A stretch of DNA of 61,930 nucleotides, taken from the IMG/VR virus record IMGVR_UViG_3300020045_006659, positions 1-61,930 of that record. The stretch is one strand, 5' to 3'. The DNA is from a virus (lineage: Duplodnaviria; Caudoviricetes). Position 1 is the first letter of the stretch; each line of letters begins with the position of its first letter. This document shows, one piece after another, positions 1 to 61,930 of the stretch. The notes beneath the pieces are model-generated. The model was not told where the DNA came from and did no database searches. It saw nothing but the letters and a program-made list of their open reading frames with translations. Position numbers and translations under genes: made by a program.

Positions 1-673
1 GGGGGGTGGACTGACAGGGGAGTCGACCGGGCGTAGCGGTGGGGTGGCGATGCGTGGTACGGTGCGCGTGGGGCGTTGGGGTGGGGTGGGTGGGCGAGGT
101 CGGGCGCGGGGTGGGGGTGGGGGCTGGGGCGGGGTCGCGGTCGTGGTCGGGGTCGTACATAAAAGGAGAACTATGGCAACACGAATGAGCAGCAAGACAG
201 CAAGGCCGAAGACGTTGAACCGGGGCGCTGCGGATGAGCGCGAGATCGTCAAGGATTGGGCGAGGCGCTACGCCGTACGGTATCGCGGGGATCTGTCGGT
301 ACAGATCGTGCTTGGGGATTTGCTGACGTTCCTTGCCACGCGGACGGAGCGTAACAGCAAGCGCAAGGGCGGGATGGGGCGGAAGTAGAGCGTTACACGG
401 GAGGAGTATATGGAATCCGAGAGATTATGTGATGTACCAGCGCAGCCAACATTGCGTTGCCCTAAATGTAAACAGCCACTCCCGAAGGCTGGGGATGTTG
501 TTTTTACGAAAGGCAAAAAAGTAATGCTGCGTATCGACCGCCTAGTTTGTGAGCCGTGCGCACTAAAGGCAGCTCCACCCGTTGCTCCCGTAGCGCGAAG
601 ACGCAAGGGGGAGCACAGCAAGGATCAGGAAACATTCCTTGGTCCAGATTGCCCGGTAATTCGGCTATGACCC
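1..673. repeat. Left copy of 673-bp terminal inverted repeat
   Basis: Reverse complement of 61258..61930. One mismatch noticed (129 G vs T). Identity ends at ...ctatgaccc. Confidence 0.97.
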
Positions 674-702
674 CGACCTATATTTTTGCTTCAGCCCGCG
701 CG

Positions 703-969
703 TCATTTTGCTAACCCAAAGGATTCGATGGAACCAGTCTGGACGTACCACGCATCGCCGGGTAACCGTTGCGCATCTTTGAATCCCTTGTCAGCGAAGC
801 TGCCAGTCTCGTAAACGATGTGCGCTTCGGTCAGTTGCACACACGAGTCATTAACGCCGGAAAGCGTACCTGCATAGATGTAGTTCATGCAGAACAACAT
901 CACCTTTTCTCCGAGCAGGGCTACTAGGCCCTCCCCCTGAACTTCAGTTACATTGACGATCTTTTTCAT
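703..969 (-). CDS. Small Sm/Hfq-like beta-barrel phage protein (DUF6948-like)
   Basis: RBS aaggag before ATG 969. Pattern GEKVMLFC.NYIYAGTL.GV....V.L..A.IVY is typical of this family. Confidence 0.5.
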   Translation of the reverse strand: MKKIVNVTEVQGEGLVALLGEKVMLFCMNYIYAGTLSGVNDSCVQLTEAHIVYETGSFADKGFKDAQRLPGDAWYVQTGSIESFGLAK

Positions 970-998
970 AAGTTCTCCTTTGTCAAAAATGGGGCCGC

Positions 999-1307
999 TC
1001 AGCGGGTGAAGTCGCTGCTCGTGCGCGGCCCCGAAACTAACTCCGTCTTGCGATAGCATGTCAGCGGGAATTCCCCATAACCAGCGCATACGCAGCCCTC
1101 GCAGCATGGCTTACTGGCCTCATGCCCTTTCAGTAGCCCGAAATATACCGCCGCAGCTTGTAAGTCACCGCCATCAACATCTCCATCGGGCCATGACTCC
1201 AGTATCCGGTTAGCGAATCCGCGAAGCGCCGCGCATTTGACACGTTCCGCCTCCAGCTTACGCTGCAACTCCAGCACGGTCGTCGCTAGTGAATCCGCCG
1301 CGCTCAT
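999..1307 (-). CDS. Hypothetical phage protein with Cys cluster
   Basis: ORF in a coupled operon; DGGDLQ..A...GLL and PCCEGCVC motifs. Confidence 0.6.
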   Translation of the reverse strand: MSAADSLATTVLELQRKLEAERVKCAALRGFANRILESWPDGDVDGGDLQAAAVYFGLLKGHEASKPCCEGCVCAGYGEFPLTCYRKTELVSGPRTSSDFTR

Positions 1308-1474
1308 TCCGCTGGCCTCAGATCGCGCAGCAGGGCATCTAGCTTGACTATGGTAGCGTTCCAGATAACGTCATCAAGTGACGTGAATCCATGCACTTTC
1401 AGGCACCGCTGCCAGTCGCCAGCAGCCATGTTGTCCTGGTGATGATGCAATTCCTCGGACACTGTTCTAAACAT
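1304..1474 (-). CDS. Hypothetical protein (56 aa)
   Basis: Read by hand as MFRTVSEELHH...; overlaps both neighbours. Confidence 0.5.
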   Translation of the reverse strand: MFRTVSEELHHHQDNMAAGDWQRCLKVHGFTSLDDVIWNATIVKLDALLRDLRPAE

Positions 1475-2180
1475 CGGCGCTCCTGGTGGCCGCGATGATG
1501 GCCTCTACGTCCGCATCGCTGATAAAGTCGGCGCTGTGGCCTGCTTCCTCGCGCTCCGGTATCACGAACGGACCGAACTTCGCGTCCAGTTCGGCGCGTT
1601 TCTCAATCATGATAGATCGAAAGTTAGTCAGCACGCCTTTCAAGTCTCCTATAAATTCCTCGTTTCTGTACGTCCGAATCGGCGGTATCAGCAAGCGCGG
1701 ATGGTAGTTGAACACGTCCCACCACTCGCGTTCGGAGATCAGCAGGCACCCCTGAATCTGCGCCATGGCTTCCTCTGCGGCGGTTCCGGTAAGCGCCTGC
1801 TCTATCTGCGTGTGAATCAGCCGGCACTTGATCTCTAGGCCGCCATCGGTCCCAATGAGCCGATCCGGGGAACATCCCATCGTCCGGTTATCGTCCGTGA
1901 TGAATCCGCCAGGTAGCGTTTCGGTGTCGGTCAGTGATTCGTAGGTGGCAATGGCCTTGTCTTCAAGTTCGACGCCTCGCGTCATCCAATCGGTTTCGGC
2001 GTTCTCTACGCGCTCCCCGGTTATCTGTTCGGCCAGCAGGCGGTAAAGGACGTAGGCGTGTGAAGCCGATAGCTTCCGCGTCTTGGGAGTCAACAACTTA
2101 TGGAACTCGCTGGCCGTCGGTATGCCCAAGCGTAGCGTGTACCATTCCTCGGAGCGCTGTGGGATCGGATGGTAGATCAT
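1467..2180 (-). CDS. YqaJ/lambda-exonuclease family recombination nuclease
   Basis: QRSEEW...R.G.PTASE, RG.ELE..A, GCSPD.L, LEIKC and Q.QG.L motifs. Confidence 0.92.
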   Translation of the reverse strand: MIYHPIPQRSEEWYTLRLGIPTASEFHKLLTPKTRKLSASHAYVLYRLLAEQITGERVENAETDWMTRGVELEDKAIATYESLTDTETLPGGFITDDNRTMGCSPDRLIGTDGGLEIKCRLIHTQIEQALTGTAAEEAMAQIQGCLLISEREWWDVFNYHPRLLIPPIRTYRNEEFIGDLKGVLTNFRSIMIEKRAELDAKFGPFVIPEREEAGHSADFISDADVEAIIAATRSADV

Positions 2181-2935
2181 TTCCCCTTGCTCCCTAATCC
2201 TCGGCGCTTGGCGTTGAGCAGATTCATAGCTGGCGCGAAGTTAGCGCGGTACAGTTCCCGCACCGACTTTGCCTCGAACGTGGCAAGGAACTTAGTGCGT
2301 CCATCGTCGCCCATGCTGCACTCCGCGAACATATCTTCAATCTCCATGGCCTGCTTCTCGCTGATGTAATCGCTGGCCCGCGCCCCGTCTTTGTCCTCAT
2401 CGACAAAGCGTAGATTTAGCATCAGCTTGGCGACGTACCGCATCCCATAGCTGGTGGAGCTTCCCACGGATTGCAAAGCGTTCATCGTAGTCGATCCGCT
2501 GCGCGTTGGCGTCACGTCTGGCGGTAGGTAGATGACGCCTTGCCGGGAGTGTCCCGCGACATGGGAAAGCAGCCCAAACGTTGGGATCTCGCCCTTGGCA
2601 TTGGCCTCTCCAGATGAATACGTGAGCGTGAAGCCCTCGGCCTCTAGGATCGGGTCGATGATCTTCTGAATGTCATCGAACGGCGCGTACTTCGCGTTGT
2701 GTCCCTTGGCAGTCTTCTTGAATGCCGGGAAGCGGAGCCGCGAGAAAGCTGCCGTAAACTGCTGCTCGGCCTGCCATTTAGTGATGCGCTCCATCCCGTC
2801 AAGCAGAGCCTTGAGGTTCTCCGCTCCCGCCGTGGGATTCGCGGTAATGACCTTCATCAACTGTGCGGCCATGTCCGGGCGCTCCATTGGCATAACGCCG
2901 TGCTCATCTTCCCGTAGTGCTGGTAGCGTGCTCAT
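2177..2935 (-). CDS. erf: ERF-family single-strand annealing protein
   Basis: KYAPFDDI, LLSH..GH, QSVGSSTSYGMRY and ED.DG motifs; adjacent to the exonuclease. Confidence 0.9.
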   Translation of the reverse strand: MSTLPALREDEHGVMPMERPDMAAQLMKVITANPTAGAENLKALLDGMERITKWQAEQQFTAAFSRLRFPAFKKTAKGHNAKYAPFDDIQKIIDPILEAEGFTLTYSSGEANAKGEIPTFGLLSHVAGHSRQGVIYLPPDVTPTRSGSTTMNALQSVGSSTSYGMRYVAKLMLNLRFVDEDKDGARASDYISEKQAMEIEDMFAECSMGDDGRTKFLATFEAKSVRELYRANFAPAMNLLNAKRRGLGSKGK

Positions 2936-3168
2936 TTCCCCATCTCCCTGTCCTTGCGCGCGTCCAGTCGCGCGTCAATGTCGCACCGAAGGGAACACGA
3001 ACAATCCTCGTCGCCCCAATAGGCGCAATCGCTGGCATGGCCCGGCAGATCGCGCGGCGGGATCTCCATCAGCGGCTCATCCATCAGGCTGCGCTCGTAG
3101 GCTTCGTCCGCGTCCCACTCCGGCGCTGGCGTCTCGATTGGTTCGGAAATGCCGTTACTGAATCCCAT
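2932..3168 (-). CDS. Hypothetical acidic protein with HASDC...CxC motif
   Basis: RBS aggag before ATG 3168; overlaps erf start. Confidence 0.55.
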   Translation of the reverse strand: MGFSNGISEPIETPAPEWDADEAYERSLMDEPLMEIPPRDLPGHASDCAYWGDEDCSCSLRCDIDARLDARKDREMGK

Positions 3169-3584
3169 TATGTGATCTCCTGTTCGTTCCGTGCGTCCGA
3201 TACTGGCCACACGCACAATCCAGCGATAGCCTTTCTTGCGATCTCTCCAGCATAGAAAGACCCTGACTGAATTCCGGCACTGTAGTAATCGCCATTGTTT
3301 TGGCAACCCCAATGAGAACCATCGTTATCAGTCAACCCTTCGTCGGATATTTTGCGTAGGGCGGCCAAAAGAACTAGGATATATTCAACCTGGGATCGCT
3401 GTAGCCCAGGAGGCAAGAGTTTGAAATCTTCCTCCAGTTTGGCTTGGAATTTATCGAGATCCACTAAGCCAAGGACTCCACAATCACAAGGGCCAACTGG
3501 TAATGCCGGGAGATTGTGCAAAGAGCAATCCGAGGCATGCCCAAAGTAAGGCGGCTTCACATCTGACGACATCTTTCGCTTCAT
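3168..3584 (-). CDS. Hypothetical protein with HASDC...CDC motif
   Basis: ORF coupled to neighbours. Confidence 0.6.
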   Translation of the reverse strand: MKRKMSSDVKPPYFGHASDCSLHNLPALPVGPCDCGVLGLVDLDKFQAKLEEDFKLLPPGLQRSQVEYILVLLAALRKISDEGLTDNDGSHWGCQNNGDYYSAGIQSGSFYAGEIARKAIAGLCVWPVSDARNEQEIT

Positions 3585-3754
3585 ACCTTCTCCCTTTGTG
3601 CTTTGTACTCGTTGTGCCGAATCACTTGCCAGTCATCCGCATCAGCCGATGCGTTCAGCCAGTCCGCGATCTGGCGTTTGAGGCACGGTTGCAGCCACAC
3701 GATGACGATGGCGCACAGCTCACCGACCACGATTAAGGCCAACGCGCCGTTCAT
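3581..3754 (-). CDS. Small membrane protein
   Basis: Hydrophobic N-terminus MNGALALIVVGELCAIVIVWL. Confidence 0.5.
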   Translation of the reverse strand: MNGALALIVVGELCAIVIVWLQPCLKRQIADWLNASADADDWQVIRHNEYKAQREKV

Positions 3755-3887
3755 ACTTCTCGTTCCCTTTGCCCCTGCTCCCAGGCCTTGTTCATCTGGC
3801 GGATGCGGTAAATCCAGACCGCCCACCAGATCGGCAGCGCGACCACGATGGCAACGACGGCGTAGAGCATGATGTCGAGCACGAGGG

Positions 3888-4217
3888 TCATTCTACCTCC
3901 GTCATGCGAATGTAGCCTAACCACTGAAAGGTAGCGTCACTATCTATTTCGGCAATCGGAATGGATACTTTTATTTTCCAGCCAGACTTCGTTCGCGTTA
4001 CCACATTCGTGCACCCCGGACTTCTGAAAAAGCCTCCTCTGGGATAGGCCCATACATGATGCTCGTAACTGCCAGCACCACCAATGCAAGCCGATTCGCC
4101 GATCCGAATGGTTTTTGGGTCAACCTGAACTATATTGCTTTTGAAAATCTGATTTCCTTTTATGCGGTCATCGGCCATTGCCGCAAACGCCAATGCCAGC
4201 CCCAATGCAACCCTCAT
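3888..4217 (-). CDS. Hypothetical exported protein
   Basis: Signal-like N-terminus MRVALGLALAFAAMA; ATGA overlap with the upstream gene. Confidence 0.55.
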   Translation of the reverse strand: MRVALGLALAFAAMADDRIKGNQIFKSNIVQVDPKTIRIGESACIGGAGSYEHHVWAYPRGGFFRSPGCTNVVTRTKSGWKIKVSIPIAEIDSDATFQWLGYIRMTEVE

Positions 4218-4414
4218 GCTTCCACCTCCTCGGCGCGGAATACTTCGGCGGCTTGTCCAATTGCGCTGTGACACAGCTTGATGGCGCGCTCCAAATTGAA
4301 CTTGATGCTATAGGCCGTGGCATCTCCATCACACATTACGTCTTGGCATTCCTCAGCCCGCGACTTGATCTGCTCTAGCGTGTCCATCAGTGCTTGGTAG
4401 CGTTCCGTGTCCAT
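4214..4414 (-). CDS. Hypothetical protein, first gene of the leftward operon
   Basis: ORF directly downstream of a leftward promoter. Confidence 0.6.
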   Translation of the reverse strand: MDTERYQALMDTLEQIKSRAEECQDVMCDGDATAYSIKFNLERAIKLCHSAIGQAAEVFRAEEVEA

Positions 4415-4419
4415 GGCCT

Positions 4420-4470
4420 ACAATAGCACATCTTTTGCTATTTGCAAATTGTTTTTTTCTGTGCTAGAGT
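4420..4470. promoter_or_regulatory. Divergent sigma70 promoters sharing one palindromic -35 (TTGCAA), with an inverted-repeat operator
   Basis: Plus strand: TTGCAA-17-TAGAGT. Minus strand: TTGCAA-16-TATTGT. Inverted repeat AATAGCA-N7-TGCTATT at 4422..4442. Confidence 0.6.
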
Positions 4471-4477
4471 AAAAAAT

Positions 4478-4651
4478 ATGGCACCCACTAAAAAGCCTCT
4501 CTTTGAGGATGAACCGAAGCGCCTCACGTTCTGGATTGTGGAATCCGTGGCAAAGCAGCTCAAAAGAAACGCTAAGGCCAAGCGCCAGAAGTTCCCCGTA
4601 TATTTGGCGAACTTGGTGCAAATCGGGATGCGGGCAGAGAGGGGTAAATGA
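4478..4651 (+). CDS. Ribbon-helix-helix (Arc/CopG-like) regulator
   Basis: KRLTFWI strand followed by two helices, 57 aa, divergent from the recombination operon. Confidence 0.6.
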   Translation: MAPTKKPLFEDEPKRLTFWIVESVAKQLKRNAKAKRQKFPVYLANLVQIGMRAERGK

Positions 4652-4654
4652 GTA

Positions 4655-5386
4655 ATGGAGGGCAGCATGGTAGAGGGAAATTTCATTGGGCCACGTGTAT
4701 TGATAGTTGTAGTTCTGATCTTGGGCTGCTTAGGTTTGGCTTATGCTTGGCGTAAACCCTCATTACAGCCGTCCGCGTTACGGACTTCAGCGGAGAGCGT
4801 TGCTGGTGATTTTCGATGGTGGTTCGGTGCCATCGCTGCAATTTGGTTATACACAATCGGCATGAATGCATTGACGGAGATCCGCCGCAATAACGAAATC
4901 GTGGCATTGCGGAATGATGTTCAATCAATTGCCAATGTAATAGATCGAGGTGTTATGCCTCGGCACCTTACTAAAGGGCAGCAATCTCAAATCAGTAGTT
5001 TTTTGTTGCGCTTTCCGCCACAGAAAGTGAGGTTCAACCTCGTTCGCGGAGAAGAAGCAGGCAGTTACCGCTCAGATATTCAGCAGGCACTTGAAAAAGG
5101 CGGGTGGAGCGTTGCGAAGATTGATTATATTGATTCGGCGACTCCATACGAGGGGCTGAGAATTGATTTTACGCAGACGATGGATCATTCTCAACAACAA
5201 GAAGATCCAAGGAATCCAAAGCCAGATCGCGTGCTATTGATGGCTCTCGGTTTGGCTGGAGTCAGGCTTAATAGTAGCGGAGGGGGGAGTGGAATCAATG
5301 TTACTGAAGATTCTCTCGTGATAACGATTGGGCCTCCCCGCAGGGATTCATACCAACTTACTCCGCCACCTGGATTGCCTTTTTGA
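4655..5386 (+). CDS. Membrane-anchored hypothetical protein (probable IS passenger)
   Basis: Two N-terminal TM segments, lower GC, converges on the IS1595 remnant. Confidence 0.65.
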   Translation: MEGSMVEGNFIGPRVLIVVVLILGCLGLAYAWRKPSLQPSALRTSAESVAGDFRWWFGAIAAIWLYTIGMNALTEIRRNNEIVALRNDVQSIANVIDRGVMPRHLTKGQQSQISSFLLRFPPQKVRFNLVRGEEAGSYRSDIQQALEKGGWSVAKIDYIDSATPYEGLRIDFTQTMDHSQQQEDPRNPKPDRVLLMALGLAGVRLNSSGGGSGINVTEDSLVITIGPPRRDSYQLTPPPGLPF

Positions 5387-5585
5387 CATTTCTCATTGGA
5401 GGCACAGTGACCACTTGTTTAAGCAGTTTCTCGAACCGCCGATACTCAGGCGGTTTTCTGCCCTTGAGTTTTCTTTTTTCCTCGGCCTTGTCGTTTGGTT
5501 TTGACATCCGAGCTACCCCCTCACCTGATTGTAGGTTAGGCGCTTTCCAGCTACGCATCCGAGCACTTTGGCGAACCGTTGAGCA
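5358..5585 (-). mobile_element. IS1595-family remnant: transposase C-terminus plus small downstream ORF
   Basis: Frame reads AQRFAKVLGCVAGKRLTYNQVRG*, the typical GKRLTY end, followed by MSKPND...RFEKLLKQVVTVP. Confidence 0.65.
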
Positions 5586-5696
5586 TAGCGTATTATACTG
5601 CTGGAATTTCTCCGCCCCCGTATGGTCACTCTTGCCGGTGGTGTGGTAACTGCGTACAGCGGGCCAAGGGTGAAGCCCGTGCCGCTCTGCGTCCCG

Positions 5697-6203
5697 CTAC
5701 TTCACCCGAAAGCGAACAGAGCTAGTCGCCTGATTGCCCGCCGCGTCGAATGCCTGCGCCGAGAGCATGTGCCATGCGGTCAGCCGACCAAACTGGTAGG
5801 GCAGGCTCCACGGCGCCGCTGTGACCGTCCCGATGGGCGTCCCGTCGAGACTCCAGACCACCCGCACCACAGCGATATTGTCGGCAACGTCAGCGCGGAG
5901 TAGGGCCGTCCTACTGATGGTGCCGTTGTTACGCGGAGCCGTGATCTGAACCGTGGGTGATTGAACATCTTGGCAAGAAAATGCCACTGCCTCAGAATCT
6001 TTAACGATGCCCGTTTCCACGATGACAGTTGGGAGCATTACGCAGCCGGGAAAGGCTGCTGTAATACTTCCGCTCCAGACTGGTCCTTGCAATACCATCT
6101 CATAGCGCCCTTGCGCGTTGGTCTGGACCATGCCACCAGGGGCGAAAGTGACCGTGGCATTGGGCAGCGGGACTTGCAGCAGCAGCCCCAAAATCCAAAT
6201 CAT
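5697..6203 (-). CDS. Ig-like (Big) domain protein
   Basis: D..SPTV.ITAP.N....S, ADN..V.RV...LDG, AP and H.L.A.AFDAAGN motifs. Confidence 0.8.
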   Translation of the reverse strand: MIWILGLLLQVPLPNATVTFAPGGMVQTNAQGRYEMVLQGPVWSGSITAAFPGCVMLPTVIVETGIVKDSEAVAFSCQDVQSPTVQITAPRNNGTISRTALLRADVADNIAVVRVVWSLDGTPIGTVTAAPWSLPYQFGRLTAWHMLSAQAFDAAGNQATSSVRFRVK

Positions 6204-7888
6204 CGGAGCACCACCGCGCCGGAAATCTTAACGCTGCCGCTAGTTGTGCCGCCACTATTCCCAGGAGTGCTTGCATACCACCGAAGATTAGTAGCCTTAA
6301 TGCCAGTAATTAAATCTCCGTAAGGCTTAACCGCAGACCCATCGGGAATATCATCCGTCCCGCAGGTATATGCTGCAATTGGAGCACTACAAGTAACTGC
6401 TCCCGAGGCGGGCTCTACTCCGTCGTAGGCGTTGTCGAGTAAATCAACCAAGCCGTAATTTCCGCCCTCGCCTTGATTGTCGTGGAATTCCCACCACTTC
6501 ATCCCAACAATGGGCTTGTTCCCGGTGGCTGTAACTGTCGCAGCCACTTCTAACGCAATATCTGCGTCATAAATTGCTGCTCTGCCCACTTGGGTTGTTG
6601 AGCACCATACGCAGGGAGAAGGATTCGGAACCAGCCCCATGGCTGAATCAGGATTAGATTTCAAAATCTCATAACTCACAATTGGATGATCCCCAAGTGC
6701 ATTTGCTGTGTAATCCAATTGCTGTTGCACCGTGGACGATGACTGCGACTGCTGTAGCTGTACCTGTGTGATATCCATGTATTCGCCCATGGCCTGCAAA
6801 ATTTGGGATCGCGTAACGCCATCTGATCCAAGAGTAGCGGGGCCAAAGACTAACACTCCAGGGGCGTACATCGTCAAAGCAGTTTTGTAAACACTGGCGT
6901 ACTGCACCGACATGGCATACAGATAATCGTTCAAATCTGTTTGCATCGCAGCGGTTTCCCCTGCGAGTGTCGTACCATTCCCGATCCATGAGTTTCTGCC
7001 ATCTTCATCTAAAAACCCTGTTCCAGATCCCCACCCGCCGCCTGTACTGCCAAACGTTGTATAGGTGGAGCCCCAAGCAGTATTTAAAGATCCGATTGTT
7101 CCGTACCGACCAGTAAGAAATGTAACCAGTTGGGATTTTGCATACACCGTAGTATCTGTATAAGTAACACTAAAAGCCGAGTTCGAGGCTTGGGTAGGCG
7201 CGGTAATCAGTGCAATCCACCCTAAGTGCGGGTGAGGAGAAAATGGATTAAGATCCGGCCCGGGACCAAATCCGAATAAATCATCCCGATCATCCGTTGT
7301 AGTGCCTAAATACCAAGCCGAGGAAAACATACCCGTTAGCCCGGTTACGTTGGCCGCGAGATTACCATTAACGTAAGAAGAGAAGGCAGAGTCAAACACG
7401 TCTGGAAAGATGCGACTCCCTGGGTTGTAGTACGTAGGGTTGCAGCCATTGTAGATATTTTTAACTGGACGCACTCCCACCCCGTAGCGGTTCGACATCG
7501 AATCCCGACTCGCATTAATGATCCCCATGGAGGGAATCTTGTTCCATGTTCGGTAATCAGAGTATTCGGAAACAGAGTTGAAATTCCACGCCTTCAGCCG
7601 CGCCGCCTGTGCTGTCCCCCATGTGTCCATGTCTCCGTACTTGGTAATGATTCGCTCGTAGTACGTCTGAGCTGCGCCTGTGTTGCTGAAACTAACGTTA
7701 GTGTGGAACACCCCGAGCATATAGTACGTGTTGCCAAGCGGCGTACACATATGCCAACGTACCCCGGTTTTTTCTGTATAGAAGTGAGTCTGCGCGCCTC
7801 CGGAGCATGGCTGTGTGGTATCGCCACCGTAGGTGTCGAGGCCAAAAGCAAAAGAAGCCAGAAGCGAAAGAAGTGTTAGGATTTTCAT
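6200..7888 (-). CDS. Secreted-type glycoside hydrolase (GH50/beta-agarase-like TIM barrel), possible depolymerase
   Basis: Signal peptide; F.TEK...RW...TP.G, RLKAW.FNS, PDVFD..F and YLG..TDD patterns. Confidence 0.65.
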   Translation of the reverse strand: MKILTLLSLLASFAFGLDTYGGDTTQPCSGGAQTHFYTEKTGVRWHMCTPLGNTYYMLGVFHTNVSFSNTGAAQTYYERIITKYGDMDTWGTAQAARLKAWNFNSVSEYSDYRTWNKIPSMGIINASRDSMSNRYGVGVRPVKNIYNGCNPTYYNPGSRIFPDVFDSAFSSYVNGNLAANVTGLTGMFSSAWYLGTTTDDRDDLFGFGPGPDLNPFSPHPHLGWIALITAPTQASNSAFSVTYTDTTVYAKSQLVTFLTGRYGTIGSLNTAWGSTYTTFGSTGGGWGSGTGFLDEDGRNSWIGNGTTLAGETAAMQTDLNDYLYAMSVQYASVYKTALTMYAPGVLVFGPATLGSDGVTRSQILQAMGEYMDITQVQLQQSQSSSTVQQQLDYTANALGDHPIVSYEILKSNPDSAMGLVPNPSPCVWCSTTQVGRAAIYDADIALEVAATVTATGNKPIVGMKWWEFHDNQGEGGNYGLVDLLDNAYDGVEPASGAVTCSAPIAAYTCGTDDIPDGSAVKPYGDLITGIKATNLRWYASTPGNSGGTTSGSVKISGAVVLR

Positions 7889-8628
7889 TTGAAATTACCC
7901 ACCGTAGCGCCCCAACTGTATGTGCTAGGATCATTGTCAGACATCGCAGCCGTAATGCCTGTTTGAGCACTTCCGAATTGCCGGTCTTCGCACATCATGT
8001 CAGCGTTCCCGGACGCCGCCGAACGGCCCCGTTCCGTGCCAGCAGATCCTCCAATATTGCCAACCGAAAACGGTACTGAACCATCAAGGGTTGAGCAAAA
8101 GATCGTTAGCCCTGCTGCCGAGGTGTTAAAGGATGTGCTTGTAATAGAATTCGCACCAGGACCAGCTGTATCTGTCACTTGAGAATCAAAACTTGCCGCT
8201 GCTCCAGTATGGGAGTAATGCAGCACTGTCATGGACTGAAATGTGGTAGACGAGGTTGGTGTTACCGTGAATGTGATAGATCCAGAACAAGTGCTCAGAA
8301 CGTAAGCCATCTGGAAATAGGCCACCCCAACCCACACCGTTCCGGTCAATTCCGTGAACGTATCGCCACAGCTATTGGAAAACGTTGGGGAGCTTGTAAT
8401 CACGCCACGCCACGCCACGACCGCAAAATCTCCCGCACTCAGAGTTAGCGCTGGACTAGTAATGGATGCAAGAGAGCTAGCATTGACGGCAACATAAGTA
8501 TAGTCAACAAACGTGTAGGTAGAAGCTCCTGAGCTGCCAGTAGAAAACAACATTTGAGTTGTTCCTGACTGGCTAAAGCACAGAGGAGCCAACAGACACA
8601 AAACAAAACTTAACAATACTCGTTTCAT
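7885..8628 (-). CDS. Ser/Thr-rich beta protein with signal peptide (appendage-like)
   Basis: N-terminus MKRVLLSFVLCLLAPLCFSQ; S/T/G-rich beta composition. Confidence 0.6.
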   Translation of the reverse strand: MKRVLLSFVLCLLAPLCFSQSGTTQMLFSTGSSGASTYTFVDYTYVAVNASSLASITSPALTLSAGDFAVVAWRGVITSSPTFSNSCGDTFTELTGTVWVGVAYFQMAYVLSTCSGSITFTVTPTSSTTFQSMTVLHYSHTGAAASFDSQVTDTAGPGANSITSTSFNTSAAGLTIFCSTLDGSVPFSVGNIGGSAGTERGRSAASGNADMMCEDRQFGSAQTGITAAMSDNDPSTYSWGATVGNFK

Positions 8629-8629
8629 C

Positions 8630-9775
8630 TTAGGTAAGCCCCACTCCGTTGATGATCCACCGTGTACTAGTAACCTTGCAAGCTGTCGCTACGCCATTCT
8701 CCGCGAGTGTCCGAGATCCCGTTGTGCCTGCTCCAGCCAAAACTAGGGTGTCGCTGGTAATTGCAATGGTCACAGTATTTTGATCGTTGATAAATGTGAT
8801 GCACGTCCCCACGACATAGGCCACGTTGGCATTTGAGTCAATCGTGAACGTCCTGGCATTGTCATCCGTCGTCGGATGGTAGATCATCTTTCCAGCGTCT
8901 CCCAAGACCGTTGTGTAGGCCGCTGATTGAGAATTCTGTGTGAGTGGCACATAAGCGCATGTCCCAACAGCCCCGGCACTAATAGCCGTTACCACAGTTG
9001 GAGCCGTGCAGCTTGTCGTGGTGATATTCAGATCCGCGCTGACGACTGCGCCCCATGATGGATTACCAGCAGCGTTTCCGTGCGCAACTGTAGTCGTCGT
9101 CCCTTGATTAGCAAACTGCGCACTCGCCAATGTCAGGTTTGACCATGTCCAACTAGAGACATTAGCCGTCGGGGCCGGGAACAGCATCACCTGATTCGCC
9201 GCAGGTACGGCATTGGGAGACACCAGCCGTACGCTGGTAGTCATCGTCGTCGGCGCGCCCCAGCCGAAAACATTCGCGCCAACAGCCGGCGCTGTGCCTT
9301 GACCTAGATCAATGGCGCCCGCAACGGAACCACCCACTCCGCTGGAGACCGTACCGGGAGTCGAAATATTCCCGCTGGCGTCCATGGTAGCGGTTGCTGC
9401 TGGCGTCTGAACGGCCTTAGCACCACCCCCGGTCATAAGTGCGGTTGAGGTTAAGGTTCCCGCAGCCGTTGCACAAGTCGCACAAGCGATAGTACCCGTA
9501 TCCGTGAAAGTACCTCCGGTAATTGGCGATGTAGTCGCTACGGAGGTGACGGTTCCGGCCCCGCCGCCGCCTGTCATCGCCGTCCATGTGTTCGTAGCTG
9601 AACAATAGTATGGGCCTACCGTGGCCGACGTTTTGAAGTACACATCGCCTGTGTTCGGGTTACAGGTCGCAGGGAGCGAGGAAGCATACACAATCCGTCG
9701 CGCCGTCGAAGAAAACTGAGCGTGTGCGGGAATAGAGCAAATTACAAATAAGATAGCGAGTGATAGTTTTCGCAT
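8630..9775 (-). CDS. Tail fibre-like protein with signal peptide
   Basis: GGGAGTVTSVAT, QNSQSAAYTTVL.DAGK and C-terminal RTLA.NG.AT..K....W.I.G.GLT fibre-tip pattern. Confidence 0.7.
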   Translation of the reverse strand: MRKLSLAILFVICSIPAHAQFSSTARRIVYASSLPATCNPNTGDVYFKTSATVGPYYCSATNTWTAMTGGGGAGTVTSVATTSPITGGTFTDTGTIACATCATAAGTLTSTALMTGGGAKAVQTPAATATMDASGNISTPGTVSSGVGGSVAGAIDLGQGTAPAVGANVFGWGAPTTMTTSVRLVSPNAVPAANQVMLFPAPTANVSSWTWSNLTLASAQFANQGTTTTVAHGNAAGNPSWGAVVSADLNITTTSCTAPTVVTAISAGAVGTCAYVPLTQNSQSAAYTTVLGDAGKMIYHPTTDDNARTFTIDSNANVAYVVGTCITFINDQNTVTIAITSDTLVLAGAGTTGSRTLAENGVATACKVTSTRWIINGVGLT

Positions 9776-9789
9776 GGGCTGGCCCTCCG

Positions 9790-10077
9790 TCAGCGCGTAA
9801 AGTAAATGAACTGGACCCCGTTGCCGTTGGTTGCCCCGTCAATCCAGATTTCGTAAAGGTCATAGCCGTTGATATCGGAAACAGGCCACGTCACGGCAGA
9901 ATCTCCGACAAGCATAGACAGCCCGCTTGTCGCAGATACCGTTGAGCCACCGATATAAACGGCATTGGTATTGGCCGCAAGCGGCTGGAAGGTGATCCAT
10001 GCCGCGATTTTGTGAACCGAAGAAAGACGCTCTCGCGTACCAGAAGCGGCCACTGTTTTATTGCCATCGTAAATCAT
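9790..10077 (-). CDS. Small virion-type beta protein
   Basis: RBS aaggag; NT..VYIGG..V....G..L..GD motif. Confidence 0.6.
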   Translation of the reverse strand: MIYDGNKTVAASGTRERLSSVHKIAAWITFQPLAANTNAVYIGGSTVSATSGLSMLVGDSAVTWPVSDINGYDLYEIWIDGATNGNGVQFIYFTR

Positions 10078-10189
10078 TCTAGAAATCTCCTTCGGGAAGT
10101 ACTTGCCATCGTGGATTCTCTGCTCTGCGGCGAGCCTCTCGTTTTCGCCAAAATTCACGCGCTTTTTGTGGGTCTTTGTATGGCATGGG

Positions 10190-12088
10190 CTAGGACTCTT
10201 TTACAACGAGCCTCGGTGGTTCTTGTCCCGATGCTTTTCTTCCGGCTGAACTGGTATTCATACCTAGATTCATGTTCTGTTGCATCTGCAATCGTTCCGG
10301 AATTGTCCCAGCAGGTGCTTCTCCAACATTCGGAATGCTTAGCTTTTCTAGGAGCGTCCAAATGTCACACCAGCCAGCCCGTGCCAGTTGAAGGTACTTC
10401 ATCTGCTCGTCAATCTGCGAAGACACAAGCTGCGATCCAGGGGCAACATGGTAGGTGAACTGCCGCATGACTTCCCGCGCACGCTCGTAGCGTGGCAGTG
10501 GGCCACGCATCAGTGCATCGGCAGTTGGGATACCGCGCTCATCGTAGTCGTTGTTATGCACAAACGCCGGGATCATTGACCCTGGGTCAAAATCGAAGTC
10601 CTCAAAGGTCGCCCCGCTTGACCCAAGAATCTGAATGCGCTTCGGTAAGGAATAGAACTGCGCGAAGTTGTAGGCGGTTATCATGCCAAACTCGCGCATG
10701 AACGCTTCGATGGCCCTGGAGCGTCCGCGTACAATCGGCGTCATTGACTCGCCAATTTTCTCAATTGTGCTAGCCGATGGAATCTGTTGGAGCCGCATCA
10801 TCTGGCTCATGTCGCGCACGCCAGAGAGGTTGTCCATGGCGTCTTTGTAGAGTTCGATGGAACGGAACACCGCATCCGGCAACGCAGGCGGGTAGCTGAT
10901 CTGAATGCCCTTCCCCATGGCAGGGTTTTGCTGGAGCTTAAGCCCAGCCTTGCGGGTATCAATCTTATCCATCGCGTGCCGCGACGTGGAGTTCTTGTCT
11001 GCGATCAGATCCGGCCGCGCCAACTTCTCCATGTAGTCTTCGAGGACACGCAAAGACTTATCCAGTGACCGCTGAAGCGGAATGAGATCCCAAAGCGGAG
11101 CCTTGCCAAGCCACGTCCAGGGCCACGGGTCCAGCGACAGCTTGCAATAAGGGAACAGTCCGTGCCAGTAGATCGACGGTCCATCGTAGAGGATTACACT
11201 TTTCGTGAAGACGATACAGCGCTTACGGGGGTAAAGGAGATCCCCCTTCTTGACGATGTAAGACCAGTTGTTAGCAGGCTCACCGGCTTCCGTTTGCTCT
11301 CCCATGACGCGCGGAATGTTGCTCTCATGGCGGCGGTCATCATCCACGTACATCGTGTACACGTCTGCCGTGGGGATGCGCGGCATGTCCCGCGATGGTT
11401 GGTCCTCCCCGAACAAACGGCGGCGGAACGGCGAAGACATCTGTTCCAGAATCTTGCCGGCGCGGGTATTTTTCAGTGACGTTACATTGCCGTCCCGATC
11501 AGGGGATACGCGATCCGCCTTGTGGCCATAGCGGGAGCGGAGATAGTTGATTGTCCGCATCCTGCGGGCAACCACCCCCATCGCATCCTGGACGGTGTGC
11601 ATGGAGTTCGGGCGGATCGGAAGTACGTCGCGCGGATCTTCGGAGCTGATATCCAGGTCATCCCATGATTCGTTGTAGAACGGGTGAACCCAGCCAGTTC
11701 CGCCAACTAGGTAATACTTTACGGCCTCGCTGAACTTCATGTCGATGCCGCGCTGCGTGTACCAAGCGCTTGATAGCTTCCCGAAGATTTCCGCGCTTTG
11801 CTCGAAGCGCTTATTGTAGGTCTTGAACTCCCAGAACGGCTTTACATCCGTCAGCAGGGCCGCTTGATCGTTGGCAATCTTTCCGAAGTGGTTGCTGGAT
11901 GTGGTTGATAGGGTTGAAGATTTAAGGGTTTCGTTCTTCCCCATGATAGTCTTGATCGACGTGTCAATCTTGTCGAATCCATCTTGGGACCGCACATACC
12001 CATCCCCTTCCTCGACGGCTTCCAGGCACCATCCAAGCGTGCGGAACTCACTGTCGTTCGGGTAAGCCGGGATGGGAGGGGCGCTCAT
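10190..12088 (-). CDS. Portal protein (podovirus/P22-like)
   Basis: 632 aa; Y.L.GGTGW, DPR.V.P, LYDGPS.YWHG.FPY, LIPLQ..L, .LSGV.D and .FY...KRIQI.G portal patterns. Confidence 0.85.
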   Translation of the reverse strand: MSAPPIPAYPNDSEFRTLGWCLEAVEEGDGYVRSQDGFDKIDTSIKTIMGKNETLKSSTLSTTSSNHFGKIANDQAALLTDVKPFWEFKTYNKRFEQSAEIFGKLSSAWYTQRGIDMKFSEAVKYYLVGGTGWVHPFYNESWDDLDISSEDPRDVLPIRPNSMHTVQDAMGVVARRMRTINYLRSRYGHKADRVSPDRDGNVTSLKNTRAGKILEQMSSPFRRRLFGEDQPSRDMPRIPTADVYTMYVDDDRRHESNIPRVMGEQTEAGEPANNWSYIVKKGDLLYPRKRCIVFTKSVILYDGPSIYWHGLFPYCKLSLDPWPWTWLGKAPLWDLIPLQRSLDKSLRVLEDYMEKLARPDLIADKNSTSRHAMDKIDTRKAGLKLQQNPAMGKGIQISYPPALPDAVFRSIELYKDAMDNLSGVRDMSQMMRLQQIPSASTIEKIGESMTPIVRGRSRAIEAFMREFGMITAYNFAQFYSLPKRIQILGSSGATFEDFDFDPGSMIPAFVHNNDYDERGIPTADALMRGPLPRYERAREVMRQFTYHVAPGSQLVSSQIDEQMKYLQLARAGWCDIWTLLEKLSIPNVGEAPAGTIPERLQMQQNMNLGMNTSSAGRKASGQEPPRLVVKES

Positions 12089-12486
12089 GCTCTGCCGTGG
12101 CCTCTCTCTGGTAGGCGTCCATCGCCATCGAAGCTCTTGCCGGAGCCGCGATCAAACCAGCGGCGCTCACTCAGTACCTTGGCCTGCTTCTCAAACTTGG
12201 CGTAGTCCTGATCGGTACGCAATTCCCGGCGTACATAGCCCTGTTGCTGGTAGCGCACGGGCATAGGCGCTGTGCTCAGACCGGGGTACTTGATGTCGCC
12301 GGTGCCGGGATGCTCCCAAACAACAGCAGTTTCGTCCTTGGCAAAGGCTACCGCGCCTTGGCGCTTGGGAAGGAAGACCATCGTGGAATGGTCTTTGTGC
12401 TCCGGGCACGGTAGCCAGTCGAAGCCGTCTTGTGACTTGGCCTCAAAGAAATGTCCTCGTGGGCACTCAAAGTCGTGAATCGGCAT
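12085..12486 (-). CDS. FmdB-like zinc-ribbon protein
   Basis: MPIHDFECPRGHFFE...PCPEH. Confidence 0.6.
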   Translation of the reverse strand: MPIHDFECPRGHFFEAKSQDGFDWLPCPEHKDHSTMVFLPKRQGAVAFAKDETAVVWEHPGTGDIKYPGLSTAPMPVRYQQQGYVRRELRTDQDYAKFEKQAKVLSERRWFDRGSGKSFDGDGRLPERGHGRA

Positions 12487-12489
12487 ATT

Positions 12490-12909
12490 TTATCTCAACC
12501 CGCAATAGCTTTCAGACCATTGTGTGACCATCGTTTGCAGCCACGTCTTGAAATCGGCGGCTTTCGGTGCCCGCGTCCGCAGACGTTCCAATAGGTTCGG
12601 CGCGAACGTGATTGTTAATCCGTTGATGGTGACGGTAAGGTTGTTCCGCAGCACTGCCAGAACGGATGCGGGCTTGTCCATGTTGCGGCCCAGAATAGAT
12701 TCCAGTTCGCGTCGCTGCTGGTCGTTGAAATACAAAGGTTTAGTAGCATTGTAGGTAACGCATTCGCGTAGGCGGCTGGCTAGGAGTTCTTCGAGTTCGA
12801 CGCCGTATTCAGAGGCTTCTTTTTCGTAGTCGGCGCGAACCTTGGCGGGGAGTGTGAGGGTAATCCGCAAATCTACCGCTGCGGGCGCGGCTGGTGCAAT
12901 TGTCGCCAT
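12490..12909 (-). CDS. Hypothetical protein, possibly tandem RHH-like
   Basis: RITLTLP..V...Y and second ITF.P.LLERL repeats. Confidence 0.55.
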   Translation of the reverse strand: MATIAPAAPAAVDLRITLTLPAKVRADYEKEASEYGVELEELLASRLRECVTYNATKPLYFNDQQRRELESILGRNMDKPASVLAVLRNNLTVTINGLTITFAPNLLERLRTRAPKAADFKTWLQTMVTQWSESYCGLR

Positions 12910-12915
12910 TGCCTA

Positions 12916-12984
12916 AAGATACACGGAAAGGCAATACGAATACAAGGGGTAGTGGTTGTTTGGTAATACCACTACAGGTTGTGG
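12916..12984 (-). promoter_or_regulatory. Promoter of the portal operon with two NrdR-like boxes
   Basis: TTGTAT-18-TATCTT with extended TG; boxes at 12940..12955 and 12969..12984 (CCACTACAGGTTGTGG). Confidence 0.55.
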
Positions 12985-15582
12985 TTACTGAGGCGGAGGA
13001 GGAATCGGAAGCATACCGAAGGCTTCTTGGAAGGACTGTAATGGAGTTGGCACTTCTCCAAACAGACTTTCCCCTCCCATGGCAAATTGAGCATCCTGCG
13101 AATACTGATGGACTGCCTGCCGTAGCTGCGTCATCGGCATTTTCTGAAGCGCCTTGGCCATAGACACCACGTCAGGAGGGTATTGCTCCCCGCCAAATAA
13201 CCCGTTTTGCTTTACAAAATCATCAAGCGTCTTGGCGTTATGAAGTTTGGCCTGTTCAAGCAAGTCGAGTGAGTCTTGAATCTTGGGCGTTAAATTCCAT
13301 TCCGGGTATCCTTCTACCCGTGCCAGTGGCGCGGCAATGTGCTCCAGCCTGTTTCGTACTAATGCTGGCATACGATCCATTTGCGCTGGATCTCTGAAGA
13401 ACCGTCCCACTAGCAGCTTGGAAATTCGCTCTCGTCCTGCATCCGTCAACGCATCACCGGAAGCATATCCGGCGCGTTCCTGTGGTGTGATAACGCCATC
13501 TGCGATCAGACGATTAAGAACTTCTGCCCCAGGCTTCCCATTGAGAATGTCTGATAGCGTAGATGCTCCACCCTCCGCCTCCAATCGCGCCGCCACATGA
13601 TCGAGTGTTCCTTGGGAAACACGTCTGGAATCAGCGATAGAACGTTCAGCGGGGCGTAACGATGCTGTCCCGGTTTTGTTTAAGTCAGTGATGGAAGCCT
13701 GCGCCTTGGAGGAATTGGCAACCGCTTCATCCGCTACTTCCCGAACCAAAACAGGTTGCTTCATTAACCTAACTTGCTTGGGGTCAATGCCGAATTGTGC
13801 GGCCTTCTGTTCCAGAAGTGACTTGTACTCCTCAGCTCCCTTGGGATGATATTTGTACACTCTCTGCAACATCATGCCCCTGCCATTACCCCCTAGCGCA
13901 TTGCCTGCGCTGTCAATAACTACAGGGCCATTCGTGGCATCTGGATTGTCCGTAATGTGGTAACGTGAATCCCAGAACTCCGGGGAAGCATTATTCAGCA
14001 CCTTGGCTTGGTTGTCAGGGTTACGATAGTCCCGATCATTCACCAAAGTATAGTGGGGGTTCTTTTGGAACGTGATCCCACTATGCGACGTTTGAATATC
14101 GTCTAGTTCACGTAACGCATACTTGGCGGGGAGGGAAGTTTTTTCTCCGGGGATTTTGACGCTTGTTGTCGCGCCAATTGTTGGCGCTTCTGTTCCAGTC
14201 GGTCTTTGAATCGGCGAACTTGCTCCGCTTTGTCCTGCTTGTGCTGTGGATTGTTCAACATTGGTTGCTCCTGCCCCCGTACTAGGGGGCGTTACTTTTG
14301 GGCCAGTACCACCAGCAGGAGGCGGGGTCATCCCCATCTCGGCGGCCAAGTGCTTTCTGAATTCCTCGAAGGATCGGCTACGCGATCCGCTCTGTGGACG
14401 ATAACCTAGCTTCCGCTGTACCGTAGCCAATTCATCATCAGTCATCTTCAGCACGTCTGCTGCCGTTTTATTCCCGCCTGCTGAACTTTTCAGGAAATTG
14501 GCAATCTTAGTGTCTTTCGCTAAGGCTTCGGAATGTCCGATGTCTGCCTGCTTAGTATAGTGCTCTCGGCGGTGTTCTGGTACATGGCCTGGAGCTTGCG
14601 GAACAGGGCCATAACCAGCAGTAGAAGAGGGCGAAGACGCTGCGGGGGGAGTAGCCGCTGGAGCAGCCGACTGACCGGGAGGCGGCGGCATCTGTTTAGC
14701 ATAAAGGGAATCCACAGCCTGAGCTGATTTAGGGTCAAGAGATGCGTACTTCCCCTTCCCTAAGCTCTTGGCGATCTCGTCTTTGGTAAAGATTTGCGGG
14801 CCTACTTCGGCGGTTGCTCCAGACGCTCCCGGTGGAGGCGGTGGCCAAGGAGAATGAGTCAATGCCCCAGCAGCACGCGGCGGAGCCATCGGTACATTCA
14901 CCGTACCGCTAATCTTAAAATAATCACTTGGTTTCGATTGCGGAGGGGGCGGAACAGTTGCCTTTCGTCCTGCCGTAGCCGTGCTGGATGCAGGATCAAA
15001 TTTAGGAGCCGGAGTGGTAGCGGTAGACTTACCCGCCCGTTCCCCTAGCAGTTTTCTGAACCATCCCGTTCCATGTTCCTGCATGGCTTCGGCGATTTCA
15101 GGAGATAGCTTAGTCCCAACGGCGATAGATGTTGCGAATCCAAGCGGATGCGCGATATAGGCGGGAAGCCCAATTTTCCCCGCTGCCCAATCAACGGCTG
15201 CGCCAGATCCAACAGTGGCCGCAAGGTTACGGGCACGCTGCGCTAACGTACCAATTGCCGCCCCAGCGGGAACCGCCAACCCAGCGCCTTCATCTGGTAG
15301 GTACTCCGCAATATCACCAATGCCAGTAGCAATCTTGCCAAGCGTGCTATCAGGGCCTACCGTCTCAGCAAAGGACTTATGCGGCCCCGCTGACGGAACT
15401 CCCCATGGCGCTTTCGTGGGAGTTTCAATGACATTTGGCCGCGCTACTGGCGCTGGCGAAAAGTCATCGTAACTGCCGGGATGCTTCGCTTGGATTTTCA
15501 GGCCAAGCTCATCATCGGGGATGTCGGCGTATTCAGGGTACTTAGATTTAACCTGTCGCCCAAGATCAGCTACTGTAGGCAT
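12985..15582 (-). CDS. Ejected/polyvalent protein with DdrB-like ParB domain
   Basis: N-terminal KYPEYADI.D.EL ejection-protein motif; KY.L.ELDD...SH, DRDY, GP.VI...G..LGGNGR and MK.PVLVR. Confidence 0.8.
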   Translation of the reverse strand: MPTVADLGRQVKSKYPEYADIPDDELGLKIQAKHPGSYDDFSPAPVARPNVIETPTKAPWGVPSAGPHKSFAETVGPDSTLGKIATGIGDIAEYLPDEGAGLAVPAGAAIGTLAQRARNLAATVGSGAAVDWAAGKIGLPAYIAHPLGFATSIAVGTKLSPEIAEAMQEHGTGWFRKLLGERAGKSTATTPAPKFDPASSTATAGRKATVPPPPQSKPSDYFKISGTVNVPMAPPRAAGALTHSPWPPPPPGASGATAEVGPQIFTKDEIAKSLGKGKYASLDPKSAQAVDSLYAKQMPPPPGQSAAPAATPPAASSPSSTAGYGPVPQAPGHVPEHRREHYTKQADIGHSEALAKDTKIANFLKSSAGGNKTAADVLKMTDDELATVQRKLGYRPQSGSRSRSFEEFRKHLAAEMGMTPPPAGGTGPKVTPPSTGAGATNVEQSTAQAGQSGASSPIQRPTGTEAPTIGATTSVKIPGEKTSLPAKYALRELDDIQTSHSGITFQKNPHYTLVNDRDYRNPDNQAKVLNNASPEFWDSRYHITDNPDATNGPVVIDSAGNALGGNGRGMMLQRVYKYHPKGAEEYKSLLEQKAAQFGIDPKQVRLMKQPVLVREVADEAVANSSKAQASITDLNKTGTASLRPAERSIADSRRVSQGTLDHVAARLEAEGGASTLSDILNGKPGAEVLNRLIADGVITPQERAGYASGDALTDAGRERISKLLVGRFFRDPAQMDRMPALVRNRLEHIAAPLARVEGYPEWNLTPKIQDSLDLLEQAKLHNAKTLDDFVKQNGLFGGEQYPPDVVSMAKALQKMPMTQLRQAVHQYSQDAQFAMGGESLFGEVPTPLQSFQEAFGMLPIPPPPQ

Positions 15583-17456
15583 TATCGAATACCTAGCGGG
15601 TCCTTTTTCGCGTCAGAGTCCTGGCCGGGGGGTGGAGGAACAACACCAGTTTTTCTCCCGTCCTCCATTGCCGATGTACGCGCTTCCTTTAGTCGATCCT
15701 CAAGCTGCGTCAACTTTTCGTAGATCAGCTTAGGGCTATCAATCCAGACGTTCGGCGTATGCTCTAACCCTTTTTCGAGCACGTTATGGGCTCGGCTCAT
15801 GCCCTTGATGAGTTGCCCTGCCGATTGGAGTCCGGTGAAGCTGAGTTCCGCAATGTCGTTTGCAAGTTGCCCATCTCCACCAGCGGCACCAGTCTTATAC
15901 TGGATTCTCGCCTTGGTGAAGTACCCGCGCCGATCATCATTCTTCGCTTTTTCCAGACGTGCCTTTAGACCGCGAATGGATTTCAGTCGAGGATCAATCT
16001 CCGAGATCAGCTTTTGGAACGGCGGGGCTAGGGGAATAGGGATTTCCTGATTATGTTCCGCTAAATACTGCTTCACCGCGCCAGCCGTCCGAGCATCAGC
16101 AGGTAACGGTAACTCACCCTTGGCCACTTGCTCAGCGGTCATCTTGACAGCAGCGGGGAAACTATCACTCGGCACAGCCGCGCCTCTCGCGCCTTGCGCT
16201 CGGCCACCGCCACCGCCAGATGGCCCTGCGCCCTTTCTGGTACTTGTAACCGTATCCGGCAGGCCGGGAGTATGCTGCACGGAAGTAGTAGGATCACCAA
16301 CCCCCAATGCTCCAGGAATTGCAGTTGGCGCTTGCCCTGCCGCGATCTGCGCTGCTGAGGCAATACCTTTGCCGCCCCCCTGAAGATCGTAGGGCTTCGG
16401 AATAGCCAGCGGAGGCGGAACGATCCCCTCAAGCACTTGGCCCGGAGCGCCATAGCGATTCCCCAAGACGGCCTGACTTTTGTCATTCATCATGACTGGC
16501 TGGCTAGGCGAAGTTGGCGAATACCTGCGCTGTCCTGCTACGATCTGTGTCTTACTGAACCCATCAGCGGGCAATGGGACAACGGTTCCGTCATCATTCA
16601 CATAGGCCGCATTTGGATCAATCGCCAGAATCTCTTTATTGCTCGTGACGCCAGCCAGAGTAATCGGGCGATTCATGGCAGCGGAGGTTCCGGCTAAGTT
16701 CCGACCCGTCTTAATTTCCGCCCGTTCAGCGGGGGTGAGGGAATCCCAAACACTCTTTTTCGTGACGGGGTCAATCTCTCCCTGTAGTTCCTTGATGTCC
16801 TGATTGATCTGCTGCTTTTGGAAGTCGCTTAGCGCGCGGCGCTCCTTGCCCATGGCGTCATATTGAGCGCCATACTGAGCCTTATAGCGTTCCTGTTCTT
16901 CCCCTAGCTTCAGATTCATAGCACGTCTAGGATCAACAGCTTGCCACTCATCAGGACTGCCCAAAAACGGCGCTGTGCCACCAACCGCTAGTTGCGCCGT
17001 TGGGACTGATTGCTGTCCCGGAGGCGCGGGCGGAGGCCCCGCGATGGGCGCTATCGTCTGCGGATTGCCTTGTGGCTGATCGGTCGCGCGGCTTGCTGGC
17101 CCTTGCGTCGGAAGCGAGAACTGAGGCTCGGATTGCTGCATCCGTGGAGGCGGTTCCGCAGGAGCTAGTGTAGGCGCTTGCGGCTTGGGTTGTGCCTGCT
17201 GGCGACGCTGATACTCAAGCATCGGACCCTGAAGATCGAACTTCTTCGCATCGAACTTCATCGTCGGCGTCGAAGCAATCTGAAACGCGAGGTTATGGTA
17301 GTGCTGTGCTACCTGTGGATCGGCACCTGTGTTATCGGCAAGCTGTTGCGCCATCTTGAGCATAGCGCTGTGAGTGTTGGCTTTGTCCTGCAAGTCGAGA
17401 AGATTCTTCTCATGCAGGCGTTGCCCGATTGCTCCGATGACTCCAAATGCTCCCAT
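15582..17456 (-). CDS. Putative DNA ejection (internal virion) protein
   Basis: P/Q/A/G-rich, C-terminal KKDPLGIR, located in the ejection cluster. Confidence 0.65.
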   Translation of the reverse strand: MGAFGVIGAIGQRLHEKNLLDLQDKANTHSAMLKMAQQLADNTGADPQVAQHYHNLAFQIASTPTMKFDAKKFDLQGPMLEYQRRQQAQPKPQAPTLAPAEPPPRMQQSEPQFSLPTQGPASRATDQPQGNPQTIAPIAGPPPAPPGQQSVPTAQLAVGGTAPFLGSPDEWQAVDPRRAMNLKLGEEQERYKAQYGAQYDAMGKERRALSDFQKQQINQDIKELQGEIDPVTKKSVWDSLTPAERAEIKTGRNLAGTSAAMNRPITLAGVTSNKEILAIDPNAAYVNDDGTVVPLPADGFSKTQIVAGQRRYSPTSPSQPVMMNDKSQAVLGNRYGAPGQVLEGIVPPPLAIPKPYDLQGGGKGIASAAQIAAGQAPTAIPGALGVGDPTTSVQHTPGLPDTVTSTRKGAGPSGGGGGRAQGARGAAVPSDSFPAAVKMTAEQVAKGELPLPADARTAGAVKQYLAEHNQEIPIPLAPPFQKLISEIDPRLKSIRGLKARLEKAKNDDRRGYFTKARIQYKTGAAGGDGQLANDIAELSFTGLQSAGQLIKGMSRAHNVLEKGLEHTPNVWIDSPKLIYEKLTQLEDRLKEARTSAMEDGRKTGVVPPPPGQDSDAKKDPLGIR

Positions 17457-17468
17457 AAAAAAGGTCCT

Positions 17469-18140
17469 TTATTGCGTCTGCGATCCGTTAAGACCCCATC
17501 CGCCGCCGCCGCCAGCCGTTCCGCCGCCGAAAATCTTGCCCCAATTGACGGAGTTGAGGATGTCGAACAAGCCGCCACCGAGAGCGCCACCCTGTTGCGC
17601 CCCCATTTGCTGTTGCGGGTACATCTGGCCTAACAAGGTTGAACCGGCTTGGTTTGTGGTTCCAAGCAGTGAATTCCCAAGATTTCCGGTCATTGAGCCA
17701 ATCGTCGGGAGCGCTTGCGCCGCTTGATTGCGGGCATTTGAGATGAGATTCGTCGTCATCCCTGAAAGCTGAAATGGAGCATTTGCCATCGTGGATGCCC
17801 TGCCGCCACCCATCGGAGCGAAAGTGTTGACTTGCCGTTGTGCATTCGTATAGCCGCTTCGGAGCGCGTTGAGTTCAGGAGCAATAGCCTGCCCTACCGA
17901 GGCCGGATTCCCCGAAAGAATGCTGGTGTAGTAGTCGATGGCCGGGTTGAATGCGCGGCTGGAGTTTGCCAGCATCCCCGTAGCGCCCTGTGACGCTGCG
18001 CCTTGCGTGTTGATGAGCTGATTGTAGGTGCCCCCTACCTGTCCATGGGCAGGTCCTTGTGCTTTAGACCCACTGCCGCCACCAAATAAGCCCCCGACCA
18101 GGCTACCGATAGCCGGAATTGCTGGAGCGAGAAAACCCAT
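17469..18140 (-). CDS. Putative ejection/pilot protein (P22 gp7-like)
   Basis: N-terminus IPAIGSLVGGLFGGGS; G/A/Q/N-rich. Confidence 0.7.
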   Translation of the reverse strand: MGFLAPAIPAIGSLVGGLFGGGSGSKAQGPAHGQVGGTYNQLINTQGAASQGATGMLANSSRAFNPAIDYYTSILSGNPASVGQAIAPELNALRSGYTNAQRQVNTFAPMGGGRASTMANAPFQLSGMTTNLISNARNQAAQALPTIGSMTGNLGNSLLGTTNQAGSTLLGQMYPQQQMGAQQGGALGGGLFDILNSVNWGKIFGGGTAGGGGGWGLNGSQTQ

Positions 18141-18487
18141 TAGACCTCCTTACCCCAGAACTCTCCGAGGCGTTCAAATCCGGCTAACTGGACGATTCGA
18201 TTCATTTTCTCATCCTGTGTATAACAATAAACCGAAAGCCCTTGTTTGTCCAATAGCATAGGCGTCTCCAGGGTTTCCTGAAGCGACAGGAAATTTACGT
18301 AAGGGTCTTCGATGACTAGCGGCTCCATGTGGATTACCATTTGCAGGAATAAGACGCCCTTGATTTCACCATCCTTCTCGGCAACCGCCGCCGCCGCCAG
18401 CCTTTGATCGGGAACTGCCTTACCCTGCCGCGCCATGATCGGATCTAGTCGATACCATTCCTCAGCGGGGAGGATGCGATACGTCAT
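18140..18487 (-). CDS. GNAT-fold-like small protein
   Basis: VAEKDGEI.G and ..RI...AGF.R patterns; usual position before ejection genes. Confidence 0.55.
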   Translation of the reverse strand: MTYRILPAEEWYRLDPIMARQGKAVPDQRLAAAAVAEKDGEIKGVLFLQMVIHMEPLVIEDPYVNFLSLQETLETPMLLDKQGLSVYCYTQDEKMNRIVQLAGFERLGEFWGKEV

Positions 18488-18975
18488 GCTGGCCCCTGCC
18501 ATAATGCAGATAGCGTTGAATTGGAAGGGTTTACATAGCTTGTTCCGGCCCCGCCATCTTTGACGATCAGGAGGCGGCAGTTCTCTCCGCCCTTGGCGGT
18601 CACCTGCCAGGTCTGGTGAAACATCACCATGGCGTCCGCCGCTGAGCTAGTTTGCGCGGTATGGCTTGACTGAACCGTGGACCCTACGGCCAGCGTGAGC
18701 GTGAATATCTGCCCGTTGTCGCTTATGATGTTGAGCGCCACCGCAGCCGTCAGAAGCCAGTTTCCCGGCCTTGTGAGCGTCACCTGAACCCCGATGCCAC
18801 TTGCGGGCTTAGTGGACCCATCCGGCACCGTGACGGACGTTCCAGCCCCCTTCCCGAACACGCTGGCGGGTCCATAGTTACTTCGGATGTCGTACAGGTG
18901 GTCGATGATCTGCCGATTCGCGGTATCCTGCTCGGCATTGCCTGTCGGCTTCGGTCTGAATTGGCGGTCAATCAT
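18484..18975 (-). CDS. Putative tail accessory protein
   Basis: Short N-terminal helix plus beta-sandwich, in the tail cluster. Confidence 0.55.
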   Translation of the reverse strand: MIDRQFRPKPTGNAEQDTANRQIIDHLYDIRSNYGPASVFGKGAGTSVTVPDGSTKPASGIGVQVTLTRPGNWLLTAAVALNIISDNGQIFTLTLAVGSTVQSSHTAQTSSAADAMVMFHQTWQVTAKGGENCRLLIVKDGGAGTSYVNPSNSTLSALWQGPA

Positions 18976-19091
18976 TAGCTTCCAGTGCGCTCCAAAGGTT
19001 CATCGTAGGCGATCAGGTCCGGGTCATTCGTAACCGGAACCGGGATACAGGTTTCAGGCGGCGCTGGCGGATCTGGAGGATCGTCTGGCAT
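18975..19091 (-). CDS. 38-aa peptide paralogous to the C-terminus of the upstream gene
   Basis: MPDDPP...LIAYDEPLERTGS; TGATG and TAATG overlaps on both sides. Confidence 0.6.
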   Translation of the reverse strand: MPDDPPDPPAPPETCIPVPVTNDPDLIAYDEPLERTGS

Positions 19092-20905
19092 CAGCTTCCA
19101 TCCCTTTCATTAGGCTCATTGTAAGCGATTAGGCCAAACTCAGTACCTACCGGGAATGTTTCGCAGAACGGCGGGGGTGAAATGGAAATAGTTAATGGAC
19201 AAGGCGCACCTACGCTTGCTGTAAAGCCCAAAGAATCCGTTACGGTTACCGTGTATGAATAAGATCCCGCTACTAGCGGAATCCCACTAATCACGCCCGT
19301 AGCAGAATCCAGCGTGACCCCAGAAGGGAATGCCCCTGAAGTAACTGCATAAGTATATGGTGGCGTGCCTCCCGTAGCAACAATCGTGGCTGAGAAAAAC
19401 TCACCAAGAATTCCGGTATTGGCAACTGGACACGTAATAGCAAGCGTGAGATCAACAAGCGTGACCCCAAGAAGCGCCATGCCCCCAGAGGGGATCCCCC
19501 CTACATCTCGCACATCTTGTACTTGAGCGAAATAGTCTCCATCCGCCACAGCGAACATATCCAAAATAGCAGCGGCACCATTGCGGGCATCATTCGTTAC
19601 TGACCATGCTGGATCTTGAATGAACCCATAATTAGATCGTAATGTAAACCCATTGAGAGCAGTCCATGTAACAGAATCATCGGTCCCATCTGTAGCATTC
19701 GCAGCAAATGCAAACAGATACGTTCCAGCAGGCACTCCGATCAAAGATTCCGTACTGAAAACATCTACCGCTACATCGTCAAACACAGCAACGGAGTAAG
19801 CTGATGGAGCTTGCCCTGTAATAACACGCTCCGCAACGCCAATTGCAGTTGGCTGATAGACAACTCCAGTATACGGACCGGGCAAGGAAGCTCGAACGAT
19901 GAAGGCTTCTCCCGTTGGTGGAAGCACAGCAACAATACAGGTATAAAGCGCTACAACGCATTGGTTGGCTGATGATCCCCCAATAGGGCTGATCCCCTGC
20001 ATGGTGTAAACATTCCCATAATCGTCATACACCGTCGGAGTGACAACATGAGATTGCTGACTCACGCCAATACAAAGAAGCGAATCGACCAAAGGAAGAT
20101 ACGGCATCGTTGCACAAATCGGGCGATTCGTTGCTCCTATGTAATATGGGGCCTCAAACCCTCCTTCATCCCCAGGACTGGAAGTAAAGCCACATCCAGG
20201 GCGCATTTGGTACTGTTCCGTTGTTCCTCCAGGTCTTGAAAGTGGCCTGGAAAATACAGCGGTAATCATTGGAGACTGACCAGCGTATGTTAGGCCAAGA
20301 TCGTTTCCAATACGAGTATTTTCAACTCCTGGTCCAGTCGCGGCTCGATAAAATAGAGCCATGGATTGAGCAGGGGATGATCCGCTTCTGAATACTTCAG
20401 TGTCTCCGCTATATGAAGTGAAGCTGACTGCCCCAAATGATCCCACAGCTCCAGCAAAGGTAATAACCGTTGAATCAGCAAGCGAGTAAGAACTAGTAAA
20501 TGCAGAAAATGGCGGAGTCGATCCTGCCGAGGGGCCAATGAGCATAGCCCACTCTGAAAGTGGTGGAGCATCCCCATCTGGCCATCTAAAATTAGTAACA
20601 ATTTGAGTACGCCACTCGGCAGAAGCGGCGGCATTCTCATGTGTTATAGAAATGGTCGCGTTGTTTTGTGCAATTGCCCACGCATAGGAAACATGGCCAA
20701 AACCACGAGCAGCACAAGTTTGAAGTTCGTAAGTATTTCCATCTGTATCTATGCAAGTGTATCCCCATGGCGGGCCCGATCCAGTTGGAAAAAATGCACA
20801 AATGCCCGATACGATTAAGTCGCCAGCTTGAACTGCAATGGTAGATGTACAACCAAGCCCAAAGGTTATGTCCGCATCGGTATTGATAGGAACGCCGGTT
20901 GCCAC
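19091..20905 (-). CDS. Virion appendage protein with He_PIG/putative Ig domain
   Basis: ATGGTPPYTY.V.SG..P.GVTLD..TG.ISG.P...G.Y..TVTVTDS. Confidence 0.75.
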   Translation of the reverse strand: MATGVPINTDADITFGLGCTSTIAVQAGDLIVSGICAFFPTGSGPPWGYTCIDTDGNTYELQTCAARGFGHVSYAWAIAQNNATISITHENAAASAEWRTQIVTNFRWPDGDAPPLSEWAMLIGPSAGSTPPFSAFTSSYSLADSTVITFAGAVGSFGAVSFTSYSGDTEVFRSGSSPAQSMALFYRAATGPGVENTRIGNDLGLTYAGQSPMITAVFSRPLSRPGGTTEQYQMRPGCGFTSSPGDEGGFEAPYYIGATNRPICATMPYLPLVDSLLCIGVSQQSHVVTPTVYDDYGNVYTMQGISPIGGSSANQCVVALYTCIVAVLPPTGEAFIVRASLPGPYTGVVYQPTAIGVAERVITGQAPSAYSVAVFDDVAVDVFSTESLIGVPAGTYLFAFAANATDGTDDSVTWTALNGFTLRSNYGFIQDPAWSVTNDARNGAAAILDMFAVADGDYFAQVQDVRDVGGIPSGGMALLGVTLVDLTLAITCPVANTGILGEFFSATIVATGGTPPYTYAVTSGAFPSGVTLDSATGVISGIPLVAGSYSYTVTVTDSLGFTASVGAPCPLTISISPPPFCETFPVGTEFGLIAYNEPNERDGS

Positions 20906-23824
20906 TTAGATCCTTGCTCCGTTAATTCTCGACAAATCACCATAGGGCTGCTTGGCGATGTACGGTCCCACCGCTCCCCATGGTTTTACGTGTACCGTAA
21001 GGTCTTTCTGAAACACACGAAATGGCGCGTCTGAAGTAAGCGAATAAGTAACAGATCGAGCCTTCATCGCTTGGACTACAAAGTATCCTCGATCATAGAC
21101 TCCAGCCGTTGTAGCTTTCGTATAGGAAAACGGCCCAGAGGGATTACCGTTGGCGGTCACCGCTAGCGTTACTGTATCCGTGCTGGAAATTGGCAAGTAA
21201 ATGTCGCGGTGCGAAAACCAGCCTGGGAAGTCATGTGTTGTATCCTGCGTTGTCCATGTTCTGACAAGTTCAGGCGCTGGCTCAAATATCCACTCCACGC
21301 CTTCGATGCGCCAGAACTCTGCATCTTGCGGCGCAAAACGCACCAGATGGCTGATGAACGGCGTATTGAACGAGTACGCTATAGTTTGTTCGCGCGGATG
21401 AAGAATAGTAGTAGGAGTAAAAGAATGAGAAGTACCATCCTCATCAAGCACCTCCACAGTGCGCGCCACATTGAGCGTGTCGGCTCTTAACTTGAAGCCC
21501 TGAATGAACTTCGCGCCCGGATAACCAAGATCATCGAAGCCCGTGTAGCGGAGCGACGAAAGCTCTGGTTTGGGCAACCATGACGGACCCCAGAAGTAAA
21601 AGATCGACTGACTGCCCGCTACGTTGGTCCAAGTGATGTCGAGTCCTAGGTTGTAACCGTATTGCCCTTGTCCATCGTTGATGTCTAGCAACGCGCGGCG
21701 GCGTCCAGTATAGTTGAGTCCGTTCGATGTGACGTTTGTGAAGTAGCTGAAGTTATCCATGCCTACTTTCACTTCCATCTCATCGCACTGTGTATCCAAG
21801 TCTAGTTCGATGTCTCCCCACAAAGCACGCGGGCGCGGGTCTTTCTTGTCAAATGATTGCGTTCGGATGTGGCACTCAATCGGGTTATCGAAGTCCACAT
21901 AGGTTTTGTAGGTGGACACGTACCCATCCGAGGTCCCCATTAGCATTTGGCTGAAGTTCAGGGATTGCGTCGTGGAGTCCTGAGAAACTTCATAGTAGTG
22001 GCACGATACCGGATGCTCGTAGGTGTCCCGGCTGATCCATCCCTTTGACTCGAAATTATAGACCAACGTGCGCCGAACAGCGCCACGATCCACGTAATCG
22101 AAGTACAGGAAGCCATCTCCGTAAGCCAGCCGCATCTCGTTTGGCTGCGTAAAGTCCGGTGGCTCAAACGAGGTATCAGTCAAGCCGTCGATGACAGGGA
22201 ATGCCGTGATCTCAGCGCCGTTGCTTTCGCGCGGGAATAGCGGATACAAGTCCTCATCCGTCATGGAGATCGGAGGGCCACCCGCCGTCATGTAGATGCC
22301 ATCCTTGGCAATGAACGCGATCCCCAAAGGCGTCGTACACAATCCCCACTTGGCGAACAACCCCTTGGAGTTTGGAACCTCAATCGCAATGAAATCGCTG
22401 ATCTGTCCCAGCGTAGGGTACATCCTGAATAGGCGATTGGTCGAGAAGACAAACGGCTCACCGCCATACATGCAGCCGTTCATCAGGGTTTCCGAACCGC
22501 TGGTGATCGTGAGCGTATTAGCGGCGGGATGGCTTTCGGGATGGTTTCCCTTAGTCCAGTAAATGTTCCCACTATTTAGGGCATCGCCACACGCGAAGAC
22601 GAAAATTCCAGTTTCCCCACCGCCGTATGGACCCCACATGCAAGGCATCGGCTTATGCCAAATCTCAGGGCTATTGATCTGGAAATCACCACCAGCTAAT
22701 CCAGCCGGCGGATCTTCGAGCAGGGTTACTGTTGTGGAGGAAGTCGGAGAATTGTAGAACTTAAATAGCGTTCCACCCACGCTAATCTGCGTTCCCAGCG
22801 GGTAGTAGGGGGTATTTGTCGTGGCATCGTAAGGTCGGAGCGTGTCACCAGACACCCAAGTAAACGTTGCCCCTAGGCCCGTTCCGAGAGCCGTCAATGT
22901 GCAAGTCCCGTTCTTGCTGTTATCGAGCGTTATGAAGGGCTGCGGATTCTCTCCGTACTCCGTTTGCTGGTTTGATGCAATCGCTAGGTCATTGAAGCTA
23001 TCGGTCATGGAGTTCCCTGCACTGTTGTCCATGGTGCCGATGTAAGTCCACGATGAAATAGACCCGCCAAAGCGAAACACGTCAATCCAGGAAACCTGGG
23101 GATCGGGATGCGCCGATGGTAGCGTTACAACGATGTTTGTTGGCGGCGTGGCGGCCCCAGGTGCGCTCGACGGCGAAAGCCCATTCACTGTCCGCACGGC
23201 AGGACCAAGATCAGACAGAGCGCCCGTATTCAGCTTTGAACCAGCCCGAGCACGGAACGCATAGACGTAGGGAGTGTTGGTTTCTCCGATGTCGGGACCA
23301 TCCGTATTTGCCGCGCCAAAAGCAATCGTCGGAGCCACGTTCGGAGGCGCAATCCCGATCTGATAGGCGTTGATGGTTTCCGATGAAGTCTTGAGGGTCT
23401 TGGATGAATCCCCCACTAGCACCCATGGCCGAGGCGTAAAATCACTCGGAACGGTTACAAATGTCATCGGATTGCCACTGAATCCACTTGCCACCGTATA
23501 GGCGAAGTTCCCGATGCCCGTATCCTGATCGGCACCAAAAAGGCTCGTCCCCACCCCCGCTAGCCGCGCATGGGTTGAGTAGGCCGTAGGATAGTCCGAG
23601 GGGCTTGGAACCGGGTCATTAAACCCGTACAGCGAATGGACCTTCGCCCCGGCATTCAATTGCTGGCTGATCTGATATTGCCCTTGCCGCCCCTGAATGC
23701 GTCCGTCTCCGTATGGGCGAGTATTCTCAAGAAGTCTCGCGTGCCCGGGAGCCATGCGATCCACCGGAGCCGCGACGTTGATGCGGTAATCGAAGAGGAT
23801 TGTTTCGCGCTGATACTGGTCCAT
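20906..23824 (-). CDS. Putative tail nozzle / tail tubular protein B-like (beta-propeller)
   Basis: 972 aa, downstream of adaptors; beta-rich with IYWT, FVFS..R and FI..DGIY blades. Confidence 0.65.
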   Translation of the reverse strand: MDQYQRETILFDYRINVAAPVDRMAPGHARLLENTRPYGDGRIQGRQGQYQISQQLNAGAKVHSLYGFNDPVPSPSDYPTAYSTHARLAGVGTSLFGADQDTGIGNFAYTVASGFSGNPMTFVTVPSDFTPRPWVLVGDSSKTLKTSSETINAYQIGIAPPNVAPTIAFGAANTDGPDIGETNTPYVYAFRARAGSKLNTGALSDLGPAVRTVNGLSPSSAPGAATPPTNIVVTLPSAHPDPQVSWIDVFRFGGSISSWTYIGTMDNSAGNSMTDSFNDLAIASNQQTEYGENPQPFITLDNSKNGTCTLTALGTGLGATFTWVSGDTLRPYDATTNTPYYPLGTQISVGGTLFKFYNSPTSSTTVTLLEDPPAGLAGGDFQINSPEIWHKPMPCMWGPYGGGETGIFVFACGDALNSGNIYWTKGNHPESHPAANTLTITSGSETLMNGCMYGGEPFVFSTNRLFRMYPTLGQISDFIAIEVPNSKGLFAKWGLCTTPLGIAFIAKDGIYMTAGGPPISMTDEDLYPLFPRESNGAEITAFPVIDGLTDTSFEPPDFTQPNEMRLAYGDGFLYFDYVDRGAVRRTLVYNFESKGWISRDTYEHPVSCHYYEVSQDSTTQSLNFSQMLMGTSDGYVSTYKTYVDFDNPIECHIRTQSFDKKDPRPRALWGDIELDLDTQCDEMEVKVGMDNFSYFTNVTSNGLNYTGRRRALLDINDGQGQYGYNLGLDITWTNVAGSQSIFYFWGPSWLPKPELSSLRYTGFDDLGYPGAKFIQGFKLRADTLNVARTVEVLDEDGTSHSFTPTTILHPREQTIAYSFNTPFISHLVRFAPQDAEFWRIEGVEWIFEPAPELVRTWTTQDTTHDFPGWFSHRDIYLPISSTDTVTLAVTANGNPSGPFSYTKATTAGVYDRGYFVVQAMKARSVTYSLTSDAPFRVFQKDLTVHVKPWGAVGPYIAKQPYGDLSRINGARI

Positions 23825-25203
23825 TAGTTCACCGAACGCGCCACTTCGATCCAGTTACTTGAGTCGCATACTAGGGTTGCGGTGTCATCCGCAGTCGTCA
23901 CGAAGTTCCCTGCTAACTTAAGATTATTTCCATCGGTCAGAGTCAACACGCCATCGAAGATCAGCGTTACCGTTAGCCCAGCCGTTGTCGAATCGCAGGT
24001 GTTCATCGTCGTGATATTCGTGGTCCCCGTGATGTGGAATACATTGCCAACCCCGAGAGTCATTGTCGCCGCTGAAGCCACATTAGACCCGTTCACCCCT
24101 GCTGGCATACAGGATGTTCCGGCACTGTTGATGCAGTCCAGGCGATTCGTGGTGGTGTTGGCAAAGACGTTCAACGTACCGGATGCCGCCGATGCAGGAG
24201 TGCTGATCTTGGTCCATTGCGTAAATTCCGTCATGTACAAGCTGCGGAGTTTTAGATCGCGGAATGTGCCGCCTGTGCCGCTGTTCACTTCCACCACGCC
24301 CGAAGCATTGCGTGCAAAACAGGCATCCGCCGTACCGCCAGGGCACGCGCTGGTAGCCGCATTGTTGTAGATGTTAGCTCCACTCAACGTCCAGTAGTTT
24401 GTAGGTGTACTCCAAATCCAGCCCGAAGCCTGCCCCGAATCCGCCGTAAGCACTGTCCCGTTGCTCCCAACCGCTAACCGGATCGCATTCGTTCCATTGT
24501 GGGCAATCAAATCGCCTTTGGTTGTCTGCGGCGAGAGGGCATTAAAGCCAAGCGTCTGCGTGATCTGCCCCGTTCCCCCTCGTGCAATCGTGATCGGAAG
24601 CGTAAGCGCTACCGTTCCAGCGGTATTCACAAGCGGAGAGGTAAATGTCAGGGCTGACTGCTTGGCATTGAACGCACTCCAATCGGTCGTGGAAAGAAGC
24701 CCGCGATTGGATGCGCTGGCAGTTGGAAGATTGAATGTGTGCGTCGTTCCTGAACTGGAAATGGTAAAGTTCGTCCCGCTGGTGCCCGTGGCAAACGTCT
24801 GCGTTGCGCCCGTCAAAGCGTTCAGAGAAGTGATGCCGCCGCTATTGGCCGCGATGGTAACGTTCATGGAAAACGGAGCTGGGATCGTGCCACCCGACAA
24901 AGTAACAGTGTAATTCCCCTGATCGGCAAAGAAGGAAAACAAAGCCGGGGATGTGGCGCTCGCAGAGTTTGCGGTAAACGGATTCGCCAGAACCGTACCA
25001 GAATTATCTGAGTAGATCGAAGCAATGCTACCCCCGGAATCCCGCACCGTAACTGTACAAGACGGGTAGCTGGTCTGGAACCTGGGAGTCGCGCTATTGC
25101 CTTGGATTGTTACCGTTCCGCCGCCGCGTTCGCACCATCCCGTATAGGCCCCACGTCCGAAAGCGGTAGTCGCCAAAAATGCCAACAATAGTAATCGTTT
25201 CAT
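23824..25203 (-). CDS. Tail fibre-like protein with signal peptide
   Basis: A.IYSD..G...ANPFTA head-binding-like motif; GITSLN.LTGA.QTF, RGLLS..DW.AFNAKQ and TTKGDLI..NGT..RL.VG.NG.VL.ADS fibre repeats. Confidence 0.8.
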   Translation of the reverse strand: MKRLLLLAFLATTAFGRGAYTGWCERGGGTVTIQGNSATPRFQTSYPSCTVTVRDSGGSIASIYSDNSGTVLANPFTANSASATSPALFSFFADQGNYTVTLSGGTIPAPFSMNVTIAANSGGITSLNALTGATQTFATGTSGTNFTISSSGTTHTFNLPTASASNRGLLSTTDWSAFNAKQSALTFTSPLVNTAGTVALTLPITIARGGTGQITQTLGFNALSPQTTKGDLIAHNGTNAIRLAVGSNGTVLTADSGQASGWIWSTPTNYWTLSGANIYNNAATSACPGGTADACFARNASGVVEVNSGTGGTFRDLKLRSLYMTEFTQWTKISTPASAASGTLNVFANTTTNRLDCINSAGTSCMPAGVNGSNVASAATMTLGVGNVFHITGTTNITTMNTCDSTTAGLTVTLIFDGVLTLTDGNNLKLAGNFVTTADDTATLVCDSSNWIEVARSVN

Positions 25204-26531
25204 TGCTTTACGCTCCGTATCTTCATGGGTACTTGGTGCAACTGCCTGCGTCCGCGATTCATCAGTGAACGTTGAAATGGCGTCTGCGCTCCGGTGCGCT
25301 CCCGGTATTCCGAGCCGAGCCGCATGATCCGTTCCAACAGGGACCCGGTAGTGAAGAATTCCTCGCCTTGCTGCTTGAACGCCGAAATGTGCTGTGCGTA
25401 ATCCACAATCACATCCGCCACATCCCGAGATAAGAGAATCTGCGCCGAGTTGTTGGCAGGCATCGGAGCATTCTGAACGATGTCCAGCGTAATCGAATAG
25501 GCGTCATCCGGTGTCGGGGTCACGGCCAAGATGTTCATGCCGGCCATTGCCACGGTCTGCGGAGATCCCGGCTGGTTCTGCCAAGTAGGGTCTAGCCCAT
25601 CGGCATCCGCCAGCGTTCCTACGGTCAACTGGATGCCGTTGGTTTGCGCGTCCATCACGGTAGCCGAGGTCATGGCGATTTCAATTCCAGACCGCCAGCG
25701 GCTTTCGCAATATTCCGCACGTGCGGGATCATACGCAGGGCCATTTTCCCCAAGGAGGTCCGCCAAAGCACCCCACATCACGGCCCAACAGAAGTCGTCG
25801 GGAATGCCCATAGCTACCGGAGTAGCTGGATTCAGTTCCGCGCCGGAATTGACCACGAGTGCATCCAAAGTGCCATTTTCCGCATTCGGCGGAGCTAACT
25901 GAATGGCGAACGGAGGGGTAACGCTCACCGAATACGCATTCGGCGTACCACTTGTCTGATTCCATCCCGGCGTCAACCCGTTGATAGCCCATTCGTCGGT
26001 GCGCCAAAGTGGGGAATAGTACCCAGCATTAGAGATCCAAGACAGCCGCCGCACGTCAATGATCGAATCCTGAAGCTGAACGCGCCCCGTGGGGATGATC
26101 GCCACAACAGGATTGTAGTGCGTCAGAACGCATCCAGTTTCAACTAGGAACTGATCTCGACGCCGCTGGAGTGCTGCCGTCAACTGCGCCAGCGTGAACA
26201 TCTCCGTACCCGTCCAGATGGTCGGGGTCGGAGGCTCCAGTAGGTGATATTCCATCGAAGTCACCAAGTCTGCATCGGTGACGGTATACCCAAGATTCGC
26301 TGAAACGACAGAGGATAGGTCGTAAAAAGACGTACCCGCAGTTGTGGTGAACGTAACGCGGGTACGCCAGAAACGGGCTAGTGCATTCCAAAAGCGCAGG
26401 GCTTCCTTCAGGTTCGCGTCCACTTCCGCCGTAGCAAAGTAAACCGCCGAGGAATCGCCTAAGCGCCCTAATACCGCCGTCTCCAGGCTCCCTAGCGTAA
26501 TCGCAGTCAGGGACGGGAGCGTGGATGGCAT
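25200..26531 (-). CDS. Head-tail adaptor-like protein
   Basis: Duplicated adaptor-like folds with G.P..Y...I.L.P motifs. Confidence 0.6.
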   Translation of the reverse strand: MPSTLPSLTAITLGSLETAVLGRLGDSSAVYFATAEVDANLKEALRFWNALARFWRTRVTFTTTAGTSFYDLSSVVSANLGYTVTDADLVTSMEYHLLEPPTPTIWTGTEMFTLAQLTAALQRRRDQFLVETGCVLTHYNPVVAIIPTGRVQLQDSIIDVRRLSWISNAGYYSPLWRTDEWAINGLTPGWNQTSGTPNAYSVSVTPPFAIQLAPPNAENGTLDALVVNSGAELNPATPVAMGIPDDFCWAVMWGALADLLGENGPAYDPARAEYCESRWRSGIEIAMTSATVMDAQTNGIQLTVGTLADADGLDPTWQNQPGSPQTVAMAGMNILAVTPTPDDAYSITLDIVQNAPMPANNSAQILLSRDVADVIVDYAQHISAFKQQGEEFFTTGSLLERIMRLGSEYRERTGAQTPFQRSLMNRGRRQLHQVPMKIRSVKQ

Positions 26532-26544
26532 TTAAGTCTCCTGA

Positions 26545-26736
26545 TTAACCGCCAGCTTTGGTGCCGGGATTCGCGCCGGGAACGTTCTTGTCGATGAATT
26601 TTTCCGGCACTCCGCCATGACCGGCTGTGCGCGGCGGCAGTCCGTGACCGTTCGCCCCGTCATAATCTCCCGGTCCACCCTTGTTGTCCGAAGACACAGG
26701 CAGTTTCATTGTATTGGGTCCTTCAAAGCAGCTCAT
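26545..26736 (-). CDS. Small G/P-rich hypothetical protein
   Basis: RBS gaggag before ATG. Confidence 0.5.
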   Translation of the reverse strand: MSCFEGPNTMKLPVSSDNKGGPGDYDGANGHGLPPRTAGHGGVPEKFIDKNVPGANPGTKAGG

Positions 26737-26753
26737 AAGTTCTCCTCTCAATA

Positions 26754-27986
26754 TCAGATTAACAGCGCATGGGACTGAATGAAGCGCGCATCCGCAAAAG
26801 GTGCGAATTGCATAGACGGTGCGTAACTAACTGACTCTTGAAAAACTTCATCGTCTTGCCGTTCCAGTTCGCCAATCTGCCAGAGTGCGCCCTTTTCCAT
26901 GCGGTCGGCTAAGTTCAGATCGTAGTACGGATTCGGGTCATCGACGGACGGCCCCGGCCACTTTGCCGCCATGCTCAACGCGAGATCCATTACCACATCA
27001 CCGCGAATAAATCGTGGCAAGACGGCTCCCGGTTCGTTCAGGTCTTGGCAGCGCGCCTCGTACAAGAATGGGTAGCAGTAGTTGCTGTAGTTTTGCGGCC
27101 AAATCTCATAGCGCGGCATCCCCGGCGAGTTGGTAACGCTGGTGCGGATGATCCAAGTATCCCCGACAACGTAGGTTTGTCCAGTAGGGAAGTAGATGGA
27201 AACGCCATCCTGTAACGCTTGCGCCGCTCCGCCTGAATCTGTCGTAACGCCTGTAGTAAAGCCTTCTGCGTTCTTTTCCCATTTGAAAACAGCAGTTCCG
27301 CTTGCTCCGCCTGTTGTAATCTGGACCGTGAAAATCGCATTGGCTGGACCCGTGTAGCTCGACGAATCCGATACCGATGGGCTATCGCCACTACCGATAA
27401 TCTGGATCGGAGCCTGCACGGTTCCAGTGGAGTCTTGCGAGTAGTCGTAGTTCGCCAACAAATAGGACTGCCCGGTATTCGCCCGCTGTGCGTCAACGGA
27501 GTTCAGTTCCCCTTGGCTGACATTCAACATCAACTGCCAGTTGTAGTTAGGGTCCCAAACGCTTATCAACTGATGGAAGTCATCAGGCGGCGGGGTGACG
27601 TAACACAGAAAAATCTTGTAGGTAACGGCGCTGGCATCCGCGCCACCATACGGGAACTGCAATTGGAGGCTGGTGGCGGAATCCACCTGTGCAATCGTGT
27701 AGATCGGCGTATTCAATCCAATCCTGAATTGCCGCCCAACCATCGCTTGCGTCCAGGTTGTTCCGCTCCCTGTCACTGTTGCGCTGCTTTGCGTGACAGT
27801 AACGGTGCCCGTAGTATAAGCAGCAGGAATGATGAACTGATTGTATTTGACAAGCCAAGACCATCGACGCTTCTCAGCAATGCGCCGAAAAGCGTCGATG
27901 ACAAAGCGTTGCGATAAGAGAGGCCCAGCAGCGGGGCAGAGTGTATTCACCCTACCCCAAAGCTGTGCAAACGAGTCCACGCCCAA
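26754..27986 (-). CDS. Head-tail adaptor / tail tubular protein A-like with beta insertions
   Basis: R.W.WL, YTTGTV.VT..S.TVTGSGTTW and E.WP motifs; downstream of capsid genes. Confidence 0.65.
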   Translation of the reverse strand: MGVDSFAQLWGRVNTLCPAAGPLLSQRFVIDAFRRIAEKRRWSWLVKYNQFIIPAAYTTGTVTVTQSSATVTGSGTTWTQAMVGRQFRIGLNTPIYTIAQVDSATSLQLQFPYGGADASAVTYKIFLCYVTPPPDDFHQLISVWDPNYNWQLMLNVSQGELNSVDAQRANTGQSYLLANYDYSQDSTGTVQAPIQIIGSGDSPSVSDSSSYTGPANAIFTVQITTGGASGTAVFKWEKNAEGFTTGVTTDSGGAAQALQDGVSIYFPTGQTYVVGDTWIIRTSVTNSPGMPRYEIWPQNYSNYCYPFLYEARCQDLNEPGAVLPRFIRGDVVMDLALSMAAKWPGPSVDDPNPYYDLNLADRMEKGALWQIGELERQDDEVFQESVSYAPSMQFAPFADARFIQSHALLI

Positions 27987-27989
27987 GGG

Positions 27990-28235
27990 TTATACCCCCC
28001 GCGCGGTGAAGAGTAGAGATGCGCCCGTACCAGTGAAGGTAACGGTGCTACCGGAGCCGGAAGTCGCCGCGCTCATCGCGGTAATCGACGTGTTGTTTGT
28101 CGTCAACTCGTAAACGGTGCGGAACGGGATCGCCAGCGTATCGCCCGTGGTAACCACGGTGATGTTTTGGTAATACTCCCGGACCGCCCCATTGACGTTA
28201 TTGAACGGACGTGCATTTTCTGTGACTGCGGCCAT
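27990..28235 (-). CDS. Small virion protein
   Basis: T-rich beta protein in the head cluster. Confidence 0.55.
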   Translation of the reverse strand: MAAVTENARPFNNVNGAVREYYQNITVVTTGDTLAIPFRTVYELTTNNTSITAMSAATSGSGSTVTFTGTGASLLFTARGV

Positions 28236-28248
28236 GTATTCGTGCTCC

Positions 28249-28791
28249 TTACGGGATGTTCGGAATCATGACATCGGCAGTGCAAGTCGTACCCGAAGTA
28301 GCGGTACGAACCACACCGATCTGTTGCGCCGGAGCAGCGGTGTTAATCGCCGTTCCGAGAGCATCCGCCGCCGTAGTAGACGTGCTGGCAACCAGCGTCA
28401 TGCCGCCAGTAGCGGAGCCGACTTCCTTGACGGAGATCGCTCGTCCCTGTTGCAGCACATTGACGTAGTATCCCGCCGTAGCCGCAACCCGGAAGATCCC
28501 AGCGACGTTGTTGCGGAACGAACTGGCTTGCCCATCCAGCAGAGCGAACCGGGAATCGTTGGTCACCGTGTAGGTGGCGCGATCTTTCCAGTACGCAAGC
28601 TGATTGGCGGCGACGGCACCAGCCGGAGTAGCGGACGTGGCACCCGAGTCCACCTGAACACACTGGTAAGCGCGGTCATTGACATCGTAAGCCTGCCCGA
28701 TCTGACCGGGGTTGTAAAGCGAGGACACGTTCATCGTGTCGGGATTTCCGGTAGGGTTGTAGAAAGTTTGCGAGCGATTTGCGTTAGGCAT
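28249..28791 (-). CDS. Capsid decoration/cement protein
   Basis: Directly after the MCP; G.......R.Y..VQ and G.Y.....G beta-tulip-like pattern. Confidence 0.65.
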   Translation of the reverse strand: MPNANRSQTFYNPTGNPDTMNVSSLYNPGQIGQAYDVNDRAYQCVQVDSGATSATPAGAVAANQLAYWKDRATYTVTNDSRFALLDGQASSFRNNVAGIFRVAATAGYYVNVLQQGRAISVKEVGSATGGMTLVASTSTTAADALGTAINTAAPAQQIGVVRTATSGTTCTADVMIPNIP

Positions 28792-28821
28792 GGTAGTTGT
28801 CTCCTTCTTTCTCTTTCCCCG

Positions 28822-29928
28822 TTACCCGGTGATCCCGTACAACTGCTGGTGATACCGCGGTGCCCACGTTGCGGCACCCATGAACAACACCTGGCCGGCC
28901 ACCTTGGTATTGCCCTGTGCGGGTTTGAACCCGGTGAAGCCATACCCGAATTCGGGGTCGTCGGTGATGTAGAAGTTCATATACGGCTTCTTGCCGTTGA
29001 TCCAGAACAGGGTTTCCTTGTAGTTGCCTGCGCTTGGGTATCCGCCGCTAGGAACCGGATATGCGGTCAATGCGTTGCCCGACATGGTTTTGATAAACTG
29101 AACAGCGTTCGGGTCAGCGGTGCCACTGGAGCCGAACAGGTACGCGCCAGGAGCGTAACGGGACCGGATCAGCGTCGCGGAATTGAACTTCATCCCGTTG
29201 AATCCGATCTTGGGGTCCTGGGTGTCGTTGAACCGCTGCTGGGTCTGGAACTTCTCTTTGATGAACGAGTACCCGAAGGCAGTCGTCACACCGAGGTTAG
29301 GTTCGATGTTGCCGAAGCAGGCATTGGAGTAGGTTTCTTCCAGCGTGTTGTACTGGATGGTCCCGTTCACGTTGGTCGGAGCCGAGTTCAGCGAAGTGCC
29401 CACCGCACCGCCACGGGTGATAGTCCCATAGGTGGAGTAAGTGTTGCCATCCCAAGATGCAGTGGAGTTGTCATTGAGTGCTTCCGGCAACCCATTGAAA
29501 TTCTTGGTGTAGTTGGCATTCTGCCCGTTCAAGTAGAAGCCGATTTCCGTGTACGCGCCCATCGTCTGATAGGCGTTTTCCATGCGGGATTCGACCAACC
29601 GGAAGATGGCATTCGGCCCCTTATTGAGAACCTGAATCTCTTCCTTCGTAAAGGTGATGTTCACTTCCATCTCCTTCACGTTGAACTGCAACTGTTGTTC
29701 GACCTGCGGCTCGGAAATGTCGAACTCTTGGCCTTGGGCTACAGGTCCACCAATCAGACCCCCATACCAGAAGTTCTCACCGATAAACCGCCCGCCAGTG
29801 AACGTCTCCCGCGCCGTCTGTTTTGCATACGCCGCCAGAGGACCCTCCTGGAAAATCATGTCAACGAGTTTCGGAGTCTCGCGGACATAGCGTTTAGTTG
29901 ATACTGTTAACTGATCTAATTCAGCCAT
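28822..29928 (-). CDS. Major capsid protein (HK97 fold)
   Basis: 368 aa; LVD.IF...P, F.GL..A, YG.ITR and Q.RF.......GF....F motifs; follows the scaffold gene. Confidence 0.9.
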   Translation of the reverse strand: MAELDQLTVSTKRYVRETPKLVDMIFQEGPLAAYAKQTARETFTGGRFIGENFWYGGLIGGPVAQGQEFDISEPQVEQQLQFNVKEMEVNITFTKEEIQVLNKGPNAIFRLVESRMENAYQTMGAYTEIGFYLNGQNANYTKNFNGLPEALNDNSTASWDGNTYSTYGTITRGGAVGTSLNSAPTNVNGTIQYNTLEETYSNACFGNIEPNLGVTTAFGYSFIKEKFQTQQRFNDTQDPKIGFNGMKFNSATLIRSRYAPGAYLFGSSGTADPNAVQFIKTMSGNALTAYPVPSGGYPSAGNYKETLFWINGKKPYMNFYITDDPEFGYGFTGFKPAQGNTKVAGQVLFMGAATWAPRYHQQLYGITG

Positions 29929-29957
29929 GTCTTACCCTCTCTGGCGGAAAACCGCCG

Positions 29958-30758
29958 TTAACTTGCCTTGGCGTCAGCGTTGTAGTTGTTCCAGCCTTCG
30001 AGGAATGCGTCACGCGATACCCGCTCCTGCTGCATTTCGTTAAGCGGTGCGTCCGGGGCCTTGCGGTCAAATACCAAATGAGACTCGCGTGGGCCGGATT
30101 CGACAGGAAGATGATTCTTGCTCATGGCGTCCTTGTAGCCTTCTTCGCGGGCCGCCTTGAGTTTCGATTCAAACTCCTGATTCCGTTGCTCTTCTAGCTT
30201 CGGAGCCACATAATCCTTGTAGGCTTGACGCAGCGGAAGCCCAGACTTGAGCGCATACGCCTCAAGTGCATCCAGGTCCACCGGCTCCTTGAACCGCTGA
30301 ACGTGATCCACGGTGATGTAGGCTAAGTCCTTTGACAGCCCCACATACGCCTGATCCTTCTGCTGCAACATCTGCATCACTTCGTCCTTGGTTAGCCCGG
30401 TGGAGGCAGCAGCCTGCCGAACTTCGGCTCCCGATTGGATCGGCCCATACAGAGATTGGTATTGCTGCAACGCATCCTGCGCCTGCCGGTAAGTGTCAAA
30501 AGCGGGCTTGGCTTGGTTGTTGTACCAGTCATCGTACTGCCTGACCTTTTGCTCTGCGGCGGTCGCCTTCGTCTCCCACTCGCCCTTGATTCGGTCTACG
30601 GTCGAGTGGTGCTGGGGCGTCTCCACAAAGCCATTGCGGAATGCCTGTTGAATTGAGTCGTCTCCCAGAGCTTCCAGGATCGCCCGTGCCTTGTCGTTGC
30701 CGTCAAGGTTGGCTTTCTTGAATAACTCCTGAGCGTAAGTCTTTAAGTCACTTGCCAT
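29958..30758 (-). CDS. Capsid scaffolding protein
   Basis: Helical, charged, immediately upstream of the MCP. Confidence 0.75.
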   Translation of the reverse strand: MASDLKTYAQELFKKANLDGNDKARAILEALGDDSIQQAFRNGFVETPQHHSTVDRIKGEWETKATAAEQKVRQYDDWYNNQAKPAFDTYRQAQDALQQYQSLYGPIQSGAEVRQAAASTGLTKDEVMQMLQQKDQAYVGLSKDLAYITVDHVQRFKEPVDLDALEAYALKSGLPLRQAYKDYVAPKLEEQRNQEFESKLKAAREEGYKDAMSKNHLPVESGPRESHLVFDRKAPDAPLNEMQQERVSRDAFLEGWNNYNADAKAS

Positions 30759-30824
30759 TTTGGTTTCCTTCCCCAGCCCCCTGCCTTGTAGCCCAGAAGC
30801 CTGGAATCGCCATCAACTACAAAC

Positions 30825-31199
30825 TCATTGCGGCATCGGAGCGCCCTGCGGAGGGGGAGGGGGAGCCATGCCACCTCCCTGTGGCGGCGCTGCTGCCGGA
30901 ACTTGTGTCGGATTCCCGCCCGTAAGGGCTTGTGGAACCGCTTGTCTAATAAATGCAATAACTTGGCCTAATGGCTGCTCCAATGAAGGAATGCCCTGTG
31001 CCAAGATTTGTGCTCCCTGCTCCAGCATTTTCATGCCTTGGAGCATCATGATTTGTGGATTGCCAGCTTCCGCGCCAAGTCCCATCTGTTGCCTGTCCAT
31101 CAACGACATAGGCCGCCCTTCTCTCCCGGAGGGAGGCGGTGGACCGTCCAATTGTGGACGCCCGCCTTGGGTTTCTGTGGGACCGGCGAATTGAGCCAT
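30825..31199 (-). CDS. P/Q/M/G-rich protein resembling portal C-terminal tails
   Basis: Low-complexity composition with a central helix. Confidence 0.6.
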   Translation of the reverse strand: MAQFAGPTETQGGRPQLDGPPPPSGREGRPMSLMDRQQMGLGAEAGNPQIMMLQGMKMLEQGAQILAQGIPSLEQPLGQVIAFIRQAVPQALTGGNPTQVPAAAPPQGGGMAPPPPPQGAPMPQ

Positions 31200-31310
31200 T
31201 TACTTCGCGGCTTTGCCAGCGATGGACTTCAACTGCTTACCGGGGCCAGCGGTAAACCCACCGCTATTTCCACCCTTCATCGGCTTCGGCGGCTTCATTC
31301 CCTTTTTCAT
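31200..31310 (-). CDS. Small basic K/G/P-rich peptide
   Basis: RBS aaggag; MKKGMKPPKPMKGG... Confidence 0.5.
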   Translation of the reverse strand: MKKGMKPPKPMKGGNSGGFTAGPGKQLKSIAGKAAK

Positions 31311-31535
31311 GTCAGTCTCCTTTTCCACGTGGAAATCCTATTTGATGCTTCTTCCGCTAGGCATTCCTACCTTGCGGGCCTTGCTAAGCAAAATCGCAAC
31401 ACGCTGCTTGGCGGCGCGAGCTGGGCCGAACTTCCTCGCAGTGCCGGAAAGGATCTTGGGAGGATTCTCCTTGATCTCATGACCAGCAGTTTCTAGCGCT
31501 TCTTCGGATGGTTTTTTTGATCGCCATTACATATA

Positions 31536-31588
31536 CCGCAAGATGTTGTGCCTAAAGTAAGTATGCACACTACATCTTGTGGTGTCAA
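31536..31588 (-). promoter_or_regulatory. Capsid-operon promoter with tandem NrdR-like boxes
   Basis: TTGACA-17-CATACT; boxes at 31536..31551 and 31567..31582, starts 31 bp apart. Confidence 0.7.
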
Positions 31589-31604
31589 ATAACTCACTTT
31601 CTCT

Positions 31605-31633
31605 TTGCTAAGTGCTTAGGATCATGCTAGGAT
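31605..31633 (+). promoter_or_regulatory. Sigma70 promoter with CTAAG-N2-CTTAG operator
   Basis: TTGCTA-17-TAGGAT; first 18 bp identical to 48241..48258. Confidence 0.7.
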
Positions 31634-31640
31634 TATTTTC

Positions 31641-32966
31641 GTGGTGAAAATTAACTTACTCACGCAAGCGCAGATTGACCGTATGGCAGAATTCCGCGAC
31701 AAGTGGCTAAAGATCGGGCTTTGCACGGAACCCGCTGATAGGCCAAGTGCCGAGCGCGCAATCATTGAGATGTATCGCCAGGGCGGATTAGAGCCACCCC
31801 GCAAGATCATCTGGTGTGGATCGCCCCTATCGCAGGGGCTGACCAGGGCAATAATTCTAGACAATAATAACAGGGATTCCGTCGGGGCTTCCGGACGGGA
31901 TTCCGTCGGGGCTTCCGTCCGGGATTCCGTCTGGGCTTCCGTCCGGGATTCCGTCCGGGCTTCCGTCTGGGCTTCCGTCCGGGATTCCGTCCGGGCTTCC
32001 GTCCGGGATTCCGTCCGGGATTCCGTCGGGGCTTCCGGACGGGATTCCGTCGGGGCTTCCGTCCGGGCTTCCGTCTGGGCTTCCGTCGGGGCTTCCGTCG
32101 GGGCTTCCGTCTGGGATTCCGTCCGGGATTCCGTCGGGGCTTCCGTCCGGGATTCCGTCTGGGCTTCCGTCCGGGATTCCGTCCGGGCTTCCGTCCGGGA
32201 TTCCGTCGGGGCTTCCGGCCGGGCTTCCGTCGGGGCTTCCGTCCGGGCTTCCGTCTGGGCTTCCGTCTGGGATTCCGTCTGGGCTTCCGTCGGGGCTTCC
32301 GTCCGGGCTTCCGTCCGGGATTCCGTCCGGGATTCCGTCGGGGCTTCCGTGTATGGACAACATGATGCCGCATGGCTCTCTTTTTACGACTACTTCCGAG
32401 AGGTATGCACCTTAACACAGCAGGCAGAAAAGCTCTCCGGTCTATGGTTGCTTGCTAAAAGTTCAGGCTGGGCTCTCCCGCATCAGAACATCTGCTGGGT
32501 GTCCGAGCGTCACCATATACTGGAGCGAGATGACACTGGAAGGCTACATTGCTCAAGCGGGCCAGCAGTGATGTACCCTGATGGCTGGGTAATCTACGCC
32601 GTCCACGGAGTTCGCGTTCCATCATTCGTAATTGAAAAGCCGCAATCAATTACTGTGGCCGATGTCACGAAAGAACAGAATACCGAGGTTCGGCGCGTGA
32701 TGATGGATGTTTTCCCACTTCCGCGCTTCGTCAAAGAATCCGGCGCGGAAACCGTGGATCTTGACTCCACGCTACATAACGGGATGCGGGCCTTGATCCG
32801 GGCGAAAGTAGGGGATGATATAAGCCAGTGGCTTCACGTAGCTGACCCGAGCACCGCCCGCACGTATTGGCTGGATGTGCCGCCGGATGTTAAGACCTGT
32901 TCGGAGGCGAACAAGTATCTAGAGTCCGGCTTGCCGGATTTTGCAATTCAAGTTGGAAGAACGTAA
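31641..32966 (+). CDS. DUF6745-type protein with internal tetrapeptide repeat
   Basis: PADR..AE.AI...Y...GL..P...W..SP, YGQHDA.WL, W.SER, GRLH...GPA..YPDGW..YA.HGV and E.N.EVRRVM. Confidence 0.85.
   Translation: MVKINLLTQAQIDRMAEFRDKWLKIGLCTEPADRPSAERAIIEMYRQGGLEPPRKIIWCGSPLSQGLTRAIILDNNNRDSVGASGRDSVGASVRDSVWASVRDSVRASVWASVRDSVRASVRDSVRDSVGASGRDSVGASVRASVWASVGASVGASVWDSVRDSVGASVRDSVWASVRDSVRASVRDSVGASGRASVGASVRASVWASVWDSVWASVGASVRASVRDSVRDSVGASVYGQHDAAWLSFYDYFREVCTLTQQAEKLSGLWLLAKSSGWALPHQNICWVSERHHILERDDTGRLHCSSGPAVMYPDGWVIYAVHGVRVPSFVIEKPQSITVADVTKEQNTEVRRVMMDVFPLPRFVKESGAETVDLDSTLHNGMRALIRAKVGDDISQWLHVADPSTARTYWLDVPPDVKTCSEANKYLESGLPDFAIQVGRT
31872..32351 (+). repeat. 40 x 12-bp tandem repeat NGG-GMT-TCC-GTC encoding [R/G/W][D/A]S[V/G]
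   Basis: Counted unit by unit from sequence and translation. Confidence 0.97.
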
Positions 32967-32977
32967 AAAGGAGAACC

Positions 32978-33379
32978 ATGAAAGCTATCGAAGAAGTCCT
33001 AGAGCAAGTGGCGCAGAGCGTTGTTGGGAAACCGGAAACTGTGCGCTATGAAACTATGGTGCATGGGCAGACCCACTGGCAGGGCGATGTGGCGATCACA
33101 TTCGTCAAGGCTTTGCCAAAGTTCTACCAGCAGTCCGCGCAAGTGGCGCAATTGGCTCCTGGTAACACGCAGGGGAGCCGCCACGTCATCGCCGATCTCT
33201 CCGGCATCGAGATCCGCACGCGCAAAGATGCGGATCAATTGACGGGGCCTGCCATAATCGCAGATCGCGCATGGGAACTGACTCATCCCGAGCACGGTCA
33301 TGCAGTGTTCCCGGCTGGCTCTTTCGTCACCACCTATCAGCGGCAATACGCCGAGGAAATGCGTCGCGTTCAGGACTAG
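32978..33379 (+). CDS. Conserved DUF6745 partner protein (His-rich metal-binding-like)
   Basis: QGDV, LA.G...GSRH, L.HPEH and P.G...TYQRQY......V.D. Confidence 0.75.
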   Translation: MKAIEEVLEQVAQSVVGKPETVRYETMVHGQTHWQGDVAITFVKALPKFYQQSAQVAQLAPGNTQGSRHVIADLSGIEIRTRKDADQLTGPAIIADRAWELTHPEHGHAVFPAGSFVTTYQRQYAEEMRRVQD

Positions 33380-33546
33380 TGGAAGAAAAAAAGCCCAAAA
33401 AGAAGTATTTGACGACCAAGGAAGCGGGTCGCCGTGGTGGTTTACGCTCATCGGAGCGCATGACACCAGAGGAACGATCCGAACGGGCACGCAAGGCTTC
33501 CGCTGCAAGATGGTCAAAGCAAATAGTAGATGATGGAAAATTGTAA
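33379..33546 (+). CDS. Small basic protein (GR.GG...MTPEERSE.ARKA.AARW type), possible DNA binder
   Basis: Motif visible; GTG start overlaps the upstream stop. Confidence 0.6.
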   Translation: MEEKKPKKKYLTTKEAGRRGGLRSSERMTPEERSERARKASAARWSKQIVDDGKL

Positions 33547-33701
33547 AATTTGCCGGATGCCGTTTCTCCACGGGTCTTGGTATCACTGCTCGCGTTGCGG
33601 ACTTCATGGTTTTGCAAGTATGTTTAGCGATTGCTGCACGGCTTGCGAAAATCATTTACGCCATGGCCATCCTGATCCAGCGATAAATCTCATGAAGAAA
33701 G

Positions 33702-34859
33702 ATGATGATGTCAATACCGATTCTATTCCTCAGTGACTCACCGGACCTCCACACTGGCCTTGGCCGCATTACCCGCGATCTAGCTACGCTGACGGCATCG
33801 CTGCCTGAGTTCCGCGTAGGCACGCTGGGGCGCGGCGGCTACGGCAATCGCTCCCTGCCGTTCATGCAATACAACTTCCCCGAATCGCACCAGTGGGGCG
33901 AAATGCACATTGAGCGCGTCTGGAAGAATTTTGCGGGAAACCAAAAAGGGATTATCTTCACCATATGGGACGCAAGTCGGCTGCTCTGGTTTTCACAGCC
34001 GCAACCGGGGGACAGTTTACTGTCGTTTCTGTCCTCCGGTTCTTTCCGGCGATGGGGATACTTCCCGGTTGATTCCGTTGGTGTAGGCGACAAACTGACC
34101 ACGCTTTCCCGCGCTGCCGTGCAGGGCTTTGACCGCGTACTTGGCTACGGCGCATGGGGCGCACAGGTTCTTTCCAACGGCTTGGGACGCGAAGTTGACT
34201 GGATACCGCACGGCATCTCTATGGAGACATTCACCCTTAGTGACCGTGCGGCTTCGCGGATGGCCATGGGGCTTGCCGATGACGATGTAGCCGTGGCGTG
34301 CGTCATGACCAATCAGAGCCGTAAAGATTGGGGCATTGCGTTCGGCGCGATAGCTCTGCTGGCAAACGAGATCCCTAAACTCAAATTCCTGATCCATGTG
34401 GATGTTCTGGAACGTGCATGGAGCCTTCGGGCACTGATGGCAGACTTCGGCATTGAGAGCCGTTGTCGCGTGAGTTTTTCCGGCTCTATGAACGATACGC
34501 AGCTTTCCTACCTGTACAGCGCGGCGGATCTGACGATCCTGCCGGCGCCGGAAGGCTTTGGGTTCCCCATCGTGGAATCTCTTGCCTGCGGAACACCAGT
34601 AGTTCACGGCACCTATGGCGGCGGATCAGAACTCATACCGGAATCGTCATGGCTCGTGGAGCCTGTCAGTTTCCGTCTCGATACCCCGCATAACGTAGTG
34701 CGGCCCGTATGGAATCCTGCGGATTGGGCGAAGACCATGAAGGCTGTCCTGGACGCAAAGCCGACAAGAGAGCAATGCCGTGCTGCGGTCGAGCACTTGG
34801 ACTGGCCACGACTTTGGCCGAGCGCTTGGAAGAAGTGGCTTCTGGAGGGGTTGGCATGA
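33702..34859 (+). CDS. Glycosyltransferase, GT-B (GT4-like)
   Basis: SDSP...TGLGRI, IPHGI, NQ.RK.W and LY.AADL..L...EGFG.P.VE.LACG.PV. Confidence 0.92.
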   Translation: MMMSIPILFLSDSPDLHTGLGRITRDLATLTASLPEFRVGTLGRGGYGNRSLPFMQYNFPESHQWGEMHIERVWKNFAGNQKGIIFTIWDASRLLWFSQPQPGDSLLSFLSSGSFRRWGYFPVDSVGVGDKLTTLSRAAVQGFDRVLGYGAWGAQVLSNGLGREVDWIPHGISMETFTLSDRAASRMAMGLADDDVAVACVMTNQSRKDWGIAFGAIALLANEIPKLKFLIHVDVLERAWSLRALMADFGIESRCRVSFSGSMNDTQLSYLYSAADLTILPAPEGFGFPIVESLACGTPVVHGTYGGGSELIPESSWLVEPVSFRLDTPHNVVRPVWNPADWAKTMKAVLDAKPTREQCRAAVEHLDWPRLWPSAWKKWLLEGLA

Positions 34860-35067
34860 TGGCCCCATGGCATAACCAAGTGTGCGCTAAGTGTGGCGTA
34901 ACGGCAGAATTGCATGGCTCATGTGGCATGGATGGTCGTGGCCCTATGACCCCAACTTGTGAATGTGATGGGTTTGTTTTCTCTCCTGAACTTTACGAAC
35001 TTGCTACGCCATGGGAAATCAAACTTACTAACCGGATTACAAGGCTAGAGGAAGCCGTGTTCAATAA

Positions 35068-35754
35068 ATGACCTACGAGATCGTTTCCGTTGCTTGCGGT
35101 GGCCGTGGACTTGATATTCCGTTTGGCCCTTATCGCACCTTTGATAACACCGGGAACCGCTTTACCCCCTGCGAAGCATACCAAGAATTATTGTCCTCCT
35201 GTGAATCCGATCTGATCTTCTACGGCCACGATGACGTTATTATCCATGATCCCGATTGGATAAATCGCGTACTCTCTCCATTCGAGAACCCCGCTTGCGT
35301 TGCCGTGGGGCTTGGCGGGGCAACGGGACTCGGCAACAAGGATCTCTACCGCAAACCGTACAACATCTGGAACATGGCGCGGGTCGGCTACGCATCGAAT
35401 CAAACAGACGCAGAGGTACATGGTGAACGATTTACTGGAGCGCGGCGTGTCGCTGTGCCAGAGGCTTTCTTTATGGCAGTTCGTGCTGATTGGCTTCGCA
35501 GCATTGGAGGCTGGCCTGTGGATCATCTGTCACATCACGGATTGGACCTATGGCTTGCGTGCATGGCTGCGCGACACAAGAAAGAGACTTGGATGGTCGG
35601 AATAAGTTGCACTCATCACGGCGGCGGCACCAGCACGAAAGACGTTTACCGCGAAGCGAAGTGGCTCAAGGGAGGGAGTCTGGAGACTGACCATCAGGAG
35701 CCGCACAAGTGGCTATATAACGAGTTCCGCGATGTGCTGCCAATACGCCTATGA
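35068..35754 (+). CDS. Glycosyltransferase-like, GT-A
   Basis: Y.HDDV, VG.GG, F..VR, HH..D..L and I...H..GG. Confidence 0.75.
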   Translation: MTYEIVSVACGGRGLDIPFGPYRTFDNTGNRFTPCEAYQELLSSCESDLIFYGHDDVIIHDPDWINRVLSPFENPACVAVGLGGATGLGNKDLYRKPYNIWNMARVGYASNQTDAEVHGERFTGARRVAVPEAFFMAVRADWLRSIGGWPVDHLSHHGLDLWLACMAARHKKETWMVGISCTHHGGGTSTKDVYREAKWLKGGSLETDHQEPHKWLYNEFRDVLPIRL

Positions 35755-36272
35755 GAGCAATTAATTTGGGTAGCGGGCAGCGCCGTTTTGAATCCGTCCC
35801 CGGCTGCGAGTGGCGCAACGTGGACTGTGTGTCACGTCCAGGTCAAGTGCCGGATGTTGTGTGCGATGTAATGAAGGAGCCGTTGCCATTCGAGGATGGC
35901 TCGGTGGATTTGGTGGTGCTCTATCATGTACTGGAACATTTTGAACTATCTTCAGCGGATCGCGTCATTGCTGAGGCTCATCGGGTATTGAAATCTGGCG
36001 GGTCGCTCATTATCGTGGTCCCCGATCTACGGGCATTGGCGCAACGCTGGTTGATGCGGCAGATCAGCGACTACATTTACTGCGTGAACCTCATGGGAGC
36101 GTACCAGGGGGAGGAAGGCGACTTCCATCGCTGGCACTACACACCGGAATCGCTCACTGAGAAGTTGCGGCAAAAGGAATGGGCCGGGGTTCAGATGTTC
36201 AACTGGAGAGAGATACCAGGGATGGCGGTCAGCAAGGATTGGTGGTATTGGGGAGCGGAGGCAATTCGATGA
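35751..36272 (+). CDS. SAM-dependent methyltransferase (type 11-like)
   Basis: NLGSG, LPF.D.SVD.V...HVLEH and RVLK.GG.L...VPD. Confidence 0.9.
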   Translation: MRAINLGSGQRRFESVPGCEWRNVDCVSRPGQVPDVVCDVMKEPLPFEDGSVDLVVLYHVLEHFELSSADRVIAEAHRVLKSGGSLIIVVPDLRALAQRWLMRQISDYIYCVNLMGAYQGEEGDFHRWHYTPESLTEKLRQKEWAGVQMFNWREIPGMAVSKDWWYWGAEAIR

Positions 36273-37759
36273 ACTGGATTTTGGTCCCATTACGCAACAA
36301 CCTCGCCTTCATCCGTGCGGCACTCCCTACGTTTCTAGCGCAAGACGTTGGCGACGTGCGCGTGTTCCTGTGGGACAACGGGAGCACCGATGGGACCTCC
36401 GCATGGGCGAACTCTATCACCGATGATCGCGTGTTCTACGCCTACAACGTGACTCCGCAGAGCGTGGCGGCTTCTTGGAATGCGATGTTGCGGTACGTGT
36501 TCGGTGAGGGCGCAGATCACGCACTGGTGGTCAACGCGGACGTGGAACTTCGTCCCGACACATATAGGCGGCTTTTTGCCGATGATGCGTTGTTTGTTAC
36601 CGCCGTTGGAACGGCAGACAAGGATAAGATTTCTCCTCCCTATCGAGTACCTGATCCTGGAGCAAAACGTACACATCCAGATTTCTCCTGCTTCCTAATC
36701 CGCAAAGCGTGCTGGGACAAAGTAGGCCCCTTCGATGAGAGCATGAACGGCGCGTACTGCGAGGACTCCGACTATCACATTCGGATGCACCGCGCCGGGA
36801 TCGAGGCAATCTGCTTGGATCTGCCCTTCTACCACGTTGGCGCGGGCACGCTCAAAAACGCCGATGAAGCCGAAACCGCACGCATTCAGCAGCAGGCCGA
36901 CAAGAACCGCGCTCTATTCAGGCAGAAGTACGGCGTGGATGTTGGCAGCAAGGAATACTATGAACTATTTGGTCATGGATCGCCGGAAGACAAGCCGGGA
37001 GAGATAGTTTATTTGGAACCAGGAACTCCAAGTCAATCGAAGGTCAATATCGTACTGGTGACCAACTTCATCCGACGCCGCCTTCTATCGCAGACGCTCC
37101 ATACGCTCTACGAGAACACGCCAGAAGATCAGTTCAACCTCACCATCGTTTGCGATGGCTTCCCGTCCGAAGCGGACCTCATCACGATTGGGCAGCGCGA
37201 GAACTCAACGGTCATCTCCGAGTGGCCACCGTGTCACATTATCGGGCGACTAAAAAATCTTGGCGCGTACTGGTCCGAGCGGCAATTCTGGCGCGGGGAG
37301 TGGATTTGCTTCATTGACGATGATTTAGCATTCTTTCCGGGGTGGCTAGGGAAATTGGTAAATAATCTGGACACTTTCAGCAACGGAAGATCCATGGTTT
37401 CCGATGAGAAGGTGGACAGCGGATTGAGAATAGTCGGGAGCATCCGTCATCCCTATCACGGCGTCAATGCAACCATCGAATTTGGAAATCAGACTACAGA
37501 GATCACCGACGCCGTAGCTGGATACTGCCACTTCATGCGCTGGGAGACGTGGGACAAGTACGGCCCCTATGATGCCCACGCAAAGGGAACGGGACAAAGC
37601 GAGGATTACGCCATATGCCGCAAGATCGTGGAGGATGGCGGTCGCGTGGGTTACATTCATCCACCCGTTATGGCTCATTGTGGTATTACCAACAGCGAAG
37701 GCAAGCCGATCCTCGGCGGGGATCTGATTGAACGTGCTCCGGGGGTAATCTACGAATGA
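36269..37759 (+). CDS. Double-domain GT2 glycosyltransferase
   Basis: DNGSTDGT, N.DV, G.FDE....YCED.DY; second domain with IDDD and SED..I. Confidence 0.9.
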   Translation: MNWILVPLRNNLAFIRAALPTFLAQDVGDVRVFLWDNGSTDGTSAWANSITDDRVFYAYNVTPQSVAASWNAMLRYVFGEGADHALVVNADVELRPDTYRRLFADDALFVTAVGTADKDKISPPYRVPDPGAKRTHPDFSCFLIRKACWDKVGPFDESMNGAYCEDSDYHIRMHRAGIEAICLDLPFYHVGAGTLKNADEAETARIQQQADKNRALFRQKYGVDVGSKEYYELFGHGSPEDKPGEIVYLEPGTPSQSKVNIVLVTNFIRRRLLSQTLHTLYENTPEDQFNLTIVCDGFPSEADLITIGQRENSTVISEWPPCHIIGRLKNLGAYWSERQFWRGEWICFIDDDLAFFPGWLGKLVNNLDTFSNGRSMVSDEKVDSGLRIVGSIRHPYHGVNATIEFGNQTTEITDAVAGYCHFMRWETWDKYGPYDAHAKGTGQSEDYAICRKIVEDGGRVGYIHPPVMAHCGITNSEGKPILGGDLIERAPGVIYE

Positions 37760-38328
37760 AGCCGTCCTTTGAGCAAGTCATGGAGTTGACGCGCACAGTA
37801 TCTGGCGCGGCTGCCTTTGAAGATGCTGAGTGCCTTGCTTTGTATAATCTGTGTCAAAACCTGCAACCGCTTTCCGTGGTGGTGGAGATTGGCTGTCAGA
37901 TCGGACGCAGTAGCAGCATCATCGCGCAAATGTCGAAGGCGATTGGATTTCACGCAATTCACATCGACCCCTATATCGACAATGCCCCTTACCTCGTGCG
38001 CTGGATTGAGATGATGCACTCTATTGGCCATCCTTTCACGTTCCTGCACATGAAAAGCGAGGAGTCCCGCAAGGAACTGTTTGATCTCAGTTTCAAGAAC
38101 GGCGGTATTGACTTGCTGCTGATCGACGGGGATCACAGCGAGGAAGGCGTATGGAAGGATTGCCGTATTGCCGCCCAGCTAGTGCGTTCTGGAGGGATCA
38201 TGTGTGCTCACGATTTCGGTCGCGGCAGCTTGCCGGACGTGTATAAAGTTCTCAGTGAATACGCAGTGGCCCCGGATTGGACCCAGTTAGCGGTTCATGG
38301 CACACTTGGGGTTTGGAAAAGAACTTGA
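37756..38328 (+). CDS. Class I SAM methyltransferase (Methyltransf_24-like)
   Basis: VEIG...GRS, IDP, IDGDH..E.V..D and GG....HD. Confidence 0.9.
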   Translation: MKPSFEQVMELTRTVSGAAAFEDAECLALYNLCQNLQPLSVVVEIGCQIGRSSSIIAQMSKAIGFHAIHIDPYIDNAPYLVRWIEMMHSIGHPFTFLHMKSEESRKELFDLSFKNGGIDLLLIDGDHSEEGVWKDCRIAAQLVRSGGIMCAHDFGRGSLPDVYKVLSEYAVAPDWTQLAVHGTLGVWKRT

Positions 38329-38957
38329 ACCTAGTTACTTTTACGGCCGCCTACGATGGGCAGCACGCGGAACTAGACATGCTCCGCGAATCTTGCACGC
38401 TTCTTGGGGTCGAACTGCACCGCTACGGCAGCGGCGGTTACCCCGGCTGGAAGCAAGCCAAGGTCGATGACGGGATCAAGTTTCTCGACGCGCTCCCTGG
38501 AACCGTGGATCTAGCAATGTGGGTAGACGGATTCGATTCCCTACTGATGCACGGTACTGACGAGATAGTATCGCGCTGGAATGCGATACCGGGCGGCATG
38601 AAGAAAGTCGTGGTAGCTACCGAACATTCCTGCTGGCCAGATTCGCACCGATCCGAGGAGTTCCCTACTGTGGTTAGTGGTAACCGCTTCCCTAATGCAG
38701 GAGGCTACATTGGGCCTCCGGCGCTGTTAGCGGAGACATTGAGCATCGTCCGCAGCTACACGCCGGGAGAGAACGATCAAAGCGGCTGGATCGGCGCAAT
38801 CCTCAGCGGAGACGTGCCGTGGGTAGTGATGGACCGAACTTCGCGGCTGTATCAGTCGATGAACTCACCGCAACCAAAAGAGCCTGCTTGCGTGCTGCAT
38901 TGGAATGGAAAGACGCCGGGGAGGGATGAATTTTGGAAAACACTAGATACCCGATAG
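38325..38957 (+). CDS. PLOD/LH3-like glycosyltransferase domain protein
   Basis: W.DG.D, VV...E..CWP, RF.N.GGYIG, .DQ and .H.NG. Confidence 0.75.
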   Translation: MNLVTFTAAYDGQHAELDMLRESCTLLGVELHRYGSGGYPGWKQAKVDDGIKFLDALPGTVDLAMWVDGFDSLLMHGTDEIVSRWNAIPGGMKKVVVATEHSCWPDSHRSEEFPTVVSGNRFPNAGGYIGPPALLAETLSIVRSYTPGENDQSGWIGAILSGDVPWVVMDRTSRLYQSMNSPQPKEPACVLHWNGKTPGRDEFWKTLDTR

Positions 38958-39012
38958 TGCTAGCTGAATATGAGTTTAACGGAGAAAACTAGCAGGTTTG
39001 ATGGGTAGTGCG

Positions 39013-39309
39013 CTAAATCTGTGTGGCTGACTTTTGCCTAGCTGCCATCTCAAAAACATCTGCAATGATCTTGTCCACATTTGATTCATCAATCCCCGAA
39101 ACCTGTAGTAGTGAGCGACGAAAAGCCTTGAGCGCCTTTTTGGATTCTGATGAACTTTCCCTTAGCCGCGCTACAAATTGCTTTTCAGGGGGAATTGTCG
39201 GGGCGGTCTTGGCGTATAAACATTCCGGGCATTCGTCAACAAAGCCTGGCTTCCCTGGTTTCGGGACAAAGGGTTCGCCGCAGTAGCGGCAGCTAACCGA
39301 TTTCGCCAT
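39013..39309 (-). CDS. IS passenger protein with CxxC..CxxC
   Basis: MAKSVSCRYCG...ECPEC; stop lies within the TIR. Confidence 0.55.
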   Translation of the reverse strand: MAKSVSCRYCGEPFVPKPGKPGFVDECPECLYAKTAPTIPPEKQFVARLRESSSESKKALKAFRRSLLQVSGIDESNVDKIIADVFEMAARQKSATQI

Positions 39310-39447
39310 AGCTATTCCTTCTGCATGTGACGCCGGATTCCTTCTAGGCTCTCGTGAATTTTCTTGAGCCATTTGTCCAGCGTGTACCCGATGCCGATCA
39401 AGATGAGCAGAAAAGCGCCGATCAAGAAATTGGCGTCGTTTAGCATT

Positions 39448-39798
39448 TTACGATTCCGTCTTTGCCTTCCGGCTCAGGGCCTTAATGGTGATCTCCACGT
39501 AGTCACGGAGCGTATCCAAGTCATCAGTGGTAATGTCGCCGGTTATGTTGAGATCCGCTCTAGCGTCCTGCGAGAGAGGGAAGGAGTATGTTCTGGCCTT
39601 TGCGGCCAGAATCTTCTCCGCTGCCTTGCGCGCAAATTCGCTTGTGGCACCCCTTCCGCTTTCAGGGGTTTGGTTTGGTTGCACTGACTTTTCTCCTGCT
39701 TCATTATGTACCACATCCTCAGAATCCACAAGAGACATAGTGTTTCTAAAGATCCCTACAACGTCCTGGATTGAGGCCGGATTGAACTCACGCTTCAA
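39448..39798 (-). CDS. IS passenger hypothetical protein (possibly 5'-truncated)
   Basis: ORF with C-terminal YSFPL....A.L.I.G..T..D...L..Y pattern. Confidence 0.5.
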   Translation of the reverse strand: MKREFNPASIQDVVGIFRNTMSLVDSEDVVHNEAGEKSVQPNQTPESGRGATSEFARKAAEKILAAKARTYSFPLSQDARADLNITGDITTDDLDTLRDYVEITIKALSRKAKTES

Positions 39799-40008
39799 AG
39801 CAGAAGGCCCAAAGCGGTTCGAGCGCTTCAGGCCTTATCTCAATCCAGGAGGTGACCGCATTATGCGTCCGCCACCAATATAACCACTTAGTAGAAGCCC
39901 CGGTTCGGATTGGCGTCCTTGCCGGGGCTGTTATCCATACAGCCGAAGCCGCACGGACTCGCAACCCCATTATCCGGCTTTTGGCTGTGAATCTCAAGGA
40001 GAATCACA

Positions 40009-40361
40009 GTGACCTGCCATTCCTGCCGGATCGAATGTAAGCGACACGGGCGCGACCGCAAAGGTAACCAGCGGTTCCAGTGCCGTCAGTGCTCCAAGAC
40101 GTTCCTGGAGCCGACCCGGAGCGCATTTGCACTTCGATTGTCGAGCGGTCCAATCTCAGCTTGAGAATGCAGAATCGCCGCTTCACCCGCCTCACCAATG
40201 CTTTTAGCAAGAAGTGGGAGAACCACTGGGCAGCGGTCGCGGTTTGGTACTGCTGGTATAACTTCGGGCGCATTCACAAATCTCTGCGCACAACCCCCGC
40301 GATGGCTGCGGGGATCTCAGATCACATTTGGAGCGTGCGGGAACTGCTGGAGGCCGCGTAA
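40009..40361 (+). pseudogene. Internally deleted IS1-family transposase
   Basis: N-terminal Zn finger MTCHSC...GNQRFQCRQCSKTFLEP joined out of frame to C-terminal TS.VER.NL.LR...RRFTRLTNAFSKK...TPAMAAG. Confidence 0.88.
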
Positions 40362-40373
40362 AGAGGAAAGCGC

Positions 40374-41162
40374 TTAGTCCTTATTAGGCTGCGGATGCAG
40401 AGTAGAAAAATCTTCGGGAGTCGAGAAGTATGTATTCGCCTTTGTGAAGGCCTCGTTGAGGTGGGTTTTATAATCCTGTATAGACGGTACCGATTGCGCT
40501 AAATTAGGCAGTTGGCCACCTACATCAGTCTGGTTTAAAATCGGGACGACATCAGCCCCGTCATCGTACAACTTGGAGCTTATTTCATGAACGAGGCCCC
40601 ACGTTTTGGCTTCGGGTGCCGTCAAAACGGTGCGCTTAAGAATTGTGTCCTGAACTTCCGCTAAGGGCTTCCCTGAACAACCAGAGATTACTGCTGCGAT
40701 GCTGGCAACCTGCTGTTGCATTGACTTAAGTTGCTCACTCATTCCACCCTCATCCAAGTTTGCATTTGGGGCAAAAGTAAGAGTTATTCCGTGCAACAAA
40801 AATCGCCCTTCCGGAACCGAATACCGCTTGGAGCCAGCACAGTACATTACGGTCGCGATGGAATCTACTTCCCCGAAGTTATGGGTAACAACCTCAGCCG
40901 GAATACCTTTCAAATAGTGGTATGCGGATAATCCAGCAAAAACCGAACCGCCCGGAGAAGAGATCAAAAGAACAAACCGTTTAGTCCCGGTTTTGATTTT
41001 GGCGTCGACATTGGCGAGCAGTCGGGAAACCGTCTGCTCATTCACGCTTGCATAGAAACGTATGACAGTGGTCTTCGGCTCAGTCGTAGTAGCCCCAGGT
41101 GTCTGTGCTTGCAGGACTGAAGCAACTAATAGAACGATTGACCAATAACCCTTAAGCGTCAT
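40374..41162 (-). CDS. ClpP/S14-like peptidase with N-terminal signal peptide (IS passenger)
   Basis: ISSPGGSV, G.VDSIA, AG..RY, FLLH and L.A.EA...GLV. Confidence 0.8.
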   Translation of the reverse strand: MTLKGYWSIVLLVASVLQAQTPGATTTEPKTTVIRFYASVNEQTVSRLLANVDAKIKTGTKRFVLLISSPGGSVFAGLSAYHYLKGIPAEVVTHNFGEVDSIATVMYCAGSKRYSVPEGRFLLHGITLTFAPNANLDEGGMSEQLKSMQQQVASIAAVISGCSGKPLAEVQDTILKRTVLTAPEAKTWGLVHEISSKLYDDGADVVPILNQTDVGGQLPNLAQSVPSIQDYKTHLNEAFTKANTYFSTPEDFSTLHPQPNKD

Positions 41163-41353
41163 GATGCCCTCTAGCTTGGGGAACTACAAAATATCAGTTC
41201 GACAGGTTCCCCGTCAATCACCATGGTACCGTTCATTAATTACATACCGCCGGGTGACCCTAGAGCCACTATCCCCAGCCACACAGATTTAGCGCACTAC
41301 CGTTTGATGTGGTGGTGAGTTTATTCGCCCTTGCGATATGAACAGGCCCTGTA

Positions 41354-43381
41354 TTATTCCAACAAATCCTGAAACCGTTCCTCCCACGCCTCAGCCACTT
41401 CCTCCGAAGTCATAGCCATGGCCTGCCAGTTCTTCGGTTTCTCGTTCTCGGTAGCCTTGACGGTTTCAATCTCATCGCCCCAATCATGAGCAGCGTAGAT
41501 CGCCAGGAAAAGCGTCACCACGCGATCATCATGTTTTCCGTACTTGGCGCGGGCGGTTTCGGTGTAGCGCCAGTCATCAGCTTGGCAATCGGCCATCTCC
41601 TCGATGAGATCGGGCGAGAACAGACGTACTCGCTTGAGCGCGATGTGCTTCATGCCACGCCGCCACAATTCGCGGCGGCTGCGCTCGTTCGAGATCCAGC
41701 CAGCTACGTTATGCCCGCGCTCCGGAATGATCGTGTTGGAATACTTGATGGGCATGTAGACATTGGCATACCCGTACTTGGTGATGAGTTTGCGTTGCGT
41801 CGGTTCGCCGGGTCCAGGCCAAACTTCGATGTTGACCATGGCCTCGCCTTCCTCATTTGACCCGCCATACAGCTTACCCAAGCAGTACACGATGTCGGCT
41901 AGGTCTTCCGGGTCAATGGGGCCTGCGTATTCGGCTACCTGAACGTCCTGCTTGCCTTCACCGCCTACTTTGAGCACCTGAATGACGCCGTTATCAGTGC
42001 CTTGGTCGGCATCGCGGCGAAATTCACGGGACCAGCCCACGATTCCCTTGGTTGGATCGCACCCCAGGAAGTATTTGGCCTTATTGTCTGGCGGCTCGTA
42101 CATCCACACGATACCGCGCGCGTCATTATCCAATTCTTCCGATTCCATTGGCTTTAAGCCACCGCAACCGGGCATCCAGATGGTTTGCCCATCTTCGCGG
42201 TCCACGGAAAACTCATAAGGCCTCCCGCGATTGCTGCGAAGTCGCAAATCATCCAGCAATTCGGAGTCAAAGGCACTTTCGCCGCTGTGCTGGAACGATT
42301 CTTCGGGCGTGGCGCAGTAGTTGGTGAGGAAAAAATTCAAAGTCCCCGCTTCGCGGTACTCTTCGCGCGTGGTCCACCACCAGTAAAGCTGTTCCTTGCT
42401 TAGAAACACGGCTTTGCCCACAAATTCCGGGCTACTTTCGTAGATTTTCTTGGCGTGGAGTATTGCAACCTCATCCGGCTCCCATCCAACGGGAGGTGTG
42501 CGCCGATATTTACGTGGTTCGGCGTACCAGGGGATGAAACAATAGCGCCAGCGTGGTTTTCTTCCCTTGCGAACGCTTTCGGTGAACTCCCGCCACCATC
42601 CAGTGCGGCCATTGGCGCGGGATTCGAGCACTACGAGCGTATTTGGGGACTGCGGGAACGTGGGAAACAAATCAATTTCGAGTTTCCATGGGTTCTCGAA
42701 CTCGGAAAGCTCAGTCATGTGACCCACATCGTTCTGGACGCCCTGTCCAAACGAGGATTTCTTGGACGAGATCATGTAAGTGACCTTCGATCCAGTTGTC
42801 CAGGCCATATGCTCGTTCTTTTCGTTGAACTTGATGCCCGGTTTCAGATACCAGGGCAGGTTTTCGTAACTTTTTAGGTCGCGTTCATAGAGTTCCTGAA
42901 TCTTTTCATCGTCCACGGAGCCAGCTACGCAGCGCGAATTGGGCACTTGCATGGCGCGATGCACGGTTAAGGCACGGCAAAGGGCCGTGTGCCACACCTG
43001 ACGCGCCTTATGATCGGCAATCATGATTCCGTCAGCGGTTTCGCCGCGCTCGATCTTGTCTTTTTCTTCTTCTTCGGCCTTGGCGATGATCTTAAGCAAG
43101 AGATCCTGAGATGGACCGATGCGCATTTTCCCGATGCCGCCGCCAAGAACGCCGTCAATGTCGATAGTGTGGTAGCGTTCCGCCCAATACTGGAAGTCGA
43201 GGGAGCACATCAACTGCTCGTTAACGACGAAAGCCGTTTCGTCCTTGGAGAGTGCTCGTGCGGTAGGGCCTAACCGCTGCTGCCATTCCTCAACTTTGGC
43301 GTAGGGATAGCGGACTAGCTTGGTATTGGTGCGGGATTCAACCTTCTCGACGTTCTTTTGAATTATTCTCTGGGAGTACAC
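41354..43381 (-). CDS. terL: Terminase large subunit
   Basis: KARQ Walker A region, H.TE Walker B, ES.ANG, F.PW, G.DP..G and HDD.V nuclease motifs. Confidence 0.93.
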   Translation of the reverse strand: MYSQRIIQKNVEKVESRTNTKLVRYPYAKVEEWQQRLGPTARALSKDETAFVVNEQLMCSLDFQYWAERYHTIDIDGVLGGGIGKMRIGPSQDLLLKIIAKAEEEEKDKIERGETADGIMIADHKARQVWHTALCRALTVHRAMQVPNSRCVAGSVDDEKIQELYERDLKSYENLPWYLKPGIKFNEKNEHMAWTTGSKVTYMISSKKSSFGQGVQNDVGHMTELSEFENPWKLEIDLFPTFPQSPNTLVVLESRANGRTGWWREFTESVRKGRKPRWRYCFIPWYAEPRKYRRTPPVGWEPDEVAILHAKKIYESSPEFVGKAVFLSKEQLYWWWTTREEYREAGTLNFFLTNYCATPEESFQHSGESAFDSELLDDLRLRSNRGRPYEFSVDREDGQTIWMPGCGGLKPMESEELDNDARGIVWMYEPPDNKAKYFLGCDPTKGIVGWSREFRRDADQGTDNGVIQVLKVGGEGKQDVQVAEYAGPIDPEDLADIVYCLGKLYGGSNEEGEAMVNIEVWPGPGEPTQRKLITKYGYANVYMPIKYSNTIIPERGHNVAGWISNERSRRELWRRGMKHIALKRVRLFSPDLIEEMADCQADDWRYTETARAKYGKHDDRVVTLFLAIYAAHDWGDEIETVKATENEKPKNWQAMAMTSEEVAEAWEERFQDLLE

Positions 43382-43623
43382 TACTCAGTTTCCGCTTCTT
43401 CGCCCTTGAGTCTTTCGCGGAACTCTCGTTCCCAGTCGCGCTCCTCCGAAGTGTAGAACACTTCCGGTTCCTCCCCACTGGTATCGGGCTTCGCGCCTGA
43501 GCGCACGCCATAGGCTTCCGCAAGAAAGCGGTCCAGCGCATCGGCAATGCGCGTTAGTTGCTTCTCGCAGCCGCGCAGGGCCTCAGCGGTGGGCTTCATG
43601 CGGGAGATGTTTATTGTTGCCAT
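43381..43623 (-). CDS. Hypothetical protein coupled to terL
   Basis: ORF whose stop overlaps the terL start. Confidence 0.6.
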   Translation of the reverse strand: MATINISRMKPTAEALRGCEKQLTRIADALDRFLAEAYGVRSGAKPDTSGEEPEVFYTSEERDWEREFRERLKGEEAETE

Positions 43624-43696
43624 CTACCAGCGCGGCTCCGTCATGTGCCAAGCGACGGCACCGAGCAGCGTGGGGACGAAGATACAAGCGAAAATT

Positions 43697-43912
43697 TCAA
43701 GTCCGAGCATCATCAGTAATCTCCTTGCCTTTCTTGTGCGGAGCGATCCAGCGGGCGAAAAACTTTCCCTTGGACGGGGACGCCAGAAACGTTTGGTATA
43801 GCTTGGCCTTCACGCCATCGAAGTGATAAACGCGGCCATTGCGGAACGTGACCTTGAGGGTTTCGCCCTCATGCGAGAGTTCCTTGATGTGGGACGAGTG
43901 AACTTCAGGCAT
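43697..43912 (-). CDS. KTSC domain protein
   Basis: V.SS.I, L.V.F.NG.VY.F.GV....Y..F..S.SKG.FF...I. Confidence 0.9.
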   Translation of the reverse strand: MPEVHSSHIKELSHEGETLKVTFRNGRVYHFDGVKAKLYQTFLASPSKGKFFARWIAPHKKGKEITDDART

Positions 43913-44078
43913 CAGTTTAGGTTTATAGAATCCAAAGCGATTTCGAGGATTTCTCTTCCATCAAAAGAATTGTGAACGATAACCATTCCATCTTCAACCT
44001 TCCTTGGCATACAGGGGCACTGATCGTCGCAAGTATGGTCGATTTTATCATTCAACGGAATCACGTGCAGTGGTTCCA

Positions 44079-44630
44079 TCACGGCACCAGTATCTTCTGC
44101 ACCATGTTGATCGAATCCTCGACCGATGGGCTTCCGAAGTTCTGTTGGATCTGGACCTTGGCCTGCCGTCCCTTCAGGTTAGATGCCTCAAACACGAGAT
44201 TACGGGCATCCTTGTCGCCGGGAACGCGGACCTCGGCGCGGCCTTTGCACTGCGGGCACTGTCTTTCAATGGCATTATCATCCTTGCCCTCAAAGATCAC
44301 CCCCTTGCCGTCGCATTTTTGGCAATACACGGTTTGCGACTTCGCATCAACGGCTACATCTTCCATAACTTGCGGCAGGTGTTTCAGCATGGCCACAACG
44401 CCACGCGCGCGCTGAAGATCAGAGCACGCCTCAACAAGATCCGTTAGGTTGACCTCGTACTTGGCGCAGTTCTTTTTGAAGCTGGCTCCCGGCTTGGGAT
44501 CGAGCATCGCCGCCCGAAGGGCTTGCAATCGATCCTTGGGGCTGAACTCCAAAGCTTCCATGAGTTCATCCATGCCAGCGGCTTCTAGGAAGTTCTCTAC
44601 CGGAGCTACGAGTGCTGTCGATTTCGCCAT
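44079..44630 (-). CDS. Putative terminase small subunit with DnaJ-like Zn finger
   Basis: Helical, upstream of terL, CQKCDGKG/CPQCKG, C-terminal VQIQQNFG typical of TerS. Confidence 0.55.
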   Translation of the reverse strand: MAKSTALVAPVENFLEAAGMDELMEALEFSPKDRLQALRAAMLDPKPGASFKKNCAKYEVNLTDLVEACSDLQRARGVVAMLKHLPQVMEDVAVDAKSQTVYCQKCDGKGVIFEGKDDNAIERQCPQCKGRAEVRVPGDKDARNLVFEASNLKGRQAKVQIQQNFGSPSVEDSINMVQKILVP

Positions 44631-44640
44631 AATCTGTTTT

Positions 44641-44790
44641 GTCGGGCTACCAGGCTCATGATAACCCGACTTTCCCCGCTGCGCCGACTAAAACAGCGGA
44701 AACTCCCGGATGAGGTACTGTCAAAACCCCTGTGCGACTACCAGCCGCGTATCTGTGCTCCGGGACACAGGTGGGACTCGAACCCACGAA
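44641..44790 (-). ncRNA. Candidate structured RNA with tRNA T-arm
   Basis: GTGGG-TTCGAGT-CCCAC followed by several hairpins whose G-U pairs fit the minus strand. Confidence 0.45.
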
Positions 44791-44799
44791 CTCAAACTT

Positions 44800-45207
44800 C
44801 TACTTACATCCAGCTTGTTTTGCCGTCAGGACTCTTTCTCCCTTGTGTACCTTAGCGAATCCGGTTTTCTTGACCATGCCGCCGTGCTTGAAGGATGACG
44901 GGTTTGCTTTCATGGTCCTGCGTACAATCTCCTCATTGCTGGAACCATAGGGCGCTGTTCTTACATTCGCGGAAACTTTATTGGGATTCCGATGGATGTA
45001 ATCATCGACGCCTGATTGAAGGGCTGCATCGGCACTGGGAGGTCCGGTAGATGCGTCTTTTTGATTGTTGGCGGAAGCCTTAGCGTAATCTCCATCTTTG
45101 GCATATCGCTTGAGTCGATCCGCACGGGCATTTTTTTGTTTCTGAATCCCCGCTTCCGTATAATCGCCACGACCTTCTACCGTTCTCTCATATTTGGAAG
45201 GAGCCAT
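44800..45207 (-). CDS. Hypothetical basic protein
   Basis: C-terminal SFKHGG.V.KTG.A.VHKGERVLT motif, common in phages. Confidence 0.7.
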   Translation of the reverse strand: MAPSKYERTVEGRGDYTEAGIQKQKNARADRLKRYAKDGDYAKASANNQKDASTGPPSADAALQSGVDDYIHRNPNKVSANVRTAPYGSSNEEIVRRTMKANPSSFKHGGMVKKTGFAKVHKGERVLTAKQAGCK

Positions 45208-45708
45208 GAATCAATCCTACACCGAATCTTGAATTTTCACGCCAGAATCTTCCACGACGATTACGGTATCACCGGGAAGGTTCCCGGTTTCCTCAATCAG
45301 CTTCAAAACATCGGGGCGAACCTCGCGGGGGTTAAACTGCGCCATCGCCGCCATCTCCCGTAGTTTCGCCAGGGTCACAATCCCTCCGGCGATTCGAGCG
45401 CATAAATCCGCCTCAACTCAGCCAGCGCCGGGTCCACGGGCATCTCCAGGCACACGCCATCCATGGCGGCCTCGACCACCATCGACGTGACGGCCTCAAT
45501 AAGCCGCTTATACTCGTCAATCACCCGCTGATCCACGAAAACAGGCTATCATACTAACCGCTTAGGATGCAACCGAATCCCGATTTGACAAGCGAGATTT
45601 TTTGGGGCAAAATTTGGTTGTCCAGCTTTGGCCGGCTGGATAGCAAGGAATCTGAGATAGACCGGGACGGTTTCTCTAGTCCCGGCCCGGTCATCAGACT
45701 AGAGGCAG

Positions 45709-45960
45709 ATGAGCGAAAAAACAAATCCTCTCCACGGAATCTACGAAGCAGACCCAACCGGTATCAGCGGCTATGAATGGATTGGTATTCCACGCACTGC
45801 CCGCGCGCCGCTTACAGTCGATCAGTCGATACAAATAATAATCCTAGCCGAGCGCGAGCGCTGCGCTAAGATCGCTGAAGATTGTTCTTGTGTTGAATGC
45901 GAACACGCCCGATGTAGAACAAAAAGAGTAATCGCCGCAGCCATCAGGAGCGGGAAGTGA
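45709..45960 (+). CDS. Hypothetical phage protein
   Basis: AERERCAKIAE...IAAAIR motif. Confidence 0.65.
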   Translation: MSEKTNPLHGIYEADPTGISGYEWIGIPRTARAPLTVDQSIQIIILAERERCAKIAEDCSCVECEHARCRTKRVIAAAIRSGK

Positions 45961-46172
45961 CAATCCAGCGTAGATCATTTTTGGCCACCCTCCTCGCGCC
46001 AACCATGGTGTGGTTCCTACCGAAAATAAGATGTGGCTATGTACCGAAGCAGCCGAAAATGATACTTCTGGAGTGTGAACTGGTTTGGTATCGGGAAGTA
46101 TGGCAGAAAGACAAAGCTCCATTTGTGGAATTATTCATTCCTGAGTCTTACCCGTGGGATACAGAGGTATGA
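45957..46172 (+). CDS. Hypothetical protein with Tat-like RRSFL N-terminus
   Basis: MTIQRRSFLATLLA. Confidence 0.5.
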   Translation: MTIQRRSFLATLLAPTMVWFLPKIRCGYVPKQPKMILLECELVWYREVWQKDKAPFVELFIPESYPWDTEV

Positions 46173-46514
46173 TGGTGAACCAGCCTTGCCCGAACTGCGC
46201 GATCAGCAAAGACCCCAAGTGCTCGGTGTGCTTTGGGTCCAAGGAAATCCCGAAACCGAAGTGGCACAACGCTACCCACGAAACCCTGTTCCGCGCCCTG
46301 ATCCCAGGGTGGAAGGCGGAAGCGAAGTGAATTGCGGGCGTTGCCATAAACCAGCCACGTATCTGTATCACTGGTCCTCCAGTAACCCAAACGTAAGTTT
46401 ATCTGTGTGTTTGGATTGTGACCGCATAATGCGAGATGTGGTGATTCAAGGAATAGCCTACGCTGGCGCAAACAAGCAGGCGGAACCAATCGAAGTAGAG
46501 AAGCGGGAAACCGA

Positions 46515-47135
46515 ATGAGATTTGGCCTTCGTCGTTTTGTTAAGCCGATCAAAAGAAAGGCCGCACGGAGAATGCGGAAGAACCCTACTCCAGCAGAGGG
46601 GGCATTTTGGGATGCTTACCGGAGTCTAAAGCGTCATCATTTGCGTGTTCCGATGCGTCGGCAAGCGATCCTGCTAGGGTACATTGCTGACTTCTGGTTT
46701 TGTAGCCGACGTGTAATTCTCGAACTGGATGGTGGATACCATCAAACTCAAGAACAGAAGGCATATGACCAACGCCGTGATTCTCAACTAAAGGCGGCAA
46801 TCAAAGGCTTACGGGTGATTCGGGTAGATAACTCGGAAGTCCTCAAAGATCCCGCTAAGTTTGTGAAAGAGTTCATCGCTATGCTAAAGACCTTGCCAGT
46901 ATACGGCAACTGGTCAGCCAAGAAACCAAGACCTGCCGTCCAACCGCAAGGCTCACTCGTGGGCAGCGGCTCAAATAGCAGGCCCGCAACGCGCAACACC
47001 AGCCGGAGCGGAAGTCCAGCAGCACCGTCCGCAAGACCGATGTACGGTAGAAAACGTGAAGGAAGCGGAGAGGCGGTCAGAACCCTCAGCCTGAATCGAC
47101 AGGCCAGCGAATATCTGGGTCAAGCCAGCGCTTAA
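46515..47135 (+). CDS. DUF559 (Vsr-like PD-(D/E)xK) endonuclease
   Basis: R.NPT.AE..FW, RRQ....YI.DF, .ELDG.YH, YD..RD and VIR..N.EV; low-complexity tail after about residue 130. Confidence 0.88.
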   Translation: MRFGLRRFVKPIKRKAARRMRKNPTPAEGAFWDAYRSLKRHHLRVPMRRQAILLGYIADFWFCSRRVILELDGGYHQTQEQKAYDQRRDSQLKAAIKGLRVIRVDNSEVLKDPAKFVKEFIAMLKTLPVYGNWSAKKPRPAVQPQGSLVGSGSNSRPATRNTSRSGSPAAPSARPMYGRKREGSGEAVRTLSLNRQASEYLGQASA

Positions 47136-47290
47136 CTCTTGGCGTTCTACGGGGCCAAGCGTCGCCGCAAGGCGGGGTTAGTCGGGATACCACCGACTTC
47201 TGGGGTGGGTTTCACCACTAAAGCGCATTCCAGCGCCAAGGTGGGTAAGCGTAGCGTGTGTTCGTTACCTTGCGCCTGCGGCTGCTTTTT
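46930..47290 (+). ncRNA. Candidate multi-hairpin RNA overlapping the DUF559 3' end
   Basis: Dense hairpins with GCAA tetraloops, ending in a T-run. Confidence 0.4.
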
Positions 47291-47313
47291 CCCTCCCACG
47301 AAAGGAACATACC

Positions 47314-47517
47314 ATGACACCAGAACAAATCGCTGAACTCGAAAAAGCCTACAACGAAGCCTTCCTTGGAACCGAATCCCCAGATTACATGGAACTCAAT
47401 ATCCCCGAAATCGGATTCATCCAAGCTGCTAACGGTGGTACCCTCCTCATCAACGGAATCGAAGCCACCCGCGAACAAGCCCATGCCGTAGCCAAGTGGC
47501 TCAACTTCAAACGCTGA
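47314..47517 (+). CDS. Hypothetical protein
   Basis: RBS aagga; clean ORF. Confidence 0.65.
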   Translation: MTPEQIAELEKAYNEAFLGTESPDYMELNIPEIGFIQAANGGTLLINGIEATREQAHAVAKWLNFKR

Positions 47518-48140
47518 ATTTTGTATTTTTTTTATTCTGACGAGTACAGCTAGCGCGTGGATTCGGGGTGGGTATGGGTGCCCTTGGACAATCCAGCGGG
47601 GTTAATCGGCGCTTGCCGGCAGGTTCTCGGCGTTTGCGTGAGGTCCACTCATGCCGTCGAGACGCTGAAACGCGCAAGTGATAGCAAGCACAAGGATGAT
47701 ACATACTAACTGTTATCGGAAGTAACCAATAGAATCAATGAGATAGCGCGAATAGGCTGCCAGGGTGAGCGACAATTGAGGTGATTGAGTGCAGGTTGCT
47801 AAGGTTTCAGGCCCGCGCCGCGCTCGTATCCGGCCTTGAATGCAACCTCGAAGAGCTTCGCATAACGAGCGCTTGAGAGTTCCCAGGTTTCGGACTCCGG
47901 GCACCAATGCGCGAGAGAGGCTCGCGCTGACATAAACGCTCTTTTCCATGCTGGCCAAGCACGGATCGTGGCAGAGCCTTTAGTGCCACCAATGGACGCC
48001 AGCAGCTTGAAGTCAGGTCGGGTATGCAACAGTGGTGCGGGCCGTAACGTACTATTAGAGCGCGTGCTAGGGTACACCAGCGCTGGATTAGCAGCCATTG
48101 GTTCGATGCTACAGCATGAGGGTTGCGAGGTGCAAGTCTG

Positions 48141-48153
48141 CAAAGTATTGATA
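48141..48153 (-). promoter_or_regulatory. IHF consensus site
   Basis: TATCAATACTTTG matches WATCAANNNNTTR; near-match at 47733..47745. Confidence 0.5.
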
Positions 48154-48240
48154 TTGCGTGGAATGCTGGAATGGCGCGATAACGTGCAAAACGAGCAAGG
48201 ATTATATTTCTAGTGTAATCAGTAAGGTAGAAGTATTCCC

Positions 48241-48269
48241 TTGCTAAGTGCTTAGGATAGCGTTATATT
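48241..48269 (+). promoter_or_regulatory. Sigma70 promoter with CTAAG-N2-CTTAG operator
   Basis: TTGCTA-17-TATATT; heads the small-gene array. Confidence 0.7.
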
Positions 48270-48308
48270 GGGGTTGCCGGAAAACCAATCTGGCAGAAAA
48301 GAGATAAA

Positions 48309-48560
48309 ATGAACTCCACTTTTTACCATGATGGCTATCGTGATTGGGCCGATGGCATTTGTTCTCTTCCTGATGTCCAGGAATACATGCTAGGGCAGAA
48401 AGCCGCTGAGGAAGAGGAAGACATCAACGAAGACAACCCGCATGGAGCACGTTGCCCGATGTGTGGGGAGGAGTTAGTTGAAGGCATTTGCATCGACTGC
48501 GACGATAACAAAAACTTCGGCGAAGCATGTAGGGCATTTTATGAATCGGAGGTGAAGTAA
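48309..48560 (+). CDS. Small acidic Zn-finger protein
   Basis: CPMCG...C.DC; RBS gag. Confidence 0.6.
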   Translation: MNSTFYHDGYRDWADGICSLPDVQEYMLGQKAAEEEEDINEDNPHGARCPMCGEELVEGICIDCDDNKNFGEACRAFYESEVK

Positions 48561-48634
48561 TGAAACCCTCCAACATCGCCCCCCGCATGGAGTGAATTGC
48601 TACAATGGGCAGTGAAAACCTACTGTGTAATCAT

Positions 48635-48736
48635 ATGACGCTAGATGATTGCGCATCACTTAATCCAATTTTGCGCCGGGCTGAGGTCGAAGGCGGAGGC
48701 GTCGCTTACACCGACGATAAACCGATCCATGAGTGA
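48635..48736 (+). CDS. 33-aa peptide equal to the C-terminus of 51235..51501
   Basis: PILRRAEVEGGGVAYTDDKPIHE is shared. Confidence 0.5.
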   Translation: MTLDDCASLNPILRRAEVEGGGVAYTDDKPIHE

Positions 48737-49085
48737 CAAGCCACCGTCCGATAACTTCATGCGTGCTTTGTTAGGGGAGGTCTTTATGTGTCAACCAGAC
48801 GGCATCTATGCCGATTCGGGCAATGGACCAAAGAAAATCAGTGGGCGACAAAAGCGCTTGACCCTCAGCGGTCGCAATAGCGAGCCGATAGGCTATCGCG
48901 CGGTATATGTCGATGACGTGCATATAGGCGTAGTCTTTCGCAAGTTTGGCCAGACCTGGAGCGCCGAGGATATGGCCGGTCGCTTACATGGCGATCAGTA
49001 CACCAGTGATTGGAACGCAGCCAGACAGTTAGCACTGGCAATCAATGAAGCCACCTACGATTGGGAAGGACAACCGGAACTATGA
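48729..49085 (+). CDS. Chimeric small protein (modules A+B+tail C)
   Basis: Segments shared with 51494, 50340 and 52429 ORFs. Confidence 0.7.
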   Translation: MSDKPPSDNFMRALLGEVFMCQPDGIYADSGNGPKKISGRQKRLTLSGRNSEPIGYRAVYVDDVHIGVVFRKFGQTWSAEDMAGRLHGDQYTSDWNAARQLALAINEATYDWEGQPEL

Positions 49086-49324
49086 GCGCCTGCCAAAAAT
49101 GCAATGGATTAGGCTACATCACAGGCGGCTTACAGTCTGGTTGTCAGTGTCCTGGTTGTGCTGGCAAAGGCGAAGTCACTAAACGTGACAAAACGCTGGC
49201 CGAGTGGATCTTTCACCAGTGGCGCTATCAGGCGATAGACGAAGGATCACAGCTATGGATTCGACGCCGCGAGTTAGCAGTAGAGCAAGATTTTGATAGC
49301 TGGGAAGTTGTGAAGATATTATGA
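49082..49324 (+). CDS. Small protein with DnaJ-like Zn finger
   Basis: CQKCNGLG...CPGCAGKG. Confidence 0.6.
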   Translation: MSACQKCNGLGYITGGLQSGCQCPGCAGKGEVTKRDKTLAEWIFHQWRYQAIDEGSQLWIRRRELAVEQDFDSWEVVKIL

Positions 49325-49725
49325 GCAATACCGAATTGGACGCGCTACTAGTCCGCGTGCGTGAAATGAGCACCAATGCCGCGTATCCAGACCGTAACGC
49401 GGTCGCCTACGATTGCTACCGCATGTTCGAGGATCTCGCCAAGCACTATAAAGAACACTTTGCCATGCACATGATGTTCAAAGAGCGCTCCAATCAACGC
49501 ATGGTCAAGTTACTGGAACAACATGACTTATTGCGCGAAGTGGCGGCAATCGACGATGCCGACGATCCGGGATTGTGGAAGACTGGCGATCTACTAAAGC
49601 GGATTCGAGATTACATCGAGCCGCCCGCTAACCCTCATGCTTCCGATTGCAATTCGTGGCTAGGCGAGCCGTGTAATTGTGTGACCGGGAAATACCTCGA
49701 AGATCTAGACAGGAGCCTATTTTGA
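49321..49725 (+). CDS. Hypothetical protein (module E + tail D), paralog of 52429..52851
   Basis: TELDALL.RVRE, VAYDC.RMFEDLAK and HASDC. Confidence 0.75.
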   Translation: MSNTELDALLVRVREMSTNAAYPDRNAVAYDCYRMFEDLAKHYKEHFAMHMMFKERSNQRMVKLLEQHDLLREVAAIDDADDPGLWKTGDLLKRIRDYIEPPANPHASDCNSWLGEPCNCVTGKYLEDLDRSLF

Positions 49726-50021
49726 ATTGCGATTGCGGGAAATACCCAGAAGGCGCTCAACACACAGGCCTGGATTGCGGCGTATCATTACCGCATCCGC
49801 GCGTCTTAGCTCGTGTTTACAAAGAGATAGAAGACAAGTATCCCGCTCCGGTTATCACCGAAGATCAGAAGCAAAAGTATTTCGAGGAAGGCTACGATCA
49901 GTGCTTTGCAGAGGTCATCGACGAAGTGAACCGTTGGAATCATCCGGACACTAAGTCTTTTGTTATGTGGCTGAAAAACACTTTCAAACTGTCAGCGGCG
50001 AAACTGCCGCGCGGAGATTGA
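49722..50021 (+). CDS. Hypothetical protein
   Basis: TTG start overlapping the upstream stop. Confidence 0.5.
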   Translation: MNCDCGKYPEGAQHTGLDCGVSLPHPRVLARVYKEIEDKYPAPVITEDQKQKYFEEGYDQCFAEVIDEVNRWNHPDTKSFVMWLKNTFKLSAAKLPRGD

Positions 50022-50128
50022 AAAACAGTTCCGGCCCCTGTCTTATCTCCAGAGGCCGAACGCTGCAAGCTGGTAACTTGCCATGGTTGCGGGGCGATAC
50101 GCCGCAACCGAAAACGGGAAGGGGGAAT

Positions 50129-50347
50129 ATGAGCGCTAACGGTGAATTGGGAAAACCAATACGCGGCCTAGAATGTTGTTGTTGCGGACAATCTACGCGC
50201 GGTCGGCAGTGGTGGAATCGGGATACGGGGTATGGAATTTGCCCGCCCTGTATCAAGTACGTGAAGTCTCATGGCGAAACCGACGCAGAGATACGGGACA
50301 ATTACGGAATTGAAGGCGTTCACTATGAGGTATCTCTCCATGGCTAA
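50129..50347 (+). CDS. Small Zn-binding phage protein
   Basis: CCCCG..TRGRQWWNRDTGYGIC..C. Confidence 0.7.
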   Translation: MSANGELGKPIRGLECCCCGQSTRGRQWWNRDTGYGICPPCIKYVKSHGETDAEIRDNYGIEGVHYEVSLHG

Positions 50348-50564
50348 AATTCACTTGACCCTAAGCGGTCGCAATTCTGAGCCTTTGGGAATCCGCGCGG
50401 TATACGCCGATGAGCAACAAATAGGCGTAGTCCGTCAATCGCGCGATAGTGAGGGCCTATGGATCGCCGATGATATGCAGGGACACTGCCACGGAGTGAG
50501 CTACACCACCGATTGGTACGCAGCCAAGCAGTTAGCCTTAGGGCTTGGGATGGACCCACGATGA
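50340..50564 (+). CDS. Stand-alone module B protein
   Basis: LTLSGRNSEP...QLAL, homologous to the middle of the 48729 ORF. Confidence 0.65.
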   Translation: MAKIHLTLSGRNSEPLGIRAVYADEQQIGVVRQSRDSEGLWIADDMQGHCHGVSYTTDWYAAKQLALGLGMDPR

Positions 50565-51501
50565 GTATGCTACCGCCTTTTATCAAACTGAAGAATCATC
50601 CGGGTAACAGTGATCCATCGGCCCGCTTAGTCGATTCTCAGGCTTACGCTGGAGTTTATCAAACGGCGAATGGATTCGTGGGCACTCTCCCGGCAGGAAT
50701 GGCATTTGAGGGATTTTTTAGCACGCGCGAAGAGGCCAAAGCAGCGGTATCCCGCGTTATGGATGGATTCAAGCGGAGGCCCGAATGAGCAAAGCCATTC
50801 AAGACATTGCAGCCAATGAGGATTACAGGCGTTTGATGAGCCTAACTCACGCTCAGGATGACTTTGTACAGCGATACTCCGCACTCATCCCGGATGATCG
50901 CCGCCGCGAAGACTTCAGGCGCGATCTAGTTTACTTGATCCATTTGACCTATCGTCAAGCGCAAGAGCCACTTACAAAGCAATTGACGGAATACGTTATG
51001 GCTTACTCAAACTGCAAGCCAATCATCATGGAGAAACTATGAGCGGCTTCGGGCCACGCACGTACTTAGTCGGTCAATTGTTGCCCGTCATGATTGCCAA
51101 CCATCCGGGAGGCGCGATAACCTCACAATCCACGGCTGAGGCCCTGGACGAAGCAATCCGCATGACTCTGTACATTGCCGATTTAACCATCGGTCGCATG
51201 GGTAAACAGATAGTCCATGACTTCGAGGAAACTAATGCTAAATCAACCGATAATCCAGCCGTCTAGCGATGCGGATTGGAAAGCGTACTACGAACGCAAG
51301 AGCCGGATCTCCGAGAAACGGGAGAAAGCCATGCGCCTAGCTATTGAACAGGCCCTAACGCTAATGTCAGAGCCGAATTGGGAAGGGATGCAAGCGGCAG
51401 TAATGGTGCTGGAAATGGCTGCACGCCACCCGATTCTACGCCGGGCTGAGGTCGAAGGCGGAGGCGTCGCTTACACCGACGATAAACCAATCCATGAGTG
51501 A
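50561..51501 (+). CDS. Four coupled small hypothetical ORFs (50561..50788, 50785..51042, 51039..51266, 51235..51501)
   Basis: Successive start/stop overlaps. Confidence 0.55.
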
Positions 51502-51805
51502 TAAGCTGTCGTCTGATGACTTCATGCGTGCCCTATTGGGTGAAGTCTTTATGATTCAACCGGATGGAGTGTATAGCGATTTAGGTAAAGGCCCTGAGAA
51601 AATCAGTAACGCGCTTACCCGCGCATCCGTGCAAGCTGAGGAATGCCAGTGTGTTAGCTGCGTCATGTGCTCCGGTACTGGCCGCGTGAAGATCGACCAT
51701 TGGTCCGACATGGAAACCGAGCCATGCGAAGACTGCGAAAACGGAATCAGTGAAGTTTGCGGACGCTGCGAGTATCTAGCGGATCTGGATAGGGAGCTAT
51801 TCTGA
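51494..51805 (+). CDS. Chimeric small protein (module A + Zn finger + tail D)
   Basis: MSDK...FMRALLGEVF, CxxC repeats and YLADLDRELF. Confidence 0.7.
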   Translation: MSDKLSSDDFMRALLGEVFMIQPDGVYSDLGKGPEKISNALTRASVQAEECQCVSCVMCSGTGRVKIDHWSDMETEPCEDCENGISEVCGRCEYLADLDRELF

Positions 51806-52436
51806 TGAGCGAATATGATCGGCTGAAGGCACAGAAAGATGAAATACTGGCACGCGAATTGGAGATTGTATGCTCATCGTGTGGCGGTACTTGCATTTAC
51901 AAGCGTGAAGGCAATCGGGTTGTGTTCATGCATAGCTGTACTCCTCCGCAGGTGCGCGAACGTATGATAAAGCTTCGCAAGATAGCGTGGCCGTGGATTC
52001 CCGCGCGACAGAACCAGATTACCTTTGACGAATGGAGCGAGCTAGTTCGATGGGTAACGGAATCTGAATTGGTGGTTTCGGAGGCGAAGCAATGAGTAAG
52101 TGTAAACTCAAGCCAATACCGCAATTGGATGCCCGCCTAGTAAACCCGATCTTGAAACGCTTCGGGTTCAAACTCCCTGAAAATGTACAGCGCAGGCGGA
52201 CGGCGCCAGGTCGAGCTATCGCACGCTGGCACCTTGGCTATTACTACGGCTACGGCGAAAAGGATCTTTGGATTCCGCTCAATGAATACGGGGGCATGGC
52301 GACGAAAGCCTTTCATGAGCACACGGTTAAATTTCCGAAGCGGATCGATACAGCCTTACGTAAGCTGCTAGATCGTGAAACGGATTCCGTTAGGGCGATT
52401 CGCGGGAAGTTAGCGGAGGCCAACAAATATGCCTGA
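51805..52436 (+). CDS. Two small hypothetical ORFs (51805..52095, 52092..52436)
   Basis: Coupled ORFs. Confidence 0.55.
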
Positions 52437-52851
52437 GATGACTGAACTAGACGCGCTCTTGTCCCGCGTCCGCGAAGACAAAGCCGATACCACCGGCAAG
52501 AATCGAAACGTGGTTGCCTATGACTGCTGGCGCATGTTCGAGGATCTCGCCAAGCGCTACAAAGAAGAGTTTGCCATGCGGGATATGTACAAAATCCGCG
52601 CCAATCAACGCATGATGAAGATACTAGAGCAACATGACCTATTGCGCGAAGTGGCCGCAATCGATGATGCCGACGATCCTGGATTGTGGAAGTACGCGGA
52701 CCTGCTAACGCGCATTCGGGAGTACATCGAAACGGTGGCGAATCCGCACGCCTCAGACTGCAATTCATGGCTGGGCGAGCCGTGTAGCTGCGTCACGGGC
52801 AGGGAAGCTACGGACTGGCGCGACGATTGGGAAGGACAACCGGAACTATGA
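52429..52851 (+). CDS. Hypothetical protein (module E + tail C)
   Basis: Paralog of 49321..49725. Confidence 0.75.
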   Translation: MPEMTELDALLSRVREDKADTTGKNRNVVAYDCWRMFEDLAKRYKEEFAMRDMYKIRANQRMMKILEQHDLLREVAAIDDADDPGLWKYADLLTRIREYIETVANPHASDCNSWLGEPCSCVTGREATDWRDDWEGQPEL

Positions 52852-53766
52852 GCCAATGGCGACCTACCCCACGCGATTCAACCGAAGCCGTTCTACTGAT
52901 GTTCCTAGCATTCTTCGCGCTCATGGCCGTGTGGTCTGTCGCAGAGTGGCTATACTCGCACATCTGGCGCTCGTGGCGCGTTCGGCGGTACTTGCGGCGT
53001 ATTCGGCAGCATGAAAGCGCCGTAGATCGCTCCAAATACGCGCTACGGTCTACGGTGAGGCCGCTATGAAGAAACTTACGGGACAAATTACCATCGGGCG
53101 CACAACGGCGGCGGATAACGACGAACCAATCCGCATCGAGATCACCGACAAGGCCAGCGGTATTCGTATCGTCACGCTCACGATGCGGTTAGAGGATTTC
53201 GCTTCTTGCGTGACTGGCTTGGGATACCAGAAGTGCTCCGTTGAACTGACCGAAGATCCTACGGGAAAACTAGGCAAACACATCAAAGCAAAGACTGAAC
53301 TGGTGCCGTTTAAGTGGTCTGGCAAGTATGAGGACGAGAAAGGCAAGCGTAAAGCAGCCGACAAAGCCGTTGCGCCGTTCTTGGTCGATGGCTGGTCTGA
53401 ATACCGGGCCAGCGATCTATTCAACCATCACACGTGGTCACGCGGCAACGATGGGCTAGACTATCAGGCGGTAGTATTTTGGCGATACGACGAAACGCCA
53501 GAGGGAGCTCCACAAAAAGGGCAAAAGCCATGACCGACGCGCCCAAGTCCACCCATGGCGGGGCCGCAAGCGCTCGGATCAGCCGCGCTGCGCTTGCGGC
53601 AAGACAACACTGGCGCGGGCTAAGCGGAACCGGCACAAGTGCAAGCCAATTTGACCGCTATTGGTCATCTGATAGGAAACTGCGGAGATACCAGCCGATT
53701 GTAAAGCCGATCAGTATGCCGAGGGCAAGCATCAGCGGTCCTGGCTCGTTTGTTCCAGGTAGGTGA
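52848..53766 (+). CDS. Three hypothetical ORFs (52848..53069 membrane, 53066..53533, 53530..53766)
   Basis: ATGA-coupled ORFs. Confidence 0.55.
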
Positions 53767-53944
53767 CGCGCCTATCGATGGAATCAACATGTTGCTTCTC
53801 CGCGAACGTGTTGCGCGCCCATTCGCGCAAGTCACTGGCGAGTCGTGAGATTTCCAGTTTGATTTGGAGCAGGAGGAAGTAATTCGCGGCTCCGGCAATT
53901 GCAAGTATACCCGTCATAATGGCGCTGATCATAGGCCAGTTCAC
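53732..53944 (-). CDS. Single-TM + coiled-coil protein (holin/lysis-associated candidate)
   Basis: N-terminal TM; C-terminal IDRRVT.LE. Confidence 0.5.
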   Translation of the reverse strand: MNWPMISAIMTGILAIAGAANYFLLLQIKLEISRLASDLREWARNTFAEKQHVDSIDRRVTYLEQTSQDR

Positions 53945-53948
53945 GGTA

Positions 53949-54341
53949 CTACTTGGCCTCCGGTGGATTGATGGTGGTTGTGCTGGTGTGCGGAGAAAGA
54001 ACGACTGTCCCGTCTGGCCCTACCGTAGTAGTATGCGCAGATCGTTCTTTTATCACGGTTGGTTCAAATTCTGGTGGTATCGCCCAGATCGGCGGCATTT
54101 TCAGGTAGGCTTTGTGCTCGTCGTAATAGTTCCATAGCTTCATCCCTACTCCGGTAAGAGCTAATTCCCGCACGAGACCCCAGTCAGTGGCGTCTGTGTA
54201 ATTTCTATAGTTATGCCAAGCAGCCACGATAGCGGGAATCATTCCATAACCGCCGGCCTTTACTGCGCCAATGGAAAAGTAGAGCAACGCCTTATCCCAG
54301 GTATAATCGGTCTTGTCCCCTAATGCGCTTAGAATTTGCAT
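53949..54341 (-). CDS. Membrane protein, holin candidate
   Basis: Two hydrophobic segments, near the endolysin. Confidence 0.45.
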   Translation of the reverse strand: MQILSALGDKTDYTWDKALLYFSIGAVKAGGYGMIPAIVAAWHNYRNYTDATDWGLVRELALTGVGMKLWNYYDEHKAYLKMPPIWAIPPEFEPTVIKERSAHTTTVGPDGTVVLSPHTSTTTINPPEAK

Positions 54342-54347
54342 TGCAAG

Positions 54348-54542
54348 CTACCCCTCCGGTTTGACCGTCGGCGTGATCGTAATGCTGATCTCGCTGTTAG
54401 TCAGCAGGTAACGAACTTCCGCGCCAAGGTCAGTGGCAAACTTGGCAAGAACGGCCGGCAGTAGCTTTTCTGCACGATCAGCTAGAGCGGCGGCCAGGGC
54501 CTGCTCATCGACAACGTTTTTCTCGTTGACTAGCATTCCCAT
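54348..54542 (-). CDS. Hypothetical protein
   Basis: ATG 7 nt after a TATCAT -10 box. Confidence 0.55.
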   Translation of the reverse strand: MGMLVNEKNVVDEQALAAALADRAEKLLPAVLAKFATDLGAEVRYLLTNSEISITITPTVKPEG

Positions 54543-54686
54543 GGTGAAAATGATACACCATTTTCCCGTTTTCGTGATATAGTACCGCCAATGGGCGTTT
54601 CCTCCGTTGCGCCCGCCACCGCTGCGGGCGGCTTCCACCACCCTGGACGCAAAGCCGCCCGCGCCCTAACGTGATACAATTTCCGC

Positions 54687-55043
54687 ATGGCTAACCCACT
54701 GAAGGCTATCGGCGGTTTCTTTGCAAAGGTGTTTCGCTGGTTCACGAGCGATGCGGCGCAGCGTGTGGCCGAGAAGATCCAGGAGTATTGCAAGGCCGCG
54801 CTGCCCGTTGTGGAGTTCATCGCGTCACTAACCCCCACGCGCATTGACGATGAGATTATCGCGCTATTCAAGCGGTTCGGGCTGGAGAATGTTGAGAAGT
54901 ATCTGGCGCTGCCCCAGGATGACCGCGGAACGGCACTGATGGCCGCCGCCGTATCGGAACTCCAGCGACAATTCCCTGATGCGCCGATTAGCCAGCTACG
55001 CGCCGCCATTGAGCTAGCCGTGAGCTTATCCAAGGCGAAGTAG
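54687..55043 (+). CDS. Helical protein upstream of endolysin (holin-like)
   Basis: Amphipathic N-terminus; LTPT.IDD and LRAAIE.AV motifs. Confidence 0.55.
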   Translation: MANPLKAIGGFFAKVFRWFTSDAAQRVAEKIQEYCKAALPVVEFIASLTPTRIDDEIIALFKRFGLENVEKYLALPQDDRGTALMAAAVSELQRQFPDAPISQLRAAIELAVSLSKAK

Positions 55044-55173
55044 TGCTCACCGTGGCGCTGTTAGTTGTGACGCTCGGCTCGAAGGACTACCCTCAGCTAG
55101 TCAGCAACATAAAGCTCATCAGCCGGCACACGGCCTGCTTGGTCACGACGCGGCACAGGTGCAAGAAACGCTA

Positions 55174-55776
55174 ATGGCAACACTGTCCGAGCGCATAGCG
55201 ACGATGTGCCGCGCTGCCGTGGTCACAGAGAAGGCTACGGGATGCCCCGCTGAGTTGCTGGTAGCTCAATGCGCTGTCGAGAGTGGATGGTTGCAGCACG
55301 CGCCGGGGAATAACGCGCTTGGATACAAGCACTACCCGGGAGCGTTCGGTAAGCAGTTACTCGCAACAACTGAGTGGTTTACGGATGCCCAGGCGGTCAA
55401 GTTCGCTGGCGGTGATGGCATTCTTGAGGTTCCCAGCGATGTCACGATTGACCTTCCCGATGGCCGGTGGATCCGCCCGATGAACACGCGAATCGATGAC
55501 AAGCGGATGTACGCCGTCCGCGACTGGTTCGCAGTGTTCCCTAGTCTCGAAGCGTGTTTCGCGCGACGTGCGGAGCGCTGGAAGGCCGGCCAATCCCTCC
55601 CATGGGTCAAAGCGTTCCACAAGACCGGCGACTTGACCGCGATGCTACGGGCTATGGCTGCGGGCTATGCCACGGCGCCGGATTACGCCGATTCCCTACT
55701 GGCTGTGCTCGACAAACCCGAAGTGCAAGCAGGGCTAGTGCAAGCACGCGCCGAACTAGGCACGCTCAAGGCTTAG
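55174..55776 (+). CDS. Endolysin, GH73 glucosaminidase/FlgJ-like
   Basis: AQC..ESGW, NN.LG.K, TTEW, F..F.SL and GYATAP.YA. Confidence 0.88.
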   Translation: MATLSERIATMCRAAVVTEKATGCPAELLVAQCAVESGWLQHAPGNNALGYKHYPGAFGKQLLATTEWFTDAQAVKFAGGDGILEVPSDVTIDLPDGRWIRPMNTRIDDKRMYAVRDWFAVFPSLEACFARRAERWKAGQSLPWVKAFHKTGDLTAMLRAMAAGYATAPDYADSLLAVLDKPEVQAGLVQARAELGTLKA

Positions 55777-55976
55777 TTTCGCGTATCAGCCATTGGGCTT
55801 GTCCTCCGCTCTATGCAGTCCAAATTCGCGCTGAAGTGTTCTACAGAACATCCCCCAAGCTATTTGCTCTCGTGGCTTCAATTGATCCCATGGAGGATCT
55901 ACAAACCCCGCCCCCGTAACTTGCAGCCCTTCATTTTTAAGGCTTTCCAAATAGACTTCGTATAATATCTTTGGGT

Positions 55977-56354
55977 TCATCCCGCTTTCTCCTGCTCCCC
56001 GTGGTAGGCGATGAGTAATGCACACCAATTACAAGAGCAACGTTCACCATGCGGATTCTCTTTCATTAGTCGATCAAGAATCACCATCGCCTCTATATAC
56101 GCTTGGGCGAATGTGGGAACGTCGGTGCGGGCGGCTGCGATGAAATCTCCGTTGTCTTTCAGCGGTAGATTGGCACCGACGCCGCGCATTCGGGTGAGAG
56201 TACCTTCTTCGTCCTGTCCATCATCTGCGACCATCTCATGATTTGGCCCCCAAATGAACATCTGATAGTACTTGTCTAATATCCACGGCCCTTTCGTCGC
56301 CTTCTCCGCTCTCTGAATCGCGGCAAGAGCCTCGGCTTTAGTTGGCATCTTCAT
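55977..56354 (-). CDS. Ead/Ea22-like protein
   Basis: AEKAT.GPW and .FIAAARTDVP. Confidence 0.7.
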   Translation of the reverse strand: MKMPTKAEALAAIQRAEKATKGPWILDKYYQMFIWGPNHEMVADDGQDEEGTLTRMRGVGANLPLKDNGDFIAAARTDVPTFAQAYIEAMVILDRLMKENPHGERCSCNWCALLIAYHGEQEKAG

Positions 56355-57515
56355 CCCTGTTCCCCGATCTCGCGGAGGGCTGCTCGCGCTTTTCTGACAG
56401 AGAAGGCCGTTACTTGTTTATTGCAATACTCGGTTTTAGCTACCCAGGACCCATCCACAAGAGAAGAGGGGCAATGTATTTCCGCGAACGGCTTCAGCGC
56501 CTCCATCAGCTTTTGCTGGCGCTGCTTCGTCTCCAATGCTTTTGCGTTCAGGGACATGATTGTTCCCTGACACTCAACCAACCGAGAAAGAGAAATTTGC
56601 AAGGCTTCTCCGGCAGCCTCGTATTTCTGCTCCAGCTGGTCGATGGTGGCGAGGGCGCGAGGAATGTATTCACCGAGCCGTGCATAGCCCTCTTCGTCAG
56701 ATGCCGCTAGGTACTGATAGTACAGGGTCGCCCGCTCCTCTTTGCTCAACGGCTGCAATGGCTGGCTCATTTGGATCTCCGAATAGTTCGGCAAAAGTGT
56801 GCAGTGGAAACCCTATCCGGTCGGTGGTCGAATTTAACGTCAGCAACCCAATCTCTCGACCACCAGCTTTTCCCGTAGCGGTAAACTTTAAGAATTGTGG
56901 CTGGCTTCCAGAACTGTTCATTGTCGCCAACGTCCTTCCCTTTCCATAACAAACCGTCGAACACTAGTACGCGATCACCAACACAAATTCGGTCGCTCAT
57001 CTTTCCTCCTTGGGTGGATCGGGAAGCCTGCGCGCGACATCTTTGGTATGTCGTTCAATTTCATCTAGTTCACTCATAGCCCTAGCCTCTCCACTGCCCG
57101 CATTGCACTGCCGACGTAGGTGTCACTCATCCCCATGCGCTTCGCTATCAGCTTGATAGTCAACGGTATACCCTGCGCCTCGGCCTTCCGTTTTAGCTCC
57201 AGCGCCCTTGCTCCGTCTCTCAGCCTAGTTACTGCTTTTTGTTGCAGCGTTTCCCTAGTCTTGGGCATTCCGTTTCCTCCACCACTTGCGCGTGGCATGC
57301 GCTCTGTACAATCGCCGCTCCTCCAGGGTCAGATACTTCCACCCGATGCGCTTCGGCTCCATCTCGCGCAGTTCTGGCTCACGGTGGCCGCAATCCAGAG
57401 ACAGGCTAGAGCAGATGAAACACTTGCGGCGATACCCCTTCGATGGACGGCGCGTGACCTCCGTAGCAACAGCCCCCGCTATCGGCTTACTCGGGCCTCC
57501 ACGCCGTCTATCCAT
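56351..57515 (-). CDS. Several small hypothetical ORFs (56351..56770, 56767..57000, 57074..57268 HTH-like, 57255..57515)
   Basis: Coupled ORFs; IAKRMGMS..YV helix-turn-helix pattern in 57074..57268. Confidence 0.5.
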
Positions 57516-57554
57516 GGGTCCGCACCAGCCAAAAGACCGCCCGCTCCACGCTTT

Positions 57555-58010
57555 TCATTCGACTAATCCCTTCCATGCTCTCCAGCGCTCTAGTAGATAT
57601 GCCTTAGCTGACGCTGTTTCGATTTTCTGAAGGCATCCGGTTGTTAAGTTACGGTAGACATCAGCATTCTCGATCTCTTCCCAAAGCATCCCTAATGCCG
57701 GCTGTCCATCGCACGCTAAACCGTTGCGGATATACATGCAATCCAAACACGTATGGGATGCCATGAAAGAACCTTCCCATAATCCTGATGTTCTTTCGCA
57801 CTTATTCCCCTTTGCGATTACGCGGCGACATTCCTCGCATCTATGCTCTTTGCGGCACTTCACGATCTTCTGTTCAAAAAGTTCGATGTATCCGTCGTCT
57901 CCATCGTAGCCGTACACGCATACATTACACTCGCTCATGCCCCCACCTTTCTGCACCCGCATTCCCGCGCCGCGCTCACTCTGATTGCTCCTTGAGAAAG
58001 TCCATCCCAC
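57555..58010 (-). CDS. Zn-binding phage protein (start uncertain)
   Basis: RKEH.C.EC...I..G...E...G.W.G......C..C. Confidence 0.65.
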   Translation of the reverse strand: MGWTFSRSNQSERGAGMRVQKGGGMSECNVCVYGYDGDDGYIELFEQKIVKCRKEHRCEECRRVIAKGNKCERTSGLWEGSFMASHTCLDCMYIRNGLACDGQPALGMLWEEIENADVYRNLTTGCLQKIETASAKAYLLERWRAWKGLVE

Positions 58011-58464
58011 GCAAAAACGTCGAAATATGCTCCATAGCTCCTTGATTCGAGGACTCTGAGTAAAAACGGGCCTGCGTCTCCCGAACTTCCTTTTCTACTT
58101 CCGGTAGCAAGTCGTGTTCACGTTGATGGCAGTCTCCGCATACGCCGACCAACGCGCCCAGGTTGTCATGCTCCATGCCGTGAATCTGATAGTTCCGATG
58201 ATGAACAAATCGTGTGTCTTTGAGACGGCATCTCTGGCACTTTGGCTGCAACGCCATCACGTGAGCCTTGATAATTCTCCAATACACAGTTTTGAGGAAC
58301 TGCGGATACTTCATTACTTTCAGCACTCCCACTAGCTGCGCTTGATCCTGGGCGCTTGATTCTTGTATCACAAAACGCATGTAGGCTAGGGAGTTACGGT
58401 CATAGGTTGTATTATTGGCGTCCGTCGCCAGTAGGTTCAACATCGGCGGTAATTCAGTAGCCAT
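57976..58464 (-). CDS. HNH endonuclease-like protein
   Basis: Y..FL...YW, CQRC, VHH..Y and L...C..CH..EH. Confidence 0.8.
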   Translation of the reverse strand: MATELPPMLNLLATDANNTTYDRNSLAYMRFVIQESSAQDQAQLVGVLKVMKYPQFLKTVYWRIIKAHVMALQPKCQRCRLKDTRFVHHRNYQIHGMEHDNLGALVGVCGDCHQREHDLLPEVEKEVRETQARFYSESSNQGAMEHISTFLRGMDFLKEQSE

Positions 58465-59212
58465 GATTTTGCTTCCTCCATTCCTTGAATTGCGATTCTT
58501 CTGGATCGGATGACATGACCTCCACCGCTTGCGGCTTTGCCTTCTTTGGCAACTTCACTGGCGTCCCTTCTGGCATAAATTTGAACCCTTGGTCATGAAT
58601 CCACGCCGCAAGACTCGGAGCAAACTGCCCATTTTTATCCTTCCACGCCTCCGTAGAACACCAAGCCCTGTGTGAACGGTCGAAATCTACCCTCACAATC
58701 ACGCCGGATGAAATTCCTGACGCAATGGCCTGTTCTGCCAAAATTCGATCTTTCTTCTTGGGATGTCGGGCGTACACTTCCTCGAACCAACTATCCAATG
58801 CGAGTGCTTGCGGCAGTATCGGCGGTGGCAATTCTTCTCTGCTCTGTATCTGCTCTGGTCTGTTCTGCTCTTGCAGCGTCACGGTTACGTCACGTGGTTG
58901 TTTTGCGTGACGTTCCCTGAATTTCCTTTGACGCTCTCGTGACGTATCGCTCTCGAACTGTAAATCATCCCAATCGTGTGGCGTGAGGTCTTGGTCAAAT
59001 AGTCCAGCCGTCACCAGTAGGGAGAGATTCTTTGCCACCGTCAGTTCTGGTAGTTTGAGCGTCCAAGCTAAATCTTCACCGGATGGCATTGAACCTTTTT
59101 TCCCATACAGGCAAAGGCAATTAATCCAGAACTTGAACAGAGCGGGCGGCAACCGCTGTGCTTTCGCGTTAACCGGGAGGTCAGTATACAGCCGAATCCA
59201 TGGTCTAGACAA
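58454..59212 (-). CDS. Phage replication initiator / replisome organizer
   Basis: W.RLY......K...L, H.W...Q..S..S.ERQRKFRER, F...Y..HP.K and P....W. Confidence 0.8.
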   Translation of the reverse strand: MSRPWIRLYTDLPVNAKAQRLPPALFKFWINCLCLYGKKGSMPSGEDLAWTLKLPELTVAKNLSLLVTAGLFDQDLTPHDWDDLQFESDTSRERQRKFRERHAKQPRDVTVTLQEQNRPEQIQSREELPPPILPQALALDSWFEEVYARHPKKKDRILAEQAIASGISSGVIVRVDFDRSHRAWCSTEAWKDKNGQFAPSLAAWIHDQGFKFMPEGTPVKLPKKAKPQAVEVMSSDPEESQFKEWRKQNHGY

Positions 59213-59296
59213 GTCTCAACACTCCTTCGACATCGAGGTTGGGGCGCGGGTCGAAGGTTCCGGCCCCGCAGCCTCGACAGAGTTATTCGCGGTGGA

Positions 59297-59566
59297 TCAG
59301 ACCGCATCCCCATTATGCTTCCGCTTCCTGGGGTTGTCAACGCTCAAGCGGGCGCTGATGAACCGCTGTCGGATGTGCGATGGTAGCGCCAACTGCGGCA
59401 CATAGCCCGCGCCGGCGTCCCGGCGTTCCTTGAAGCGCCGCTTGCACTCGTCTTCGGTAATCTTGCCGTCTGCCAGGTCCGCCAGCTCTGGCGTCGTCCA
59501 GTGGCGCTTGTCGCGCGATGGGAAGCGGTGAATGGTGAGGTCTAAATCGTGTAATCCGTAGTTCAT
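59297..59566 (-). CDS. Hypothetical protein
   Basis: Coupled ORF. Confidence 0.55.
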   Translation of the reverse strand: MNYGLHDLDLTIHRFPSRDKRHWTTPELADLADGKITEDECKRRFKERRDAGAGYVPQLALPSHIRQRFISARLSVDNPRKRKHNGDAV

Positions 59567-59988
59567 TTACGTTTGTCCTTTACTCTGCGGGATAGTCCGC
59601 TGGCATAGTACCAGTCCATGAAGCCCTCAATGCTCGCCGTGAAGTCGATACCCGCTATCAGGGTTAAGGCTCCCTTGGCCCGTTCTGTCGCGTGCCAAGC
59701 GTGCTGCTGTGCCATCACCTTGCCGGTGCGACGCTTCCACTCGATGAACATGACTTCGGCGGCAGAAAGATGCAGAGCATTGACCCGCGTGTCATGCGCC
59801 AGAGGCTTACGCGGTGGCCCCATATAGCGGATATATAGATCATCCGCCATGCCTTTTTCTTGTACCCCCATGCCGCGAAGGTGTGGCAGGTCTGTGCGGA
59901 TCCGCCGCCAGTTATCGAGGGCCAAGAAGTCGCTGCACGTTTCCTGGATAACGCGCTCTTTCGGTTGCGGCTTGGAATCTCTAGGCAT
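59563..59988 (-). CDS. VRR-NUC-like nuclease
   Basis: E..IQ..C..FL, G..D, FIE.K...GK....Q..W. Confidence 0.75.
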   Translation of the reverse strand: MPRDSKPQPKERVIQETCSDFLALDNWRRIRTDLPHLRGMGVQEKGMADDLYIRYMGPPRKPLAHDTRVNALHLSAAEVMFIEWKRRTGKVMAQQHAWHATERAKGALTLIAGIDFTASIEGFMDWYYASGLSRRVKDKRK

Positions 59989-60963
59989 CGCGGCCTTCGG
60001 CTTTGGCGATCGCCCGGTTAATGCGATCATCCATGTTCTTAACGCCGCAATCACACAAATCCGCGTTGTCATTAGATCGGCATTCGTAAGAGTGATTCTC
60101 TCCTCCGTACCATACTGCCGCCTCCCTCAGTGCCGCCAGCAGTTCCGTACTAACCGCACGTTCGGCGTCGAGTTCACACAGCAACAGATCCCGATACTCA
60201 GGATTGCAGTCGATATCTTCCCTGATCTCTTGTTCTAACTCTGCCGTCATCGTGCGTGGTTTCATGCGCTCCTCTTTGGCGGTATCGTTCCGTTCGCAAT
60301 GCGCTTGATTACGGGCATCTGCGCCGTGGTCTGGCCGCTCCGCTTCGACATCTTGCTCTTGCGGTCGGACTTGTTAGCGGCCTTGATGCGGTCGAGGATG
60401 ACCAGATTTTTGAGTGACTCAGGCATTGGCCCTCCGGGAGTATTTACTAATTACTGAATAGTTGTCCCTGGCTCCCTTACGGTCCTTTCTGAAGTCCATC
60501 CCTAACCCGTAATAGAGGGCTTGGTCAGTGGCTAACGTAAGCCCGTTCATTGCATAAGCTATATCTTTCCCGCGCTCTACCGTAGCTGGCTGCTTCATAA
60601 GTTCATCCATAGATACCTCAAACTGCCTTACGCAGATAATCAGAGTTCCTAGCGCCTTGCGAACCTTGCGCTCCTCTTTTGTTAGCTTGCGTGGCTCACT
60701 CATGCTCTGTCCCTCGTTTCATCGCCCTGCACCGTCGATGGCGCTGGTTGTGCGGTTAAGTAAATCTCCATCGCACAGCCGAATTCTTCGAGAACTTTGG
60801 CAATGTCCATCAGCCATACATCCACGATTCCGCCGGATTCCCGCAGGTCATTCACGACGGCGTAGAAACGCTTACACAGGCCGGGATTAAGCCGCTCGCT
60901 GTGAAATTCCATGACGCCTAATCGGACGCGGCGGCGACTATCCATGGCGTTCCCTCGTTTCAA
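59981..60963 (-). CDS. Small hypothetical ORFs (59981..60265, 60419..60703, 60700..60963)
   Basis: ORFs in the same operon. Confidence 0.55.
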
Positions 60964-61264
60964 AGAAGCCCGCCAGATCCGGGTTGCGCTCCATGATGTA
61001 GCGGGCGTAGTAGGGCGGGTAGTGGTCGTTCAATTTGTAGTCATCGTTGCCGCGCTCAAACTTAAAAAACCATCGCATACGCTCCCAAATCATCCTGATC
61101 CCGAAATGATTAAAGCCACGTCCCTTGACCTCTGAAGTCAGCTCAACCAGCTTCTGGTACACCTCGGGATGCTCTGTGTGGAACCGCTCCCACGCCTTGT
61201 AGTGGCGCTCGTTGTGGACCTCGGAGAGCAGCTCGGACGGGAAGCGTAGGGTGGATTGGGTCAT
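60938..61264 (-). CDS. Conserved phage hypothetical protein
   Basis: FH..HP.VY, I.E..RW, YKLN..Y..YYAR..M...P....FFE.R; ATG overlaps the stop of the ITR ORF. Confidence 0.75.
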   Translation of the reverse strand: MTQSTLRFPSELLSEVHNERHYKAWERFHTEHPEVYQKLVELTSEVKGRGFNHFGIRMIWERMRWFFKFERGNDDYKLNDHYPPYYARYIMERNPDLAGFFETRERHG

Positions 61265-61521
61265 AGCCGAATTACCGGGCAATCTGGACCAAGGAATGTT
61301 TCCTGATCCTTGCTGTGCTCCCCCTTGCGTCTTCGCGCTACGGGAGCAACGGGTGGAGCTGCCTTTAGTGCGCACGGCTCACAAACTAGGCGGTCGATAC
61401 GCAGCATTACTTTTTTGCCTTTCGTAAAAACAACATCCCCAGCCTTCGGGAGTGGCTGTTTACATTTAGGGCAACGCAATGTTGGCTGCGCTGGTACATC
61501 ACATAATCTCTCGGATTCCAT
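61261..61521 (-). CDS. Small Zn-finger protein (duplicated at 410..670 +)
   Basis: CPKC...CEPC; RBS ggagga. Confidence 0.6.
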   Translation of the reverse strand: MESERLCDVPAQPTLRCPKCKQPLPKAGDVVFTKGKKVMLRIDRLVCEPCALKAAPPVAPVARRRKGEHSKDQETFLGPDCPVIRL

Positions 61522-61542
61522 ATACTCCTCCCGTGTAACGCT

Positions 61543-61758
61543 CTACTTCCGCCCCATCCCGCCCTTGCGCTTGCTGTTACGCTCCGTCCGCGTGGCAAGG
61601 AACGTCAGCAAATCCCCAAGCACGATCTGTACCGACAGATCCCCGCGATACCGTACGGCGTAGCGCCTCGCCCAATCCTTGACGATCTCGCGCTCATCCG
61701 CAGCGCCCCGGTTCAACGTCTTCGGCCTTGCTGTCTTGCTGCTCATTCGTGTTGCCAT
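61543..61758 (-). CDS. Small basic protein (duplicated at 173..388 +)
   Basis: RBS aaggag before MATRMSSK. Confidence 0.6.
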   Translation of the reverse strand: MATRMSSKTARPKTLNRGAADEREIVKDWARRYAVRYRGDLSVQIVLGDLLTFLATRTERNSKRKGGMGRK

Positions 61759-61930
61759 AGTTCTCCTTTTATGTACGACCCCGACCACGACCGCGACCCC
61801 GACCCAGCCCCCACCCCCACCCCGCGCCCGACCTCGCCCACCCACCCCACCCCAACGCCCCACGCGCACCGTACCACGCATCGCCACCCCACCGCTACGC
61901 CCGGTCGACTCCCCTGTCAGTCCACCCCCC

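What the first reader, a model, noticed from the sequence alone, without database searches (positions are those of the whole stretch)
5697..25203. Tail fibre/spike-like proteins carry Sec-type signal peptides and paired cysteines
Seen: 23824..25203 (MKRLLLLAFLATTAFG), 8630..9775 (MRKLSLAILFVICSIPAHA-Q), 7885..8628, 6200..7888 and more weakly 5697..6203 begin with basic-hydrophobic-cleavage-site leaders. Two of them contain clear tail-fibre repeats, and 23824..25203 has 8 Cys in apparent pairs. Established: tailed-phage fibres normally assemble in the cytoplasm. Inference: these receptor-binding parts are exported, oxidatively folded in the periplasm and joined to virions at or after lysis, which would be a split-compartment assembly route. 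Alternatively they modify the host surface.
Basis: partly seen in the sequence, partly recalled or inferred. Interest (0 to 1): 0.72.

Follow-up and report, generated by a model that had tools for sequence, protein, structure and literature searches.

The report
Phage tail fibres with secretion signals
A soil phage, like many uncultured relatives, puts ordinary bacterial export signals and paired cysteines on its host-recognition fibres, so these parts very probably fold outside the cytoplasm where the rest of the virus particle is built, which is not how tailed phages are thought to assemble.

Summary
The window is a whole 61.9-kb podophage genome of the Acidobacteriota-phage type. Four of the five named ORFs start with Sec-type leaders; 5697..6203 does not, and 7885..8628 has a rival start at Met26. 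They are not one kind of protein. Two are tail fibres (23824..25203, 8630..9775). One is a secreted-type glycoside hydrolase (6200..7888). One is a small protein of a mainly viral family (7885..8628). The 459-aa fibre gene sits between adaptor and nozzle-position genes. Its N-terminal domain recurs in 197 IMG/VR contigs.

The key result is that leader presence tracks a cysteine pair in that domain. In 74 non-redundant IMG/VR loci the counts were 54/4/3/13, and in the protein collection 40/1/3/9. The state changes at least 7 times on the adaptor tree. A second fibre domain shows the same rule. Export and periplasmic disulfide folding are therefore well supported.

Joining to virions is inferred, not shown. 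Indirect support: the cultured phage Tunturi_1 shares the trait, and leader-bearing fibre proteins of Cellulophaga phage phi10:1 are recorded as MS/MS-detected structural proteins. This scan noted the same pattern on other DNA. I found no paper on it.

The parts
23824..25203 (-). 459-aa tail fibre precursor. Its start overlaps the stop of the adaptor gene, and its stop overlaps the start of the next large tail gene.
25156..25203 (-). Sec-type leader, residues 1-16, with predicted cleavage AFG|R.
   Evidence: The leader is conserved in kind but not in letters in homologues.
24844..25155 (-). N-terminal beta-sandwich domain, residues 17-120, holding Cys24 and Cys49. It is the candidate particle-binding anchor.
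   Evidence: AF2 model pLDDT 85. Fold hits.
24394..24843 (-). Central fibre-repeat shaft, residues about 121-270 (motifs ..LS..DW..FN.K.. and ..LSP.TTKGD..).
   Evidence: 471 of 600 pattern matches in IMG/VR encode a relative. BFVD hits include tail fibre proteins.
23827..24096 (-). C-terminal tip domain, residues 370-459, holding Cys403 and Cys446.
   Evidence: VIA-align Z 10.1, rmsd 2.6, 84 aligned to residues 611-701 of the phage Solidus gp83 tailspike.
8630..9775 (-). 381-aa second fibre precursor: leader residues 1-19 (9719..9775, AHA|Q), a Cys-bearing N-module, a Gly/Thr-rich shaft, and a tip domain at residues 269-381 (8633..8971).
7885..8628 (-). 247-aa protein of a mainly viral beta-sandwich family. 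Probable leader at residues 1-21 (8566..8628). Rival start ATG at 8553 (Met26).
6200..7888 (-). 562-aa secreted-type glycoside hydrolase (agarase/GH42-like TIM barrel) with leader residues 1-16 (7841..7888). It is accessory cargo.
   Evidence: Absent from 5 of 5 related genomes.
5697..6203 (-). 168-aa ORF with a Big_7 Ig-like domain. It has no leader and overlaps the hydrolase stop (ATGA). It corresponds to the C-terminal domains of hydrolase homologues.
25200..26531 (-). 443-aa head-to-tail adaptor, without a leader.
   Evidence: Pfam SU10_adaptor 3e-13. Found in 50 of 80 related loci at 90% coverage or more.
20906..23824 (-). 972-aa conserved tail protein in the nozzle position, without a leader. 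No family match was found.
26754..27986 (-). 410-aa conventional tail fibre without a leader.
   Evidence: Residues 57-126 match the N-termini of several PHROGs annotated 'tail fiber protein', best 1.5e-11.

Best explanation
The late operon of this podophage encodes proteins that the host Sec system exports. Signal peptidase I removes a 16-21-residue leader, and the mature proteins form disulfide bonds in the periplasm.

Two of them (459 aa and 381 aa) are trimeric-type tail fibres, each with a conserved N-terminal module behind the leader and a variable distal part. They would accumulate in the periplasm while heads and tails are built in the cytoplasm. They would dock onto fibre-less particles when lysis merges the two compartments, the 459-aa fibre through its N-terminal beta-sandwich domain. 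The hydrolase (562 aa) and probably the 247-aa protein would be released as free, disulfide-stabilised extracellular proteins.

Shown here:
- Leaders are present, conserved and non-random.
- The leader co-varies with the cysteine pair across repeated gains and losses.
- The fibre gene is embedded in the tail module.

Inferred: actual export, cleavage, disulfide formation and docking at lysis.

My odds: export about 0.9; disulfides about 0.8; the 459-aa fibre ends up on virions about 0.55-0.6; the 381-aa fibre about 0.4.
For: (1) The leaders are real and not chance. Four of the five named ORFs are flagged, against a background of 9 of 324 window ORFs and 12 of 2327 shuffled ORFs. Shine-Dalgarno motifs sit before the leader ATGs of the two fibres, and no usable start lies downstream.

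(2) The leader is conserved. 73 of 120 best homologues of the 459-aa protein carry one. Tunturi_1 gp12, from a cultured podophage whose portal is 23% identical, has the same domain behind MKKFIQLALLFILPAAASA|Q.

(3) Leader and Cys pair co-vary.
- IMG/VR, 74 non-redundant loci: leader+CC 54, leader without CC 4, no leader+CC 3, no leader without CC 13 (Fisher 1e-8).
- Protein collection, 53 homologues: 40/1/3/9.
- Complete leader-less forms start at the mature N-terminus (MQKxQGW[VA]..).

(4) The changes are independent. On a tree of the adaptor, the leader state needs at least 7 changes. Among independent pairs the Cys pair goes the same way in about 5 and the opposite way in about 0.

(5) A second domain shows the same rule. 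In the tip of the 381-aa fibre, the three Cys columns are all Cys in 14 leader-bearing and 5 unflagged homologues, and V/A/I in ordinary leader-less fibres (85 of 90). Cys density is 1.90 against 0.29 per 100 aa.

(6) Structural context. The N-domain gene lies on the same strand within the coat, fibre, adaptor and nozzle module in nearly all 80 loci, and the protein's length varies from about 190 to 2156 aa.

(7) The N-domain fold search over 48,161 chains lists Pam1 tail machine chain A (Z 7.8), P22 gp9N in situ (Z 6.7, 6.5, 6.2) and Sf6 gp14N (Z 6.2).

(8) Precedent. Cellulophaga phage phi10:1 gp091-gp094 all begin with Sec-type leaders. The record annotates them as structural, tail fiber or pectate lyase proteins 'based on experimental MS/MS proteomics analysis'.
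Against: - No experiment on this phage or on Tunturi_1 shows export, cleavage, disulfides or presence in virions.
- The phage has a conventional leader-less fibre (26754..27986) and a Cys-rich leader-less tail protein (19091..20905, 12 Cys). Exported fibres are therefore not obviously required, and cysteine richness is not exclusive to the leader proteins.
- The fold matches of the N-domain are in the range (Z 6-8) that generic beta-sandwiches also reach. Foldseek found nothing at E <= 0.001 for the domain alone.
- The trait is not host-wide. Siphovirus Tunturi_4, of the same host genus, has 0 leaders in 29 CDS.
- The hydrolase family is mainly bacterial and the gene is absent from 5 of 5 related phages. 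That fits accessory cargo rather than a virion part.
- The phi10:1 proteins have only 0-2 Cys. MS/MS detection in purified virions does not exclude co-purifying protein.
- My leader calls come from a home-made rule, not SignalP. It mis-scored some evident leaders (L097, L154, P0020, P0148).
Confidence: 0.5

Rival explanations
1. The proteins are exported but are never part of the particle. They are made late, fold with disulfides in the periplasm, and are set free at lysis as soluble polysaccharide-binding and polysaccharide-cutting proteins. They would loosen the slime or capsule around the burst cell, or mask receptors on debris and neighbours so that progeny are not lost. The conserved N-terminal domains would then serve oligomerisation or envelope binding, not virion docking.
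For: - The hydrolase is a free-enzyme type with bacterial secreted relatives and is variable cargo.
- A conventional leader-less fibre exists.
- The block 5697..9775 lies at the far end of the operon, after the portal gene.
- The 381-aa fibre lacks the usual N-terminal anchor (MANKKISELTE.. type) that leader-less fibres with the same tip carry.
Against: - The 459-aa gene is wedged between the adaptor and nozzle-position genes with overlapping stops and starts.
- Its N-domain is kept at the mature N-terminus in both leader-bearing and leader-less forms while distal parts vary. That is the usual mark of a virion anchor.
- The phi10:1 record reports leader-bearing fibre proteins in virion proteomics.
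Confidence: 0.3
2. Lysogenic-conversion or host-surface cargo. The leader proteins would be moron-like genes expressed from a prophage to alter the host envelope or exclude other phages, independently of virion production.
For: - The hydrolase is present only in this genome among six compared.
- GC is slightly lower over 6001..8000: 0.51 against about 0.54-0.56 nearby.
- The genome carries ERF and YqaJ recombination genes and a glycosyltransferase cluster that could modify surface sugars.
Against: - No promoter-like or terminator-like sites beyond the shuffle expectation lie in 5300..12300: 5 against 5.4, and 7 against 6.5.
- The genes are packed head to tail on the late strand.
- I saw no integrase or repressor in the scans that I ran.
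- The 459-aa gene lies inside the tail module in nearly all of 80 relatives.
Confidence: 0.08
3. The leaders are uncleaved signal anchors. The hydrophobic N-termini would tether the fibres to the inner membrane, with the body in the periplasm, until lysis in the manner of SAR endolysins. Alternatively they would stay on the mature protein as part of the structure.
For: Cleavage is only predicted. AF2 models the leader as a helix, residues 2-12. Sec-dependent signal-anchor-release endolysins are known (passages of review PMC6116005).
Against: - The leaders have short h-regions followed by small -3/-1 residues, as in cleaved signals.
- Leader-less homologues start exactly at the predicted +1 position, often with the Met that follows the cleavage site in leader-bearing forms.
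- Leader letters drift freely while the mature domain is conserved.
Confidence: 0.07
4. Annotation artefact. The true starts would lie downstream, and the leader-like stretches would be untranslated spacer or chance.
For: For 7885..8628 only: the collection's gene call starts at Met26 and a better-spaced AGGA precedes that ATG.
Against: - Chance rate is about 0.5% in shuffled ORFs.
- The leaders are conserved as leaders in dozens of homologues.
- For the 459-aa and 381-aa genes the next in-frame starts lie inside conserved domains.
- The co-variation with cysteines has no explanation under this reading.
Confidence: 0.03

Closest known systems
Tailspikes of P22 (gp9) and Sf6 (gp14), with their N-terminal particle-binding domain docked between adaptor and tail hub
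   Same: - An N-terminal beta-sandwich domain of about 100 aa is followed by a variable receptor-binding body.
- The gene lies next to the adaptor and nozzle-position genes.
- The N-domain model aligns over 79-81 residues to P22 gp9N and Sf6 gp14N (Z 6.2-6.7).
- From my own knowledge, not from a call: P22 heads lacking spikes become infectious when purified spikes are added in vitro, so late docking is physically feasible.
   Different: - Those spikes have no leader and fold in the cytoplasm.
- The fold match is weak and shared with generic beta-sandwiches.
- The body here is a fibre with repeats and a small tip, not a beta-helix.
Cellulophaga phage phi10:1 gp091-gp094 (NC_021802)
   Same: Consecutive tail-module proteins annotated as tail fiber, pectate lyase or structural each begin with a classic Sec-type leader. 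The record annotates them from experimental MS/MS proteomics.
   Different: - It is a siphovirus of a marine Bacteroidota host.
- The proteins have 0-2 Cys, so disulfide folding is not the obvious reason there.
- I did not test sequence relationship to the window's proteins.
- I could not read the source paper: PMC3732932 is not held.
Tunturiibacter phage Tunturi_1 gp12-gp17 (PP887698), a cultured Acidobacteriota podophage
   Same: - gp12 has the same N-domain (36% identity to residues 22-108) behind a Sec-type leader and follows a tail gene.
- gp13, gp14, gp16 and gp17 also start with leaders, and the four large ones are Cys-rich: gp12, gp13, gp14 and gp17 have 20, 10, 21 and 32 Cys, while the 149-aa gp16 has 2.
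   Different: - The proteins are much larger (675-1190 aa) and sit in one block between the head genes and the lysis genes.
- The paper reports no virion proteomics and does not mention signal peptides (passages seen).
Filamentous-phage receptor-binding protein G3p (M13)
   Same: It is a virion receptor-binding protein made as a preprotein whose signal sequence engages SecY (abstract of PMC8310372, seen in the listing). That it forms disulfide bonds in the periplasm is my own knowledge.
   Different: G3p stays membrane-anchored by a C-terminal hydrophobic segment and is built into a particle that is extruded through the envelope without lysis. Here the phage is tailed, and the 459-aa and 381-aa sequences end without a hydrophobic segment.
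Sec-exported phage lysis proteins (fOg44 Lys44 endolysin, SAR endolysins, T4 RI)
   Same: These are late phage proteins that use the host Sec system and wait outside the cytoplasm until lysis (passages of review PMC6116005).
   Different: They are lysis effectors or regulators, not receptor-binding or structural proteins. That review mentions signal peptides only for such proteins.

Membership tests
Sec-type (signal peptidase I) signal peptide | Basic n-region, hydrophobic h-region of about 7-15 residues, and a c-region with small residues at -3/-1 | tested here: met
   A rule-based score flags 23824..25203, 8630..9775, 7885..8628 and 6200..7888. It does not flag 5697..6203. Background rates are 9 of 324 window ORFs and 12 of 2327 shuffled ORFs. 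SignalP was not available.
Sec-type (signal peptidase I) signal peptide | Sits at the true translational start | tested here: met
   For the 459-aa and 381-aa genes, GGAG/GGAGG lies 8-9 nt upstream and there is no usable later start. For the 562-aa gene, a partial GGTGGG motif lies upstream, the next in-frame ATG is at codon 47, and full-length homologue P0251 has the same leader followed by the ..YGG start. For 7885..8628 the test is inconclusive because of Met26.
Sec-type (signal peptidase I) signal peptide | Not a lipoprotein signal (no Cys at +1) | tested here: met
   The +1 residues are R, Q, G and L.
Sec-type (signal peptidase I) signal peptide | Actually directs export and is cleaved | not testable with these tools
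   This needs PhoA fusions or N-terminal proteomics. Indirect support: leader-less homologues start at the predicted +1 position and lack the Cys pair.
Podophage tail fibre or tailspike with an N-terminal particle-binding domain (P22 gp9N / Sf6 gp14N type) | Conserved N-terminal domain with variable distal parts | tested here: met
   The N-domain is found in 197 IMG/VR contigs. Host proteins range from about 190 to 2156 aa.
Podophage tail fibre or tailspike with an N-terminal particle-binding domain (P22 gp9N / Sf6 gp14N type) | Gene lies within the adaptor and nozzle part of the morphogenesis module | tested here: met
   (same strand, next to homologues of 26754..27986 or 25200..26531 in nearly all of 80 loci).
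Podophage tail fibre or tailspike with an N-terminal particle-binding domain (P22 gp9N / Sf6 gp14N type) | Fold of the particle-binding domain | tested here: inconclusive
   Pam1 7eeq_A Z 7.8. P22 8eb7_0 Z 6.7, 8tvr_A Z 6.5 and 2vnl_A Z 6.2. Sf6 7sg7_A Z 6.2. All sit among generic beta-sandwiches of equal Z. Foldseek found nothing at E <= 0.001.
Podophage tail fibre or tailspike with an N-terminal particle-binding domain (P22 gp9N / Sf6 gp14N type) | Protein is present on the virion and binds the adaptor or nozzle | not testable with these tools
   This needs virion proteomics or cryo-EM.
Phage tail-fibre repeat and tip modules | Sequence homology of the shaft and tip to fibres of other phages | tested here: met
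   459 aa: tblastn hits to annotated minor tail and long tail fibre proteins. 471 of 600 IMG/VR pattern matches encode a relative. 305 BFVD matches at E <= 0.001. 381 aa: the tip is 59% identical to the C-terminus of an 845-aa leader-less fibre of podophage MW202483, and the search returned 5646 proteins at E <= 0.001.
Glycoside hydrolase, agarase/GH42-like TIM barrel (for 6200..7888) | TIM-barrel fold and family-level sequence match | tested here: inconclusive
   ESM Atlas structure rows give TM 0.63-0.69 to clusters named beta-agarase / Glyco_hydro_42. Most are under the tool's bar for naming a family. There is no Pfam, PHROG, NCBIfam or PDB sequence match. 884 homologues were found at E <= 0.001.
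Glycoside hydrolase, agarase/GH42-like TIM barrel (for 6200..7888) | Catalytic residues and activity | not tested
   No catalytic-site analysis was done.
Moron / lysogenic-conversion cargo | Own promoter and terminator, and patchy presence among relatives | tested here: inconclusive
   Patchy presence is met for the hydrolase, which is in 0 of 5 relatives. Promoter-like and terminator-like sites are no more frequent than in shuffles.

The most novel reading that the evidence does not exclude
A two-compartment assembly line for a tailed phage. Capsid and tail core are built in the cytoplasm. The receptor-binding fibres are exported by Sec, cleaved, disulfide-bonded and trimerised in the periplasm, and snap onto fibre-less particles only when lysis merges the compartments. 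The route would have been switched on and off at least 6-7 times within one group of roughly 60-65-kb soil podophages, by adding or dropping a leader in front of the same anchor domain. Similar cases in other phage lineages suggest a widespread, overlooked mode of virion maturation.
Probability: 0.5. Interest if true: 0.85.

Novelty: new variant of a known kind. Interest (0 to 1): 0.72.

Why it matters
Textbook assembly of tailed phages takes place wholly in the cytoplasm, and their receptor-binding proteins are taken to be disulfide-free cytoplasmic products. If fibres mature in the periplasm, several things follow.

- Virion completion would depend on host Sec, signal peptidase and the disulfide machinery.
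- Particles inside unlysed cells would be fibre-less.
- The lysis step would double as the last assembly step.
- Fibres could carry disulfides that stabilise them in harsh soils.

It also affects practice. Gene callers and annotators may trim or misread such leaders, as happened for 7885..8628. Recombinant production of such fibres or depolymerases would need periplasmic expression.

The question is directly testable. Tunturi_1 and its host are in culture, and Cellulophaga phage phi10:1 already has virion MS data.

Tried and rejected
- **Complex prediction.** I sent 26754..27986, the adaptor and the N-domain. The tool gave no answer (score 0.00, controls not run). This is neither support nor counter-evidence.
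- **Family and structure searches.** Pfam, PHROGs and NCBIfam gave no family for the four leader proteins. PDB sequence searches found nothing useful for the 562-aa, 972-aa and 381-aa proteins or for the N-domain profile.
- **Paralogy.** BLASTP of 247 aa against 604 aa and of 381 aa against 459 aa showed no similarity.
- **Relatives of the 247-aa protein.** None were found in IMG/VR with the single protein or with a 3-row alignment. Only 2 homologues exist in the protein collection.
- **Hydrolase and 168-aa ORF joined by a frameshift.** The downstream frame is open for only 8 codons before its ATG, and I saw no slippery run. Left open as 'coupled or split'.
- **The trait as a host-wide need of Acidobacteriota phages.** Rejected: Tunturi_4 has 0 of 29.
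- **The leader-bearing ClpP-like protease (40374..41162) as a phage signal-peptide peptidase tied to this system.** Dropped. It matches CLP_protease and head-maturation models, not S49, and is absent from 5 of 5 relatives.
- **The wider fibre-repeat family.** Among 80 IMG/VR loci found through the central repeat, 0 of 80 carry a leader at the first start and 2 have one at an inner Met. The leader is therefore a trait of a sub-lineage, not of the module.
- **Separate promoters or terminators.** None above the shuffle level.
- **Earlier findings of this scan.** Look-ups by place and by sequence returned nothing.
- **Literature.** Searches found no paper on leader-bearing tail fibres of tailed phages. 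The two hits concern lysis proteins and AimP. PMC3732932 is not held. The identity of Pam1 entry 7EEQ chain A could not be settled from PMC13730344.

Full report
**What the window is.** The window is the whole record: 61,930 bp in one contig, classed as a virus record.
- It encodes a P22-type portal (10190..12088), an SU10-type adaptor (25200..26531), a major head protein (28822..29928) and a weak terminase match (41354..43381).
- The only phage isolates with a recognisable portal are the Tunturiibacter podophages Tunturi_1 and Tunturi_2, at 23% identity. They were isolated on Acidobacteriota from tundra soil (PMC11924767; passages seen).
- One homologue of the 459-aa protein is named in a Candidatus Sulfotelmatobacter MAG.
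- The host is therefore probably an acidobacterium. That is an inference.

**The observation.** All five ORFs are present as described.
- I had no SignalP, so I wrote a rule-based score. It flags four of the five ORFs: 23824..25203, 8630..9775, 7885..8628 and 6200..7888.
- Over all 324 six-frame ORFs of 60 aa or more, it flags 9. These are the four above, a ClpP-like protease, and four short ORFs that overlap larger genes. In ten shuffles of the genome it flags 12 of 2327.
- The two fibre genes have GGAG or GGAGG 8-9 nt before the leader ATG, and their next in-frame starts lie inside conserved domains.
- 5697..6203 fails. It has no basic residue and no cleavage motif. Its Big_7 part matches the C-terminal domains of four homologues of the upstream hydrolase. 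Its hydrophobic start is most simply the first strand of a domain, in an ORF coupled to the hydrolase by an ATGA overlap.
- 7885..8628 is uncertain. The collection and the Atlas hold the protein from Met26, and an AGGA is well placed before that ATG. However, the end of the leader (..FSQS) aligns with the same letters in a 48%-identical homologue.

**What the proteins are.** They are not one class.
- *The 459-aa protein is a tail fibre.*
  - Its shaft motifs hit annotated minor tail and long tail fibre proteins.
  - They recur in at least 471 IMG/VR stretches.
  - The AF2 model (pLDDT 71) has 305 BFVD matches at E <= 0.001, named tail fibre proteins among them.
  - Its last 90 residues align to a domain of the Solidus gp83 tailspike with Z 10.1.
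- *The 381-aa protein ends in a tip domain.* The tip is 59% identical to the C-terminus of an 845-aa fibre of a freshwater podophage, and that fibre has a normal leader-less N-terminus. The search for this protein returned 5646 proteins at E <= 0.001.
- *The 562-aa protein is different.*
  - The ESM Atlas places it with agarase/GH42-like TIM-barrel clusters of bacteria (TM 0.63-0.69).
  - HMMER finds 884 relatives, many with a leader followed directly by the same ..YGG.. start, for example P0251.
  - It is absent from 5 of 5 related complete phage genomes.
- *The 247-aa protein* belongs to small, mostly viral clusters of unknown function.

**Context of the 459-aa gene.** Its start overlaps the adaptor's stop, and its stop overlaps the start of the 972-aa protein in the nozzle position.
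- A profile of its N-terminal domain (residues 17-120, alignment A2) finds 197 IMG/VR contigs. Many of the best 80 are 58-67 kb.
- In nearly all of these 80 loci the gene lies on the same strand within the module coat, 410-aa fibre, adaptor, N-domain protein, nozzle-position protein. It directly follows either the adaptor or the 410-aa fibre homologue.
- The proteins that carry the domain range from about 190 to 2156 aa. A constant N-terminus with a variable body is the usual build of a virion-anchored receptor-binding protein.

**The decisive comparison.** Most homologues carry a leader, and these have Cys at both positions equivalent to Cys24 (..GWC..) and Cys49 (..SYPSC..).
- A minority have no leader. 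They start at the very residue where the mature protein should begin (MQKxQGW[VA]..) and have replaced both cysteines.
- In the protein collection (53 homologues with the domain) the counts are:
  - leader with both Cys: 40
  - leader without: 1
  - no leader with both Cys: 3
  - no leader without: 9
- The three discordant rows are P0020, an evident leader that my rule missed, and P0052 and P0054, whose calls begin at or inside the end of a leader. Two of the nine are N-terminally truncated records.
- In an independent collection (74 non-redundant IMG/VR loci, starts chosen from the DNA) the counts are 54, 4, 3 and 13, Fisher p = 1e-8. The three discordant loci (L097, L154, L163) again have leader-like or unclear N-termini by eye.
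- Relatedness inflates such p-values, so I mapped the state on a tree of the adaptor protein (42 rows). The leader state needs 9 changes on the best tree, and at least 7 are forced by well-supported branches.
  - Among 7 independent contrasts the Cys pair moves the same way in about 5, the other way in about 0, and not at all in 2. The median sign-test p is 0.06, at the limit of what so few pairs can give.
- In several leader-bearing forms a Met directly follows the predicted cleavage site (..ASA|MQR....ISA|MEK..). It matches the start of the leader-less forms. This suggests that leaders are gained or lost by moving the start codon.

**Replication in a second domain.** In the tip domain of the 381-aa fibre (116 homologues), the three Cys columns are all Cys in 14 leader-bearing and 5 unflagged proteins.
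- Of those five, two have evident leaders and three look truncated.
- The columns are V/A/I in ordinary leader-less fibres (85 of 90). Fisher p = 1.5e-7. Cys density is 1.90 against 0.29 per 100 aa.
- Across other ORFs of the 80 loci, leader ORFs have 1.62 Cys per 100 aa against 0.71.
- In the window the mature 459-aa, 381-aa and 247-aa proteins have 8, 8 and 4 Cys, all even numbers. The hydrolase has 7.
- A counter-example is the leader-less 604-aa tail protein, which has 12 Cys.

**Cultured relatives.**
- Tunturi_1 gp12 (1190 aa) follows a tail gene. It starts with MKKFIQLALLFILPAAASA|Q and then has the same N-domain.
- gp13, gp14 (annotated tail spike), gp16 and gp17 (annotated virion structural protein) also begin with leaders. 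The four large proteins gp12, gp13, gp14 and gp17 have 20, 10, 21 and 32 Cys, and the small gp16 has 2. Its adaptor-like and nozzle-like proteins have no leader.
- The trait is not a general need of the host. Siphovirus Tunturi_4, of the same host genus, shows 0 leaders in 29 CDS of its structural side.
- The closest IMG/VR relative (G001, direct terminal repeats) has a protein of at least 596 aa with a leader and the same QF[ST]STAR..C..C module as the 381-aa protein, but a different body.

**Do the exported fibres reach the particle?** This is the open step.
- *For:*
  - the module position and the constant-anchor build described above;
  - the fold search with the N-domain alone (pLDDT 85) over 48,161 chains. 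It lists the Pam1 tail machine chain A (Z 7.8), P22 gp9N in three entries (Z 6.7, 6.5, 6.2) and Sf6 gp14N (Z 6.2), each covering about 80 of 104 residues. The Pan3 tail complex appears as well.
- *Limits:* these Z values equal those of generic CnaB/transthyretin-like sandwiches in the same list, and Foldseek gives nothing at E <= 0.001. I count the fold as a lead only.
  - gp091, gp092, gp093 and gp094 all begin with classic leaders.
  - The GenBank record annotates them as structural protein, virion structural protein, pectate lyase and tail fiber protein, 'based on experimental MS/MS proteomics analysis'.
  - Leader-bearing fibre-like proteins have thus been found in purified virions of a cultured tailed phage.
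  - I could not read the paper. Co-purification is not excluded, and those proteins have only 0-2 Cys.
- *Against a strict need:* the window also encodes a conventional fibre. Residues 57-126 of 26754..27986 match the N-termini of several PHROGs annotated 'tail fiber protein'.

**Most likely mechanism.** The late operon is transcribed as a unit; no extra promoter or terminator signal stands out.
- The leader proteins go through Sec. Signal peptidase I cuts after G16, A19, S21 and G16 (predicted). Disulfides then form in the periplasm.
- The proteins cannot cross the outer membrane by themselves, so they become active only at lysis. The genome has a glucosaminidase-type endolysin at 55159..55776.
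- At that moment the fibres meet fibre-less particles at high local concentration and dock through their N-terminal modules. The hydrolase diffuses as a free enzyme.
- Export is well supported. Docking is inferred.
- The main rival is that all of them act as free proteins.

**Comparison with what is known.**
- Sec-exported phage proteins are known for lysis: fOg44 Lys44, SAR endolysins and T4 RI (review PMC6116005, passages). They are also known for filamentous phages, whose receptor-binding protein G3p is a Sec preprotein (PMC8310372, abstract).
- Five full-text searches found no paper describing leader-bearing fibres or spikes of tailed phages. The library misses most subscription journals, so this is not proof of absence.
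- This scan has noted the same pattern on other DNA: a 110-kb soil phage, Bradyrhizobium-type prophages, a Nitrospira phage and others. Those are unchecked AI notes and not independent evidence.

**Verdict.**
- The split-compartment assembly remains a well-motivated hypothesis at about even odds, and it can be tested directly on cultured phages.

Noticed in passing
window 1..673 and 61258..61930: The two ends are inverted repeats of each other for about 673 nt, with one mismatch at position 129, and there is no direct terminal repeat. Two related complete genomes (G001, G003) are classed as having direct terminal repeats. I saw no protein-primed polymerase or protelomerase in the scans that I ran. 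A real ITR and an assembly artefact are both open.
   Followed up: partly
window 33702..38957 (+): A run of sugar-modifying genes: GT4 glycosyltransferase, Glyco_tranf_2_5-like protein, methyltransferase, GT2, Methyltransf_24 and PLOD-type GT. G001 has the GT4 homologue next to its leader-bearing fibre. The genes could modify host surface polysaccharide or glycosylate phage proteins.
   Followed up: no
window 40374..41162 (-): A ClpP-like protease (Pfam CLP_protease 5.5e-21; PHROG head maturation protease) begins with a leader-like MTLKGYWSIVLLVASVLQA|Q, ahead of the protease domain that starts near residue 30. It lies just downstream of the terminase-like gene and is absent from 5 of 5 relatives.
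   Followed up: partly
window 5697..6203 and 6200..7888 (-): The hydrolase and the 168-aa Big_7 ORF overlap by ATGA. In bacterial homologues (P0286, P0254, P0262, P0273) the two parts form one polypeptide. The downstream frame is open for only 8 codons before its ATG. The piece could be a split gene, a coupled re-initiation product or a sequencing error.
   Followed up: partly
window 19091..20905 (-): A 604-aa tail protein with a C-terminal He_PIG Ig domain has 12 Cys (1.99 per 100 aa) but no leader and no room for one. Its GTG start abuts the stop of the upstream gene.
   Followed up: no
window 12985..15582 (-): An 865-aa Pro/Ala-rich protein without Cys carries a ddrB-like ParB-superfamily domain at residues 481-616. 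It lies among the presumed internal or ejection proteins (624 aa and 223 aa, both also Cys-free).
   Followed up: no
window 3888..4274 (-) and 4655..5386 (+): The 128-aa ORF has an inner Met followed by a leader-like MRVALGLALAFAAMA. The 243-aa ORF has one strong transmembrane segment (mean hydropathy 4.13). Neither has a family match. They are possible lysis or exclusion proteins.
   Followed up: no
P0028, P0035, P0043, P0048, P0053; L086, L100, L109, L135, L144: In these leader-bearing N-domain proteins a Met directly follows the predicted cleavage site (..ASA|MQR....LQA|MEK..). It matches the first residue of leader-less forms. This hints that leaders are gained or lost by start-codon shift, or that both forms could be made from one gene.
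   Followed up: partly
L083 (Tunturi_1 record 39529..39912 and 53744..54946): gp43 (127 aa) and gp78 (400 aa, annotated tail protein, on the early strand) start with lipoprotein-type signals (..LSGC..LTGC).
   Followed up: no
window 1467..2935 (-) and 31641..32966 (+): There is a YqaJ-type exonuclease and ERF annealase pair, and a 441-aa DUF6745 protein (1.5e-35) facing the structural operon.
   Followed up: no

Follow-up and report, generated by a model that had tools for sequence, protein, structure and literature searches.

The locus described here raises the question of what controls the promoter of the virion-structural genes of a tailed virus (Duplodnaviria; Caudoviricetes), and whether two palindromic boxes lying on that promoter are operators for host NrdR, the nucleotide-sensing repressor. 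The DNA analysed, hereafter the window, is the complete IMG/VR virus record IMGVR_UViG_3300020045_006659, which measures 61,930 bp and carries inverted terminal repeats. One 93-codon frame with a CxxC...CxxC motif is found at both ends in opposite orientation, at 389-667 (plus strand) and 61264-61542 (minus strand), as fits the inverted terminal repeats reported by IMG/VR. The termini of the closest relative, the genome G001, are direct terminal repeats, not inverted. No cultured phage related at the DNA level was retrieved by megablast with the 8 kb around the site, and no tRNA genes were found in the window.

The core of the locus is a sigma-70-type promoter on the minus strand, made by TTGACA, a 17-nt spacer and CATACT. 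It matches at 10 of 12 hexamer positions, and is one of the 7 promoter-like sites reaching at least 10/12 in the whole window. Promoter and boxes are arranged as follows.

31583-31588, minus strand: -35 hexamer TTGACA of the late (capsid/tail) promoter, 6/6 match
31567-31582, no strand assigned: NrdR-type box 1, minus-strand reading CCACAAGATGTAGTGT, occupying 16 of the 17 spacer bases
31560-31565, minus strand: -10 hexamer CATACT, 4/6 match, with the A at position 2 and the T at position 6 present
31536-31551, no strand assigned: NrdR-type box 2, minus-strand reading GCACAACATCTTGCGG, over about +2 to +17 of the predicted transcript

Read on the plus strand, box 1 is ACACTACATCTTGTGG (31567-31582) and box 2 is CCGCAAGATGTTGTGC (31536-31551). 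The start-to-start distance is 31 bp, hence the linker measures 15 bp. Both boxes overlap the promoter region, box 1 lying in the -35/-10 spacer and box 2 past the -10 hexamer, from which it is separated by an interval such that it begins 9 nt after it; the ATG at 31527 is found 8 bases past box 2. The two boxes may also be viewed as an inverted repeat with 16-nt arms, 88% complementary. The transcript start, at about 31552-31553, is inferred from the position of the -10 hexamer. A near-consensus TTGACA-17-CATACT promoter, a box filling almost its whole spacer and a second box 31 bp away over the transcript start had all been described in a first-pass annotation of this DNA. Each of these elements was recovered, the start being inferred as said; coordinates and strings were correct, and turned out to be plus-strand readings of a minus-strand promoter.

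The boxed promoter heads an array of genes on the same (minus) strand, which extends from 31.5 kb down to about 5.7 kb. The array includes, in order, a small conserved gene, a 36-aa ORF, the 124-aa and 266-aa genes, the capsid gene, a 180-aa gene, a tail-fibre-like gene, large unmatched genes and the portal gene. The features relevant to the analysis are listed below.

31338-31527, minus strand: first operon gene, encoding a small conserved protein (ATG 31527-31525; 59-codon conserved frame)
31200-31310, minus strand: 36-aa ORF with a GGAG-type ribosome-binding site, called from sequence only
29958-31199, minus strand: 124-aa and 266-aa genes upstream of the capsid gene, kept beside it in relatives; no PHROG match
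28822-29928, minus strand: major capsid protein gene, 368 aa (phrog_9953, E 1.8e-19)
26754-27986, minus strand: gene for a tail fibre-like protein, 410 aa, within this array (phrog_1980 plus 12 further families)
12940-12984, no strand assigned: degenerate box pair, minus-strand reading CCACAACCTGTAGTGG, 13-nt linker, CCACTACCCCTTGTAT, before 139-aa, 133-aa and portal genes; A/T at 4 of 8 positions in the second box
10190-12088, minus strand: portal gene, 632 aa, farther down the array (P22_portal, 28.4 bits; 71% identity to the G001 portal)

The 124-aa and 266-aa genes are likely head-assembly genes; their function has not been shown. The major capsid protein resembles, at 27% identity, the major head protein of Tunturiibacter phages, whose hosts are Acidobacteriota. 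Genes on the opposite side of the promoter, all oriented rightward, encode a 441-aa DUF6745 protein, glycosyltransferases and methyltransferases. ERF and YqaJ recombination proteins and a ParB-like domain are also encoded in the window. An 865-aa protein with a ddrB-ParB domain sits in the structural array (12985-15582), and a ClpP-family protease-like protein adjoins the putative terminase (40374-41162).

The first gene of the operon is interrupted in the record. Its ATG (31527) and the conserved body (31517-31338) lie in different frames, the latter in +1, the shift falling in a stretch of seven A residues at 31512-31518; six residues instead of seven would join the two. One A is missing at 31512 in all the covering contigs, which come from three DNA runs and two studies, and the frame is conserved (48-73% identity) in 11 viral or genome relatives, all featuring intact ORFs of 58-80 aa. 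The extra A probably reflects misassembly or a mutation in this strain; slippage along the run cannot be ruled out. The shares of the window covered by the sequencing runs do not exceed 0.14. Contigs of one metatranscriptome run cover parts of the capsid-operon genes; since such a library can hold DNA, and the contigs show no starts, nothing is concluded on expression or habitat.

The rules for NrdR binding are set out in the available part of PMC13584703. Two 16-bp partially palindromic boxes are required, one box alone not being bound. The linker measures 15–16 bp, with 14–17 bp tolerated, which places about three helical turns between the box centres (for the spacer optimum see also the accessible portion of PMC12051234). 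According to the same partial text of PMC13584703, the conserved box positions are C4, A6, A8, T9, T11 and G13. Of these, C4 and G13, 8 bp apart, are critical to binding, and A6 and T11 matter; the central AT is predominant, and is dispensable when at least 63% of the residues between C4 and G13 are A/T. A synthetic consensus box was bound by both E. coli and S. coelicolor NrdR.

In the window, neither box lacks any of the six conserved positions, and the C4/G13, A6/T11, two-box and 15-bp-linker rules are all met. Each box has A/T at 6 of the 8 positions from 5 to 12, and the central AT. Box 1 matches the synthetic box at 14 of 16 positions and box 2 at 13 of 16, and both are nearer to consensus than the five native pairs given in the part of PMC13584703 that was available. 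The one feature not met is the canonical position upstream of a ribonucleotide reductase (RNR) operon, as the genes downstream encode capsid, tail and portal proteins. With structural genes downstream, and no RNR family found in the phage, the pair would be a non-canonical NrdR target. The proposal of the first-pass annotation, that the boxes are NrdR-type operators on a late promoter, is supported by every sequence-level test available. In the absence of binding or expression data, and with the host unknown, it seems rather probable, and no more than that, that the two boxes are host-NrdR operators on the sigma-70-type promoter of a virion-structural operon.

The significance of the match was assessed in several ways. 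By a crude score derived from the consensus given in the first-pass annotation, the two boxes are the only 16-mers scoring at least 17/22 in 61,930 bases. A looser rule (C4, A6, T11, G13 and at least 5/8 A/T) was dropped, a pair being found in 129 of 300 shuffles. Because that rule does not discriminate, a six-position rule was used instead, by which each box must carry C4, A6, A8, T9, T11 and G13 and the linker must measure 14–17 bp. Under this rule there is 1 pair in the window, at least one pair in only 4 of 500 dinucleotide-preserving shuffles, and 1 pair in 1.03 Mb of unrelated phage loci. The crude score detected a pair in 24 of 30 RNR loci, sampled from the phylum of a metagenome-assembled genome (MAG) with a related phage contig, versus 7 of 181 background loci, and therefore recognises real nrd promoters. 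The RNR set includes one locus without pair from an unpublished genome (L461 of G105), and the background count includes the genuine site of L441, a relative described below. The neighbourhood of the 441-aa DUF6745 gene was tried as a source of relatives and rejected. None of the 80 loci with a homologue shares the capsid operon, and they were kept as background only, yielding 1 chance-like pair in 792,391 bases. The box pair in the window is real, and not due to chance.

Box pairs were also found in relatives. G001 (locus L081), which measures 61,990 bp, encodes a capsid protein with 81% identity to that of the window. Its capsid promoter (56178-56225) is made by TTGAC(A), a box, the -10 hexamer TACCGT, 8 nt and a second box, the linker being 16 bp. 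The layout is the same as in the window, and bases differ at non-critical positions. A second pair (29571-29617) lies over TTGCAA-17-TAAGAT, directly before a gene encoding a 645-aa protein. The first 60 residues of the latter match the N-terminus of the product of a 381-aa gene in the structural array of the window, a pattern typical of modular tail fibres. A third pair (59946-59993) precedes 136-aa, 153-aa and portal genes. The start-to-start distances in the three pairs are 31, 32 and 32 bp. The string CACWANATNTWGTG has 5 exact occurrences in G001, and the chance expectation, by simple arithmetic, is about 0.24. The degenerate pair of the window (12940-12984) is homologous in position to the third, intact pair of G001; it fails both the linker rule and the A/T rule, and is therefore probably decayed.

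The structural modules of the window and G001 are related (64–79% DNA identity) and differently arranged. Portal and tail genes form one long array with a single boxed promoter in the window, and split units, each with its own pair, in G001.

Among other relatives, a pair is present in L441 (72% identity), where it immediately precedes the ribosome-binding site of the gene that opens the capsid operon; its linker measures 15 bp. No pair was found in 79 of 80 contigs of metagenome relatives (423,551 bases; many contigs are short). Viral relatives of the capsid protein were found in 22 contigs, and 20 of the 21 more distant ones have no pair within 6 kb of the capsid gene (box score of at least 15). 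In L372, in which the capsid protein has 79% identity, TTGACA-16-TACATC is found at the homologous place, with a different palindrome and no NrdR pair. Conservation of the boxes at the capsid operons of related phages, which had been suggested as a check at the outset, holds for G001 and L441, and fails in L372 and in most relatives. The pairs are patchy among relatives, and travel with structural promoters, not with the DUF6745 gene.

Two additional features of the capsid region were noted in these contigs. In L372, a gene at 1200-1700 encoding an endonuclease VII-like, CxxC/HxxH-rich product lies between the first two genes of the capsid operon, and looks like a putative homing-endonuclease insertion. 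The capsid match is split in two parts, about 200–800 bp apart, in L095, L096, L101, L086, L089, L097-L099, L112 and L440, which suggests a possible intron or inserted element within the major capsid gene.

IMG/VR was scanned with a strict pattern made by CACWANATNTWGTG, a fixed gap and CACWANATNTWG. Pairs spaced 31 bp were found in at least 118 contigs, and pairs spaced 32 bp in at least 120. The off-phase control spacing of 36 bp (a half turn) gave 9 contigs, several with the match in periodic repeat arrays. In the control contigs L240, L241, L242 and L247, NrdR-like boxes reside in periodic arrays in which the repeat recurs every 80 bp.

Flanking genes were sorted by taking the first ORF of at least 70 aa, with its start within 350 bp and pointing away from the site, at 80 loci of the 31-bp set and 79 loci of the 32-bp set among the matches listed. 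In the 31-bp set (90 ORFs among the matches listed, the two of G001 excluded) the Pfam families found were Terminase_6N (10), Terminase_6C (8), TerL_ATPase (1) and small terminase (1), along with ATP-cone (2), NRDD (1), integrase (2) and HNH (2). The 102 ORFs of the 32-bp set, again among the matches listed, include Phage_portal (6), SPP1_portal (5), Terminase_6N (6) and Terminase_6C (5), and other terminase, packaging and scaffold families with 1 match each; no RNR family is present among the 25 families listed for this set. The PHROG tally of the flanking ORFs agrees with the Pfam tally among the matches listed. A control made by 150 random other ORFs of the same loci gave no terminase among the best 25 of 56 families, and 3–4 portal-type matches. 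All flank tallies rest on crude ORF calls and on related contigs, which are not independent samples.

Among the matches listed, the flanking proteins fall into at least 5 BLAST-unrelated groups, the loci of the 32-bp set range from 26 to 70% GC, and the pairs lie from a few to about 200 bp from terminase or portal start codons. Two types of layout were observed. In the first, found also in the window, box 1 is in the spacer and box 2 at +1; in the second, the -35 hexamer is in the linker and box 2 in the spacer. In a portal lineage (L281, L258, L263, L287) the second box ends 8–10 nt before the portal ATG, and a TTGACT-like hexamer is found in the linker; with this arrangement the transcript may be leaderless or nearly so. 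Pairs are not found near terL in Pelagibacter phage Baldr and Vibrio phage KIT05, cultured relatives of one terminase cluster.

No match to NrdR over the cut-off was found in any of 79 viral records with pairs, among the matches listed. Weak NrdR matches occur in eight large records, six of them within ORFs of 400–800 aa, and these six are read as putative RNR ATP-cone domains. The window appears to be one instance of a wider phage pattern, of which no description was found. A broader proposition, which is tentative and could well prove wrong, is that unrelated tailed phages of AT-rich to GC-rich hosts have independently put host-NrdR operators on packaging and morphogenesis promoters. NrdR would then be a general host-supplied switch coupling virion production to replication and dNTP status, the sites also titrating NrdR and raising host dNTP synthesis, and the window would be one clear example.

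The factor reading the boxes was sought in the phage. Neither the window nor G001 has a match to NrdR (TIGR00244), ATP-cone (PF03477), Ribonuc_red_lgC (PF02867) or NRDD (PF13597), and a bacterial NrdR used as phmmer query against the six-frame ORFs of both gave a best E value of 3.7. The statement of the first-pass annotation that the phage lacks nrd genes consequently holds for ATP-cone, the RNR large subunit and NrdD; the search left out the RNR small subunit. Sigma70_r2 and Sigma70_r4_2 were similarly unmatched in the window and G001, so that the absence of a late sigma factor, also claimed earlier, stands for these two domains. The companion claim on a Q-like antiterminator is only partly covered, as none was seen among the 50 ORFs scanned, without a family search. 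No sigma factor or RNA polymerase of its own was found among the same 50 ORFs; unannotated small ORFs remain, and the RNA_pol (PF00940) control was silent. In the absence of NrdR, ATP-cone, RNR large subunit, NrdD and sigma-70 domains in the phage, a host factor is the simplest reader of the boxes.

Relatives of the capsid protein are encoded in two MAG contigs, assigned to Ca. Sulfotelmatobacter and Ca. Binatia. These relatives and the 27% identity to the Tunturiibacter head protein are the only hints to the host, and a phage contig binned in a MAG is weak evidence. The Ca. Sulfotelmatobacter MAG has NrdR, and so do, over the cut-off, 114 of 121 genomes of its phylum (unpublished genomes G105 and G130 included); nrdR is found in 77% of bacterial genomes according to the available part of PMC13584703. 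In the Ca. Sulfotelmatobacter MAG (G002), no pair was found near its own nrdJ and nrdR, in the loci fetched, nor on its related phage contig. Use of the strict tandem pattern as a host clue in the two MAGs was abandoned, as it gave only chance-like matches. None of the 121 genomes of the candidate phylum contains the strict pattern, which would also fail to match the E. coli boxes given in the accessible part of PMC13584703. Its absence from the 121 genomes indicates that native sites typically stray further from consensus than the phage ones do.

A mechanism can be outlined, which rests on inference alone for the binding of NrdR, for when and in which direction the promoter is regulated, for an nrdR gene in the host, and for relief by dNTP drain or titration. 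By analogy with published NrdR biochemistry, both boxes would be occupied by an NrdR tetramer carrying dATP and ATP, which would kink the DNA. Since the boxes cover the -35/-10 spacer (box 1) and the transcript start (box 2), the tetramer would, once bound, block host RNA polymerase. As long as dATP is plentiful the promoter would be held off; once dATP falls versus ATP, NrdR would shift to non-DNA-binding oligomers, and the promoter would fire. Alternatively, relief might come from the many copies of the phage genome, which would titrate the repressor. Either way, capsid, tail and portal proteins would be made in step with ongoing phage DNA replication, and no late regulator encoded by the phage would be needed. 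Infection by the lytic phage SpSL1 strongly induces the host NrdR regulon in S. pneumoniae, as reported in the available part of PMC6755750, a derepression which would fit the proposed late relief.

The boxes could bind host NrdR mainly as decoys. The multiplying genomes would soak up the few tetramers, derepress the host RNR genes and feed a phage which lacks RNR, late control being secondary. This is compatible with the main reading, and is unlikely as the chief role of the pair. It draws on the lack of RNR genes in the phage (for the families searched), on the three pairs of G001, and on sites nearer to consensus than native ones, the strict pattern having no occurrence in the 121 genomes from the candidate phylum. 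The rise of host NrdR regulons in lytic infection, documented in the portion of PMC6755750 available, points the same way. A decoy, however, could sit anywhere, whereas the pairs of the window and G001 lie exactly on core promoter elements of structural operons, and those of other phages lie close to the start codons of terminase or portal genes, from a few to about 200 bp away. Moreover, only one intact pair is present in the window.

That the palindromes are read by a phage DNA-binding protein, or by a host factor other than NrdR, is quite unlikely; the resemblance to NrdR boxes would in that case be coincidental or convergent. No ORF resembles NrdR, and the NrdR rules are matched at every position tested. 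The motif is found with 31–32 bp phasing in unrelated lineages, from 26 to 70% GC, and is depleted at 36 bp; the same motif and phasing in unrelated lineages make a universal host factor simpler than a shared phage gene. Room for another reader is nonetheless left by the many phage ORFs (most of them) without assigned function, and by the several small CxxC...CxxC proteins that the window and G001 each encode. The palindrome of L372, which differs at the same promoter, is what would be expected if each phage had its own regulator.

NrdR might also bind the boxes to keep the structural genes silent outside the lytic cycle, during lysogeny or in a carrier state, rather than set lytic timing. ERF, YqaJ and the ParB-like domain of the window are in keeping with this, as are the 7 of 79 viral records with pairs classed as proviruses and the 3 flanking ORFs matching a phage integrase family, both counted among the matches listed. 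Little weight is given to this possibility, since NrdR repression is leaky and tracks the growth state, and would make a poor lysogeny lock; the 50 window ORFs scanned yielded neither an integrase nor a CI-type repressor. Chance similarity without function, to which the 129 of 300 shuffles with pairs under the loose rule and the many relatives without sites might be taken to point, is hardly tenable, given pairs in only 4 of 500 shuffles under the six-position rule, the location exactly on a 10/12 promoter, and the further pairs of G001 and L441, which lie at structural promoters, homologous ones among them, and differ in non-critical bases.

Operators of host LexA occur in phage and prophage genomes, as in CTXphi and in Bacillus phage GIL01, which has gp7 as co-factor. 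The likeness to the present case, if the boxes are NrdR operators, is that phage promoters carry the sites of a global host repressor, and a physiological sensor of the host decides on expression. LexA senses DNA damage, and usually acts in a lysis-lysogeny switch; here the sensor would be that of dATP/ATP, and the targets would be morphogenesis genes. Late transcription of phage T4 is coupled to replication via the gp45 sliding clamp, gp33 and gp55, and late genes are, similarly, on only once phage replication runs. T4 makes use of its own sigma factor, co-activator and clamp, whereas no phage regulator was found here, and coupling would go through host nucleotide pools and a repressor.

The closest structural parallel is provided by bacterial RNR promoters (E. 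coli nrdAB, nrdHIEF and nrdDG; S. coelicolor nrdAB and nrdRJ), which, in the available parts of PMC13584703 and PMC12051234, share two 16-bp boxes, a 15–16 bp linker, the six positions and overlap with the core promoter. The phage pairs differ from these in their targets, which are virion-structural genes, with no RNR found in the phage. In S. pneumoniae infected by SpSL1, NrdR-controlled promoters likewise open in lytic growth; the NrdR sites precede host transcripts, and NrdR sites on phage promoters are not mentioned in the part of PMC6755750 available. Other links between phages and NrdR have been recorded. NrdR genes encoded by phages or viruses have been annotated (PMC8790148 and PMC5894146, both available in part), and a yeast two-hybrid match of Cp-1 orf6 with pneumococcal NrdR is given in Table 1 of PMC4840434, a source likewise available in part. 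No description of NrdR boxes at phage structural or late promoters was found in the full-text literature, in agreement with the first-pass annotation, which knew of no such late-control mechanism. The search did not cover the 2005 comparative-genomics paper on NrdR boxes, other subscription papers or supplements, and prophage sites may be among the roughly 60,000 NrdR motifs on which PMC13584703 draws.

How virion genes are delayed in phages having no sigma factor, polymerase or antiterminator of their own is unknown for most uncultured phages. Were the reading of the boxes as host-NrdR operators true, a late switch made by host-repressor operators alone would be a minimal timing device, linking capsid output to the nucleotide economy of the cell. 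The NrdR regulon, so far seen as almost purely RNR-specific, would extend to phage morphogenesis genes, and nrdR mutants, hydroxyurea and dNTP imbalance should shift late-gene timing and burst size. Box pairs could, in addition, mark late promoters in metagenomic phages.

Follow-up and report, generated by a model that had tools for sequence, protein, structure and literature searches.

Short gene modules in a small-gene operon of a soil phage: a probable outcome of ordinary recombination

The genome of an uncultured soil phage, available as an IMG/VR metagenome record (IMGVR_UViG_3300020045_006659, 61.9 kb; the window below is this whole stretch of 61,930 nucleotides), contains about 18 tiny, tightly spaced genes in one plus-strand operon, in which parts of genes recur in different combinations. 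This array raises the question of whether its layout reflects a dedicated shuffling system. The earlier note on this DNA proposed that the coding linkers, each consisting of a C-terminal tail, a stop and the next start, are dedicated handles through which Erf and YqaJ exchange, cut out or fuse cassettes without loss of translational coupling. The observations below are best compatible, with a probability of about 0.6, with a hyperplastic accessory-gene operon whose small proteins were built by ordinary recombination from a cross-phage pool of short modules, namely leader A, domain B (two subtypes), the E-N, E-M and E-Ct parts, zinc ribbons, and tails J, C and D. The array thus appears to be a vivid yet essentially ordinary example of phage gene shuffling, and a dedicated shuffling machine is not proven.

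Layout of the array

Genes overlap by 1, 4 or 8 bases at 13 of the 16 array junctions, as the handle model would have it, and reading frames and overlaps are unbroken from end to end. The repeats are all direct, on one strand and inside 4.2 kb; a whole-window self-BLASTN detects no other dispersed direct repeats. The five repeat classes (A, B, E, C and D) and the architectures A+B+C, A+Zn+D, E+D, E+C and B alone are present as previously described. The relevant features are as follows.

1467..2935, minus strand: YqaJ-type exonuclease (1467-2180) and ERF-family single-strand annealing protein (2177-2935); Pfam, PHROGs
48605..48736, plus strand: 43-aa ORF carrying tail J copy 1; protein match to the end of 51217-51501
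48675..48737, plus strand: junction J copy 1, the last 21 codons (RRAEVEGGGVAYTDDKPIHE, then stop) with the overlapping start ATGAGTGA of the next gene
48729..49085, plus strand: gene A+B+C, 118 aa (leader A, B subtype 1, tail C); homology and structure model
49057..49087, plus strand: tail C copy 1 (DWEGQPEL, then stop) with the overlapping ATGAGC start of the next gene; identical 31-mer
49082..49324, plus strand: small gene, DnaJ/anti-TRAP-type zinc ribbon and C-terminal module; profile match and comparison
49321..49725, plus strand: gene E+D, 134 aa; protein comparison
49675..49752, plus strand: 28-nt direct repeat with spacing 50 around tail D; repeat family D9, 75%
49677..50021, plus strand: ORF without an ATG start; homologues upstream of E-N genes in L007, L015 and L008
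50129..50347, plus strand: Cys-rich small gene, 72 aa
50340..50564, plus strand: gene B alone, 74 aa, B subtype 2; protein comparison
50561..51266, plus strand: three single-copy small genes (50561-50788, 50785-51042, 51039-51266)
51217..51501, plus strand: 94-aa gene ending in tail J (copy 2 at 51440-51502); protein and nucleotide comparison
51494..51805, plus strand: gene A+Zn+D, 103 aa; protein comparison
51805..52436, plus strand: genes 51805-52095 and 52092-52436; neighbour comparison
52429..52851, plus strand: gene E+C, 140 aa; protein comparison and structure model
52823..52853, plus strand: tail C copy 2 with the start of gene 52848-53069; identical 31-mer

Modules and junctions within and beyond the window

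The sequence that the earlier note described as the upstream junction of module A is indeed repeated but represents the C-terminal 21 codons of another gene (51217-51501). The alignment of J together with module A (48665-48842 vs 51430-51607) shows 82% identity over 178 nt, and the J copies themselves (48675-48737 vs 51440-51502) differ by 1 mismatch in 63 bases, with 20 of 21 codons identical compared to 73 of 122 for the conserved residues of A and E (Fisher p 0.001). The last 29 residues encoded by the short ORF 48605-48736, which may be a remnant or a mini-gene, match the C-terminus of the 51217-51501 product (83% over 29 aa, E 1.5e-15). Altogether, tail J is the end of four different proteins (94, 43, 230 and 55 aa). 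Both window copies of the J tail, with the ATGAGTGA overlap of stop and start, run into an A-type gene, and in L006 the next gene is of the 51805 type, so the same linker does stand beside different cargo in a relative, a point in favour of handles. The window copies share 63 of 66 nt (95%) with each other and 54-56 of 66 nt (82-85%) with the L006 copy; this difference counts against handles and indicates that the near-identity of J comes from a within-genome event rather than from a universal sequence requirement. The copy in L010 is weak (about 25 of 66 nt). Nucleotide-level selection may nevertheless act on the last ~30 nt of J, 27 of 30 of which are kept in L006 by hand count.

The two copies of tail C belong to different sub-variants upstream (NEATYDW vs EATDWRDDW), and their last 31 nt are identical. 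A search of the window for the 31-mer, allowing up to 3 mismatches, returns 2 sites, and none of 100 shuffles produced a match; the identity by itself is modestly improbable (P ~0.016 for 8 synonymous-capable codons). Among 128 fetched proteins, tail C ends 16, on four unrelated body types, and is terminal in 16 of 16, which is compatible with the handle model. Its variation, however, falls at fixed positions, with W, G, Q and L invariant and the penultimate residue acidic (consensus (N)EA(P/T)YDWxGQxEL-COOH); this substitution pattern, which looks like selection on a peptide, speaks against that model. J and tail C are the only near-identical pieces (1 mismatch in 63 and 31 of 31, respectively), which suggests recent intragenomic exchange.

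The database gene call for 48729-49085 begins at Met20 (P0091, 99 aa), so the place of leader A in this gene rests on homology. In the structure model, B forms a beta-sheet and a helix with block-mean pLDDT of 80-88, the leader and the tail are mostly below 60, and tail residues 109-118 are below 50. The leader, with the pattern MSDKLPSDxFMRALLGxxFM, is found ahead of four or more cargos: B subtype 1 (in the window and in L008), B subtype 2 (P0096-98), Zn+D (P0100-106 and P0110), and the C-terminal module of the 49082 gene (P0099). The window B copies share 59% protein identity over 64 aa, and their DNA aligns at 76% (48850-48935 vs 50347-50432) and 73% (48957-49033 vs 50460-50536). B of the A+B+C gene is 77-82% identical to P0092-95, and the stand-alone B (50340-50564) is 76-81% identical to P0096-98. 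Elsewhere, B occurs solo (P0092, P0093, P0095) and behind a zinc ribbon (P0094).

Module E consists of N, M and Ct parts whose histories differ. The E+D and E+C proteins are 74% identical over 125 aa (DNA 80%, 49393-49688 vs 52504-52799), with the identity climbing along the pair from 35/54 through 38/46 to 18/19. Comparison of the E+C protein, modelled with helices at 6-19, 26-78 and 86-101 (pLDDT 79.6), with 166 candidates identifies 86 matches at E <= 0.001, which cover at least 75% of E-N in 84 cases, of E-M in 22 and of E-Ct in 8. In the 79 proteins that extend at least 30 aa past residue 72, the sequences behind E-N fall into 20 classes, a lower bound for the kinds of C-terminal remainder that it precedes. 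Between the E-N copies in the window, 35 of 54 residues agree; the E+C copy is 92% identical to P0028, and the best match of the E+D copy is 78% (P0007). In the E-N tree, which has 55 columns and low resolution (56 of its 80 inner branches are open), E+D belongs to a 12-row clade (SH-aLRT 87) without E+C.

Tail D is repeated as previously described and makes up the last 10 codons of 49321-49725 (YLEDLDRSLF) and of 51494-51805 (YLADLDRELF); in the Zn homologues it is the native end of the Zn domain and, there, not a separate module. Its DNA is identical at 23 of 33 nt (~70%, hand count), well short of what handles would lead one to expect. The 28-nt repeat around it, which encodes NCVTGKYLE and NCDCGKYPE, is read as a putative recombination scar between E+D and the next ORF. 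The 49082-49324 product is similar to Anti-TRAP with an E value of 8.7e-5, below the curated cut-off, and its C-terminal module also occurs in P0040, joined to E-N, and in P0099, joined to leader A.

The relatives arrange these pieces in other ways. L008 shows synteny with the window, including a homologue of ORF 41354-43381 at 62% identity, and its array consists of A+B, a 52092-like gene, a 49677-like gene, E-N with another domain, and a homologue of 50785. Homologues of 50785-51042 and 51039-51266 are present in L008 and L012, the 51805-52095 type follows tail J in L006, the 52092-52436 type is ahead of E-N genes in L004, L008 and L016, and G002 has only the 52092 and E-N genes in common with the window. 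Modules on other contigs come in many further combinations and orders, so the pieces are portable, and a single fixed order in relatives, named in advance as the finding that would count against shuffling, is ruled out by differing orders and fusions.

The claim that junction DNA is the best-conserved part of the array holds for J and C; it fails for D and generally across genomes. In the window, L004, L008 and L016, the conserved DNA corresponds to domain cores, and the 52092-to-E junction is hypervariable, the least conserved stretch, with insertions of ~300 nt. Many breakpoints, moreover, lie inside genes. Both observations weigh against handles.

Recombination and rival explanations

The phage encodes an ERF-family annealing protein (PF04404, 9.2e-10) and a YqaJ exonuclease (PF09588, 6.3e-17), an assignment made earlier from the sequence alone with which Pfam and PHROGs agree; these are predicted to be its general recombination enzymes. 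As also proposed earlier, the phage appears integrase-free: the Pfam scan of 43 ORFs, those outside the array being of at least 100 aa, identifies no integrase or other site-specific recombinase of the kind an integron-like system would use, and the array repeats show no structure signal expected of attachment repeats.

In the preferred reading, ordinary phage recombination would have produced the module combinations by homology-driven, divergence-tolerant exchange, for which the phage's own Erf and YqaJ would be the obvious enzymes, with occasional illegitimate joins added. Selection would then retain products that are in frame and translationally coupled. Recent exchange or gene conversion between copies in this genome would have left the J and C patches as near-identical tracts. 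Small Logan contigs from three other, unrelated runs contain no recombinant joints. Tail C, and probably leader A too, would be kept as functional peptide motifs, the homology that they supply being a by-product of this role.

Dedicated handles, by which the array would parallel in coding sequence the PeSL cassettes of T4-type phages, are unlikely. Both window units, J-[A+B]-C and J-[A+Zn+D, 51805, 52092, E]-C, do have J to their left and C to their right, and the presence of ERF and YqaJ without an integrase among the 43 ORFs would suit such a scheme. However, apart from the conservation data above, no stable fold is detected at the four J and C patches (z-scores -0.27, 0.31, 1.58 and 0.83), and positions 45000-56000 show no excess of promoter-like sites (11 vs 8.2 +/- 3.0 expected, with a consensus that may not suit the host) or terminator-like sites (8 vs 10.3 +/- 2.9). 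The portability and variable order of the pieces are upheld, and nothing in the analysis shows the linkers to be dedicated handles or the whole to be a system; relaxed homologous recombination of a general kind, in a phage that has Erf and YqaJ, seems the likelier mechanism.

It is quite improbable that part of the array is an assembly artefact, with the alternative cassettes of co-occurring strains stacked by the assembler through shared J and C k-mers. The arrangement is known from a single metagenomic assembly, the ends of which form a 673-bp inverted terminal repeat of 99.85% identity; the patches that flank both units are short (31 and 63 nt), and two E-N copies occur in none of the other genomes checked (0 in G001, 1 each in G002, G003 and G004). 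Nevertheless, the patches would be shorter than usual read lengths and the largest k-mers, so that spanning reads would normally resolve them; the genes between the units are unique and have homologues in the same arrays of L008 and L012, and no frame or overlap is broken.

A single old tandem block duplication, followed by divergence and deletions with no exchange with other genomes, is highly improbable: the closely spaced, direct, same-strand repeats would fit it, but each copy of A, B and E-N is nearer to proteins on other contigs than to its window partner (nor are the partners mutual nearest relatives, as recent tandem paralogues would be), identity along single pairs ranges from 65% to 95-100%, and orders and fusions differ in relatives.

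Comparison with known systems and possible functions

As summarised in the cited sources, PeSLs of T4-type phages are small regulatory cassettes that combine a terminator stem-loop with a strong, sigma-70-like promoter (Arbiol et al. 2010, PMC2839356), are mobile within hyperplastic regions (PMC2839356; Comeau et al. 2014, PMC4122927), and have demonstrated mini-circles (PMC2839356). The array resembles this description in that short repeats border small, non-essential genes that lack known homologues and lie in a variable region, and inter-repeat recombination is held to shuffle, delete or circularise genes. The difference is that the array repeats are coding (a protein tail with overlapping stop and start) and PeSLs are regulatory: J and C lie within coding sequence, at gaps of -8 and -4, and not in a non-coding regulatory position, the intergenic position of PeSLs being our reading and not a statement of the PMC2839356 abstract.

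In lambdoid phages, recombination at short conserved gene borders, or linkers, is proposed to join non-homologous modules (Clark et al. 2001; Susskind and Botstein 1978, as relayed in PMC3029335). J fits this idea because the same tail and start adjoin different neighbours in different genomes. In the array, however, only J, and tail C at the protein level, behave in this way; many joints are intragenic, and borders are not generally more conserved than modules, as the 52092-to-E junction and tail D illustrate.

Rad52-like recombinases of temperate coliphages and prophage remnants have been shown experimentally to catalyse relaxed homologous recombination, according to the summary of De Paepe et al. 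(2014, PMC3945230). The array phage likewise encodes an ERF-family annealing protein with an exonuclease, and traces of homology mark the borders of exchanged pieces (J and C), although here exchanges reach below the gene level and a part for Erf is inferred. Polyvalent proteins of phages and conjugative elements, outlined in Iyer et al. (2017, PMC5512222) as combinations of 2 to 15 domains per polypeptide, are similar in being combinatorial proteins of mobile elements; the array proteins differ in being 70-140 aa long, with two or three short modules and no significant Pfam match.

Leader A is a short conserved N-terminal leader before at least four unrelated cargo domains. In T4 internal proteins, a conserved N-terminal capsid-targeting leader likewise precedes variable cargo; leader A is likened to it by layout, not as a targeting or cleavage signal.

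The array genes have no match above the cut-off in Pfam, PHROGs, NCBIfam or PADLOC, and the host-takeover or anti-defence role suggested earlier finds no support in these collections. The Pfam hits of the array proteins are zinc-finger and zinc-ribbon models, all below curated cut-offs; the best hit in a sequence profile search of PDB has an E value of 0.055, and fold searches identify no match at E <= 0.001 (best Z 4.8). Our best guess is that these are early accessory proteins, given that the L006 genes of the family come immediately after erf and exo and share their strand.

Dual use of the leader and tails, as peptide docking motifs and as DNA patches over overlapping stops and starts for in-frame Erf-type swapping, is a rather unlikely scenario. 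If it were true, leader A and tail C would dock unrelated effector domains onto one common partner, an Erf-type recombinase could swap domains and genes in frame, and the array would play the part of PeSL cassettes in coding form, giving soil phages a combinatorial repertoire of small early proteins.

The nearest small-gene relatives of the array are found in Acidobacteriota MAGs, and the host is probably a member of the Acidobacteriota, an assignment based on two MAG loci, each of which shares the E-N gene and one adjacent small gene.

Organization of the small-gene array

The region from 48.3 to 53.5 kb is a single plus-strand series of about 18 small genes, with overlaps of 1, 4 or 8 bases at 13 of the 16 gene junctions between 48729 and 53066, and with the start ATGAG(C/T) in 11 of the 19 array genes listed. 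The genes that are central here are the following (other array genes are named by their coordinates or start positions):

48605-48736, +, 43-aa ORF ending in tail J
48729-49085, +, A+B+C (leader A, domain B, C-terminal tail C)
49321-49725, +, E+D (helical module E, consisting of the parts E-N, E-M and the Cys-rich end E-Ct, and tail D)
50340-50564, +, B alone
51217-51501, +, ends in tail J
51494-51805, +, A+Zn+D (leader A, zinc domain, tail D)
52429-52851, +, E+C (module E, tail C)

All repeats listed in the earlier note are present, and self-comparison of the entire genome identifies the repeats of the array as its sole dispersed direct repeats. At the protein level, A+B+C matches B alone (59% over 64 aa) and A+Zn+D (58% over 52 aa), E+D matches E+C (74% over 125 aa), and the ends of E+D and A+Zn+D match each other (46% over 26 aa). 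The segment originally described as a junction upstream of module A is indeed repeated but represents the final 21 codons of another gene, i.e., the coding tail J (RRAEVEGGGVAYTDDKPIHE, followed by a stop). Each of the two units in the array has J on its left and C on its right, giving J-[A+B]-C and J-[A+Zn+D, 51805, 52092, E]-C. Alternative cassettes may have been stacked in this arrangement, or sequences from co-occurring strains may have been misassembled. Among sequencing runs, no RNA run is listed as containing the sequence; the Logan contigs of three other DNA runs, which share 5-6% of its words, contain scattered pieces and no joints. Contigs from two of these metagenome runs match positions 50055-51394 and 51582-51849 (five pieces in X3, with 0 to 21 differences each, and one 268-nt piece in X2, with 0 differences), so that parts of the array have close relatives in other samples.

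Tail D is flanked on both sides by a direct repeat of 28 nt with a spacing of 50 nt, which can be read, from the sequence, as a further recombination scar; ORF 49677-50021 has been left by this repeat with no ATG of its own. The product of the gene that follows the second copy of tail C (52848-53069) is 73 aa long, contains a single strongly hydrophobic segment and is likely to be a small membrane protein.

A pool of modules in related proteins and loci

With E+C as the query, 86 of 166 candidate proteins match at E <= 0.001. At least 75% of E-N (the first 58 residues) is covered in 84 of the 86 matches, the middle part of E in only 22, and the Cys-rich end in 8. The C-terminal remainders of 79 E-N proteins (at least 30 residues past position 72, joined at E <= 1e-3 with at least 60% of both sequences aligned) form 20 classes that include DUF551-type, zinc-ribbon and many unique ends. 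For example, in P0040, E-N is fused to the C-terminal module of the window gene 49082-49324, and in P0072, an unrelated front precedes the E end. Queries with A+B+C and A+Zn+D, which return 9 and 14 proteins, respectively, reveal the same mixing pattern: B is found alone, after a zinc ribbon, or after a 20-residue form of leader A; the leader also precedes Zn+D and the C-terminal module of 49082 (P0099); and Zn+D occurs without any leader (P0108-113).

Tail D is a shared ending, with 23 of 33 nt identical by hand count; in Zn+D homologues, it is simply how the Zn domain normally ends. The tail C pattern, [DE]W.[GDN]Q.[ED][LIF], is present in 16 of the 128 collected family proteins, is terminal in all 16, and is attached to four body types, namely the E end, two unrelated helical ends and the B domain of the window.

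The family is narrow, given that a profile search against 1.84 billion representatives yields only 40 matches at E <= 0.001. Single-protein scans of IMG/VR produced no match for E+D and two weak matches, restricted to the leader, for A+B+C; the degenerate tail C pattern had 0 matches in the same database. A looser version of this pattern identified 6 loci in IMG/VR, all of which were rejected (five out-of-frame chance occurrences and the end of one unrelated large protein).

Gene order in the relatives was compared among loci from IMG/VR, JGI metagenomes and GTDB genomes. A single duplication resulting in one fixed order, the alternative to shuffling considered in the earlier note, does not describe these arrays, in which the orders differ and none is fixed. 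The locus L008 comes from a true relative, with a homologue of ORF 41354-43381 that is 62% identical and retains its position; the order of its array is A(short)+B, a gene resembling 52092, one resembling 49677, E-N with another domain, and a homologue of 50785. A 49677-like gene is located upstream of E-N in L007 and L015, whereas in the window 49677 comes after E+D; in L004 and L016, E-N is preceded by a 52092-like gene. In L006, erf (54%) and exo (56%) are encoded on the same strand, ahead of, in this order, a 230-aa protein with a terminal tail J, a homologue of 51805 (81%) and E. The complete 53-kb virus G002 has only the 52092 and E-N genes in common with the window, and G001, a distant relative genome-wide, is without E-N.

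Judging from sequence identities, the window copies of E-N and B are not recent twins. The E-N of E+C is 92% identical to P0028, P0027, P0035 and P0032, and the best match of the E-N of E+D is 78% (P0007). Identity along the E pair climbs from 35 of 54 residues in E-N to 38/46 and 18/19, and the tails thereafter are wholly different. In a tree of E-N that comprises 84 rows but only 55 columns, and in which 56 of the 80 inner branches are unresolved, E+D falls inside a 12-row clade (SH-aLRT 87) and E+C outside it. Similarly, the two B copies, which are 59% identical, represent two visible subtypes: that of A+B+C is 77-82% identical to P0092-95, and B alone is 76-81% identical to P0096-98.

Junctions, near-identical patches and the likely mechanism

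The notion that short conserved boundary sequences mediate joins between phage genes is old and reportedly appears in Susskind and Botstein (1978) and Clark (2001). In PMC3029335, such sequences are described as absent at most boundaries. The earlier note suggested that the best-conserved DNA of the array spans its junctions; in a four-genome alignment, the 52092-E border is, on the contrary, the least conserved stretch, with insertions of about 300 nt in L004 and L008, and the conserved DNA blocks lie within domains. The proposal that junctions are preferred joints survives in part: J behaves as a border that is portable, but many of the breakpoints lie within genes. The closest demonstrated system of recombination handles is that of the PeSL cassettes of T4-type phages (PMC2839356), which are regulatory promoter-terminator cassettes, unlike the array repeats. 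A scan detected no enrichment of promoter-like or terminator-like sites; thus, the repeats are not PeSL-like regulatory cassettes. A few literature searches retrieved no account of this family, nor any in which coding tails serve as borders.

Two patches are nearly identical within the window. Between the copies of tail J, 20 of the 21 final codons are identical, compared with 16 of 29 codons at conserved residues in A and 57 of 93 in E (Fisher p 0.001 against J); over 66 nt, the J copies agree at 63 positions within the window versus 54-56 against L006. The final 31 nt of both tail C copies, including the ATGAGC of the next gene, are identical, and different sub-variants that are both also found elsewhere, NEATYDW and EATDWRDDW, lie just upstream. 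RNA folding of J and C is no better than that of shuffled sequence. We infer that these patches originate from recent exchange or gene conversion between copies in this genome, which would imply that these short homologies are recombinationally active.

The substitution pattern and terminal position of tail C (W, G, Q and L are invariant, the penultimate residue is acidic and two other positions vary), together with the predicted structure of A+B+C, in which the B domain is well modelled but confidence is low for tail C and for most of leader A, are compatible with tail C and leader A being flexible peptide motifs under selection at the protein level.

The genes for recombination proteins are located near the left end and were identified by profile matches:

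1467-2180, -, YqaJ-type exonuclease
2177-2935, -, ERF-family annealing protein

No integrase was found among the 43 window ORFs scanned. A small ORF directly upstream of erf (2932-3312, minus strand) contains the Cys motif of the E end in a third copy (HASDCAYWGDEDCSC), so that the module network extends to the recombination operon.

Modules are indeed shuffled across the population, and some of the coding borders are portable; a dedicated integrase-free shuffling system, as initially envisaged, is superfluous for explaining the data. The best-supported mechanism is that general, divergence-tolerant homologous recombination, along with occasional illegitimate joins, would generate the combinations, and selection would filter for intact, coupled reading frames. 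Divergence-tolerant homologous recombination is reported for Rad52-like recombinases of temperate coliphages in PMC3945230.

In this 4.2-kb stretch and its relatives, the shuffled pieces are 8-60 residues long and belong to very small proteins, with a short leader and short C-terminal tails that reappear on unrelated bodies. Phage mosaicism is customarily described for whole genes or blocks of genes. Should the leader and tails act as docking or targeting peptides, the family would be a compact natural system in which to study the diversification of small early phage proteins; if the patches are preferred crossover sites, it would offer a clean test of the 'linker' hypothesis beyond lambdoid phages.

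Function, genome context and probable host

Searches of Pfam, PHROGs, NCBIfam and PADLOC gave no significant match for any of the array genes. The predicted structure of E+C (pLDDT 79.6) consists mostly of long helices and has no Foldseek match in the PDB. In the A+B+C model (pLDDT 68.6), the B domain consists of a small sheet and a helix; Foldseek returns nothing at E <= 0.001, the best VIA-align Z of 4.8 is within noise, and so are the small phage inhibitors among the low-ranking fold matches. The top ESM Atlas score is 0.89, to proteins without a named family; an Ead_Ea22 cluster (0.78) was dismissed, Pfam at E <= 10 giving no confirmation. As a guess, these may be early accessory genes, since the family is located downstream of erf and exo in L006. 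The family is narrow, and the search of the phage collection revealed no cultured member; any function would therefore be new.

The complete IMG/VR record of 61,930 bases is classified under 'inverted terminal repeats': a 673-bp inverted repeat joins positions 1-673 with 61258-61930 at 99.85% identity, and may be a genuine terminal structure or an assembly fold-back. The large ORFs encode a P22-like portal, an SU10-type adaptor, a major head protein, a ClpP-like head protease, tail fibre proteins, an endolysin and a cluster of glycosyl- and methyltransferases. In the cultured-phage collection and E. coli genomes, the region has no match at the DNA or protein level. The only named genomes with relatives of the small genes are one Bryobacterales MAG and one Terriglobia MAG (in the latter, the locus sits within a 1.47-Mb contig); hence, the host is probably an acidobacterium. 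The literature on viruses of Acidobacteriota is sparse (PMC11924767).

Several other features of the genome deserve mention. Three or four glycosyltransferases and two methyltransferases are clustered at 33702-38957 (plus strand), an arrangement partly common to the 62.8-kb record G001 (42-65% aa identity). ORF 31641-32966, the C-terminal half of which is a DUF6745 domain, contains tandem repeats of about 24 nt or multiples thereof, 88-92% identical, at 31873-32350. A perfect 26-nt inverted repeat (39004-39029 / 41276-41301) flanks the region with the ClpP-like head protease gene. A 183-aa ORF at 44079-44630 (minus strand) has a CxxCxGxG-type zinc motif and shares 34% identity over 74 aa with the small zinc-ribbon gene 49082-49324. 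Directly upstream of the small-gene array, at 46515-47135, a DUF559 endonuclease-like protein is encoded (E 8.6e-22).
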